Source: Scenedesmus sp. PABB004
Taxonomy: Eukaryota
Assembly (NCBI GenBank): GCA_014905635.1
Contig: JABVCE010000011.1
Span: 620,001 to 684,000, forward strand
Length of the DNA stretch: 64,000 nucleotides
Direction of reading: 5' to 3'
The position numbers and the translations under genes were made by a program. Below, piece by piece: positions 1 through 64,000 of the stretch; position 1 is the first letter of the stretch; each line of letters opens with the position of its first letter. Under the pieces are notes generated by a model. That model was given only the letters and a program-made list of their open reading frames with translations, was not told the origin of the DNA and ran no database searches.

Positions 1-2871
1 GCCTCGGCGAGCGCGCCGGAGGTCTTTGCCCTGCCCGCCGCGGTGCACGCGGACGCGGCGGCGGCGGCGGCGGCGTGCCGCAACGCCAGCGGCGGCGCGG
101 CGCTCGCGACGCTCGCGCAGCTGACCGCCGCGCGCGCGGCGGGCGCGGACTGGTGCGACTGGGGCTACGTGATGGCGACGTCGGACGGCGCCGACGGCGG
201 CGCGCCGCTCGCCGCATTCCCCGGCGGCAAGTGCGCGACCGACCGGGGCGAGGCCGCCGGCGTGCAGACGCGCGCCGCGCCCGACGCGCTCGTCGGCGCG
301 GTGTGCTTTGGCATCAAGCCCTTTGAGGGCACCGCCGGCGTGGCGCCGTTCAGCGCCGCCGCGTGGACGCAGTGGGGTGCGCGCGGCGCGGGACGGCGGG
401 CGCGGCAGGCAGCCCGCCGCGCGCGCGCCGCCGGGCCCCGCGCACGCCCGTCGCCCCCTCCCTCACGCCGGCGCCCGCCCGCCGCGCCGCGCCGCAGTGT
501 GCATGTACGCCGGCCTGCCGCCCGCGCCCGGCGGCAGCGCGTGGCCCACCACGTGCAGCTACACAGCCGTCGGCGGCGTCTGCGCCGGCGTGTGCGGGGG
601 GCGGGGCGCGGGGCTGTTCTACTCAATGTGTATCGGCGGCAGCTGGGCGCCGCCCGTGGGCGACTGCAAGGTCACATGTGAGCTAGCAGCGCGCACGCGG
701 GCCGGGCGGGGCGCGGTATCGGCGCGGCGCGCGTGCGACGCGCGGGTCGCGGCGCCCGCCCGCCGCGCGGCGCCCGCCCCCGCGCACGCCGACGCCCGCC
801 CGCACGACCGCCCGCCCAGACTGCCCTGGCAACCCGCCGAACCCGCCGAGCGGCAAGTTTGAGTGCGCCGCGAGCGCCAGCGTGGGCACGACCTGCAACG
901 CCACCTGCAGCGACGGCGGCGCGGCGTCGGCGGCGTGCCAGGCGGACGGCACCTGGGGCCCCATCATGGGCGCCTGCAAGATCGGTGAGCATCCCCCCCT
1001 GGCGCGCAGCGCAGCCGGGCGGGGCAGGCCTGCGGGCGCGCCACGCTCACGCGCGGCGCGAACCCGCCCCGCCGCCGCCGCGCAGCCTGCTTCGCGCGGG
1101 ACCTGCCCGCGGCGCCGGCCAACGGCGTGTGGCTCGCGGCCGACTGCGCCGAGGTCGCGCCGGGTGGCAGCTGCAAGGCGCAGTGCGCCCCCGGCACGGA
1201 GGGGGCGCCCACCATCTCCTGCGGCGCGGACGGCACGTGGCAGGCCAGCAGCGGCGCCTGCACGCCCTCCACCGTGGCCTGCACCGGCTCGCCGCCTGCC
1301 CTCACCAACGGCGTGTTCAACTGCGGCGCGTCGACCCCGCACGGCAGCAACTGCACGGCCGCCTGCAACCCGTGAGCAGGCGCCGCCGCCCGGCCGGGCT
1401 GTGCGCGTCCAGGCCAGCCCGCCCGACCCCTGCCCGCGTCGCCGCGCCGCGCAGGTCATTCTTCGGCGAGCCGGCGGGCGCCCCGCTCGCCGTGTGCCGC
1501 AACGGCAAGTGGGATGCAGTCGTGGGCCAGTGCCTCGCAGGTGCGCTGCCGCGCGGAGGTGGCTGGCCGCGCACGCCCAGCAGGCCGGCGGCGCGAGGCG
1601 CCCGCGCGCCGCGCTCGCGCGCCGACCGCCCGCTGTCCGCCACGCCGCGCAGGCTGCTCCGGCGCGCAGCTGCCCGCCGCGCCGGCCAACGCGCAGTGGG
1701 AGGCCTGCCCCAATGCAGGCACGGGCGGGGTCTGCCGTGCCAAGTGTGCCGCCGACTACGCCGGCGCGCCCGCCGCCGTGTGCACGGGGCCGGGCACGGG
1801 CTGGGCGGTCGCCGGCACGTGCGTCGCCGCGCCCTTGTCCTGCTCTGGCAGCCCGCCCGACCCGGCCAACGGCGCGTTTGACTGCGGCCCCTTCACCGTG
1901 CGCAACGCCGCCTGCAACGCGACGTGCCGCCCCGGCTTTGCCGGCGCGCCGACGGCCACGTGCGGCGCCGACGGCAAGTGGGGCGCGGTGACGGGGGTCT
2001 GCACGGCCTCCACCACGGGTGAGGCGCCTGCTGCCCGGCGCGGCCGCGCCGGCGCAGCTGTCGGGGGCGCGGCGCCGCCGCTCGCGCCGTGCAATGCAGG
2101 CAACCGCTGCTGACCCTGCCCCGCCCCGCCCCCTGCTGGTGTTGTTGCCAGTGTGCGCCGGCAGCCCGCCCAACCCCGCGGGCGGCGCGTTTGACTGCGG
2201 CGCGAGCTCGGCCGTGTCGTCGCTGTGCTCCGCCGCCTGCGCCGCCGGCTACGTGTTTGACGCCCTGGGCAGCCCCGCCGGCGCGACGGGGCCCTGGGCG
2301 CGCTGCGGCGCCAGCGGGCAGTGGGGCCGCGTGTCCGGCGCCTGCGTGGCGCGGCAGACGAGTGAGCCGCGCGGCTGCGCAGCGCCGGCGCCGCTGCTGG
2401 CGCCGCCGCGGGCGCCGCCGCGGCGGGCGCCGCCGCCGCCGCCGCGGGCGCTCAGCCCGCGCCCTGCCCGCCGGCCGCCCGCCCGCAGGCTGCTCGGGCA
2501 GCCCCGAGCGCTACCCCTTCCTCGGTCGTATCACCAACGGCGCCTTTGCCTGCAGCGCGACGCCGGTGGGCAGCGCCTGCGCCGCCGACTGCGACGACAC
2601 CTACGTCGGTGCCCCGGCCGCGCGGTGCGAGCGGGGCGGCCTCTGGGGCCCCGTCGTCGGCGCGTGCGCGCCGGGCTGCGACGCGTCGGGCCTGCCGCCG
2701 GCGCCGCGCAACGCCGCCTGGGCGGCAAGCTGCAGCGGCGCCGGCGGCGTGCGCACGGGCAGCGTCTGCAGCGCCGTGTGCGGCAGCGGCTTTGTGGGCG
2801 CGCCCGTGGCGGCGTGCGCGGGCGCGAATAAGTGGGCTGTCGCGGGCGGTTGCGTGCCGCTCGCCGCGTGA
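1..2871 (+). CDS. Cys-rich protein, probably extracellular: Link (Xlink)-like module followed by about 9 six-Cys sushi/CCP-like repeats; 5' end lies outside the window; multi-exon
   Basis: Frame from nt 1 reads PEVFAL..AAACRNASGGAALATLAQLTAARAAGADWCDWGY (Link-like). GT-AG introns (first 377-497) separate repeats of C..PP.P.NG.F.C....G..C.A.C..G..G.P.A.C...G.W..V.G.C. Stop TGA at 2869-2871. Confidence 0.75.
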
Positions 2872-3723
2872 CGCGGTGTGGTGCCTGCTGGCCGGTCTGG
2901 TGGCCCGCCGCTCGTGATGTGCAGGCTGAGCTGTCAAGCAAGTCACCCAACCCCTGGCTTTGGCGCACACACTGCCCTCGCACGTCGCACCAGCGCCCGC
3001 GCGCTCACCGCCGTCCACCCTATCTGCCACGCGCCCGGCTCACCCCCGCGCGCGTGGAGGCGCGCCGCGCCACGTCGTGCTCGGCGGCGGCGTGCTGTCG
3101 CTGCCGTTGCTGCGGCCGCGCGCGGTCATGTCATTTGGCTCGACGCACTGCAACCTTAAACGCACTTGAGAACGCGAAGGTGGTGGTGGAGGTCAGGGGG
3201 GTCTGGTGGGTCTGGTGAACAAGGGGTGGCTGGGCAGTGCAGCGCGTTCCGCACGCGTAGCGGAGGCTGAGGGGTGGGACATAACACGGGCGCCGCGCGG
3301 GGGCGCGCCGCAGCTCGCCAAGGGCGGCGCGGCGAGGCCAGCGGCGCCGCGCGCCGAAGGCCGCGCGCGCTCGGCCGCTGCGTGCGCCAGCCAGCGCGTG
3401 TGGCTCTGTTCAGGTTGTGCTTGTTTGCTATAAGGAGGTGGTGCTGTGGAGGCTCCGCAAACAGAACAGCCCACAGGCGCCCGCCCCGCGCCGCCGCGGC
3501 TTGAGCCCCCGCGCCGCCAGCGACCGCCGCCAGGCCACGGCACCTCCACAGCGCCGCATAGCAGCGGCGACCACCAGCCCGGCCCACCCCGCCCCACGCC
3601 ACCGCGGCTTGAGCCCCTGCGCCGGCGGCGCCCGCGACGCAGCCGCCCGCGCGCGCCGCGCACCCCCCAGTCCCCGCGTGCCCCGGCAGCGCGCCGACGC
3701 CCCGCAGCGGCCCAGGAGGCGCC

Positions 3724-5648
3724 ATGATGACCCTGGCGGCCAGCTCGCCCGCCGACGACGCCGCGGCGCCGCCCGAAGACGGCGGAGCGAGCCCGCTGCT
3801 GCGCGCGCTCGCGGCGCTGGACGACGGCGTGTGGGCGGAGGCGCTGCTGCCCAAGCTGCGGGAGGACACCGGCAGCGCGTCCGCGTTCGCGCTGGCCTGC
3901 AGGGAGGCGCGGCGGCTCGTGCAGAGCAGCGCGGCGTCGCTGTCGCTGCGCGCCGCCGACTGCACGCGCGCGGCCCCGCTGGCGCGCCTGGGGCAGCGCT
4001 TCACCGGCTGCAGCGAGGTGGCCTTCGCTCTGACCAGTCCCGGCGACACCGGCGCGCCGCTGGCGACGCTGCTGCCCGCGCTGGCGAGGCGAGCAGCGGC
4101 GGCGGGCGGCGCGCGCGCTGTCGGCCGGGGTGTGTCGGTGTCTTGTGGGCGGCGCGCGTGCGTGCGGCAAGCAACTTTTCAGGCGACTCAGCAGTGGAAG
4201 GGGGCTCACCCACCGCGCCGCCCGACCTGCCCGCCGCTGCACCTGCAGGCTGCCGCGGCTCACGTCGCTGCGCCTGGACGCGGCTGCCAGCGCCGCCGCC
4301 AGCGAGCCGGCAGCCATTGCACCGGCGATTGCGGCAGCTGCCGCGCAGCTGCCAGGCCTGCGATCGCTGGATCTGGCGCTCGGGCGCAGCTGGGAGGGCA
4401 GCGACGCCGCGTGGCGGGCGCTCGGCCTGGCGACGCAGCTCACGCGCGTCGCGGTGCGCTTCGATGCGTTGCTCTCACCCGTCACACTGCGCCACCTGTC
4501 GGCGCTGACCGCCATCAGCGGCCTGGCGAGCCTCGATGTTGGAGTGGGTACTCTGCGCGGCGCGCAGCAATACGGCTTCCTGGCCGGCCTCCCAGCGGCG
4601 CTCACGCAGCTTACGCTGCCCCTGGCGTGCGATCACCAGGGCCTGGACGCCGTCGGCGCCTGCACAGGCCTGCAGAGCCTCACGTTCGAGGTGCATCCCA
4701 GCAGTGATTACAGCGACGATCGTGTCTGGCCCACACTGGGTGAGGCGGCGTGTGCGTCGCTCGCGCGGTGCACGCGTCTCACTGCCCTGGACGTCTTCGT
4801 GGAGCAAAGCTCCGACCCGCACCTCCTGGCGGCGCTGGCGGCGTTGACTGGCCTGCAGGGACTCTGCATTGACCATCTGTCGCGCGCCTCGCTGCCGTGC
4901 CTGGCCAGCTTGAGCCAGCTCACCTACCTGCAGGGCAGCTGGGTGGAGGGTGCCGGCGGCGGGGCCGGCCGCGCCAGCGCAGCCTGCCCGTCGTTGGTGG
5001 AGCTGTGCGGCAGGGGCCCGGTGCTGTTTGAGGCGTCCCCCCGCCTGCGCAGGGTGGTGCAGATTGGTGCGTGGCCGACCGCTACGCTGCGGGGGCTGGC
5101 CGCGCACTGCAGCGGGCTGACGGCGCTTGTTGTGTGTGGGTGCGGGCACTGGGCGGGGCCCAGCTTTGAGGCCGGCACCGGCGCCCAGGTCGAGTGCGTG
5201 GCGGCGCTGCGCACCCTGGCCGGCCTCAAGGAGCTGCGCGTGCTGGGTCTGTCGGCCAGCGACGACGCGGAGGTGGCGGCGCTGGCCGCGGCGACGCAGG
5301 TCACCTGCCTGGTCCTGCGCGTCCCGGAGGGGAGCGCTTGCACGGCTGCCGGGCTGATGGCCCTTGCGCGCATGACCTGGCTGCGCGATGTCTGGCTGGA
5401 GCTGTTGGCTCGAGCTGAGCGGGGAGGACGCGCAGGCGTGGCTGCGCGCGCTGCGCTTTGCGGACAAAGTGCGCGTGTCAGTGACGGACGAGGGCCAGCG
5501 CGCAGCGTGGGCGATTGCGGCGGCGGCGGTGGCGGCGCACGCGCCTGGCACGGCGCGGCCCGACTGGTTTGTGGTGAAAGTGGTGCGGCCGGTGCAGGCG
5601 CCACCGGCCAACGGCGTCTGGTCGGGCAGCGAGGACGAGTGGGAGTGA
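3724..5648 (+). pseudogene. F-box-like/LRR-like family copy 1 (2 exons); 2-nt deletion frameshift near 5405 (real lesion or assembly error)
   Basis: Exon 1 3724-4088 (LLRALAALDDGVWAEALLPKL..FALACREARRLV), GC donor at 4089, exon 2 from about 4249 with LxxLxL repeats. Reads ctgTTGGctc where copy 2 has ctgTTTGGGctc; the C-terminus continues in ORF 5388..5648. Confidence 0.65.
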
Positions 5649-5804
5649 GACGACGCGGCGCTGGGCGGCGACTCGGGTCTGGCTTGTGCGCGCTGGTGGG
5701 TGGGTCGTGCGGGCGCTGCAGGCAGCGGCGCGCTGAGGCTGTGTGCGGTGCCCGCTCGCGTGTGCGCTCGTAAGCACACCAGTTGCACGGCGGTCGTGGC
5801 GGCC

Positions 5805-7352
5805 TCACGCGTCAAACGCTGCCATCTGCTGCGCCAGCTCCTCCTCCTCCTCCTGATCGCCAGCACCGTCCAGCGCGATGGCATCGAAGCTGCCGCGCGC
5901 GCCGCCGCCGCCGCCGTGCGGCTCGCCCAGCCGCGGAGGCTGCGCCCCGCCCCTGCTTGCCTGGTGCGCGGGCGCGCGCAGCGCGAGCGCGCCGGCCGCT
6001 GCAAACTCTGCCTGCCGGGCCAGCATCGCCCGTACGTCGTTGCCTCGCCCCCCTGCCGGCGCCCTGCAGCCGCCGGCAGGCGCGGCGCCGTGCCGGGCGG
6101 TGGCGGGCGGCGCGCGCCCGTCCGGCGCGGGCTCCGCTGCTGCTGGGCCACCGACGGCCTGCTGCTGCTGCGCCTGCTGCTGCGCCTGCTGCTGCTGCGC
6201 CTGCGGCTCCTCGGCCTCGTCATCCACGATGCCCAGCTCCTCCAGCAGGCTGCCAAACATGCTGCCCACCCCGCCGGCGCTGGAGCGCCGCCCCGGCTTG
6301 GCGGCGCCCCCGCCCGCGCCCGGGTCTGCGCGGGGCGGGCGCACGCCCGCCACCGCCGCGCCGGCCGCCGCGGCGGCGGCGGGGGCGGCGCCTGAGCAGC
6401 GCCGCCCCGCCAAGGGGTTGCTCGGCTGCAGCACCAGCGGGTGCAGCGTGCCGCAGGACGACCGCCGCGTGCCGCCGGTGCCGCCCGAGCCGCCGCTGCC
6501 GGGCCTGCCGCCGCTGCCGCTGGCCGCTGCCTCGGTGGCGGCGCCGCCTGGATCGGCGCCCGGCGCCGCCGCAGCTGCGCCGGCCTGGCTGTCCTCGATG
6601 CTGTCTGCCGTGAAGTGCGTGGGCAGCGTGGCGGCCGGCGACGCCTGATCGCCCTCGCCGGCGGGGCAGGGCTCACGGTGCGCGCCAGCAACGGGCTCCT
6701 CCAGCTGCTGTGCACGCGGCTGCCCCTGGCCGGCGCCTGGCGCGGTGCGAGGCTGACACGGGGCGACCAGCGCCTGGTGCTGCTGCGTCGACTGCTGCTG
6801 CGACGCCTGCTGTTGCTGCTGCGACATGAGCAGCTGCGCCTTGCGCTGGGACACCGAGAGCGACCGCCGCCCGCTGAGACCGCCGCTCGCGCCCGCAGGC
6901 CCCCCGCTGCCGACGGCCGCCGTTGCGGCTGCGGCGGCCGCCCCGGCTGCGGCCTGCCTGAGCAGGTGACCCGCGCCGGGGGCCGCCGCCGCGTGCGCGT
7001 GCGGCTGCCAGGGCGCCTCCTCCTCCTCGGCATCATCATCCAGCAACACCTGCCGCCGGTGGCCTGCCGCGGCGCGCTGCCTGCGCGTCTGGCCCAGGCA
7101 GCCGCCGTCGTCCTCGCCGCCAGGGCCCCGGCCGTCGCCGCCGCGCTTGGCGCCTGCGGCCGCAGCCGGCTGCCTCTCAGCGGTGCCGAGCTGCCTCACT
7201 ATCGCTTGGTCGAGGGCCTGGTCAAAGTCAACGCCGGCGTCGCTGGCGGGCGTGACGTCCGTGACCAGCTGCACGTCGCTGTCGCTGTCGCTCCCACTGC
7301 CGACGCCGGCGCGCGCGGCTTGGGCCGCCGCGGGCCGTTGCTGCCGTCGCCA

Positions 7353-7434
<82 letters not shown>

Positions 7435-8983
7435 TGCTGCGCCTCCTCGACCATCACGACGTCATCATCAGTGTCAGACATCGCCGCGCCTGCCGCTGCG
7501 ACCACCGCCGCGTCGTCCTCGCCCGCCGTTTGCTCGTCTGCAGGCTCGGCCGCCGCGCCGCCCGCATCGTCAAGGAAGCCCCACGCCGCGTCGTCGTCCA
7601 GCCCTGCTGTTGCCGCCGCCGGCGGCGCCCGCGCGGCGCCAGCGCTCGGCGGCCCCGCTCCTGCGTGTGCAGCCCGCCGCCCGCCTGTCCGCATGGCTGG
7701 CAGCATGACCCTGGGGCCACTGGCCTGCTGCTGGTCGCGCGGCTGGGCCGGCAGGGTGGGTGGCTGCTGCTGCTGCGGCTGCTGATGCGACCTCGGCGGC
7801 GGCTGCTGGTGCTGCGGCGGCGGCTGCTGCGGCGGCGGCTGCGCCAACGCTGGCGGCACCGCGGGCGGCCCAAACGACTGCTGGGCCGACGACGGCTGCT
7901 GCGCCGCGCCGGCCCACGCCGCCGCCGCCGCCTGCGCGTAGACCTGCTCCGCAGTGCGCTGCACGTCGCAGTGGTCTGCACCGCGCGGCCACCGTCCACG
8001 GGGCGCGCGCGCGCGCACAGCAGGTCGGCGCGACGTGAGCGCTGGCTCGGGTGCGACGCGCCCCCGCCGCCCCGCAGCGCCGCGCCGCCGCGCGCGCCGC
8101 CGCGCACCTGCCGGCCTGCCCACGTGGGCCAGCAGCGCCTGCCGGGCGGCCTCCAGGCGGTCCACCACGCCGCCGAGCACCACCACGTTCTCCGGCTGCA
8201 GCAGCAGCACGCCGCGCCGCACCGCGGGGTTGACGAGCAGCAGCTTGGTGCCCGCGGGCAGCAGCACGCGCAGCGCGGGGACGTGGCGGTACTCCAGCGC
8301 CACCACCTGCTGCACGCCTGGCGCGGCGCGGGCGCAGAGGGGCGGCGCGGCGCGGCGCGGCGCGGCGCGGGCGCGCGGCGGCGGGCGGGGCGTCGGCGGG
8401 CAGCGCGGCGGGCGCGGCAGGCGCGGCGGGTGGCGGGGCGGGCGCTGCCGCGGCGCGCACCGTCGGTCAGGTGCAGCTTGAGGCAGCGGTTGGGCCCCGC
8501 CTCGTGGTACCTGCGGCCGTGCGTGCGCGTGTGCTTGCTGGGGGCGCCACCCGCGCCGCCGCCGCGCCGCCGCCACGCCGCACCGGTCCCGGAAGCCTGC
8601 CGCGACGTTGACGGCCTCGTCCAGCTGCAGCATGAACTTGCCCGCCAGCGTCGTGCCGTGCAGCGCCTGCGGCGGCGGCGGCGGCCGTCGCGCTGCGCCC
8701 CCGGCGCGCGGCGCGGCGCGCCGGCGGCCGGCGCTGCGCCGCCGCGCACATCGACGCCCGGCGGCAGCAGCCCGCCGGCGCCGGCGGCGCGGAAGTCGGC
8801 CACCAGCAGCGCCTCCAGCAGCGCCGCGAGCTGCGCGCCGTGCGGGAGGCGCGCGAGGTCGCCGCCGTGCGCCGCGGCCAGCGCGGGCAGCGCGGCCGCC
8901 AGCCACGCCGGCGCGGGCGCAAAGCCGAGCGCCTCCCGCGCCGCGGCGCCCAGGGCGGCGGCGGCGCCGCCCGCCTCCGCCAT
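5805..8983 (-). CDS. RMI1: RecQ-mediated genome instability protein 1-like (RMI1 N-terminal helical region plus OB fold) with a long low-complexity, polyQ-containing C-terminus
   Basis: Spliced exons give LLVADFR..LLP, KFMLQLDEAVNVA, RCLKLHLTDG, VVALEYRHVPAL..LPAGTKLLL..VRRGVLLLQPENVVVLGGVVDRL, which is the RMI1_N/TDRD3-type OB-fold signature. Confidence 0.8.
7355..7432. repeat. (CTG/CAG)n trinucleotide repeat of about 25 units encoding polyQ in the RMI1-like gene
   Basis: Uninterrupted gctgctgct run seen directly. Confidence 0.95.
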
Positions 8984-9428
8984 GCGCCCGCCCCCGGCCC
9001 GCGGCGCTGCCCGCGGCGGCGGCAGCGGCGGGCGCCGGCGCGGGCGGTGCTGTCGCGCGCGGCGCGGCGCGCCCGGCGGCGGTGCTCGCTGTCGGGTGGG
9101 GCGCTGTGGCCCGTGTCAGCGCGGGGGAGGGGTGCTCGGGGCCGCTCTGGCGCTCTGGCGCTCGCGGGGGGCGCCTGCTGAATTTGAGTGCTGGGGTCCA
9201 GCCACTTCGCGCCCGCGCCCGCCGGCGATGCCGCAGCTGCACAGCTGCGCGGCCAGTCACACCGCACGCCACGCACGGCGCCCGCCACCGCCCGGCACCT
9301 TTGCACCAGCCCGCGCTCGGCGCGGCCGATCCCGGGGCTGCGGTCCTCAGATCCTCCCTCGCGTCGCACCACGCGCATGGCCGGGACGTGAGCCTCACAG
9401 CGCCGGCGCGCGCTCGGCGAGCAGCAGC

Positions 9429-12386
9429 ATGCCCGTTCTCGGGCGTCCCGGCGTCAGCAGGGCGGGCGTAGCCGCGCGGCGAGGTGCGTGACGCGCGCGC
9501 GGCGTCCGTGAGCACCCCCACGCGCCGCGGCAGGCCCGCGCGCTCACTGCTCGCGCGGCGCGCCGCTCGCTGCTGCGCAGGCGGCCCGCCCAGCCGCGCC
9601 CAGGCGCGCAGCGCGCCGGCGTCCGCGGCCCGCCGGCTGGTGGCCGAGGCGCCGGCGCCCTCGCCGGCCGCCGCGCCCGCGGCGGCGCCGCCCGGCGGCG
9701 CCGGGGGCGGCCCGGAGCCGCTGCCCAAGCTCCAACCCATCAGCGCCGCGCTCGCGCGCGAGCTCGCCCGGGAGGCCCGGCTCAAGCGCCGCCTGCGCAA
9801 GCAGCTGTCCCTGCTGCAGCGCCAGCTCGCGGCGGCGGATGCCGCCGGCTGGGGCGACGGCGCGGGCGGCGGCAGCTGGGACGGCGACTCTGCCGCGGGG
9901 AGCAGCAGCAGCTGGGAGGCCACCGAGGACCCGCTGTTCGCACCGACCACGCCGCCGTCGGTGCAGCAGCTGCAGCGCCGCCTGGTCGCGGTGCGCCGGC
10001 GCCTGCGCGCGGCGGGGAGCGCGAGCCTGAGCGACGTGCTCACAGGTGCGGCGCGCGCCGGCGCCGGCGCGACCGCGCGCTGCCAAGCGCGCGCGCCTCG
10101 CCGCCGTCGCGCCGACGATGCGCGCCGCCCGCGTCGCGCCCGTGCGCCCCGCAGTCGCGGGCCGGCTGCAGGACGTCGCGGCCTGCCTGGAGCTGCCGCT
10201 CGACTCCGTCGTGCCGATGGTGGCGCGGCACGAGGCGCTGCTGCTGCAGCCGCCCGCCGCGCTGCCGCCGCGCCTCGAGCTGCTCGCGGGCGCGCTGCAG
10301 CTGCCGCGGCGCGAGGCCGCGGAGCTGCTCGCGGCGCGCGCGCCGCAGCTGCTCGCGACGCCGCTGCCGCGGCTGCAGGCCCACCTCGCGGGGCTGGCGC
10401 GCGTGCTGGGCAGCCGCGGGCTGGACCCCGCGGAGCTGCTGCAGGAGCGGCCCGACGTGCTCAGCCAGAGCCCCAGCAGCATCGAGGCAAAGCTGGAGGA
10501 GCTGCCGCGCGCGCTCGGCATGTCGCGCCAGCAAGTGCGCCAGCTCGTCGCCGAGTGCCCGCAGCTGCTGCGCCGCTCGGTGGCCAGCCTCGCGCACCGG
10601 TGCGCGCCGCGCGCGGCGCGCGCGCTGGCGCAGTCTGCCCCGCCTCGCCAGCCCGCACGCGCGGCGTGGCGCGCCGGAGCGCTCTGACGGCCGCCACCGC
10701 GCTGCTGCCGCCGCCGCCGCCGCAGGTACCGCTCGCTGTGCGAGCTGTTCAGCATCCCCACGGCCTTTGTGCAGGAGTTTGTCGTGCAGGAGCCGGAGCT
10801 GCTCTGCGTGTCGGCGCCGACGCTGCGGGCCAAGTTTGACGCGCTCGTGCAGCGGTGCGCGCCGCCCCGCCGCGCCGCCGCGTCCGGCCCCTGCCCCAGC
10901 CAGGCAGCGCGCCCCGCCGCCCGCCCACGCCCGCCCGCCGCCGCCCGCCCGCCTTGAACCCTGAACCAGGTACGGCGCGTTCTCGGATGACGTCGTGGAC
11001 ATGGTGCTGGTCGACCCGAGCATGCTGCTCAACGCCGACCCCGCGGCCGCGGGCCGCGCGCCCGGCGTGAAAGCAAGCCGCAAAAAGGCGGCCGCGGCGG
11101 CGGCGGCGGCGGCCGAGGCGGCGGCCGCCAAGGAGGCGCAGGCGCAGCAGGCGCAGCAGCAGGAGCAGGAGCTGGAGCAGGAGCAGGAGCAGGAGCAGGG
11201 CGGCGGCAGCCGCAGCGGCGGCGACCAGCTGCGCGCGGCCGCCGACGCGGCGGCCGCCGCGGTCGCGGCGGCCGCGGGCGCGGGCGCGGGCAGCGCGTGG
11301 CCGGCGGCGGCGGCGCTCGCAGAGTTTGAGGCCGCCCTGGCGGGCGCGGTCGGCGGCCCCGGCGCCGGCGAGGAGCCCGCCCCGGCCGGCGCAGGGCTCG
11401 AGCCGGAGCCGTGGCAGCTCCTGCTGGCGCAGCGCCAGGAGCGCCGCGCCGCGGCGCGCGAGCGGCAGCGCCTGCGGCGCCAGCTCAAGCAGCAGCTGCA
11501 GCAGCAGTGGCTCGCCGGCGCGGACGGCGACGCCGCGGCGGGGCAGGAGCAGCAGGCGCTGCTGCAGTGGGCCGAGGCGCGGCTCGGCGCGCCGGCGGTC
11601 GAGGCGCTCGCCGCCGTGGCCGCGCCGCCCGCCGCGAGCACGCGGCAGTCGCCCGTGCGGCAGCTGCTGGCCTTCTCTGCCGCCACCGGGCTCAGCCCGG
11701 GGCTGGCGCTCGCGCTGTGGCAGCAGGAGCCGGCGCTGGCGCAGCTGCCGACGCCCGTCATCGCGGCGCAGGTGTCGCGCCTGTCGGCGGCGCTCGGGCT
11801 GGAGGCGCAGCCGGCGGCGGAGGCGGAGGCTGCGCAGCAGCAGCAGCAGGCGGGCGGGCAGGCGCTGGAGCAGCCGGCGGGCGGGCAGGCGCAGCGGCCG
11901 GTGCTGCGCGTGCTCGTGCGCGAGCCCAGCCTGCTGGCGCTGCCGCCCAGCCGGCTTCGCGACAACCTGGCGGGCCTGCGCGACCTGCTCGGCCTCAATC
12001 CGCAGCGCGGCCTGCTGCCACTGCTGTGCGATCACCCGGGGCTGCTGCTGCTGTCGCCGGAGGCCGCCGAGTACCGGCTGCAGCACCTGGCGGGCCTGCT
12101 GCAGCTGAGCGTGCCGGCGGCGCTCGCGCTCGCGCTGGGCCAGCCCCAGCTGCTGCGCGAGCGCCCCGTCGCGCTCGCCGCGCGCCTGGGCAGCCTCTGC
12201 ACGCTGCTCGGCGTGGGCCGGCGCGTGGCGGGCGAGTGCGTGCTGCGCGAGCCGCGGCTGCTGTGCCTGGACGACGGCGAGCTGCAGGGGCGCTGGGAGG
12301 GCCTCTGCGGCCGCGTGGGCTGGGCGGACGACGCGCTCGACCTGGTGCTCGCCGACCCGGCGGCGCTGCTGCGCGGCGAGCTGTGA
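9429..12386 (+). CDS. mTERF-like helical repeat protein, probably organelle-targeted; multi-exon
   Basis: Repeats of about 35 aa such as RPDVLSQSPSSIEAKLEELPRALGMSRQQVRQLVAECPQLL, EPSLLALPPSRLRDNL and QPQLLRERP. Start inferred from ATG 9429 and intron 9484-9580. Confidence 0.7.
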
Positions 12387-12663
12387 GACACCCGCGTGCG
12401 GGGAGAGGGGCGCAGCCACCGGCTGCCTGGGCCCTGAGGGCGCCCGGTGTGTAAGCGGTTGGCGGTGGTTGCGGCGCGCGCGGCGACGCGGCCGCGGCGG
12501 CTGCGCGCCTCGGGCGAGCGCGCCGAGCTGCGCCGCTGCGCTGCCAGCCGGAGACGGCCCCGTGCTGCGCCCTGCAGCGCGCGCTCAGCGGCGGCGGCGG
12601 CTGCGTCACCCGAGGTACCGCCTGGAACCAGGCACCGGCGGAGCTGGTTCCAGCGCCGCCGCC
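12211..12663 (+). repeat. Inverted duplication arm A (mTERF 3' coding end plus 3' flank)
   Basis: Reverse complement matches 16193-16641. Confidence 0.9.
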
Positions 12664-13094
12664 GCCACGAGCGCGCGCGGCGCCGCGGGCAGGCCCAGGC
12701 GTCCTCATTGAGCGCTGTGAGGTGATCAGGCGGCCGCGGCGCGGCCCAGGCGCAGCGCAAGGGCGAATACCAGAAGACAAAACCGCGCTTGGCACGCGGT
12801 CGCGGCCTTAGCCGCGCCGCCCGCCCCTCAGCGTGTGGATTGAAGTCCAAGCAAGACAGCAGGCAAGTGTGTGCGCCGTCCCGGGGGGCCCTCGCGCCGC
12901 GGCGCCCGGCAGCAGCGCGTTCCCCACGCGTCCCGCGGCCGCGGCGCGCCGCCCAGTCCCACGCGCCGCGCCCTGACGTCGCGCCCATGCTGGCTCGCGT
13001 CCGCGCGGTCGGGCGCGGGCGCTGGGGCCCCTGACGCTGCAAACGCCGCCGGCGCCGCTGCTGCTGCTGCCGCCGCGCCGCCGCCGCAGGCGCC

Positions 13095-15792
13095 ATGGCG
13101 GACCGCCAAGACGTGGAGGAGCCGCTCCTGGCCGGGGGCGCGCCGGAGGCAGCGGCAGGCGAGGCCGCGCCCGCACGCGCCGCCGCTCGCGGGCGCCGCC
13201 GCTGCGCGCGCGCCGCCCGCCGCGCCGACCGCCCGTTCACGCGCCGCCGCCGCGCAGGCGAGCCCAATGGCACCCCGGGCACGCCGCTCGTGGGCGACCA
13301 CGACTGGGTGGACTCGGCGCTCGACGAGGACGAGGCCCGCGTGCGCAGCTTCGTCGCGCACAAGCGCACCGACCACAAGCAGAGCGCCTGGTACCAGACG
13401 ACGACCGCGCTGCTCTCGCTGCAGCTCGGCTGGGGCCTCTGGTGCGCGCCCGCGCCCGCGCCGGCGCGCGCCAGGCCGCGCGCCGCCGCGCCGCGCCTCG
13501 TCGCCCCGGCGGCGCGCGCGCAGAGCCCCAGGACGCCCCCGCCCGCCCGCTGCCCCGCGCAGGCTCTTTCCCCACAGCTTTGCCCGGCTCGGCTGGATCC
13601 CCTCCCTGAGTGCGCCGCGGCGCGGCCCGCTCGCTCGCGCGCGTGCTCGCGCACGCCGCGCCAGCGCGCTCACCCGCCCCGCGCGCGCTCCCGCGCCCGC
13701 GCGCAGCCATCACGGTGCTGCTGGCCGTCGGCACTGCGTATTCTGGGTCGCTCTACTCGCGCCTCTTCCTCGCCGTGCCCAGCACGGGTGCGGCGCGCCC
13801 GCCGCCGCCGGCGCCCGCACCGCGCGGCCGCGCCGCGCCGCGCCGTGCCCGCGCTGCGTCGCCGCGCTGCGCTCGTGAGCTTGCCGTGCTGCGCCCTTGC
13901 CCACCCCCCCCCCCGCGCGCGCCCGCAGTGCTGTTTGGTGACGTCGGCGCCGCGGCGGCGGGGCCGCGCGGGCGGCAGGTGGTTTACGCCATCATCTACT
14001 CGCTCGACGCGACGCGCTGCATCATCCTGCACCTCGCGGCCACGCAGTCGCTGCAGCACGCGCTCGGCGACGCCGCGCCGCCGATGTGGCAGTGCGGCCT
14101 CGCAGTGCTCGTGCTCGCCGCGGCCGCGACGCAGGTCCGCGCCCCGCGCGCCGCCACTTGCGTTGCACGCCACACGCTGCCGCGCACCGCGCGCCGTCCG
14201 CGCTCCTCCGCCGCCGCGCGCGCACCACACGCGCGCTCCGCACGCGCCACCCACGCACACGCACACCCGCCCGCCCGCGCGCGCCCGCCCCCGCCCCCGC
14301 CCCCGCCCCCGCCCCCGCCCCCGCCCCCCCCCGCCCCCGCCCCCGCCCCCGCGCAGGTGCGCGCGCTGTCGCAGCTCAGCTGGTTCTTCCTCACCGGCAC
14401 GGTCGCGCAGCTCGTGGCGATCGGCATCGTCGTCTACGAGCTGCTCTCAGACCCCGACCCGGCCGCAAAGACCGAGCTCGTGCGCGCGAGCGGGCACTAC
14501 GAGCGCCAGGTGACGCGGCGGAGACGTCGCGCGCGCGCGCGGCGCCGCCGCCGCCCGCCGCCGCCCCGCCACGCGCTCACGCCCGCCGCCGCCGCCGCCG
14601 CCGCCCCACTGCCGCCGCCAGTTTGTGGCCTTGTTCAGCATGGTCTTCGCCTTCGGCGGCCAGGCGAGCGGCAGCGCCCGCCCCCCGCCCCCGCCCCCCC
14701 CCTGCCGCCGCCGCGCCGCTCGCTTCCGCCCGCCGCGCCGCTCGCTTCCGCCCGCCGCGCCCGCTCAACCCTCCCCGCCGCCGCCGCCGCCGCCGCCACT
14801 CCCTGCCGGCACACACATCACACATCACACATCACGCATCATCATCTCATCATCCTCATATTATTGATTGCAGTTTGCGTTCACGGAGCTCATGACCGAC
14901 ATGCGCCGCCCGTCCGAGTTCCCCAAGGCCATCAGCGTGTGCACGGTCATCATGTCGACCCTCTACGCCGCCCTCGGCTCCGCGGGCTACTGGTCAAAGG
15001 GCCTCGACGTCGCCGACATCGTGCGCGCGCGCAGCGCGGCGCGCGCCCGGCGCAGCGCAGCGCGCCGCGGCGGCGGCTCGGCGGGGCGCGTCCGCGGACG
15101 CAGCGGTGGGAGCGCGGCCGACCGCGCCGCGCCGCGCCCGCCGCTCTCGCCGCGCCGCAGGTCATCTTCAGCCTGGGTGAGAGCGCGCTCGCGCGCGTCG
15201 CGGCGGGCTGCATCCTCATCCAGGCGCTGGCGCAGCAGCTGGTGAACATCCACGTCTGGTGCCACAGCCTGCTGGTGCTGCTCGGCCGCGCGACGGGGCA
15301 CAAGCAGTCGGCGAGCGCGCGCTCCGCGTTTGAGCACGACCGCTGGCGCTGGCTCGCCGCGAGCCTCTTCGTCGTCACCTACAGCTGGCTCATCTCGGTG
15401 TCCCTCCCCTACTTCAGCAGGCGCGCGCCGCCGGCGGGGCGCCGGCTGTCGCAGCAGCACGGCGCCGCCGCGCCGCCCGCGCCCCGCCCGCGCCCCGCCC
15501 ACGCCCACGCCCACGCCTCCTGCCGCGCCCCGCGCCGGCGCCGCCATGCACGCGCGCGCGCAGCCTCGTGGGCATCCTCGCGTCGGCGACGTACCTCGCG
15601 TGCGCCTACACGCTGCCCTGCTACTTTGCGACCGTGCTGCTGCGCAGCGTGATGGGCCGCGCGGAGCTCGCGCTCTGTTACGCGCTCATCCCGCTCAGCC
15701 TCTGCCTCTCGGCGGCGGGCATGGCGAGCAGCATCTCGGCGCTCGTGCAGGACATCCGGGCGCACGGCAGCGGCTTCGGCCCGCCCGTGTGA
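13095..15792 (+). CDS. Amino acid transporter, AAAP/Aa_trans family; multi-exon
   Basis: Hydrophobic exons AWYQTTTALLSLQLGWGLW, LFPHSFARLGWIP, VALFSMVFAFGGQ-FAFTELMTDMRRPSEFPKAI, LPYFS-SLVGILAS..YTLPC. Confidence 0.85.
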
Positions 15793-16192
15793 GGGGGGAG
15801 CGCCGCGGCGCCGGGCGGCGGCGGGCCGGGGGCGGGCGTGTCGTGCACTGCGAACCTCTGCACCCGCGATGGCGTGTCATGTCATGCATGTAGATTGCGC
15901 CAGCCACGGCGCCGCGCCGCCACGCCGCCGCGGCCGCGGCGGCCAAGAGTTTTTGCTTTGCAGGTGCGCCAGGGCACGCCGTTGAAGTTGCCGGGCTGCG
16001 TCTGGCACCAGGCAGCACTCTCTAACGGCGCCAGCACCCCACATGCGGCCGCCCTCTACTCCCGGGGGAGGCGGCGCGGGGCGGGTCAGGATGGTCAGGA
16101 TGGTCGGGAGCGGTGGGTCGAGCTGTGGGTTCAGTAGCATGCACGCGGCCGGGGGATCAACGCAACGCGCGGACTCAGGACGCATGGGGCTG

Positions 16193-16641
16193 GGCGGCGG
16201 CGCTGGAACCAGCTCCGCTGGTGCCTGGTTCCAGGCGGGACCGCGGGTGACGCAGCCGCCGCCGCTGAGCGCGCGCTGCAACGACGCAGCACGGGCCGCC
16301 TCCGGCTGGCAGCGGAGCAGCTCGGCGCGCTCGCCCGAGGCGCGCAGCCGCCGCGGCCGCGTGCGCCGCGCGCGCGCGCGGCAACCACCACCAACTGCTT
16401 ACACCGGGCGCCCTCAGGGCCCAGGCAGCCGGTGGCTGCAGCCCCTCTCCCCGCACGCGGGTGTCTCACAGCTCGCCGCGCAGCAGCGCCGCCGGGTCGG
16501 CGAGCACCAGGTCGAGCGCGTCGTCCGCCCAGCCCACGCGGCCGCAGAGGCCCTCCCAGCGCCCCTGCAGCTCGCCGTCGTCCAGGCACAGCAGCCGCGG
16601 CTCGCGCAGCACGCACTCGCCCGCCACGCGCCGGCCCACGC
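16193..16641 (-). repeat. Inverted duplication arm B (orphan copy of the mTERF 3' end, with stop codon and TGTAA signal)
   Basis: Matches 12211-12663. The coding part looks identical by eye; the flank has small indels. Confidence 0.9.
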
Positions 16642-16826
16642 GCAGCCCGCCGCGGACCCCCGCAGGCCGCTGCAGGCACCGTAGCGCCTGGGCGCCGCCT
16701 GCTTATTGCTACCCCATCCTGCACAGCCGGGCGGGCACGTCACAGCGCCCCCTCCCCACAGGTGATTTGCATCGCGAGCCGCAGCGCTGTGCAGTCTGCC
16801 TCCGCCGCGCGCCGCGCCGCGCGCGC

Positions 16827-19002
16827 TCACTGCGCGGCGGCCGGCGCGCCCGCTTCCGCCGCCGCCGCCGCGCCGCTCGCGCTGCTGGGGTTGCTGAACG
16901 CGGTGGTAAGCCTCCAGTCGCCCTCGCCGCGCTCCTCGCTCGTGTGGCGGCGGAGCGCCTGCTTGAGCACCCAGCTCTCGCGCCGCTCCACCGCCGCGCC
17001 AGCGCCGCCGGCCGCGCCCGCGGGCGACAGCGCGACCTGCGGGAGCGGCCGCGAGGCTGCGCGTGGGCCCCGGGCGGCAACGGGGGCCGGCCGGCAGGGG
17101 CAGGCGGCGCGGCCGGGCGCCCCGAGCGGGGCGCGCGCACAGCGCCCGCCCCCCACCTTGTCTGCCTTGCCGGCCTGCGCCGCCGCCGGCGCGGGCGCCG
17201 CGCCGCAGGCGCTCGTCGCGAGCGCCGCGGCCTCGGGGGCGGCGGGCGCAACGCCGGCGGCGGGCGGCTCGGCGCCAGCCACCCCGGCCAGGGCCTCCCT
17301 GACCGCGGGCACGGAGGCGTAGTGCGCGGGCGCGTGGCCGGCCTGGCGGGCGTGCGTGCGGCGTCGCCGCGGCGTCAACGGGGCGGCAGAGCAGCCCCCG
17401 GCGACGCGGCCAGGAGCGCCCGCCCTTCCCCGCACATGGCGCAGCGCCGCACCTCGTCGACGGCCGCGGGGTCGGCGCCCGCCGCCAGCAGCGCGCGCAC
17501 CATGCCGGCCTGCGCGCCGGCGTCACACATCACACACTTTACGGCCAGGTGCAGCGCGGTGCTGCCGTCCTGTGCGGGCGGGCGGACGGCGCGGCGGGGG
17601 TCAGGCTGCGCCGCTCGCAGCGCGGCCCCGCGCGGCGGCGGCCGCGCCCCTCCGTGCTGCGCCCCTCACCGCGTCGCGCGCGCCCAGGTCGCCGGCCTGG
17701 CGCGCCGCCAGCAGCTCCACCAGCGCGGCGCGGCCGCACAGCGCTGCGGTGTGCAGCGCGGTGCGGCCGCGGCCGTTGGCGGCGGCCTGGCTCGCGGCGC
17801 CGGCCTCGGTGGCCAGCAGCAGGCGCGCGAGGGCGATGTTGCCAGACACCGCCGCGGCGTGCAGCGGCGTGTTGCCGGCCTGCGCCGAGCGAGGCGGCAC
17901 GCGGGCGCCGGCGGTGGCTGGGCGGGGGCGCGTGGCGGCAAGCGAGGAGCACGCTTGCCGGGAAGCAGGCAGGCAGGCAGGCAGGCAGGCAGGGGCCGCG
18001 TGTCGGACGCGGCGGCCGGCGCACCGCGTCGGCCGCCGCGGGGTCTGCGCCGAGGCGGACCAGGTGCTCTGCCACGCCCTCGCCGCCCTCGGCCAGGCTG
18101 CAGGCGAGCGCGAGCGGCGTCCGTCCCTCGGCGTCGGGCGACCGCGCGGCCGCCGCGGCGTCGAGGCGCGGCGCGAGCGCGAGCAGCACGGCGAGGTGCC
18201 CGAACCGCGCCGCCGCGTGGAGCGGCGTGGTGCCCTCCTGGGCCGCGCGGCGGCGGCGGCCGCGCGCACGGTGAGCGCGTGGCGCCCGCGGCGAGCACTG
18301 CACCGGGCGCGGCGCGGGGACGGCGCGCAGCAAGGGCGGCCCTGCCACTTCTGCCAGCTCACCCACGCGGCAGCGGGGTCCGCCTTGTGCGCCAGCAGCA
18401 GCTCCACGACCTCGCCGTGCCCGCGCGCGGCCGCCGCCAGCAGCGGCCTGCCGCCCCCCGCCTGCGCGCTTGCAGGCGGCAACGGCGGCAGCAAGGTGGG
18501 CGGCCAGCACCGCGCCGCACGGGGGAGGCCTGCCTTTGCCGCGCCGCGCGGCGCGGCGCGCGCGCACCCGGTTGACGTCCGCGCCCGCCGCGACCAGCGC
18601 CGCCACGCAGCCCAGGTGGCCCTCCTCGCAGGCCAGCTGCAGCGCGCTCTGTGGATTCGGGCGCGTTGCAACGTTGCCGGGTCGGGGCGCTGCCGGCCGC
18701 GCGGGCCACCGCCGCGCGGCGCCGGCGGCGCAGCAGCGGCGTGCGCGCGCGCCGCCGCCGCCGCACCGTGCGTCCGAGGCGCTTTGGGTCGGGCGCCGCG
18801 CCCGACCGCAGGAGCTTGGCCAGGCGCTTCTCGTCGCCGGCGCTGGCGGCCCGGCGCAGCGCGTCCTCCTGCGGGCGGCGCGCAGCAGACGCAATAACGT
18901 CGACCCCCCCGCGCCGCCCCGCCCGCGCCGCTGGCGGCTCGCTGGCACGCCGACGACGTGCAGTGGCTCCTTAGGAATGCCACCGCGGAGGGCGCCGGGC
19001 AT
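16827..19002 (-). CDS. Ankyrin-repeat protein (about 6-7 repeats); start codon uncertain
   Basis: SALQLACEEGHLGCVAALVAAGADVN, GTTPLHAAARFGH, GRTPLALAC, GNTPLHAAAVSGN, GRTALHTAALCG, DGSTALHLAV. Confidence 0.8.
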
Positions 19003-19451
19003 GGGCGTCCCGCTGCCGGCCGGCAGCCGGCCTCCCGCGCCGCACCTTGCCGAAGCGGAGCCACATGGCGCCCGGAGGTCTGGGGGTCTGAGGAGCGGTT
19101 TTTCGTGACTGTCGAGGGAGCGGGAACGCATTGAGAGGCGTCGCCGGCCCCGCGTGTGTGCCAGCGGCGGCGGTCAGCAGAAGTGAACCACCACCGCGCC
19201 GCGGCGGCGAAGCGACCGGCGCCCACGTACCCGCGCTGTCGGTGCTCGGGCTTTTCGACACAGCGCGCTGGACGGGTGCAGCGCGGCGACCGGCGCCCTG
19301 CGCGGCCGCGTGGGCAGCGCGCCCGCCGCCGCGCTCCGGGCCAGCCGCCGCCCCGCCAGCGACCGCCGCCAGGCCACGGCACCTCCCCCAGCGCCACGCA
19401 TGGCAGCAGGCGACCGCCAGCTCAGCCTGCCCGTCCTGGCGCGGGCCCGCC

Positions 19452-19467
19452 GCGGCTTAAGCCCTGC
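19452..19467 (+). promoter_or_regulatory. Conserved upstream motif GCGGYTTRARCCYCTGC of the F-box/LRR-like family (representative copy)
   Basis: Related motif about 90-125 nt upstream of the ATG in copies 1-5: 3604-3620 (also 3496), 19452, 34894-34910(-), 49575-49591(-), 61926-61942(-). Function inferred. Confidence 0.45.
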
Positions 19468-19575
19468 GCTGCCGCCGCGCCACGCGACGCAGCCGCCCGC
19501 GCGCGCCGCGCACAGCCCACTCCACACCCGCGCCCCAGCAGCGCTCCGACGCCCCGCACCGGCCCAGGAGGCGCC

Positions 19576-21603
19576 ATGGCGGCCAGCTCGCGCGCCCGGC
19601 GCGGCGCGGCGCCGCCGCCCGACGGCGACGGAGCGAGCCCGCTGCTGCGGGCGCTCGCAGCGCTGGACGACGGCGTGTGGGCGGAGGCGCTGCTGCCCAA
19701 GCTGCGGGCGGACGCCGGCAGCGCGCCCGCGTTCGCGCTGGCCTGCAGGGGGGCGCGGCGGCTCGTGCAGAGCAGCGCGCCGGCGCTGTCGCTCATCGCC
19801 GCCGACTGCGCGCACGCGGCCCCGCTGGCGCGCCTGGAGCAGCGCTTCACCGGCTGCAGCGAGGTGGCCTTCGCCCTGACCAGTCCCGGCGACGCCGGCG
19901 CGCCGCTGGCAACGCTGCTGCCCGCGCTCGCGAGGTGAGCAGCGCGGCGTCCGGCGCGCGCGGTCGGCCGGGGCGTGTCGGTGTCTTGCGCGTGGCGCGC
20001 GTGTGTGCGGCAAGCAGCAGCTTGCAGGGGACTGCACGCGAAGGGCGGCTCACCAGCCACGCACCCGCCCCGCCCACCCGCCCGCCGCTCGTGCAGGCTG
20101 CCGCGGCTCACGTCGCTGCGCCTGGACGCGGCGGCCAGCGCCGCCGCCAGCGAGCCGGCAGCCATGGCGGGTATGCTTGGCTTTGTACAGTTTGCGCTGC
20201 CAGGCCTGCGGTCGCTGGATCTGACCCTGAGCAGCAGCTGGGAGGCCAGCGACGCCGCGTGGCGGGCGGTCGGCCTGGCCACGCAGCTCACGCGCGTCGC
20301 AGTGCGCTTCGACCTGGGCGAGCACCCAACCGTCACGCTGAGCCACCTCTCGGCGCTGACCGCCATCAGCGGCCTGGCGAGCCTCGCTGTTGGAGGGGGC
20401 ACTCTGCGCGGCGCGCAGCACTACGGCTTCCTGGCCGGCCTCCCGGCGCTCACAGAGCTCAAGCTGCCCCTGGTGTGCGACCACCCCGGCCTGTCCGCCA
20501 TCGGCGCCTGCACAGGCCTGCGCAGCCTTGCGTTTGCGGTGCATCCCAGCGTTGATCATGACAGCGGCACCCTTGTCCGGCCGGCGCTGGTCGAAGCCGA
20601 GTGCGCGGCGCTCGCGCGGTGCACGCGGCTCACCGCCCTGATCATCTCGGTGGACCAAGGCTCCGACCCGCACCTCCTGGCGGCGCTGGCGGCGATGACA
20701 GGCCTGCAGGAGGTCTCCATCCACCAGCTGTCGCGCGCCTCGCTGCCGTGCCTGGCCAGCTTGAGCCAGCTCACCTACCTGGAGGGCAGCTGGGTGGAGG
20801 GCGCCGGCGGCGGGGCCGGCGGTGCCAGCGCAGCCTGCCCGTCGTTGGTTCAGCTGTGCGGCAGTGGCCCGGTGCCACTTGAGGCTTTCCCCAGCCTGCG
20901 AAGCGTGATGCAGCGCGGCGCATGGCCGCCTGCCACGCTGCGGGCGTTGGCCTCGCACTGCAGCGAGCTGACGGCGCTGAAGATAGTCACGTGCGAATGC
21001 TGGGCGGGGCCCAGCTTTGAGGCCGGCGCCAGCGCCCAGGCGGAGCGCGTGGCTGCGCTGCGCGGCCTGGCCGACCTCAGGGAGCTGCACGCGGTGGGTC
21101 TGTCAGCCAGCGACGACGCGGAGGTGGCGGCGCTGGCCGCGGCGACACAGGTCACCGCCCTGATCCTGCGCGTGCCGGAGGGGAGCGCGTGCACGCCTGC
21201 CGGGCTGATGGCCCTGGCGCGCATGACCTGGCTGTGCGATGTCCGGCTGGAGCTGTTTGGGCTCGAGCTGGCGGCTGAGGACACGGCGGCGTGGCTGCGC
21301 GCGCTGCATTTTGTGCGGGACGTGCACGTGTCGGTGACGGACGAGGGCCACCGCGCGGTGTGGGGGAGCGCGGCGGCGGCGGCGCGCGCGCCTGGCGCGG
21401 CGCCTGGCTGGTTCGCGGTGAAAGTGGTGCGGCCTACGCCCACGCCATGGCCGTTGCCGGCCGGCGGTGCCTCGTCTGACGAGGAGGGGGGCAGCGACGG
21501 GTCGGCTTCAGGCAGCGAGGACGAGTCGGAGGAGTCGTCTGAGTCGGAGTCGTCCGAGTCGGAGTCGTCCGAGTCGGAAGACTCTGCTCTGGGCGGCGGC
21601 TAG
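19576..21603 (+). CDS. F-box-like/LRR-like family copy 2 (intact, 2 exons, acidic Ser/Glu tail)
   Basis: Exon 1 19576-19934, GT-AG intron 19935-20096, exon 2 20097-21603 open to TAG. Confidence 0.8.
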
Positions 21604-22085
21604 CCTCAGGCTCTCTTGCGCGCGCTGGTGGGTCGGGTGGGGCGGTCGGCGGCGGCCCGTTGGGGCTGTGCGGTGCTCGCGTGCTTGCTGCGTGTGGTCG
21701 GCGTGCTGCGCGTGCGGCCGCCCGTGCCGCGCGTGGCAGCCTGGCGCGCGTGCCCCAGGCCGGTGCCGCAGTTGCTGTTGCAAAGGCGTTGCTGCTGCGC
21801 CCCCAAGTGCATGGCGAGCTGCCGTGCCGACCGCGGCCGGGCGAGCGCGCTGCGAGCGAGGCCAGCGCGCCCCCCGTGCTGCGCGCGCCAGCCGCCAGCG
21901 ACCGCCGCCGGGCTACAGGCACAGCTGCAGGTCCCCACAGGGGCCGTCGGCAGCGGCAGGCCCGCGCACCCGTCGTGCTGCGCACCGCCGCCGCCAGCAG
22001 CCGCCGCCAGCAGCGGCCGCCGGCCCAAGGGTCACAATCACACGGAGCGGGGCCCCGGCTCGCTAACCGCCCGCCGCGGCGTGGC

Positions 22086-25000
22086 TCACGCGCCGCCGCC
22101 GCCGCCGCCGCCGGCGCCGGCGGCGAGCGCGCGGTCCAGCGCGGGCAGAACCTCGTCCAGGCTGACCACGGCCAGGCGGTCGTAGAGCTGGCTTGCGAGG
22201 CGCTGGTAGCGCGGGAGCACCTCGTCCAGCCGCTCCAGGCGCGCGCGCAGCTCCGCGTGCTGGCTGACCGCCGCCTGCACGCTGCCCGCGCCGACCGCGG
22301 CGAGCATCGCCCGCAGCGCGGCGCCCGCGTCGCCGTCGTCGCCGCCGCCGCCGGCACCCGCGCGCGGCGGGCGGCGCGCCGGTGAGCGCGGCGCGGCGGC
22401 GGCCGCCAGCTCCGCGGCCGCCAGGCGCACCTTGGACGGCGGCCTGCGCGGCAGCGGCGCTCAGCGCGCGGCGCAGCGCGGGCGCGGGTGCCGCCCCTCC
22501 GCCCCGCCGCGCGCGCGGCGCAAGCGCGCGCGGCGCCGCTCACGCGTCGGCGCCCGCGACGAGCTCCCCGATCGCCGCCATCGCCGCGCCGGGGCCCGCG
22601 TCGGGCGGCAGCGCCAGCAGGCTCGCTGCGGCGCGGAAGAAGTTTTGCAGCTCGCATTGGCGCACGTACACCTGAGAGCGCGACGTGCGTGCGGGGCGTC
22701 GAGCGCGCGGGGCGGCGCGGGCGCACGGGGCGGCGTGCACGCGGGGCGGCGCGGGCTTGGCGAGGGCGTGGCGAGGGCGCAGGCGCACGGGCCGGCGGCG
22801 GCGCACCCGGTTCATCGTCGCTGAGAGGCCCTCCAGCTGCGGCACGTCAAACAGGCGCTGCGCCTGCGCGACGAGCGACGCGAGGAAGCCCTCGGGGTGG
22901 GAGGCCATGAGTCCCTTGGCCGCCGCCACGACGTCGCCCGCCGCGACCGCCTCCGCCTCCACCGAAAGCAAGCCCTGCACGCCCGACACCAGGCCCGCCG
23001 CGACGCGGCGCAGCTCCACCGGCGCCATCGGCGCGCCCGGCGGCGCTATGGGCGGCGGCGGCGCGGCGTCGCCGCCCGGCGGCGCGCAGCGCTGCGCGAG
23101 CAGCTCCTGCAGCTCCGCCGCGAGCTGGCGCAGCTGCTCGCCCTGCTGCAGCAGCGCGACCCAGTGGCTCAGCACCTGCGCGCGGAGCGGCGCCCGCGGC
23201 GCGTGGGCGCATGGGCGCGTGGGCGCGTGGACGCGCGGGCGCGGGCGCGCCGCGCCGCGCGTCGCGCTCTGGCGCTGAGCCCACACCTGCGGCACTGAGC
23301 CCGGGTTCATCGCCTGCTGCGCCGCCTCTGGCACAAACGCGAGCCCACGCTGGAAGCACGCCTCGCACACCTGCGGGGAAGGGGCGGCGGCGGCGCCGGC
23401 CGCTCGCGCCGGGGCGCGCGGGAGGGGCCGGGCAGACGGTCGGGGCGGGCTGGGCGGCGGCCGCGCGCGCGCCACCGACCTGCGCAACAAACGCCTCCAG
23501 CCGCGGGATGGCCGCCACGACCGCCGCGAGCTTGCGCAGGCTCGGCGCGAGCAGCGTGGCGTCTGCGAGGTCCAGCGCCACGCACGCGTCCTGCGGCCGC
23601 GGCACGCGCCCGGCGGCGCGGTGAAGCTCCGCCCGCGGCGCACGGCGGGCCGGCGCCGGGGCCGGCGGTCGAGGCGGCGGCCGCCCGCCCTGCCGCCGCG
23701 CCTGCCGCCAACGCGAGCGCACCTGCAGCAGCTCCACCAGCACGTCGCGCGGCCACTCCTCCACCACGCCCAGCCCCAGGCGGGCGACCGCGCGGTCGCG
23801 CTCGATCGCGGCGCGCGTGCCGCGCGCGTCGGCGCCGCCGCCGCCGCCCGCGGCGGCCGCGAGCGCCGCCTCGCCCGAGGCCGCGGCGCCGCCCGCGCCG
23901 GCCTGCGCGGCGCCGCGGCGGAGGCTGGCGATCTTTCGCTGCAGCAGGTCCACCTCACGCTTGAGCTGCCTGCGAGCGGGCGGCGGCGAGGCGCGGGGCG
24001 GCGGGTCGGCGGGATCGGCCGCGACCTGCAGCTGCGAACGGGAAGAGGGCGCGGCGGGGCAGAGCCTCGCGGCGGGCGCGTGGCCGCCGCCCCCGCCGTG
24101 CGCCGCGCGCGCCTGTGCTCCTGGTGCGTCGGCCGGCCCGCCAGCTCCTCCGCGAGCGCGTCGCCGTCGCTGCGCAGCGCCGCCGCGGCCGCCTCGCTCT
24201 CCGCCAGGCGCCGCGCCGCCTCGCGCAGCGCGGACGCCGCCTCGGCGCGCACGCTGCGGGCGCGGGCGGGCGGGTGGGGCGTCGGGGCGGGCGGGCGGGC
24301 CGCGCGCGCGCCGAGCGCCTGCTCCGGCCGCTCCGGCCGCGCACCCGCAGAGCTCGCGCGTCAGCTCCGCGACCTTGCGCTGCGCCGCCGCCGCGGCCGC
24401 GGGGTCGCCGAGCCCCGCGAGCGCCGCCGCGCCCTTGAGCCCCGCCGCCGCGCCCGCCGCCGCCGCGGCGCGGTCCTTGGCGATGATCAGATTCTGCGCG
24501 TCACGCAGCTGCCCCGCGAGCACGCGCACCTGCGGCGCGGCAGCGGCGGCCGTGGGCGGCGCTGCGCGGCGCGCGGGCGCCTCGGCGGCGGCCGCGCCCG
24601 CGCGGCGGAGGGAGGCGCGCTGCCGCCGCCCGCGCACCTCGGCCTTGGCCGCCGCGAGGTCGCGCTCGCGCTCCTCCTTCTGGGCCTCATAGAGGCCCAC
24701 CAGCTCCACGGGCCGCAGCTCCCGCGCCGCTGCCGCGACCACGCCCGCCGCGGCGCCGCCGGCGCGCTTGCTCGCAGCAAAGGCCTGGCGCAGGCGGGCA
24801 TACGCCGCCTTGTCGCGCGCGAGGCGGCGCTCCTCCTTGGACACCTGGCGGCGGGCGGTGGGCGACGCGGGCGACGCAGGCGTTGGTTGGGGTCGCAGCA
24901 CCGCGCCCCGCGCCCCGTGCGCTGCTGCGCCGCCGGGCACCTTGTCGGCCAGGCGCTCGCGCAGCGCGTCCGCCTCCTTCTCCCGCCGCGCGCTCGCGGC

Positions 25001-27272
25001 ATCGAGCTGCAGCAGCCTGTACCGCAGCGCCACCAGCGCCGCGTCCGCGTCGACCAGGCCCGCCTCGGCGCGCGCCGCGCGGCCCAGCGCGGCGGCGAGG
25101 TCGGCGTCTGCGGCGGGTGCCGGCGCCGGCGCCGCGCTGCCGGGGCGGCTGCCGCCCGCGCCGTCGGACTCGCCGTCGGCCGCGGCCGCGCCGTCGCCGC
25201 CCTCGCGCGCCGCCGCCGGCCGCGCGCCGCCGGCCTTGGCGCCGGGCGCCGGCTCGGCCGGCGGCAGGCTGGCGCTGGCGAGGCCCGCGGCGGCGCGCAG
25301 CCGGCGCAGCTCGGCGTGCGTCGACGCCAGCTGCTGCTGCGACTCGGCGAGCGCCTTGCGCGCCTCAAGCAGCTGCTGCCCCAGCAGCTGCGCCTGCTGC
25401 CGGCCGCTCGAGCGCACGCGCTCAAGCTCGCCCTGCAGCGCCGCGGCCTTGTCCGCCTCCTGCAGCGCGCTGCCCGAGGCCTTGACAGCGGCGGCGTCGC
25501 GCGACGCCGCGCCCGCCTCGCTCGCGGCCAGCCGCGCCGCCGCGAGCGCCGCCGCCTCGCGCGCGGCCTTGAGCTCGGCGGCCATGCGGGCCAGCTCCGC
25601 GCGCGCCTGCCTCTCCTGCGCCGCGAGCTGCTTGTCGCTGTGCGCCGCCGCGCTGCTGTCGGCCCTGGCCGCCGCCTCGGCGCGGCCCGCGGCCGCCTGC
25701 AGCGCCAGCACCTGCTGCCGCAGGCGCTGCACCTCCGACGCCAGCTGCGCCTGCTGCTCGCCGTGCGCGGCGCGCTCCGCCGCGAGCCGGCGCGAGAGCT
25801 CCGCCTCGGCGTCGCCGCGCGAGGCGGTCTCCACCCGCAGGTCGGACAGCTGCCGCTCCGCCTCCCTGCGCGGCGCCGCGGGCGGCGCGCGTGGGCCGCG
25901 CGCCGCAGCCCCCCGCGTCGCACGCCGCCGCTGCCCGGCCGCGCCGGCGCGCGCACCTGATCGTGTGCCGCGCCTTGCTCAGCTCCGCGCCGAGCGCCGC
26001 GGCCTCGTCCGCGTGCTGCGCGCGCAGCTGCGCGAGCTCGCGCTCCAGCAGCGACGCGGCGCCGTCCGACTGGCGCGCCGTGCCGCGCGCCGCCGCCGCC
26101 GCGCGCTCCAGCTCCTTCACGTAGGGCTTCTGCCGCGCGAGCTCGCTGCTCAACCGCTCGCACTCGAGCACGGCCCTGCGGCCGGCGCGTGCGGCGTGCG
26201 GCAGCATGGGCAAGGCGGCGGCGGCCGTGGCGACTGCGACGCCCGCGACTGCAGCGGCGGCGGCGGAGCCAGGGACAGCCGCTGCCCACCTCTCGCGCTC
26301 CCTGGTCGCCTCGAGCAGCTGCTGCTGCAGGAGCGCGGCCTGCCCGCCGCTCGCGGCCGCCGCCTGCGCCGCCGCGGTCGCGGCCTCGGCCTCCTTGAGC
26401 GCGTGCTTCAGCCGCGCGACCTCGCTGCTGAGCTTGGCCGCCGTCTCCTTGTGCTGCGCCTCCAGCGAGGGCACTTCGCGGCGCCGTACGTCCGCGAGCT
26501 CGGCCTGCACCGGCGCGGCGGCGGGGCGCCGGTCGCCGCCGGCGACCACTGGCCCGGGGGCGGCGGCCACACCCCGCCGCCGCGCCCGCCGCCGCCGCCG
26601 CACCTTGGCGCGCTCCGCGACGCGCGCCGCGTCGTCTCGCTGGCGCTCGACGCGCGCGTGCTCCGCCAGCCCGCGCGCCGCCTCGCGCCGCGCGTCGTCG
26701 CGGTCCGCGAGCAGCTGCGCCACGAGCGCGTCGCGGCGCTGATACTCCCGGAGCACCTGGGCGCGGCGCGTGGGCGGGTTGGGCGCGTGGTGCGGCGCGC
26801 GCGTCGGCGGCGGCGCATGAGACAACCGGCGCGCGGCGCGCGGCGCGGGGCCGCCGCTGCGCCCACCCGCGCCAGGGAGTCGTGCAGCAACGCCAGCTCT
26901 GGCGCCGGCAGGCCGTCGCCGAGGCTGAGCGGGCCGAACCCGGCGAGCGCGAGCTGCCCGCTAAGCTGCAGCCAGTCCGCCGCGGCGCCGCCGCCGCTGG
27001 GCGCGGGGCCCGCGGCGCCGGCGGCGCCCGCCGCGTCGCCGTCGCCCAGCTCCGTCGCCGCCGCGGCGCCCGCCGCGGCGGCCGCCAGCATCTGCGGCTG
27101 CTGCTGCAGCTGCGCCAGGCTGCCCTTGACCGTCTCAAGCGCCTCCAGCGCCTGCGCCAGCCCCGGGGAGCGCAGGGCGGGCTCGGGGCTCGCCGCCGAG
27201 TCCGCGCCCTCCGCGCCGCGCTCGCCGGCGTCCTCCTGCGCGCCGCCGCCGCCGCCGCCGGCGTCCTCCTGC

Positions 27273-27328
<56 letters not shown>

Positions 27329-28212
27329 CAGCAGGCCCAGCAGGTCCACGCCGGCGCCCTGGCTGCCCGACGCCTCGTCGTCCTCGTCCTCCCCCGTTGC
27401 CGGGCCGGCCGCGGCGGGGGAGGCCCGCTGGCTGCCGCCCGCCCCTGGCTGCCGCTCGCCCGACGCCTGCTCCGGGCTGGACGCGCCGCTGCGCACGCCA
27501 GCCGCGGCGGCGCCGGCCGCCGCGTTGAACGCGGGCAGCAGCGGCTTGCTCACGCCGCTGCCGGAGCTCGCGCCCGAGCTCGCGCCGCCGCCGGCCGCGG
27601 GCGACGCGGCGGGGCTGGCGCGGCCGCGCGCGGCCCACGCCGCCGTGGTGCGCGGCGTGCCGCCGCCCGCGACCACGCCTCCCGCCTCGATCGTCACCTC
27701 TGTAGGCCCGGGCGTGCCGCGCGGCTCGGCGCCGCCGCCAGGCTGCTGCGCCGCCGCCGGCGGGCCGGGCGTCGCGCACGAGCCCGACTGCGACGCGCCG
27801 CCCGGCGACGCGGCGGCCGCCGCGGCGGCGGCGCCGCCCCGCGCCACCGCCGCCCAGGAGCGCGGCGGCGATGCCGGCGGCGGCGGCGTGGCCGTGGTCG
27901 TCGCCGCGCCGCGACCAGCGCTGCCGTCGCCCGGCGAGATGCGGCCGTCCGTGCTGCCCTGCGCGCCGGCCGCCTCCTCCTCCTGCGCCTCCAGCACGTG
28001 CGCCGTGTCACCGGCGCCCAGGCGGTAGCGCTTCTTCAGGCCTGCGGCGCGGCGGGCGGGCGCAGCGTTGTGAGCGGCGCGCGGCGCGCCGCGGGCCGAG
28101 CTGCAGCCGGCGCAGCTGGGCCCGGGCGGGAGGCGCGCCCACCCGACAGGAACGCCGCCAGGTCGTCGTCGGAGTCGCCCACCCCCTTGCCGGGCGGCGG
28201 CGGCGTGCCCAT
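22086..28212 (-). CDS. CEP70: Centrosomal protein CEP70-like coiled-coil protein; multi-exon
   Basis: N-terminal DWLQLSGQLALAGFGPLSL, long coiled coil, and C-terminal QRLFDVPQLEGLSATMNRVYVRQCELQNFFR resemble CEP70 motifs as I recall them ([21 protein letters not shown]). Confidence 0.7.
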
Positions 28213-28997
28213 CGCGCCGCGCGCTGCTGCCTCCTGTCTCGCCGCTGCTGCGCCGCCTGCTGAGCCCGGGAGGTCGAGGGAGGTGCGCCTACATCCGAAG
28301 CGCGGCGCGGTCTGGTTGAACGGGCGGCAGCGCGGCCGCGCGAGCGAAGGAGGCCGAGCTGGGCGCGAAAGAGCGCTCGCAACGTGCGAGCGCCGCGGCG
28401 GAGGAGAGACAGCGTTGAGACCCGGGAGCGTGGAGAGCCGGCAGCGCGGCGCAGCGGCGGCGGCGGTTTGAACGGCAGCGGCGGCGCAGCGGCGGTGTTC
28501 GAAAACAAGCCCGCCGGTTGCACTAGTAGACGCAAAGGTCACGGGAGCGCGGGAACACTCCTCGGCACACGCGCGCGGCGGGCGCGCGCGCCGCCGACCG
28601 GCGCGGCGCGTCGATGCCGCGAGCGCCCGCACACGCGCGCGAACACAGGGTGCACGAAAAACGACAAACGGCGAGCCGCCAGAGCGGCGGCGCGCGCGGG
28701 CGGTCATGCGCGACGACGACGACGACAAACCACTGCACCACCACAAGCCGGGACGGGACTCGCACGCGCGGCGCCGTCCCAGGCCCCTCACCCCACTCCC
28801 ACCGTGCGGTCCCTCGCCCCCCTCCCCAGCGTGCACCCTCACCCCCCTCCCCCTGGCAGTGCTCTCTGGGCGTTGGTACAGCCCGCGCGCGCGGGCGGGC
28901 GCCGGCGGTGGCGGTGGCGCGCGCGACACGCGGGCGCGCGCGCCGCCTGCACCGCGCGCGGCGCGCCCGCGCGCCCGCGCGCTCGGCGCGGCGTGGC

Positions 28998-29628
28998 TCA
29001 GGCCTTGGGCTTGACGGCCTTGGGCGCCTTGGACTTGAGCGTGCCCGCCGCGGCGGCCTCGGCGGCGGCCTTGACAAACTTGCCGATCGCCGCGTTGGCG
29101 TGCCACACGCGCATCGCGCCGACGTTGGCCGCGGCCTCCTTGATGCGCTCGCCGATCGCGCGGTTCATGTCCTCCAGCGTCTGCTTGCCGTTCTCGCTGC
29201 TCGTGAAGGCCTGCGCGGGCGCGCGCGGGGCGTCAGCGGGAGCAGCGGCGGGGAGCAGCGGCGGCGGTCGGCGGCGGCGAGCGGCGGCGAGCGTTGGCGC
29301 GGCCCCCGCGCCCGCGCTGCTGCCTCCTGCCCACGGGCGGCGCGGCGCGGCTGTCCGGCGCAGCGGGCGGCGCGGGGGCAGCGGCCATCAGGCCCCCCGG
29401 CCGGCGCGCTCCGGCGCGCGGCTGCCCCGCCCGCGGGCGTGCGGCCGGGCGGGGCCACCAGCTGCACGGGGCGCGGCCGGCGCGAGACATCAGGCCCGGA
29501 TCGGCCTTCCGAGCGCCCCCGCCCGCCCCGCAACGCCGGCAGCGCACCCGCACGGGAACCGTCACGGCGCGCGAGCGGGGCGCGCAGGGGCGGGCCGTCG
29601 CCCTCACGGAGCGCATGGCGAGGGCCAT
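28998..29628 (-). CDS. Small protein of about 97 aa with a chloroplast-transit-peptide-like N-terminus and Lys-rich tail; function unknown
   Basis: Exon 1 29628-29548 MALAMRSVRATARPCAPRSRAVTVPVR, GT..AG intron, exon 2 29210-28998 AFTSSENGKQTLEDMNRAIGERIKEAAANVGAMRVWHANAAIGKFVK..KAPKAVKPKA*. Codons end strongly in G/C. Confidence 0.65.
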
Positions 29629-29890
29629 GGCGCGATCTGGGCGGTGGCGATGGGCGGCGAGCAGGGCTTCGAGCGTCCGACAGGCGGGGGCGGCGGCGGT
29701 TCTCACGATCAACGGCTGTGTGCGGTCCCGCACGTCGGCGCGGGGTGAGGCGGCCCCCCGCAGGCAGCGGCGGCGGCGGCGGTGCAGCACAGACGCGGCG
29801 TTCGAGCGGCCGCGGTGCAGCTTCCTCCTCCGCCCGCAGTCACGTCCCGCGCCGCAGCCCCGGCACCCCGACTGCGCCGTGGCCCCGGGC

Positions 29891-32546
29891 ATGGCCGCGC
29901 CGGAGCCGGCGCCGCCGCCGGCGCAGCAGCACTCGGCGCCGCAGCAGCGCTCGGCCCCGAAGGCAAGCGCGGCTCGCCGCGCCAGGGCGCCTGGCGTGCC
30001 GCACGCCCTGCTGCAGGGCGCCGCCGCCGACCGCCCGCCGCAGGTCGTCGCGGCCGGCGCGTTCCACGCCGCCGGCGGCGCGAAGCGGCCGCGCTCGGCG
30101 CCCGCAGAGGGCGAGCCGCCGCCGCGACAGGCGCCCGGGCGCGCCCCGCGTCAGCGCGCGCGCTTCAACGCGCTCGCGGCGCCGTACCGGACGTTCCGCA
30201 CCCAGGCGGACGCCTTTGAGTTCCTCGACCGCCAGCCGTGCGCCGAGCTGCTGCGGTGGGCGAGGGCACGCGTGGTCACGCTGCACCGCGCCGCGCCGCG
30301 AACGCCCGCGCGCCGCACCGGCGCGCGGGGGGTCTCGCGGCCAGGCCGGAGCGGAGCCGCGGAGCCGTCACACACGCGCCCGCGCGCGCGCGCGCCGCCG
30401 TCGCAGCACGTTTGCGGTCGAGACGGCGGCGAGCGGGCAGCGCAGCTTCATCGTCAGCAGCGCGCCGCGCTTCTGGGCGGCGTACGCCGCGCTGCCGGCG
30501 GGCGAGCGGCACCACTACGAGATCATCCGCGCCGGCGCGCCCGTCAACCTCTTCTTTGGTGCGGGCGCGCTGCCGAGGCGGGGGGCGCCGCCCGCCTCCC
30601 CGCCCGCCGCGCCGCTTGCCGCCCGGACGGGCGCCGCCCGCCGCCCACGGGGCGCCGCCGGCGCGCCAGCTCCCCCGACGCGCCCGCCCGCCCGCCCGCC
30701 CACGCGCCCGCGCGCCCGCGCGGCCGCAGACCTCGAGTTTGTGCCGTCGGCCAACCCGGGCCTCGACGGCGCGGCGCTCGTGCGCCTGCTGCTGGCCGGC
30801 GTCGCGGCGCAGCTGGCCGCGCTGTACGACCACCCCTGGCACGACAGCTTCGCGCTCGAGCTCGACTCGAGCACGCCCGCCAAGTTCTCGCGCCACGTCA
30901 TCGTCACGCTGCCGTGTGCCGCGTTCGCCGACACGGGCCACGCGGGCCGCTTCGCGCGGCTCGTGCTGCTCCGCCTCCTCGCGCAGCGCGGCGCGCGCTG
31001 CAGCGCGCCCGCGGCGCTGCTCGTGCGCGGCAGGGCCGGCGGCCCGAGCTGCTTCGTCGACATGGGCGTCTACACGCGCAACCGGTGCGGCGGCGCGATG
31101 CGGGGCGGCGCCGCCGGTGCAGCGCCGCGCGCGCGGCCGCGCCTCTGCGCCGCTGCGCCGCTGCGCCGCCCGAAACCGGCCCGCCGCGCCGCCGTGGACG
31201 CGAACCGCCCGCCCCGCCGCAGCGCGTTTCGGTTGTACCTCAGCAGCAAGTTTGGCAAGGCGGCGGCGCTGCGCCTCACGCCGCGCTTCGGCGGCGCCGC
31301 GGCCGAGCCCAGGGCCGCCTTCCACCGCCTGCTCGTCTCCGTGCTGCGCCCCGGCGGCGCCAGCGGCGGACTGGCGCCGACGGCGGCGCGGCGCGCGCAG
31401 CAGCGGCGCGGGCCGGGGCAGGGCGGCGGGCGGCGCGTGTCGCTGCTGCGCGTGGACGGCGTCGACTGGGCGGCCGAGCTCGCTGCGCTGCCGCTGGCGT
31501 GGCAGCAGGTGCCGATGCTGCAGCTCTCGCCGCTGCCGCACGACGCGACGCCGCCCTGCGCGGGCGGCGCGGCGGGCTGGCCCGCAGCAGCGGCGGCGGC
31601 GCCGCCGGGGGCGGCGGCGCGGGGCCGTGCCGCGTCGTGCTGGGTGCGGTGCAGCACGGCCCCAGCCCCTACCCGCTGCTGGACCGATTCATAACAGACG
31701 TCTGCGTGCAGGTGGGGGGCGCGGCCGCAGGCCGCGGCGGCCGCAGCGGCCGCAGCGCGCGCCTGGTGCGGCGCCAGCGGCGGCCGGAGCGCCGCTGCCG
31801 TGGCGCGGCGCCAGCGCCGCCGCTGCCGTGGCGGCGCCCGCCGCGCGCGCGCAGGGCGGCGTGCAGGGCGAGCTGCGCAGCTGGGTCGCGCTGCCCGGCG
31901 GAGTGGCGCTGCACATGCGGCACAACCGCTGGTGCGGCAACGTGCAGCGCGCCCACAAGTCAAACGGCGTCTACTACGTCGGTGCGCCCCCGCCCGCCCC
32001 CGCCGCCGCGCCGCGCCTCGCCCCGGGCGCAGGCGCTCACCCCCCTGCGGCCGCGCGCCGCGCCGCGCTCGCGACGCCGCCAACGCCGACAGCCGGCGCC
32101 GCGCCCGCTCCCTCGCAGTGGACCTGTGGTCAGGGGTGTTCTATCAGCGCTGCTGGGACCCCGAGTGCCGGGCCTGGCGCTCGCCGGCCATGCCGCTGCC
32201 CGCGGAGGTCTGGGCGCGCTACCGCCCGCCGCCGCCGCACGCGCCGCCGCCGCACGCGGCGGCGGCGGCGGCGGGGCCGGCCCCGCGCGCCGGCGGCGGC
32301 GGCGGGGACGCCGCGCGGCCGCCGCCCGTGGCAGATGGGGAGCTGCCGGACGACGAGCTGTGCCTGCAGGTGCTGCAGGAGTTTGAGCGGGAGCAGCAGC
32401 AGGCGCAGCACGCGCAGCACGCGCAGCGGGCGCAGCAGGCGCAGCAGGCGCAGCAGGCGCAGCAGGCGCAGCAGGCGCTGTGCCAGGAGGAGGCGGAGGA
32501 CGAGCTGTGCTTGCAGCTGCTGCGCGAGGTTGAGGGGGTGGGCTGA
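29891..32546 (+). CDS. PRIMPOL: DNA primase/polymerase PrimPol (AEP domain plus UL52-like zinc finger); multi-exon
   Basis: HHYEII..VNLFF-DLEF (motif I DxE), DSSTPAKFSRHVI (SxH), FVDMGVYTRNR-AFRLYLSSKFGK, RWCGNVQRAHKSN, YQRCWDPEC. Confidence 0.92.
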
Positions 32547-32953
32547 GGCCGCGGCTCGCTGGCGTGTGCCGCCTGGGCGGTCTACAGCGCGCGATGGGGA
32601 GGAGCTGGTGCAGCAGATGGTGCAAGCGTTTGACGCGCATGCGTGAGGCTGCCCTGACGCCGTGCGCGCAACTGGCATGCTTACGCCGGTCAGAGCTCCG
32701 TGCTTGCGCCGCGCCAGCCGCAAGCGCGCAGCCCCCCTGGCAGCGCACGCGCCACGGGAGCACCCAGGCGGGGGCACCGCACAGCCTCGACGCGCCGCTG
32801 CCTGCTGCGCCCACACAACCTACCAGCGCGCACAAGCCAGGCGTGAGCCGCCGCCCGCACGCGTCGTCTCACTCGAGTGAGGAGGAGCTCCCCCTCCTCC
32901 CACTCGCCCTCGCTGCCTGAAGTCCACTCGTCGCTGTCCTCCTCTTCGTCAGA

Positions 32954-34806
32954 CTAGGCGCCGGCCGGCGGTGGCCTAGGCTGCACCACGTCACACGTGA
33001 GCTTGGCAGGCAGCGCGTGGCCGGCCGCGCGCGCCGCCGCCGCCGCACCCACCCACACCGCACGCGAGCCCTCGTCCGTCACCGACACGCGCACTGCATT
33101 CAAAAAGTGCAGCGCGCGCAGCCACGCCCGCGCGTCCTCAGCCGCCAGCTCGAGCCCAAACACTTGCAGCCGGACATCTCGCAGAGCAGTCATGCGCGCC
33201 AGGCCCATCAGCGCGACAGGCGTGCACGCGCTGCCGACCGGCACGCGCACCGTGAGGCAGGTGACCTGCGTCACAGCGGTCAGCGCCGCCACCTCTGCGT
33301 CATCACTGGCAGAAAAGCTCAGCCAGCGCAGCCGGTTGAGCCCCGCCAGGGCGCGCACCGCCGCCACGCGCTCCGCCTGGGCGCCGGCGCCGGCCTCAAA
33401 GCTGGGCCCCGCCCACTGCTCGCACCCACACAGATCAAGCGCCGTCAGCCCGCTGCAGTGCGAGGCCAGCCCCCGCAGCGTGGCGGGCGGCCACGGTCCA
33501 CGCTGCACCCCGTCGCGCAGGCTGGGGAACGCCTCAAACGGCACCGGGCCGCTGCCCCAAAGCTCCACCACCGACGGGCAGGCTATGAGTGCGCCGCCAG
33601 CCCCGCCGGCAGCATCCTCCACCCACCTGCCGTGCAGCGAAGTGAGCTGGCTCAAGCTGGCCAGGCACGGCAGCGAGGAGCGCGACAGCTGTTCGATGGT
33701 GAGCTTCTGCAGGCCCGTCAGCGCCGTCAGCGCCGCCAGGAGGTGCGGGTCGGAGCCTTGGTGCACCGAGATGATCAGGGCAGTGAGCCGCGTGCACCGC
33801 GCAAGCACCGGGCACTCCGCCTCGCCCAGCATGGGCCAGACAAGGGTGCCGCTGTCATAATCAACGCTGGGAAGCACCGCAAACGCAAGGCTGCGCAGGC
33901 CGGTGCAGGTGGCGATAGCGGGCACGCCCTGGTGGTCACATGCCAGGGGCAGCACCAGCTGCGTGAGCGCCAGGAGGCCGGCCAGGAAGCCATAGTGCTG
34001 CGCGCCGCGCAGAGTGGCCCCTCCAACATCGAGGCTCGCCAGGCCGCTGATGCTGGTCAGCGCCGACAGGTGGTGCAGCTTGACGGGTGAGTTCAGCTCA
34101 TAAAAAAAGCGCACCGCGACGCGCGTGAGCTGCGTCGCCACGCCGAGCGCCCGCCACGCGGCGTCGCTGTCCGCCCAGCTGCTGCCGAGCGCCAGCTCCA
34201 GCGATCGCAGACCTGGCAGCGCAAACTGTACGAAGCCAAGCGTTGCCGCCATTAAAGCTGGCTCGCCGGCTGCGGCGCTGGCAGCCGCGTCAAGGCGCAG
34301 CGACGTCAGCCGCGGCAGCCTGCAGGTGCAGCGGGCGGGCGAGCGGGGCGGGTGCGCAGTGGGTGAGCCGCCTTCCACTGATGAGTCGCCTGAACAGCTG
34401 CTGCTTGCCGCACGCGCGCGCGCCATGCGCAAGACACCGACACGCCTTGGCCGACCGCGCGCTCCGCCCGCCGCCGCTCACCTCGCGAGCGCGGGCAGCA
34501 GCGTCGCCAGCGGCGCGCCGGCGTCGCCGGGACTGGTCAGGGCGAAGGCCACCTCGCGGCAGCCGGTGAAGCGCTGCCCCAGGCGCGCCAGCGGGGCCGC
34601 GTGCGCGCAGTCGGCGGCCCGCAGCGACAGCGCCGCCTGCAGGCCAGCGCGAACGCGGGAGCGCTTCCAGCGTCCGCCCGCAGCTTGGGCAGCAGCGCCT
34701 CCGCCCACACGCCGTCGTCCAGCGCCGCCAGCGCGCGCAGCAGCGGGCTCGCTTCGTCGTCGGGCGGTGCCGCCGCGCCGCGCCGGGCGCGCGCGCGGGT
34801 CAGCAT
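32954..34806 (-). pseudogene. F-box-like/LRR-like family copy 3; frameshifting deletion of about 31 nt in exon 1 and a stop before the acidic tail
   Basis: Lacks the REARRLVQSS codons at about 34637 relative to copy 5. Exon 2 is open to TAG at 32954, followed by residual SDEEEDSDEW codons. Confidence 0.75.
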
Positions 34807-35147
34807 GGCGCCTCCTGGACCGCTGCGGGGCGTCGGGAGCGGTGCCCGGGGCGCGGGGCGCGGAGTGTGGGCTATGCGCGGCGCGGCGGCGGCGCAGGGG
34901 TTCAAACCGCGCGGCGGGCCGGGCGGGCGCCTGCCGGGTGGCCGGCCGACGCCGCTCTGTGGGGCCCTGAGCTGGAGCTGGAGCCTGGCGGCGGTCGCTG
35001 GCGGCTGGTGCGCAGCACGGGGGCGCGCTGGCCTCGCTCGCAGCGCGCGCTCGCCTGGCCGCGCGGCCGGCACGGCAGCCTCGCGTGCGCCGCGCGCAGT
35101 CCCGGTTTCCGGCTGCCATCTGCGCGCCTGCGCGTCGGCACCGCCGC

Positions 35148-37621
35148 TCAGTCTGCAGCGCGCCGCCCGAGCCCCACCCCCGGTGCCCAGCGGCGGCGAC
35201 GCGGCTGCGCCGGGCGCGGCCGCCACGCCAGACGCCGCCCGGCCGCGCCCGCGGCCGCAGCCCCGCCGCCGCCGGCCGCCGCGGCGGACGGCACGTCGCG
35301 CACGCGCGGCGTGGCCTCGACCAGGTCCGACAGCGCCGCCGCGACGTCGGCCCCCGGGGGCCGCGCCGGGCCGCAGCCATCGCCGATCTGGATGCCCAGG
35401 TTTGAGAGGAAGCAGAGCCCGCGGTGCTCGCCCCGCGCCGACGCCGCCGCGCGCACGACGGCGACCAGAAGCACGAGCGCGACGAGGCAGCCGACCGCCA
35501 GCAGCGGCGCGAGGCCCCGACGGCGCCTGCGCGGCGCGGCGCGGCCCGGCGCGGCGCGTGGGCGCGCGGCGCGGGCCGCGACGGCGCGCGGGGCCCCTGG
35601 CCGGCGTGCCCGCAGCGCGCACCTGTCCAGGCGGGCGACCCACTGCTCCAGCGCGCCGCCGAGGCCGCCCTCCGCGCCCACGACGCCGAACGTCTTGCCC
35701 TGCGCGCCGGCGCCGCTGCCGAGCAGCCCCCGCGCGCCGGCCATCAGCGGCAGGCCCGCCGCGCCGCCGCCGGGGCCGGCCGCCGCGGCGCGCGCGGCGT
35801 CGGCGGCGACGCGGGCCTTGAGCGCCGCAACCTCCTCGATCATCCGCGCCTGCTCCGCGCGGTGCTGGCGGTGCGTCTGCGGCGGCGCGGCCGCGCGCCG
35901 CGCGCGCGCCGGGGGCTCGGCGGCGGGCGGGCCGCGGAGCGCGCGCCGCGGGCCCGCAGCCGCCCGCGGGCGCGAGCGCTGGGCCCAGCGTTGCAGGCCC
36001 AAGGCTGCGGGCGGGCATGGCGCTGGCCCACCTGCTCGGTGAGGTCCTTGAAGGCGTCATACTCACGCTGCACCTGCAGCCGCGCCTTGCTCGCGGCCGC
36101 GAGGTCAGCCGCGAGGTCCTGCGCAGCGCGGCGCGGCGCAGCGCGCGGCGCGCGGTCGGGGCGCGGAGCGGCGCGGCGCGGCACGGCACGCGGCGGGCCT
36201 GCGCCCAGGCGCGGGGTGCCGGCGGCGCGCAACCGCCCCGCGAGCAGCCGGGCCGTGGCCCGCCCACCTCTGTATCTTCCCTCGGGTGGCGGTGCGCCGC
36301 GGCGCGCGCGCGCGCCAGCTCCGATTCCAGCTCCGCCAGCCTCGAGCCGGCCGCTGCCTCTGCCGCCGCGACCGCCTCGGTCTGCGCCGCCGCGGCCGCC
36401 GCCTGCGCCGCCTCGACGGCGCGCTGCCTGCGCGCGGGCGGGAGGGGCGGCGCGCCGGCGTCGCGCGCTGCTGCCGCCTGCTGCTGCCACCGCCGGCGCC
36501 GCCGGCGCGGCTGGCCGCGCGCGCCGCGCCCGCGAGCACACGCACTTGTCGGACTCGTGCTCCGCCAGCTGGCGCCGCAGCTCGCCGAGCTCGGCCTCCC
36601 GCGCCGCCAGCTCCAACGCGGACCGCGTCTTCAGCTGCGACAGCTCCTGCGGCGGGGCGGCGCGCGCGCGCGTTGCAGCGGCCGCGGCGACGGCGGGCGC
36701 CGCGGCCCCGCGCGCTGCCGGCCGCCCGCATGCAGCCGCCGGCGAGCACGCGGGCCCGCCCTGACTGATCTCACCTGCAGCAGGCGCTCCAGCTCCCGCT
36801 CCTCCTCCGCCGCCGCCGCGGAGCGCCCCGCGGCGTCGGCCTCCGCCTCGGCCGCCTCGCGCTCGGCCGCGGCGGCCAGCGCGTCCTTGAGCGCGCGCTT
36901 CTGGCTGGCAAACAAGCGCCGACTCTCTTCGAGCTCCTGCGCGCGCGCGGCGGCGCGGGACGGCGGCGGGCGGTCGGGCAGCGCCGCCCTGCCGGGTGCC
37001 CGCCCGCGGCGCAGCCCCGCCGCGCCGCGTGCGCGCGGGCTCCCACACCTCGCTGCGCTGCGCGAGCGCGGCCTCCAGCTGCGCCACGCTGGCCTCCAGC
37101 GAGCGGACGAGCTGCTCGCGCGGCGCGGCCGCGGCGGCGGCGAGCTCCGCCGCGCGCGCCTCGGCCGCCTTCTCCTGGCCCGCCGGGCGGGTCGCCAGCT
37201 GCACCGTTTTCGCGGCCAGCTCCTTGCGCACCTCGGCCAGCTCCGCCTGCGCGCGCCGCGGCGGTCGGTCGGGCGGCGGCGGCAGCAGCGGGCGCGCAGC
37301 GGTTGCCCCCCGCCGCGCTCTTCGGGCACTGCCGCTGCGTGGAGCGCACCTCCAGCTGCCTCACGCGCTGCTCGGGTTCCACGTCCCCCTCCTCGGACGC
37401 GGGGAAGGCGTCGACGTCGTGGAAAAAGGCCGCGCTGTCCTGTCGCACGGCGGCAGCGGCCGCGAGCGGCGGAGGAGCGTGGGCAGCGGGCGCCGCCGAC
37501 CACCAGCTGCAGGGAGCGCCCACGAGCGGCGGCTGGCCGCGGCCGCGGCCCGTGCGCGGTGCCGCGGGCCGTGCGCTCCGCCGCCGCTGCCCGCCGCGCC
37601 CGCCGCCGCACCGCGCACCAT
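35148..37621 (-). CDS. Coiled-coil protein with one hydrophobic segment near the C-terminus (golgin-like topology); multi-exon
   Basis: Heptad-rich exons (ELEESRRLFASQKRALKDAL, LQVQREYDAFKDLTEQ) followed by RRRGLAPLLAVGCLVALVLLVAVVR. Confidence 0.6.
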
Positions 37622-38143
37622 GCTGCCGGCTCGTCGTCGCGGCGCCTCCTCCACGTCGATCAAGGCTCGGACACGAATCTCTCAGAGCTGGCGCGCCGAT
37701 CGCGCCCGGCGGCGCTGCTGCTGCGCGGACGCAGCGAGCTCGGCGCTGCCTGGCCCCAAGCAGGCTCCGCGGTGGGCTGCCCTGGGCGGCGAGCGAGTCC
37801 TTCTGGTGTGAGCGGCGGGCACGCGGCTGATCGACTGGCTGCGGTTCAGGGCACCGCCGAGCTAGAGCGCTTGCCGGGCGCAACCGCGCAACCGCCGGTG
37901 CTCACCGTCCACTTCGCGGCGGCGCCCCGCGCGATAATAGCGTGCAGAGGCGACGAGAGAGAGGGAAGACCAAATGGCGCTCGCTCAAAAGGCCAAAAAA
38001 GCGGGGCCCGCCCCCGCGCACGCGCAGCCCCGCGCCCGCGCCCGCGCCGCCCCGCGGCGCGCTGGCTCACGCCGCCGGCAGGCGCCGCCGCGCTCCCCGC
38101 GCCCCGCGCCCGCGCCCCGCGCCCCGCGCCCCGCGCCCCGCGC

Positions 38144-40311
38144 TCAGCGCTCGTCGTCGGCCGTCTCGGGCAGCAGCATGCTCGCGCCGACGCCGCCGCC
38201 GAGGAGGAGGCCGACGACGAGCAGGCTCGTGGACGTGGGGATGGTCACGTCGGCAAACTCGAGCAGCATCTTGGCGCCGATGAATCCGAGCACGAGCGCG
38301 ACGGCCTTGTCCAGGAAGCGCAGCTCCGTCATGACCGTCGACCTGCCGCGGCGTGACGTGGCGGCGATCACGTGGCGGCGACGGCGGCGGGTCAGGGCGA
38401 GGGAGGACGCGGAGGGAGTGGTGGTGGAGGAGGGAGGGAGGGCGGCGGGCGGGCGGGCGCGCGGCACGGCGCGGGCCTGCTCACACAAAGGCGTAGAGTG
38501 AGCGCAGGGACAGGATGGCAAACATGTTTGAGGTGTACACGATGAACGGGTCCAGCGTCACTGACGGCAGGTTACGTGGGGGCGTGGCGGCGCGGGGCGG
38601 CGCGGGGCGTGCGGGCGTGAGCCGGGCGCGAGCCGGGCGGCGGAGACGGTGGCGAGCGAGGGCGGCGGGTGCGGCGGCTGCAGCGGCGGCGGGCGGGCGC
38701 GGCGGCGCACCGCCAAAGACGGCGGGGATGGAGTCGACGGCGAAGACGACGTCGCTGAGCTCCACGACCGCGAGCGTGAGCAGCAGCGGCGTCGCGAGGC
38801 GCGCGCCGTCGGCGCCGGCGCTGAAAAAGTTGTCGCCGTCGTACGACCCCGTGACCTGGCGGGGCGGGGCGCGGGGACGAGGCTCGGCGCCGCGGCCGCC
38901 GCGGCTGACACGACCGCGCCCGCAGCCAGGCGCTGGCGGCGGCCCCGCCCCCCCCCCCCCCCCCCCCCCCCCCCCCGCGCGCGCGTCGGCGGCGCGGGGG
39001 CCGGGCGCGCCGCGGGTGCCGCCCCGCGGCGCACCGGCAGCAGGCGGCGGCAGATCTTGACGACCGCGTTGTCGCTGAGGTCCTCGTCGCCCTCGTCGTC
39101 GCCCAGCAGCAGGCCGTACGCGCTGTACAGCAGGATGAGCGCAAAGCTGCGCGCACCCGGGGCAGGAGGATGGGCAGGGGGCGGGGGGCGGCGCGCAGGC
39201 GGGCGTGGGCGGGCGTGCGAGAGAGGCGCGAGCTGCTGCGCCGCGCAGCGTGGAGGCCGACGCCGCCGGCGGGCGGCGCTGCAGCGGCTCGCGCTGCAGC
39301 GGCAGCTGGGGGAGGGCTCACACGATGAGCAGGGGCTCAAACTTCTGAATGAGCTCCGTGCCCAGCAGGATCATCACCGCGCGCAGCACCGCGGCGGTCA
39401 CGATGCCGTACGTCAGCACCTGAGGCGCGGCGGCGCGCCCGGCGCCTCAGCGCCGCCGCCGCGCGGCGCGCCCCGGCCGTCGCGCGCCCCGGCCGCCGCC
39501 GCCGCCGCAGCAGCTGCCGTGCATGCGCGGCGGGCGGCGAAGCCTGCGGCGCGCCTTTGGCTGGCTGCTGAGCGGCGTCTTGAAGTAGTTGAACACCAGC
39601 ACAAAGACAAAGAGGTTGTCTATCGACAGGCTCTGCTCCAGCAGGTAGCCCGCGAAGAACTCCTGCGCCTTCTCGGCGCCCTCGACGTACCTGGAGGGGA
39701 GCGCGGGGCGGGCGGGCGTGGGCGCGGGCGGGTGGAGGGGGGGGCGGTGTGCGCGCCCGGGCGCGCGGGACAGGGTGTGCGCCGGCGGCGGTGGACAGCG
39801 CGCGCGCCGCGCGCCCGCAGCCGCGCAGCCGCGTGCAACGGCGTGCCGGCGGCGCCGCCGCGTGCGCTGCCGCTCACCACACGCCCGCGCCAAACGCGAC
39901 CGCCGCGCCGACCCAGAACGCGAGCCACTCGAACCGCGCCTCCCGCGTGGGCAGCTCCGTGGCCATCGCCTTGAGCTGCGCCTCCTGCTCCTCCTGCATC
40001 GTGCTCAGCGCGTCCCCGCGCACCAGCTGCTGCGGCTGCGGCGGCGGCGAGCGCTCCTGCGCCGCCGCCGACGGCGACTGCTGCTCCGGCGGCGCGGCGC
40101 GCGCCGCGCCGCCCGCCCGCGGCGGCGGCGCCGGCGCTCCGCGCCAGGGCTGCCCCGCGGTCCGCGCTAGCTGCTCGCGCGCCCCGGCGCCGAGCTGCGG
40201 CCGGCCTGGGCGGCAGTGCTCGCGCTGCCTGGCGACCACAGCAGCGGGCGCCCGGCCGCAGGCTGCGCAGCGGCCGCCGCGCACGCCACGGGTCGCCAGC
40301 TGCGCCGCCAT
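38144..40311 (-). CDS. TERC: Thylakoid membrane protein TerC, chloroplastic
   Basis: EFFAGYLLEQSLSIDNLFVF, ELSDVVFAVDSIPAVFG, DPFIVYTSNMFAILSLRSLY; Arg/Ala-rich transit-like N-terminus. Confidence 0.92.
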
Positions 40312-40817
40312 GGCGGACCGAGGACCGCGCGCAATGCGGCGCGCACGGGCGGCGGTGCGAGGGGAGGCGGTGCGAGGGGAGGCGTGCGTGCGACTGCGCA
40401 GAGCGCCGCGTGGCGGCCGGCCGGCGGGCGATCAGGAACGGCGAGCGAGCCAGGTGTGGACACGGGAGCTCGCGCACCGCGCCGGGCGCTGTTGCGGCGA
40501 CAGGTGCTGCGCTTGCGCTGCACCCCGGCCGCCCAAATGCCGCTCCATCGCAGGACGGGCCAGGCCGCACCCCCTCGACACCGCCACTCCACGGCCGCTG
40601 CCGCAGCCGCAGCTGCATCGACCGCCGCGCCGCGCCGCGCGCGCCGCCGCAACCGCTGCTGCCGCGCCGCGCCGGGACTCCGCTGCTCTCCCGCCCGCCG
40701 GCCGCCACGCTGCTGCTTGAGCTGCTCCTGCTGGCCGCGGGCGCGCCGCTTCTCCTGCACCGCCGCGCCGCCGCCGCCGCCGCGCCGCCGGGCGGGCGAG
40801 CAGCTGCACCGCTGCTC

Positions 40818-43800
40818 ATGCGGCGCGAGGGCGCGATCGCCGGCGCGGCCGCGGGCGCCGCCGTGATGCTGGCCAGCCGCGCTGCCGGCGGCCTCGCCGC
40901 GCGCCGCGCGGTCGGCCCCAACTTTGCCTGGATGAGCAGCGAGGTGCGCGCGGCGCGGCGCGGCGCGGCGCCGCGCGGCGCGCTTTGCGCCGGCTGCCGC
41001 GCGGCCGCCGGCGTCGACGCGCACCGCGCCCGCGCCTTGCTCGCTCACAGGAGCGCAAGGTCGCGCGCACGCTCGTCGCGCACGGGCAGGGCCACCTGTT
41101 CAAGGCCTGGCCCAAGCCGGGTGCGCGGCGGCGGCCGCAGCCGACCCGGCCCGCCGCGGCGGCGACGCGGGGCCCACGGGGAGGCGCCACGCAGCGCCGC
41201 GCCTCACGCGCGGCCGGCCGCGCCGCGCGCCCGGCCCCAGGCGTGAACGACGCCGCGAAGCGCCGCCTGCTCGCCGCGGCGGCGAGCTACCTGGAGGGGT
41301 CGGGCGCGAGCCTGGAGGACGCGCGCCTGCGTGAGCGAGCGGCGGCGGCGGCGGCGCGCGCCGACCCCGCGGCGGGCCACGGCGGCGCGCGCCCACACCC
41401 CGCCCGCCGCCGCGCGCACCGCCCGCCTGCCTCCCTCTCTCTCTCTCTCTCGCGCGCGCCCCCGCAGAGGTGCTGCTGCCGCCGACGGCCGAGGCGCGGC
41501 CCAAGGCCCTGGAGGCGCACGGCGACGTGCGGGAGGATCCCTATTACTGGTGCGGCGCGGGGGTCTCAGCTCTCATCCACCACCTGAGCCTGCGGCTGCC
41601 GCCGGCACCGGCAGCAGGCCAGAGGCGCGGCCCGCCCACCGCGCGGGCGCCCGCCCGCCCGCCGCGCGGCGCCACAGGCTGCGCGACGACGCGCGCTCCG
41701 ACCCCGCGGTGCTCGCCTACCTCAAGGCGCGCCCTCAACGCGGCCGCGCGCCGCCGCCCACCGCCGCCCCGCGCCCTACCCGCCCTGCCGCCCCGCGGCA
41801 CCCCACCCCTAGCCGCCCCGCGCCCGCCTTGTCTCACGACCACGCCCCCGCCCCTCCTGCCGCCGCCGCCGGTCCGCACCGCAGGCCGAGAACGACTACA
41901 CGTCGGCTGCGCTCGCCGACACGGCGGGCTTGCAGGACGAGCTGTACCGCGAGATGCGGGGCCGCATCCAGGAGGCCGACGTCGGCGTCGCCACGCGGTG
42001 CGTGTGCGGGCGCGCGCGCCCTCCTGGGCGCGGCGCCGCGCGCGCGCCCTCGGTCACCGCTGGGCCTCCCTGACGGCCGTCGTGTGAGCCACGAGTCAAA
42101 CTTCAAACTGTCTTCATAACTCAATTCAAAACCTAAACCTCGCTCGTAACCCCCAGGTACCGCGGCTTCTACTACTACACCCGCACAGAGGAGGGCGCCC
42201 AGTACGCGCTGCACGCGCGCCGCCCCGTCGCCGCGCTCGCGGGCGTGCCGAGCGAGGCCGACGAGCCGGGTGCGGCGCGGGGGCGGCGCCCCGCGGCGGC
42301 GCGGGAGGGGCGCGCGCGCGGGAGCAGCGCCCGCAGCAGCGGCCGCGGCGGCGCGACGCCGGCGCCGCGCCCGCGCCGGCCCTCTCTGCCCGCCAGGCGG
42401 TGAGCAGGCCGAGGAGGTGCTGCTGGACGAGAACGCGCGCAAGGCGGCGGGGAAGCACAAGTTCTACATGGTGCGCGGCGCTGCCTGGGCGCCTGGCTCC
42501 TGGGCGGCTGGGCGCCTGGCTGCGTAGTCTGCTGCTGGCTGGCTGGCTGGCTGGGCGGCTGGTGGTTGCCTCGGGGCTCGCCGTCGCGAGACGCCGCCCC
42601 GCCGTGCCCGCAGGTGGGGTGCGTCGAGGCGAGCCCCGACCAGCGCCTGCTCGCGTGGAGCGAGGACACCGTGGGCGGCGAGAAGTACACGCTGCACGTC
42701 AAGGTCGGGCGCCGCGGCGGGCGCTGCGGCGGGCGGGGCGGGGCGGGACGGGGTTTGAGGGGGCGGGGCGTGCGCGGGGCCGGGCGGCGGGGCACCGCGC
42801 CGGCCGAGCCCGCCGGCTCAGCCGCGCGCGCGCGCGCTGTTCCCTCGCTTCCCCAGGAGATCGCGAGCGGCAAGGCGCTGGGCGAGCCCATCCCCATGAC
42901 CGCGGGCGACGCGGTGCGCGCGCGGGCGGCGCGCGTGCGCGGGCGGCGCGCGCGCCGCGCCCCTCCCTCCACCTCTGCGCCCCCGGCGCCTCACAACGGC
43001 ATGCGCTGCCCCCGGCATGTGTGTCACCCCAGGTGTGGGCGAATGACAACGCGACGCTCTTCTACACGGTCAAGGACCACCTCGACCGCCCCTACAAGGT
43101 GCGTGGCTGGTTGACTGACTTGATTGGCTGATGGATTGATGGATTGACTGATGGATTGACTGATGGATTGATGGGCCACGCCCCGCCGCGCCGCGCAGGT
43201 GCTGCGCCACCGCCTGGGCACGCACGCGGCGGACGACGTGGTCGTGTTTGAGGAGAAGGACGAGGTGCGAGCAGGCCGAGCGGCGGCGGCGCAGCGGCGG
43301 TGGTGTTGCCTCTGGGACGGCGTCGCACATGGATGCCGCGCGCGGGGCCGCCGCCCGACGCGCATGCGCACCGCCGCCGCCGCGCGCTGCTATTCGGCTG
43401 CGCCAGGCCTTTTACGTCGGCATCGGGCGCAGCCACAGCGACCGCCTGATCTACATCCACGTCGGCTCCGCGGTCACCAGCGAGACGCACTACCTCGCAG
43501 CGGGTGCGCGCCCGCCGCCCGCGCCGCTGCGGGCTGGCAGGCGGGCGCGAGAAGGCGAACAGGGCGCGCCCGCGCGGGCGCGCCGCGCCTGCGCCTGCGC
43601 CTCTGCTAGCTCTGACGTCCCTCTCGGCCCCGCGCGCCGGTGCCGTGCCCCCGCCGCCGCGCCGCAGACCAGCCGCTCGGGGCGTTCCGCGCCGTGCTCT
43701 CGCGCGTGCAGGACGTGGAATACGACGTCAGCCACCACCCCGGCGGCGGCGCGGGCGGCTGGTTCCTCATCACATACAGGTGACGGCGCGGCGGCGGCGG

Positions 43801-46332
43801 CGGCGCGCCAGCGGCGGCAGGGCAGCGGGGCGCTGCTGTTGAGAGGGAGAGGTGGTGCGTCGAGAGCCTTCGCCGGCGCCACAGCAGCTCACGCTGCCGC
43901 CACACGCGCGCGGCGCGCGCGTGCGCGCAGGGACCCGACCAAGCCCAACAGCGAGCTGCGCGTCGCGCCGGTCTCCGACCCGTCGCAGCAGACGGTGCGA
44001 GCGCCTCGCCGCGCCGCGCCGCGCCCTGCCCGCGCTGCGCCGCCCCCGCGCGCTGCGGCAGCTCCGCCCGAGCTGCCCGGCGCGAGCCCTCCCCGTGCGC
44101 CCCTTACGCGCCTCCCTCGCTCGCCGCAGGTGCTGCTGCCGCACCGCGCTGACGTGAAGCTGGAGGGCGCCTCGGTCGGCGAGCGCTGGCTCGTGATCAG
44201 CGAGCGCAGCCGCGCGCTCACGCGCCTCGTCCCGCACGCGCTGCCGCCGGGCGGCGCGATGCCGGCCGCGCTCGGGGACGCCGAGCCGCTCACCTTTGAC
44301 GAGCCGGCGTACGCGCTCAGCGGAGGTGCGCGGGGCCGCCATGGCAGAGGCACTCTGCCCTGCGCAGGCGTGCCAAGCTGCCCGCGTGCATGCGCGCGCC
44401 GCCGCACGCCCGGGCCTCGACCGCTCCGCCCCGCCCCGCCCCGTCCCGCCGCGGCCGCGCGCCAGGCCTGACCGGCGACTTTGAGAGCGAGGTGCTGCGC
44501 CTGCGCTACAGCAGCCTCACCACGCCGCCGAGCGTGTACGACCAGCACCTCGGCACGGGTGCGCGGGCCTGCGTCGCCGCCGTGCCGCCGCCGCGTCTGC
44601 CGCGCCGGCCCCGCGCCTGGACGCCTCGTGGTCCGCGAGCGCTCGCGCCGCTCGCCCTCCCGCGCCCACGCGCGCCGCAACCGCCTGCCGCCCGCCCGCC
44701 CAGGCAAGCGCTGCCTCAAGAAGGTCACGCCCATCCTGGGCGGCTTTGACCGGACCGACTACGAGACCCGCCGCCTCTGGGCGACCGCGCCCGACGGCAC
44801 AGAGGTCCCCGTGAGCCTCGTCTTCCGCAAGGCGCTCGCCAAGCTCGACGGCACCGACCCGCTGCTGCTCCACGGGTGCGCCCGCGCGGGCGCCGCCTCG
44901 GTCGGGTGACCCAAACACTGCGCTGCCCCGCCCTCCCCCAACGCACTCAAATCACCCGCCCACCCATCCACCGTGCCCCCCCCCCCCCCCCACACACACA
45001 CACGCCCGCCCACAGGTATGGCAGCTACGAGCACAGCTACGACCCCACGTTCAGCCGCGACCAGCTGAGCCTGCTCGACCGCGGCTGGACGGTCGCGATC
45101 GCGCACGTGCGCGGCGGCGGCGACATGGGGCGCATGTGGTGCGGGCGGCGCCCGCGGCGGGCGCGGGCCGGCGGGCGAGGGGCGGGCCGTGCCGGAACCG
45201 GCGCCCGCGCCCGCGCCCGCGCCCGCGCCACTCGCGCGCGACGCACACACCCGCACGCACGCCGTCAAGCCCCCACGCACCCATCCACCCACACACGCAC
45301 GCACACACACGCACACTCCCCACACACGCACCCACACGCCCACACACTCTCACACACTCTCACACCCACACCCACACGCACACACCACTCACAGGTATGA
45401 GGACGGCAAGTACCTGAAGAAGAAAAACTCCTTCACCGACTTTATCGCCTGCGCGGAGCACCTCGTCGCGGTGCGGGGCGGCGGGCGGAGCGGGGGGCGG
45501 AGCGGCGGCACGCTTTTGCCTGCCTAACGTCGCCGGCGGGCGGGCAAGCGGGAGGGACCGCGCGCCGCCGCCGCCGCCGCCGGTCGGCGCCCCTCCCACA
45601 CACACGCACGCACGCACGCACGCACACGCGCACACACTCAACCACGCAGGAGCGCTACACGCGGCCCGACCGCCTCACGATCGAGGGCCGCTCCGCTGGC
45701 GGTCTGCTCATGGGCGCGGTGACCAACATGCGCCCAGGCGAGTTCTCGGAGGGAGGGCCGCGCCGGGGCCGCACCAGCGCCGGCGCCGCCGCGCCGGCGC
45801 CGCCGCTCCGGCGCGCCGCGCCCGGCGCACCCCTCGGACGGCCGAGGGGAGGGCCCGAGCGCGCGCCGCCCCGGCTCACGCGCCGCGCGCGGCGCCCCCG
45901 CGCTGCTGCAGACCTGTTCAACGCCGTGATGATGGGCGTCCCCTTTGTCGACTGCCTGACGACCATGTGCGCGCCGCAGTCAGCGTTGCCAGCGCGCGCG
46001 GGATGTCGGACAACGTTGCGCGCGGCCCCACCCAGCCCTGACCCCGTGCCGCGCCCGCCGCGCCCGCGCACGCGCCCGCCCGCGCCGCCGCCTGCCTGCC
46101 GTCCGCAGGCTGGACGAGAGCATCCCTCTGACCACGATTGAGTGGGAGGTGAGTGGCGGCGGCGGGCGCCGCCGCCGGCGCGCCGCCCCGCTGGCACCGC
46201 GCGCCAGCCGCCGCGCAAGCCGCTGCGCTGCGCTCGACCTGCCGCCGCCACTGACGCCGCGCCGCCCGCCGCGCCGCCGCAGGAGTGGTGCGCGCCCGGC
46301 TGGGGCGCCCGCGGCCGCCGCGCCGGCGCTGC

Positions 46333-46366
<34 letters not shown>

Positions 46367-47303
46367 TGCCGCGCCGACTCTGCCGCCCGCCGCCGCCGAC
46401 CCGTGCGCCGCCGCCGCCTCCGCCGCCCCGGACGCCCACAGGGGCAACCCGCAGCAGGTGCGTGGCGCCGCGCGCCGCGCGCCGCTCCCTCCCCCTTGCC
46501 CAGCGCCGCCGCCGCCGCCGCCGCCGCACCACACGCCGCTCAACCAACTCGCTCACTCCCGCCGCGCTCCTTGCCGTTGCTGTGCCATCCCTATCAAACC
46601 CCTATCAAACCCCTATCAAACTCCTTGTCTCCCCCTCAGCCCGAGTACTACAGCTACATGAAGAGCTACTCGCCCGTCGACAACGTGGCGCGCCAGGAGT
46701 GAGCGCAGCGCGCGCGCGCCTCGGCGCGGCGCCGGCGCGCCGCGCCCCGCCGAGGGAGCCGCAGAGCTGCTCACGCCGCGCCGCGTGCTCTCACTTCGCT
46801 GCCTCAACCCCGCCCCGCCCCGGCCCCGCCCCGGCCCCGCCCCGGCCCCGCCGCCCCGCCCTCCCTTGCCGCCCTGCCCACCAGCTACCCACACATCCTG
46901 GTCACCGCCGGCCTGCACGACCCACGCGTCGGTGCGCACCGCCTGCCGCGCCGAACGCCACCGCCCGCCGCCGCAGCCCCCCGCGCCGCCGCCGCGGCCG
47001 CGCGCCCCCGCGCCGCGCCGGCCGCCGAGCGCGCCGCCGCGCCGCGCCCGCCGCGCAGGCTACTGGGAGCCGGCAAAGCTCGTCGCCGCGCTGCGGGCGC
47101 GCAAGACGGACGGCCGCCTGCTGTGCTTCAAGTGCGAGATGGGCGCGGGGCACTTCAGCGTGACGGGGCGCTTTGAGCGGCTGAAGGAGACGGCGTTTGA
47201 GTACGCATTCCTGCTCAAGACGGCGGGCCTCGCGGCCGCGGCGCCGCTGCCCGGCAGTGCGGCGGCGGCCGACGCGCCGGCGGCGCCGGCGGGCGGCGCG
47301 TGA
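40818..47303 (+). CDS. ptrB: Oligopeptidase B (protease 2, family S9A) with N-terminal extension; more than 20 exons
   Basis: [50 protein letters not shown]; catalytic GRSAGG, GLHDPRV and GAGHFS. Confidence 0.92.
43111..43174. repeat. Intronic AT-richer simple repeat built from GATG/GATT/GACT units
   Basis: gatggattgactgatggattga repeats seen directly. Confidence 0.8.
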
Positions 47304-47615
47304 GGCGCGGCGCGGGCGGCGCGGTGGCGCTGCGCAGCGCCACCGCATGCGGCGGCGGCGGCGAGCTGCTGGAGCTGGGCGGGTGGCGGCTGCAGATGGC
47401 GGCGTTGGACGCGTGAGGCCGCCACGACCGCCGTGCGCGCAACTGGCATGCTTACGAGCGCACACGCGAGCGGGCACCGCACACAGCCTCAACGCGCCGC
47501 CGCCTGCGCCGCCCGCGCAGCCCACCAGCGCGCACAAGCCAGACGCGAGCCGACGCCCATGCGTCCTCCTCCCACTCGTCCTTGCTGCCCAGTCGCCGTC
47601 CCCCTCTTAGTCGGA

Positions 47616-49479
47616 CTAGACTCCGCCGCCCACCAGTGGCCTAGGCTGCACCACGCCACACCTGAGCTTGGCAGGCAGCGCGTGGCCGGCCGCGCGCGCC
47701 GCCACCGCCGCATGAACCCACATCGAGAGCTCGCCCTCATCCGTCACCGCCACGTGCACGTCCCGCACGAACTGCAGCGCGCGCAGCCACGCCTGCACGT
47801 CTTCTGGCGCCAGCTCAAACGCAAACGGCTCCAGCCAAAGATAGCGCAGCCAGGTCATGCGCGCCAGGGCCATCAGCACGGCAGGCGTGCACGCGCTCCC
47901 CTCCGGCACGCGCAGGATCAGGGCGGTGACCTGCGTCGCCGCCACCTCCGCGTCGTCGCTGGCTGACAGACCCAGCACGCGCAGCTCCTCGAGGCCGGCC
48001 AGGCCGCGCACCGCCACGCGCTCCGCCTGGGCGATGGCGCCGGCCTCAAAGCTGGGCCCCGCCCATTGCTCGCAAGCAAGCAACTCAAGGTCCACCAGCC
48101 TGCTGCAGTGCGCGGCCAGCCCCTGCAGCGTGGCGGGCGGCCATGCACCAATCTGCACCATCCTGCGCAGGCAGGGGAACGCCTCAAACGGCACCGGGCC
48201 CCTGCCGCGCAACTGAACCAACGACGGTCAGGCTGCGCTGGCGCTGCAAGCCTCACCGCCGCTGCCCTCCACCCAGCTGCCCTCCAGTAGGTGAGCTGGC
48301 TCAAGCTGGCCAGGCACGGCAGCGAGGCGCGCGACAGCTGTTCAATGACGAGCTTCTGCAGGCCCGTCAGCGCCGCCAGCGCCGCCAGGAGCTGCGGGTC
48401 AGAGCCCTGCTCGACGAAGACGTCCAGGGCAGTGAGCCGCGTGCACAGCGCGAGCGCCGCGCACTCCGCCTCGCCCAGCGCGGGCTCCACAAGGGTGGCG
48501 CTGTAATAATCAAAGCTGGGATGCACGACAAAGTGGAGGCTCCGCAGGCCGGTGCAGGCTTTAACGGCGTCCAGACCCTGGTGGTCCCACACCAGAGGGA
48601 GCCGTAGCTCCGTGAGCGCCCCTGGGAGGCCGGCCAGCAAGCCGTAGTCCTGCGTGTCGTGCAGAGTGCCCACATGAACGGCGAGGCTCGCTAGGCCGCT
48701 GAGGGCGGTCAGCGCCGACAGGTGGTGCAGCGAGACGGTTGGGTGAACGCAAAGGTCGAAGCGCACCGCGACGCGCGTGAGCTGCGTGGCCAGGCCGACC
48801 GCCCGCCACGCGGCGTCGCTGTCCTCCCAGCTGCTGCTGAGCGCCAGATCCAGCGACCGCAGGCCTGGCAGCTGTGCTGCCACTGCCGCGATCGCCGGTG
48901 CAACGACCGCCGGCTGGCTGGCAGCGGCGCTGGCCGCCGCCTCCAGGCGCAGCGACGTCAGCCGCGGCAGCCTGCATGAGCAGCGGGCGGGCAGGTCGGG
49001 CGGCGCGGTGGGTGAGCCGCCTTCCACTGCTGAGTCCCCTGGATAGCTGCTCGCCGCACGCACGCGCGCCACCCGCAAGACACCGACACGCCCCGGCCGA
49101 CAGCGCGCGCGCCGCCCGCCGCTGCTCACCTCGCCAGTGCCGGCAGCAGCGTCGCCAGCGGCGCGCCGGCGTCGCCGGGACTGGTCAGAGCGAAGGCCAC
49201 GTCGCGGCAGCCGGTGAAGCGCTGCCCCAGGCGGGCCAGCGGGGCTGCGTGCGCGCAGTCGGCGGCGCGCAGCGACAGCGCCGCTGCGCTGCTCTGCAAG
49301 AGCCGCCGAGTCTCCCTGCAGCCCAGCGCGAACGCGGAAGCGCTGGCTTTGCTCAGCTTGGGCAGCAGCGCCTTCACCCACACGCCATCGTTCAGCACCG
49401 CGAGCGCGCGCAGCAGCGGCGAGCCTTCGTCATCTTCGGCCGGCGGCGCACCGCCGTCAGTGCGCGAGCTGGCCGCCAT
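47616..49479 (-). pseudogene. F-box-like/LRR-like family copy 4; frameshift plus in-frame nonsense codon
   Basis: Exon 1 49479-49130 is intact. Exon 2 from 48971 has a 1-nt deletion at about 48288, TGC>TGA at 48230-48228, a short in-frame deletion (AEVAATQ) and a decayed tail. Confidence 0.85.
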
Positions 49480-49904
49480 GGCGCCTGCCAGAGCGCTGCG
49501 GGGCGTCGGAGCGCTGCTGGGGCACGGGGGCGCGGAGGTGGCTGTGCGCGGCGCGCGCGCGCAGCTGCGGCGGTGCAGAGGTTTAAGCCGCGGCGGGCCC
49601 GCGCCGGGGCTCTGCGTGGCCCTGCTGCTCCGCTGTTACACTCCAGCAGACCGACAGAATGTACACAGAGGGACGCGCGCCGCGGCCCGCCGCCACAGCC
49701 GCCGGCCGGCGGCGGGCAGCGGCGGCAGCGCGCGCGCGCGCCCTCTCGCAGCCCCACGCGCGCCGCGGGCTTATTGCCGCCGCCGGCGCCCCGCCCCGCC
49801 GCCGCGCTCAAAAATCCGCGCGCACGCCCCCCGCGCGCGCGCGCGCCGCAACGCCGCTCCCGTCCCCGCCCACCACCACGCCGCCGCCCCGCGCGCACGC
49901 GCGC

Positions 49905-54478
<4,574 letters not shown>

Positions 54479-55517
54479 CCTGGCGCGCGGGCGGGTGCGC
54501 GGGCGCGTCTGCGTGGCTGTCTCGGCGGTAGGAGCGGCGTCCGGCGGCGCGCGGAGAGTGGCGTGGCGGGAGGGCGCGCGTGGACACCTCGCAGAGCGTC
54601 CGATGCCCAGACCCTGCACCCCCGCATGACGCCTCCGTGCCCCGGCCTTGGACGCGCCCCGCGCCCGAGGCACCACGCCACGCGCCAAACACGCACACGA
54701 GGCGTGCAGCGCGCCGCAGCACGGCCGAGAAGGGGGCCCTCCTACGCGCCCGCTCCCGGCGCGCCCGCGGCCTCGCGGGCCCGATCCCTTACCGCCCAGG
54801 CGCCCCAGGTCCGGCGCCAGCCCCAGGTGCGACGCGCCGCCGCAGCAGGCGACGTGCGGGCCAGGCACCCTCGCGCCCGCGCGCGTGCGCCCCGCAGCGC
54901 GCCAGGCGGGCGCGCCCGCGCACCGCGGTGCCGGGGCGATCATGAAGGCGGCGCGGGCGCGGCCGTTCGCGCAGCGGGGTGTGCGGGGCCGGGCCGAGGG
55001 GGGTGCATCGGCTGTGGGGCCGCCCCCTCCCGGGCGCACAGCGGCCGGGCGGGGCGCCCCCCCGGCACCCCCGCCCCGCCCACACCGCGGGGCAGCGCCC
55101 GCGCGGGCGCAGGCCATGCACGCAGCCCGACCCGGCGCACGCCCGCCCCGCCCGCCGCTGCTGCTGCCGCCGCCGCGGCGCCCGCAGGCGCCGGCGCGCT
55201 CGCAGCGGGCGGCCCCGGCGGCCGCGCCCAGCAGCAGGCGGCGGCGGCGCGCGGCGGCCCGGCGCGGACGCCGCGGCAGCAGCCCGGCCGCGGCGCCAGG
55301 CAGCGCCGCACCCGGCGAGCAGCAGCAGCAGCAGCAGCGGCAGCGCCCGCCCGCCCGCCCGCCCGGCGCGCGAGCGAGCGAGCGCGCGAGCGAGCGCCCG
55401 CGGCGGCCGCGCCCGCGCGCGCGCCCGGACGCCCCCGCCCCGCGCGCCCGCCCCGGCGGCGGCGCAGCGGGCGGCGGCGGCGGCGGCGCAGCAGCGGACG
55501 CAGCGACGGCGGCAAGC

Positions 55518-59006
<3,489 letters not shown>

Positions 59007-59846
59007 GCGCGGCCGCTGCGCCCGCGGCGCGTGCGCTGCCGCGCGCGCGCGCCGCGCTGCGTGCTGTGCGGGTGGGCTGTACTTGCGGGGGGCGGCGGCT
59101 CGGCGTGCCGCGGGCCGCTGCGTGTTTGCACAACCCAATCCAGCTCCCTGTCGGCTGTGTTCCGCCAAGGGAGACGCTCCGGTCTGCGTGCGAAGGGGGG
59201 CACGTGCCTGCGTCCGTCGGCCCCGCGCCGGCGCGCGCGAGCGCCCGGGCAGCGCGGCGCCCTCTGCTCGCGGGGCAGGCCGGCTGCGGTCGCCGGCGCG
59301 GACGCCGGCCTCCACGCATGCCGTGGCGCGGGCGCCGCGCTTTTGCAAACTTGGGGGTGCCTGGCGCCGTTTGCTTTGTATCACCATGTAGCCTCCCGCG
59401 CTGCGGTGGTGGGTCTGGTCTGGTTGGGCCAGGCGGCGGGGCGGCCGCCGAGAGCCGGCGGCGGCGCGCTCGACGATCGGCGCCGGCGCGCAGGAGGGCG
59501 TGGTGCGGCGGTGAGCGGTCGCAGGGGGCGTTGTTTGTTTACCTGTGCAGGCCGCGTCCGCACGCGCAGCCACGCCGATCAGGCAGCGCGCGCGTCCACC
59601 GATCACCGCTCGAACCACCAGCGCAAACGTGCCAACTGCTTACGCCCCTCGGAGCTCCGTGCTTGCTGCCGCGCCAGCCGCAGGCGCGCAGCCGCAGGCG
59701 CGCAGCGCACACGCCCCGACAGGACACGCGCCGCGACAGCACACGCGCCGCACACAGCCTCAACGCGCCGCCGCCTGCAGCGCCCGCACGACCCACCCAC
59801 CAGCGCGCACAAGCCAGACGCGAGTCCCACACGCCGACGCGTCGTC

Positions 59847-61802
59847 TCACTCCTCCTCCCACTCGTCCTCGCTGCCCGACCAGACGCCGTCGGCCGGTGG
59901 CGCGGGCGCCTGCACCGCCTGCACCACTTTCACCACAAACCAGTCGGGCCGCGCCGTGCCAGGCACGTGCGCCGCCGCCGCCGCCGCGACCGCCCAAACC
60001 GCGTGCTGGCCCTCACCCGCGACCGACACGTGCACGTCCCGCACGAACTGCAGCGCGCGCAGCAACGCCCGCGCGTCTTCTTGTGCCAGCTCGAGCCCAA
60101 ACGGCTCCAGCCAGAGATAGCGCAGCCAGGTCATGCGCGCCAGGGCCATCAGCCCGGCAGGCGTGCAGGCGCTCCCCTCCGGCACGCGCAGAATCAGGCC
60201 GGTGACCTGTGTCGCCGCGGCCAGCGCCGCCACCTCCGCGTCGTCGCTGGCTGACAGACCCAACACGCGCAGCTCCTTGAGGCCGGCCAGGCCGCGCAGC
60301 GCCGCCACGCGCTCCGCCTGGGCGCTGGCGCCTGCCTCAAAGCTGGGCCCCGCCCAGAGCTCGCACCCACACAGATCAAGTGCCGTCAGCCCGCTGCAGT
60401 GCGCGGCCAGCCCCTGCAGCGTGGCGGGCGGCCACGCACCAATCTGCACCACGTCGTGCAGGCACCACGTCGTGCTGGGGAACGCCTCAAACGGCACCGG
60501 GCCGCCGCCCCACAGCTGAACCACCGACTGGCAGGCTGTACTGGCGCCGCCGACCCCGCCACCGGCACCCGCCACCCAGCTGCCCTGCAGCTGAGTGAGC
60601 CGGCTCAAGCTGGCCAGGCACGGCAGCGAGGCGCGCGAGAGATGTTCGATGGTGAGCCGCTGCAGGCCCGTCAGCGCCGCCAGCGCCGCCAGGAGGCGCG
60701 GGTCGGAGCCCTGATGCACCAGGATGTTGAGAGAGGTGAGCCGCGTGCACCGCGCGAGCGCCGCGCACTCCGCCTCGCCCAGCGTGGGCCAGACAAGGGT
60801 GCCGCTGTCATAATCAACGCTGGGATGCACCACAAACGCAAGGCTGCGCAGGCCGGTGCAGGCGCCGATGGCGTCCAGGCCCCGACGGTCGAACATGAGG
60901 GGCAGCACCAGCTGCGTGAGCGCCGGGAGGCCGGCCAGGAAGCCGTAGTGCTGCGCGACGTGCGGAGTGCCCACTCGAACATCGAGGCTCGCCAGACCGC
61001 TGAGGGCGGTCAGCGCTGACATGTGGCTCAGCGTGACGGTTGAGCGCAGCTGCACATCGAAGCGCGCCGCGACGTGTGTGAGCTGTGCCGCCCCACCGAG
61101 CGCCTGCCACGCGGCGTCGCTGTCCTCCCAGCTGCTCCCAAGCACCAGCTCCAGCGACCGCAGGCCTGGCAGCTTCGCTGCAGCTGCCGCAATCGCCGGT
61201 GCCACGACCGCCGGCTGGCTGGCGGCGGCGCTGGCCGCCGCGTCCAGGCGCAGCGACGTGAGGCGCGGCAGCCTGCAGGTGCAGGGGCGGGCAGGCGGGG
61301 CGGCGCGGTGGGTGAGCCGCCCTCCGTATGGAGTCGTCTGGACAGCTGCTTGCCGCACGCACGCGCGCCACCCGCAAGACACCGACACGCCCCGGCCGAC
61401 CACGCCCCGGCCGACCGCGCGCGCGCCGCCCGCCGCCGCTGCTCACCTCGCCAGCGCGGGCAGCAGCGTCGCTAGCGGCGCGCCGGCGTCGCCGGGACTG
61501 GTCAGGACGAGGGCCACCTCGCGGCAGCCGGTGAAGCGCTGTCCCAGGCGCGCCAGCGGGGCCGCGTGCGCGCAGTCGGCGGCGCGCAGCGACAGCGCCG
61601 CCGTGCTGCTCTGCACGAGCCGCCGCGCCTCCCTGCAGGTCAGCGCGAACGCGGGCGCGCTTCCAGCGTCCTCCCGCAGCTTGGGCAGCAGCGCCTCCGC
61701 CCACACGCCGTCGTCCAGCGCCGCGAGCGCGCGCAGCAGCGGGGACGCCGCTGCGTCGGGCGGCGGCGCCGCGCCGCACCGGGCGCGCGCACGCGTCAGC
61801 AT
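59847..61802 (-). CDS. F-box-like/LRR-like family copy 5 (intact, 2 exons)
   Basis: Exon 1 61802-61447, GT-AG intron, exon 2 61272-59847 open. Confidence 0.8.
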
Positions 61803-62403
61803 GGCGCCTCCTGGAAGAGCGCTGCGAGGCGTCGGGGCGCTGCCGGGGCGCGGGGCGCGTAGTGGGCTGTGCGCGGCGCGCGCGGGCGGCTGCGGCGCGC
61901 GCGGGCGGCGGCAGCGGCGGCGGCGGCAGGGGTTCAAGCCGCGGCTGCCTGCCGATGCCGCTCTGTGTGGTGGCCCTCAGCTGCATATGTAGCCCGGCGG
62001 CGGTCGGTCGCGGCTGGCGCGGCAGCACGGCGGGTTGACTGGCCACGCTCGCAGCGCGCTCGCCTGGCCGCGGTCGGCCCGGCAGCTCGCCACGCACTGC
62101 GGGACGCAGCAGCAACACCTTTGCAACAGCAACTGCGGCAGAGATCCTGGGGGCGCGCGCCAGGCCGGCACGCGCGGCAAGGGCGGCCGCACGCGCAGCA
62201 CGGGAGCAGAGAGAGAGCACGCACGCGGGCACCGCACAGCCTCAACACGCGCAGCTGCCAACACCCCGCGAACCACAACAGCCTCTGGAGGTCAACAAAG
62301 CACTGCGTCGCCTGCTCTGAGCCTCGTCACCGCCGCCGCCCCGTCCTGCTGCCCCCTCCTCATCCGACGAGGCGCGGCCGGCTGTCGCCAGCGCCTGTGC
62401 CAT

Positions 62404-64000
62404 CTACTCCACCAGGCCCACCTCAAAAAAGCCCGGCGCCTCGCCAGCGCCACGCGCCGCAACCTCCGCAGCCGCCCACACCGCGCGCTGGCGCTCACAC
62501 GGCGCCAGCACGTGTGCATCGCGAGCAAAGTGCAGCGCGCGCAGCCACGCCTCTGCGTCCTCCTCGCACAGCTCGAGGTCAAGCAGGTCCACCCTGACAG
62601 TGCGCAGCCAGGTCATGCGTGCCAGGGCCATCAGCCCGGACGGTGTGCACGCGCTCCCCTCCGGCACGCGCAGGACCAGGGTCAGGACCTGCGTTGCTGT
62701 GGTCAGCGCCTCCACCTCCGCGTCGTCGCTGGCAGAAAAGCTCAGCCAGCGCAGCCGGTTGAGCCCCGCCAGGGCGCGCAGCGCCGCCACGCGCTCCGCC
62801 TGGGCGCTGGCGCTGGCGTCAAAGCTGGGCCCCGCCCACTGCTCGCACCCACACAGATCAAGCGCCGTCAGCCCGCTGCAGTGCGCGGCCAGCCGCTCCA
62901 GCATGGTGGGCGGCCACGTGCCGCGCTGCACCGCGTCGCGCAGCCTGGGGAACGCCTCAAATGGCACCGGGCCGCTGCCCCACAGCTGCACCACCGACGG
63001 GCAGGCTATGAGTGCGCCGCCGACCCCGCCGGCAGCATCCTCCACCCAGCTGCCCTGCAGCCGAGTGAGCTGGCTCAAGCTGGCCAGGCACGGCAGCGAG
63101 GCGCGCGACAGCTGTTCGATGGTGAGCTTCTGCAGGCCCGTCAGCGCCGCCAGCGCCGCCAGGAGGTGCGGGTCGGAGCCTTGGTCCACCGGGACGTCCA
63201 GGACGGTGAGCCGCGTGCACCGCGCGAGGGCTGCGCACTTCGCCTCGCTCAGCGTGGGGTTCGAAAAGGTGCCGGACTCGCTCCGGCCTGAGTAGGCGTA
63301 GAACAGAAGGCTCCGCAGGCTGGTGCAGGCGGCGATGGCGGGCAGGCCTGGGTGGTCCGGCATCAGGGGCAGGTCGAGGTGCGTGAGCGCCGGGAGGCCG
63401 GCCAGGAAGCCGTAGTGCTGCGCATCGGCAATGTAGTTGGCGTCGACGACCAGGCTCGCCAGGCCGCTGACGGCGGTCAGCGCCGACAGGTGGCGCAGCG
63501 TGACGGTTGAGTGCAGCCGCGAATCGAAGCGCACCGCGACGCGCGTGAGCTGCGTCGCCAGGCCGACCACCCGCCACGCGGCGTCGCTGTCCGCCCAGCT
63601 GCTCCCGAGCACCAGCTCCAGCGACCGCAGGCCTGGCAGCGCGAGGTGCACCATTCCAAGCACGGGCGCCATGAACGCTGGCTCGCTGGCGGCGGCGCTG
63701 GCCGCTGCATCCACGCCAGGCATTGCAAGGTGGATCAGTCCAAATCCAAACATTGGCACCATGAAAGCTGGCTCGCTGGCGGCGGCGCTGGCCGCCGCGT
63801 CCAGGCGCAGCGAGGTGAGCCGCGGCAGCCTGCAGGTGCAGAGGCGGGCGGGCGGGGCGGGTGCGTGGCTGGTGAGCCGCCTTCCACTGCTGAGTCTCCT
63901 GGACAGCTGCTGGCCACACGCACGCGCGCCACCCGCTGGGACGCCGCCACGTCCCGGCCGACCGCGCGCGCTTGCCCGCCGCTGCTCACCTCGCGAGCGC
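62404..64000 (-). CDS. F-box-like/LRR-like family copy 6 (most of exon 1 is beyond the window; internal duplication of about 30 aa; stop before the acidic tail)
   Basis: Exon 2 63829-62404 is open. Donor gag|gtgagc lies near 63989. In tandem with copy 5. Confidence 0.7.
   Translation of the reverse strand, partial: RSRGEQRRASARGRPGRGGVPAGGARACGQQLSRRLSSGRRLTSHAPAPPARLCTCRLPRLTSLRLDAAASAAASEPAFMVPMFGFGLIHLAMPGVDAAASAAASEPAFMAPVLGMVHLALPGLRSLELVLGSSWADSDAAWRVVGLATQLTRVAVRFDSRLHSTVTLRHLSALTAVSGLASLVVDANYIADAQHYGFLAGLPALTHLDLPLMPDHPGLPAIAACTSLRSLLFYAYSGRSESGTFSNPTLSEAKCAALARCTRLTVLDVPVDQGSDPHLLAALAALTGLQKLTIEQLSRASLPCLASLSQLTRLQGSWVEDAAGGVGGALIACPSVVQLWGSGPVPFEAFPRLRDAVQRGTWPPTMLERLAAHCSGLTALDLCGCEQWAGPSFDASASAQAERVAALRALAGLNRLRWLSFSASDDAEVEALTTATQVLTLVLRVPEGSACTPSGLMALARMTWLRTVRVDLLDLELCEEDAEAWLRALHFARDAHVLAPCERQRAVWAAAEVAARGAGEAPGFFEVGLVE

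Follow-up and report, generated by a model that had tools for sequence, protein, structure and literature searches.

Introduction

In plant R-gene clusters, gene conversion between paralogs gives rise to chimeric genes, as described for the coffee SH3-CNL cluster (PMC3113787), and the Arabidopsis RPP8 family is a further example (PMC6771003). Clusters of the NBS-LRR and Cf type have three features in common with the algal locus described here, namely birth-and-death of clustered paralogs, conversion between paralogs that yields chimeric genes, and pseudogenes interspersed with intact copies. The classic work on Cf-4/9 and lettuce RGC2 reportedly deals with the same kind of cluster. The algal locus adds a further case to this well-known pattern. 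It differs from R-gene clusters, however, in that the host is a unicellular chlorophyte, the copies lie 12-16 kb apart amid unrelated genes and in both orientations, and their N-terminus is predicted to be a helical F-box-like domain. Neither the copies nor the 11 Pfam families matched by 98 relatives included an NB-ARC, TIR, coiled-coil, kinase or transmembrane part.

In the F-box/LRR SCF receptors (TIR1, COI1, MAX2/D3, FBXL) a short helical domain at the N-terminus precedes a long LRR solenoid, and the same arrangement is predicted for the algal proteins, in which, however, an F-box is barely recognisable by sequence. Fast-evolving F-box families are known from nematodes and plants (PMC8120010, PMC3030570). 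Like them, the algal family is expanded and specific to its lineage, with variation in its putative substrate-binding part. Such families were reportedly also described by Thomas in 2006.

In a third group of systems, the lamprey VLR genes, the chicken immunoglobulin pseudogenes and the trypanosome VSG genes, conversion acts on cassettes. As in these, short tracts in the algal cluster carry LRR or surface-coding blocks, and the disrupted copies could be a reservoir. The algal copies, however, are full-length units rather than promoterless cassettes, their tracts are old and diverged, and the cluster gives no sign of expression from one site only or of programmed diversification.

Here we describe six LRR paralogs (c1-c6) in a 64,000-nucleotide stretch of DNA from Scenedesmus sp. 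PABB004 (the window). With a probability of roughly 0.8, they represent a lineage-specific family of the Scenedesmaceae that encodes predicted intracellular F-box-like LRR proteins, is reshuffled by conversion and varies on the concave face.

Results and Discussion

Architecture of the six copies

The window has a GC content of ~79% and lies on a 1.28-Mb contig; the PABB004 genome has 39.8 Mb and a GC content of 78.5% (PMC12571836). The six units are 2.2-2.5 kb long with 77-87% mutual identity (78-85% by BLASTN). Each gene has two exons, encoding the helical N-terminal domain and then ~17 leucine-rich repeats, and the copies have in common the ATG and an intron of 158-174 nt with GT/GC-AG borders. 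GC3 is lower in the copies (0.84-0.89) than in the neighbouring genes (0.953).

Two copies are intact and open over ~600 codons. On the forward strand c2 (19576..21603) has exon 1 at 19576-19934, a GT-AG intron at 19935-20096 and exon 2 at 20097-21603; this model is identical to the deposited protein HT031_003842 (P0001, 621 aa). On the reverse strand c5 (59847..61802) is intact by the present gene model, with exon 1 at 61802-61447, the intron at 61446-61273 and exon 2 at 61272-59847. Frame-breaking lesions are present in three of the six copies. The forward-strand c1 (3724..5648; exon 1 3724-4088, GC-AG intron 4089-4248, exon 2 from 4249) is shifted in frame by a 2-bp deletion at ~5407. In c3 (32954..34806, reverse strand; ATG at 34806, intron 34481-34320, exon 2 34319-32954) a 31-bp deletion near 34636 shifts the frame of exon 1. 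In c4 (47616..49479, reverse strand; ATG at 49479, intron 49129-48972, exon 2 from 48971) a single base pair is missing near 48287, a TGA interrupts the frame near 48230, and there are further deletions of 3 and 12 bp. The small indels of c1 and c4 lie in short homopolymer contexts, where sequencing error is possible. The last copy, c6 (62404..64000, reverse strand; intron 63989-63830, exon 2 63829-62404), has an exon 1 that extends past the window edge and carries a 90-nt in-frame tandem duplication (63741-63651).

All five copies whose 5′ end lies inside the window retain the conserved 5′ flank, the ATG and the intron, and c6 retains the intron. A programmed cassette system, in which incomplete donors feed one expressed gene, was rejected because the copies keep these elements.

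Mosaic ancestry of the copies

A first-pass annotation of this DNA had listed seven motif groupings that join different sets of copies and had argued that they cannot fit one tree. All seven were recovered at their places, both by an exact search through the translations of all six frames and in the alignment of codons: GFVQFALPG in c2 (20179-20205) and c3 (34211-34237) and APAIAA in c1 (4319), c4 (48884) and c5 (61185); ALDVFVEQ in c1 and c4 and ALIISV in c2 and c3; DSGTLV in c2, c3 and c5; ALIACPSVV and NRLRWLSFSASDD in c3 and c6; WLRYLWLEPF in c4 and c5; PGTARPDWFVVKVV and GVWSGSEDEWE in c1 and c5; and ARAAGHALPAKL in c3 and c4. The spacers that it had called nearly invariant, SLPCLASLS and SASDDAEV, are each present in six of six copies, and the span that it gave, 4249..63829, runs between the first exon 2 bases of c1 and c6.

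The six-copy alignment has 1513 ungapped columns, of which 596 are polymorphic and 219 informative. The 157 biallelic informative sites contain 24 of the 25 possible informative splits, clustered spatially. PHI was 0.368, where permutation gave a mean of 0.495 (z = -14.8; none of 10,000 permutations as low), and NSS 0.766 against 0.509, while 100 simulations without recombination on the ML tree gave PHI z values between -1.91 and 1.74. When the alignment was divided a priori into six equal windows, none of the 105 topologies was accepted by the AU test in all six and the best was accepted in three, whereas in each of 15 null simulations 5-20 topologies were accepted in all six. Allowing each window its own topology gained 56.0 lnL units, compared with 0.0-3.9 under the null. 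All three measures lie beyond the null simulations, and the copies thus have no single tree, as the annotation had held. At the amino-acid level, PHI on 8 copies was not significant (z = -1.39; 900 of 10,000 permutations).

The annotation had further proposed that exchange shuffles a putative binding surface. Exchange was borne out, but its signal reaches beyond that surface: PHI was also significant on the 5′ flank plus exon 1 (z = -4.6) and on the 3′ flank (z = -2.7), so that the binding surface is not a specific target. On the intron alone, with 14 informative sites, it was not significant (z = -1.09).

Tracts shared between copies

In a GENECONV-like scan, four of the 15 pairs were globally significant with no mismatch allowed and eight with mismatches allowed, the tracts spanning 64-470 alignment columns. 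The tract between c3 (33311..33768) and c6 (62734-63191), both on the reverse strand, is identical at 431/458 positions inside as against 700/963 outside (global p 0/3000). Also between reverse-strand copies are those of c4 (47746..48041) with c5 (60022-60332), at 278/296 inside and 903/1111 outside, and of c3 (32975..33038) with c4 (47640-47703), at 62/64 and 1082/1364. Forward-strand c1 (5543..5675) and c5 (59821-59964), in opposite orientations and 54 kb apart, are identical at 124/132 positions inside their tract and 1116/1296 outside, and c2 (21097..21231, forward) and c4 (47850-47972), likewise opposed, at 121/123 and 1065/1305. A further stretch of c2 (20499..20673, forward) has tracts with both c5 (60735-60870) and c3 (33743-33901), and c3 (33812-33902) and c5 (60765-60855) have a tract in common as well. 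Pseudogenes, which the annotation had named as possible donors, may have contributed: disrupted c1, c3 and c4 have significant tracts in common with intact c2 and c5, though these may have passed in either direction.

Copies in opposite orientation make up four of the eight significant pairs, which points to conversion rather than crossover. Exchange is supported alike by PHI, by the scan, by the AU test across windows and by comparison with the null simulations, and on the evidence of the sequences interparalog gene conversion in this lineage-specific LRR cluster is real. The tests that the first-pass annotation had set for its own reading, as far as they were run, all favoured it. The family would evolve through duplication and decay, together with ectopic gene conversion, in which short stretches pass non-reciprocally, time and again, between copies in either orientation and over distances of up to tens of kb. 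Each copy is in consequence a patchwork: at intervals of a few hundred bases, or fewer, a different copy becomes its closest relative.

Predicted structure and position of the variation

The AlphaFold2 model (pLDDT 86.2, pTM 0.82) has 19 strands, 17 of them in exon 2, and VIA-align of the predicted model with 50 solved LRR entries gave Z values of 15.6-19.5, consistent with an LRR solenoid. The best Foldseek matches were MAX2, TIR1, D3 and COI1 over ~560-710 alignment columns, with TM-scores of only ~0.4. Whole-chain alignments to COI1, D3 and TIR1 begin at model residues 7-22 and chain residues 8-12. In the full-length model the N-terminal domain forms helices at residues 22-29, 32-45 and 50-66 (pLDDT 62-83); folded alone, it was predicted with low confidence (pLDDT 55). 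In our reading the domain, with invariant W35, L40, P41, L43, C57 and R61, resembles the F-box consensus. The Pfam F-box-like model matched one of 18 N-terminal domains at E = 0.016, the Pfam F-box gave no match in the window's own copies, and a profile of the domain found nothing relevant among PDB sequences (one match, E 1.3).

Mean amino-acid diversity alternates along the strand register (0.51/0.18/0.61/0.20/0.50/0.19) and, on the predicted model, is maximal at the exposed x of the xLxLx strands. The variable patches had been placed on or just after the strands. The first placement held, the diversity of the strand class being equalled or exceeded in only seven of 442 circular shifts; the second did not, since residues just after strands (0.311) were not significantly diverse (95 of 442 shifts as high), and the GFVQFALPG/APAIAA patch sits off the strands in a predicted helix (residues 140-153). 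The five residues ahead of each strand form the most conserved class (0.155; no shift of 442 as low).

By NG86, whose estimates are rough at the GC3 of these copies, dN/dS was 1.39 at the 51 exposed codons, dN exceeding dS in 14 of 15 pairs; at the 51 codons of buried strand positions it was 0.41, and at the 341 other codons 0.72. As the annotation had led us to expect for the patches, nonsynonymous change is in excess at the structurally defined exposed strand positions compared with the rest (three sets of disjoint pairs: odds ratio 2.2-2.6, p ≤ 1e-4), but the exposed-position omega of 1.19-1.41 is not itself significantly above 1 (p 0.08-0.25). Here too the locus differs from plant R-gene clusters, an omega above 1 being seen only as a point estimate.

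On the predicted model the amino-acid differences gather at the solvent-exposed x positions that line the concave face, the binding side of LRR proteins, over a conserved pre-strand scaffold. Whether this arrangement reflects selection for specificity can be questioned. The mosaics might be real and yet a neutral by-product of a decaying cluster, the strand variation arising from weaker constraint; much of it could be relaxed constraint, given the overall omega of 0.78 and the disruption of three copies, and the shortfall of exposed omega from significance, the exchange signal outside the LRR surface and the lowered GC3 are in keeping with this. On the other hand, the buried omega and the conservation of the pre-strand spacers indicate protein-level constraint during the evolution of the family, the exposed point estimate exceeds 1 in nearly all pairs, c2 and c5 have stayed intact, and the family persists in other Scenedesmaceae. 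Taken together, a neutral origin seems rather unlikely.

Conversion may recombine blocks of recognition residues into new sets; this diversity may be selectively useful, and the concave face may bind a variable ligand. A hypervariable predicted binding face combined with block exchange matches the evolutionary signature of land-plant recognition receptors, and this likeness makes the family a concrete candidate for recognition in the Scenedesmaceae. More speculatively, and with the odds well against it, the cluster could be a germline-encoded algal recognition repertoire of F-box-like LRR adaptors, with concave faces reassorted by conversion and disrupted copies as the reservoir, that directs the ubiquitin-dependent removal of changing proteins from viruses, parasites or mating partners. 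Such a role would parallel, in an alga, the part in immunity that has been suggested for rapidly evolving F-box families in nematodes and plants. Recognition of viruses and parasites is little known in unicellular green algae.

Assembly and convergence as sources of the mosaics

Mosaics could also be produced in assembly or polishing, by reads misplaced between paralogs or contigs joined inside them, and the poor deposited annotation with its fused models might encourage this suspicion. The longest exact match between two copies is, however, just 44-76 nt, and their divergence of 13-23% is too great for reads from one to be placed on another. Divergence is also seen within the shared tracts, c3 and c6 having 27 mismatches in 458 nt where mis-assembly would leave none. 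With no more than 76 identical bases between copies and tracts that have their own mismatches, chimeric assembly is very improbable; there are, moreover, many switches per copy involving all six copies, and the contig belongs to a 77-contig assembly.

The sharing extends to synonymous sites. Tracts called from amino acids alone were globally significant in two of 15 pairs, and within such tracts synonymous differences numbered 10/163 compared with 79/388 outside (Fisher p 8.7e-6), the synonymous rate being lower inside in 13 of 15 pairs. PHI on third codon positions alone gave z = -5.3. PHI detected nothing at purely synonymous sites in codons for invariant amino acids (z = +0.57 on 22 informative sites), and the splits at these sites agree with the neighbouring amino-acid split in just 5 of 22 (988 of 10,000 permutations as high). 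Parallel or convergent substitution under selection, with no transfer of DNA, might be suggested by the few, exposed variable positions, by the many patches with only two or three variants and by the weakness of these last tests, but it is hardly credible because synonymous divergence is low inside amino-acid-defined tracts, PHI is significant at third positions, over the 5′ flank with exon 1 and on the 3′ flank, and homoplasy without linkage gave no PHI signal in simulations.

The wider family and its annotation

At least ten members of the family lie on the PABB004 contig. Beyond the window these include P0002, one copy in P0154 and a pair in P0152; for each of this pair, the window copy that is closest changes from one part of the sequence to another. 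Relatives occur in other Scenedesmaceae, for example A0A383W4Q4 of Tetradesmus obliquus. Pfam LRR_14 is matched by 51 of 98 aligned relatives (E ≤ 0.01; best 3.5e-15), whereas the window copies match it weakly and stay under its curated threshold of 40 bits (c2, E 0.012; c5 exon 2, E 2.8e-5 with 23.5 bits).

The deposited annotation is poor in this region, four copies sitting in fused models: c1 is joined with an upstream Sushi-repeat gene in P0003, c3 with a TerC-like gene in P0153, and c5 and c6 both lie within P0151. For c4, no counterpart ≥95% identical over >42 residues was found among the deposited models compared. The present gene models correct the fusions and add c4.

Layout and structure of the six paralogs

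Comparison of the window, which is ~79% G+C throughout, with itself by BLASTN resolved the LRR paralogs as six units of ~2.2–2.5 kb with 78–85% identity to one another. The c1 (3612–5769) and c2 (19460–21701) units are on the forward strand, and the c3 (32685–34902), c4 (47456–49583), c5 (59718–61934) and c6 (62299–64000, the window end) units are on the reverse strand. The copies are spaced 12–16 kb apart, with the exception of c5 and c6, which adjoin, and the intervening DNA is not repeated in the same comparison. In the MAFFT alignment the copies have a common 5′ flank and ATG, an exon 1 of ~119 codons and a long exon 2, which begins at 4249 in c1 and 63829 in c6. The phase-2 intron of 158–174 nt is bounded by GT-AG in five copies and by GC-AG in c1. 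The splice model of c2 gives exactly the deposited protein HT031_003842 of Scenedesmus sp. PABB004 (P0001, 621 residues), which was found with c2 exon 2 as query on a contig of 1,281,093 bp and is identical to c2.

c2 and c5 are intact. c1 has a 2-bp deletion near 5407, c3 has lost 31 bp of exon 1 near 34636, and c4 combines a 1-bp deletion (near 48287) and others of 3 and 12 bp with an in-frame TGA near 48230. The small indels of c1 and c4 lie in short homopolymer contexts and could be sequencing errors. Exon 1 of c6 is lost at the window end, and the copy carries a 90-nt in-frame tandem duplication (63741–63651, reverse strand), which doubles the segment with the first variable patch and whose halves have already diverged. 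Past the last repeat the tails vary among copies in length and stop position, that of c2 (e.g. 21430–21600) being an acidic, low-complexity stretch rich in Ser, Glu and Asp that is modelled with low confidence. The 3′ flank of c2 (21659–22020) matches the DNA between c6 and c5 (61892–62246) with 80% identity over 367 nt, so that c2 and c6 have a common 3′ flank ~360 nt longer than that of the other copies. Carriage of the gene by a mobile element with fixed ends was set aside as an apparently poor fit to unit ends that vary from pair to pair.

Mosaic ancestry of the copies

The first-pass annotation proposed that the paralogs are mosaics, with variable blocks grouping the copies in ways that could not fit one tree, and all of the motifs and groupings it named were found at the expected places by translation search and codon alignment. 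The six-copy alignment has 157 informative sites that are biallelic, and between them these show 24 of the 25 splits that are possible. Sites with the same split come in runs: 2+3+6 at alignment columns 989–1105, 2+4 at 1190–1236, 3+6 at 1714–1744 and again at 1997–2027, 4+5 at 2166–2237 and 3+4 at 2322–2353.

Recombination was assessed on 1513 columns without gaps, running from the intron through exon 2 to its 3′ end, of which 596 are polymorphic and 219 informative. PHI was 0.368 against a permuted mean of 0.495 (z = −14.8), with none of 10,000 permutations as low, and the neighbour similarity score was 0.766 against 0.509 for the null. In 100 simulated alignments z ranged from −1.91 to 1.74, with 4% below −1.645. 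A GENECONV-like scan, in which polymorphic sites were permuted, gave globally significant tracts of raised identity in four of the 15 pairs with zero mismatch and in eight when mismatches were permitted, the latter tracts extending over 64–470 alignment columns. When the alignment was divided a priori into six equal windows, none of the 105 topologies was accepted by the AU test in all six, the best being accepted in three, whereas 5–20 topologies were accepted in all six windows in each of 15 simulations. Window-specific topologies gained 56.0 lnL compared with 0.0–3.9 in the 15 simulations, branch lengths being window-specific in both models. The simulations were based on the ML tree and the fitted GTR+F+G model with no recombination; a DP segmentation with whole-alignment branch lengths served as an exploratory analysis only. 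On these tests together, a single tree for all segments is therefore rejected, in agreement with the original proposal.

Exchange of DNA or convergence

Convergence of the copies on the same residues, as opposed to the exchange of DNA between them, was considered through sites that are silent at the protein level. For the 22 informative sites that lie where the encoded amino acid is invariant, PHI was not significant (z = +0.57), and neither was it for the intron alone with its 14 informative sites. Five of the 22 silent sites match the split of a nearby amino-acid split, which is not significant either, 988 of 10,000 permutations being as high. Synonymous divergence within tracts defined from all sites would be partly circular, and this measure was replaced: the best tract of each pair was defined by amino-acid matches only, and synonymous differences were counted at codons with identical amino acids. 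Tracts defined in this way were globally significant in two of the 15 pairs, c3–c6 (codons 188–335) and c4–c5 (codons 308–386), and pooled they contain 10 synonymous differences over 163 sites inside compared with 79 over 388 outside (Fisher p = 8.7e-6). The c3–c6 tract shows the deficit by itself (4/104.8 inside against 38/162.5 outside), that of c4–c5 taken alone not being significant (Fisher p = 0.11), and the synonymous rate was lower inside the best tract than outside in 13 of the 15 pairs. PHI restricted to third codon positions gave z = −5.3, while the 5′ flank with exon 1 in five copies gave z = −4.6 (0/10,000 permutations) and the 3′ flank z = −2.7 (138/10,000). The low synonymous divergence in the tracts, together with the PHI signals at third positions and in the flanks, favour true exchange of DNA between the copies over convergence. 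That the mosaics are an artefact of assembly is argued against indirectly: the copies differ by 13–23%, the longest identical runs between any two are 44–76 bases, and the common tracts hold mismatches of their own.

In four of the eight significant pairs (c1–c5, c2–c3, c2–c4 and c2–c5) the tract joins copies in opposite orientation. Since crossover between inverted copies inverts the DNA in between, non-reciprocal conversion would be the simpler mechanism for the exchange. Tract identity ranges from 121/123 in c2–c4 to 145/159 in c2–c3, compared with 73–86% outside the tracts, so that the exchange events differ in age.

Variation on the predicted strand surface

The AlphaFold2 model of c2, built with the alignment of its relatives, has a pLDDT of 86.2 and a pTM of 0.82 and shows three N-terminal helices and a solenoid in which each repeat contributes one short strand. 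The DSSP strands of this model were used as the a priori map of variation. Mean pairwise amino-acid diversity alternates along the strand register (0.51, 0.18, 0.61, 0.20, 0.50, 0.19) and is 0.10–0.20 over the five residues that precede it. High diversity falls on the x residues of the xLxLx motif, which in LRR proteins point into solvent from the concave sheet. The earlier suggestion that the variable patches lie on or just after the strands holds for the strands themselves, where only 7 of 442 circular shifts gave values as high; the six residues that follow are not significantly enriched (95/442), and one of the patches falls in a predicted helix.

By the Nei–Gojobori method over the 15 pairs, which ignores both recombination and the strong GC3 bias, dN/dS was 1.39 at the 51 exposed strand codons, with dN greater than dS in 14 of the pairs, compared with 0.41 at the 51 buried strand codons, 0.72 at the other 341 codons and 0.78 over the 455 codons of exon 2. 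The nonsynonymous excess expected at the patches is thus seen relative to the rest of the exon (odds ratio 2.2–2.6, p ≤ 1e-4, in three sets of disjoint pairs), but omega above 1 at the exposed positions is not significant in the same sets (p = 0.08–0.25).

Protein family and comparison with known systems

Pfam LRR_14 matches the window copies below threshold only. An exhaustive HMMER search of 1.84 billion representatives gave 179 relatives at E ≤ 0.001, mostly with 27–43% identity and including A0A383W4Q4 of Tetradesmus obliquus; LRR_14 is matched in 51 of the 98 that were aligned. A single locus from a metagenome profile scan (32% identity over 67 residues) had no match to a family protein at E ≤ 1e-8 and was dropped. 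Among sequencing runs, 10 DNA runs of freshwater metagenomes were listed as containing 6–31% of the words sampled, and no RNA run was listed; none of these serves as evidence here. The top Foldseek matches of the c2 model are the F-box LRR receptors MAX2, TIR1, D3 and COI1, with TM-scores of only ~0.4, and VIA-align gave Z of 15.6–19.5 against LRR proteins of many kinds. Conservation of the N-terminal domain extends across the family, with W35, L40, P41, L43, C57 and R61 invariant in 18 sequences. An F-box was not recognised in it by sequence (one of 18 domains, at E 0.016) and folded alone it reached a pLDDT of only 55; given this weak recognition and poor folding the domain, as modelled, is termed F-box-like.

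Clustered LRR paralogs with conversion between them and pseudogenes among them, and variation and raised dN/dS on solvent-exposed strand residues, are features that the PABB004 cluster would share with the classical picture of plant resistance-gene clusters, for which the coffee SH3 cluster, as described in PMC3113787, provides an example. No NB-ARC, TIR or CC domain was found among the Pfam matches of the window copies and the 98 relatives, so the family is not an NLR family. The architecture is closer to that of F-box LRR adaptors, families of which are described as expanding and evolving fast in nematodes and plants (PMC8120010, PMC3030570). Neither such an LRR cluster in chlorophyte algae nor gene conversion in chlorophyte LRR clusters was found in the literature searched, most subscription journals lying outside its coverage.

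Further members and deposited models

At least four more members exist, and deposited models place them on the same contig: P0002 (HT031_003825), P0152 (HT031_003855), which contains two full copies, and P0154, which contains one copy with 55% identity. P0001 and P0002 were the only matches in the 'near' search, and the 'shorter' search gave none. For both copies in P0152 the nearest window copy switches along the length; PHI at the amino-acid level on eight copies was not significant (z = −1.39). Several deposited models fuse the paralogs to neighbouring genes: in P0003 c1 is attached to a Sushi-repeat gene, the c1 frameshift being bypassed by means of an invented intron (5330–5432), in P0153 c3 to a TerC-like gene, and in P0151 c6 and c5 to a gene of the DCC family. 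The window intervals noted for these fusions are 1–2832 (+), 37350–40311 (−) and 59871–63831 (−). No match to c4 was present among the deposited models retrieved.

Base composition and other repeats

The PABB004 assembly is described as 39.8 Mb in 77 contigs, with 78.5% GC and 1.31% repeats (PMC12571836). Within the window the copies are the GC-poorest parts (0.726–0.754 against 0.797 for the rest), and their GC3 is 0.84–0.89 compared with 0.953 for exons of their Sushi-like and TerC-like neighbours, which would be unexpected if conversion were frequent and GC-biased. A period-3 GC-rich repeat at 7325–7452, which matches 6122–6221 in many registers, is probably low-complexity coding sequence. 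An inverted repeat of ~450 nt with 94% identity (12211–12663 and 16193–16641) is unrelated to the LRR copies.
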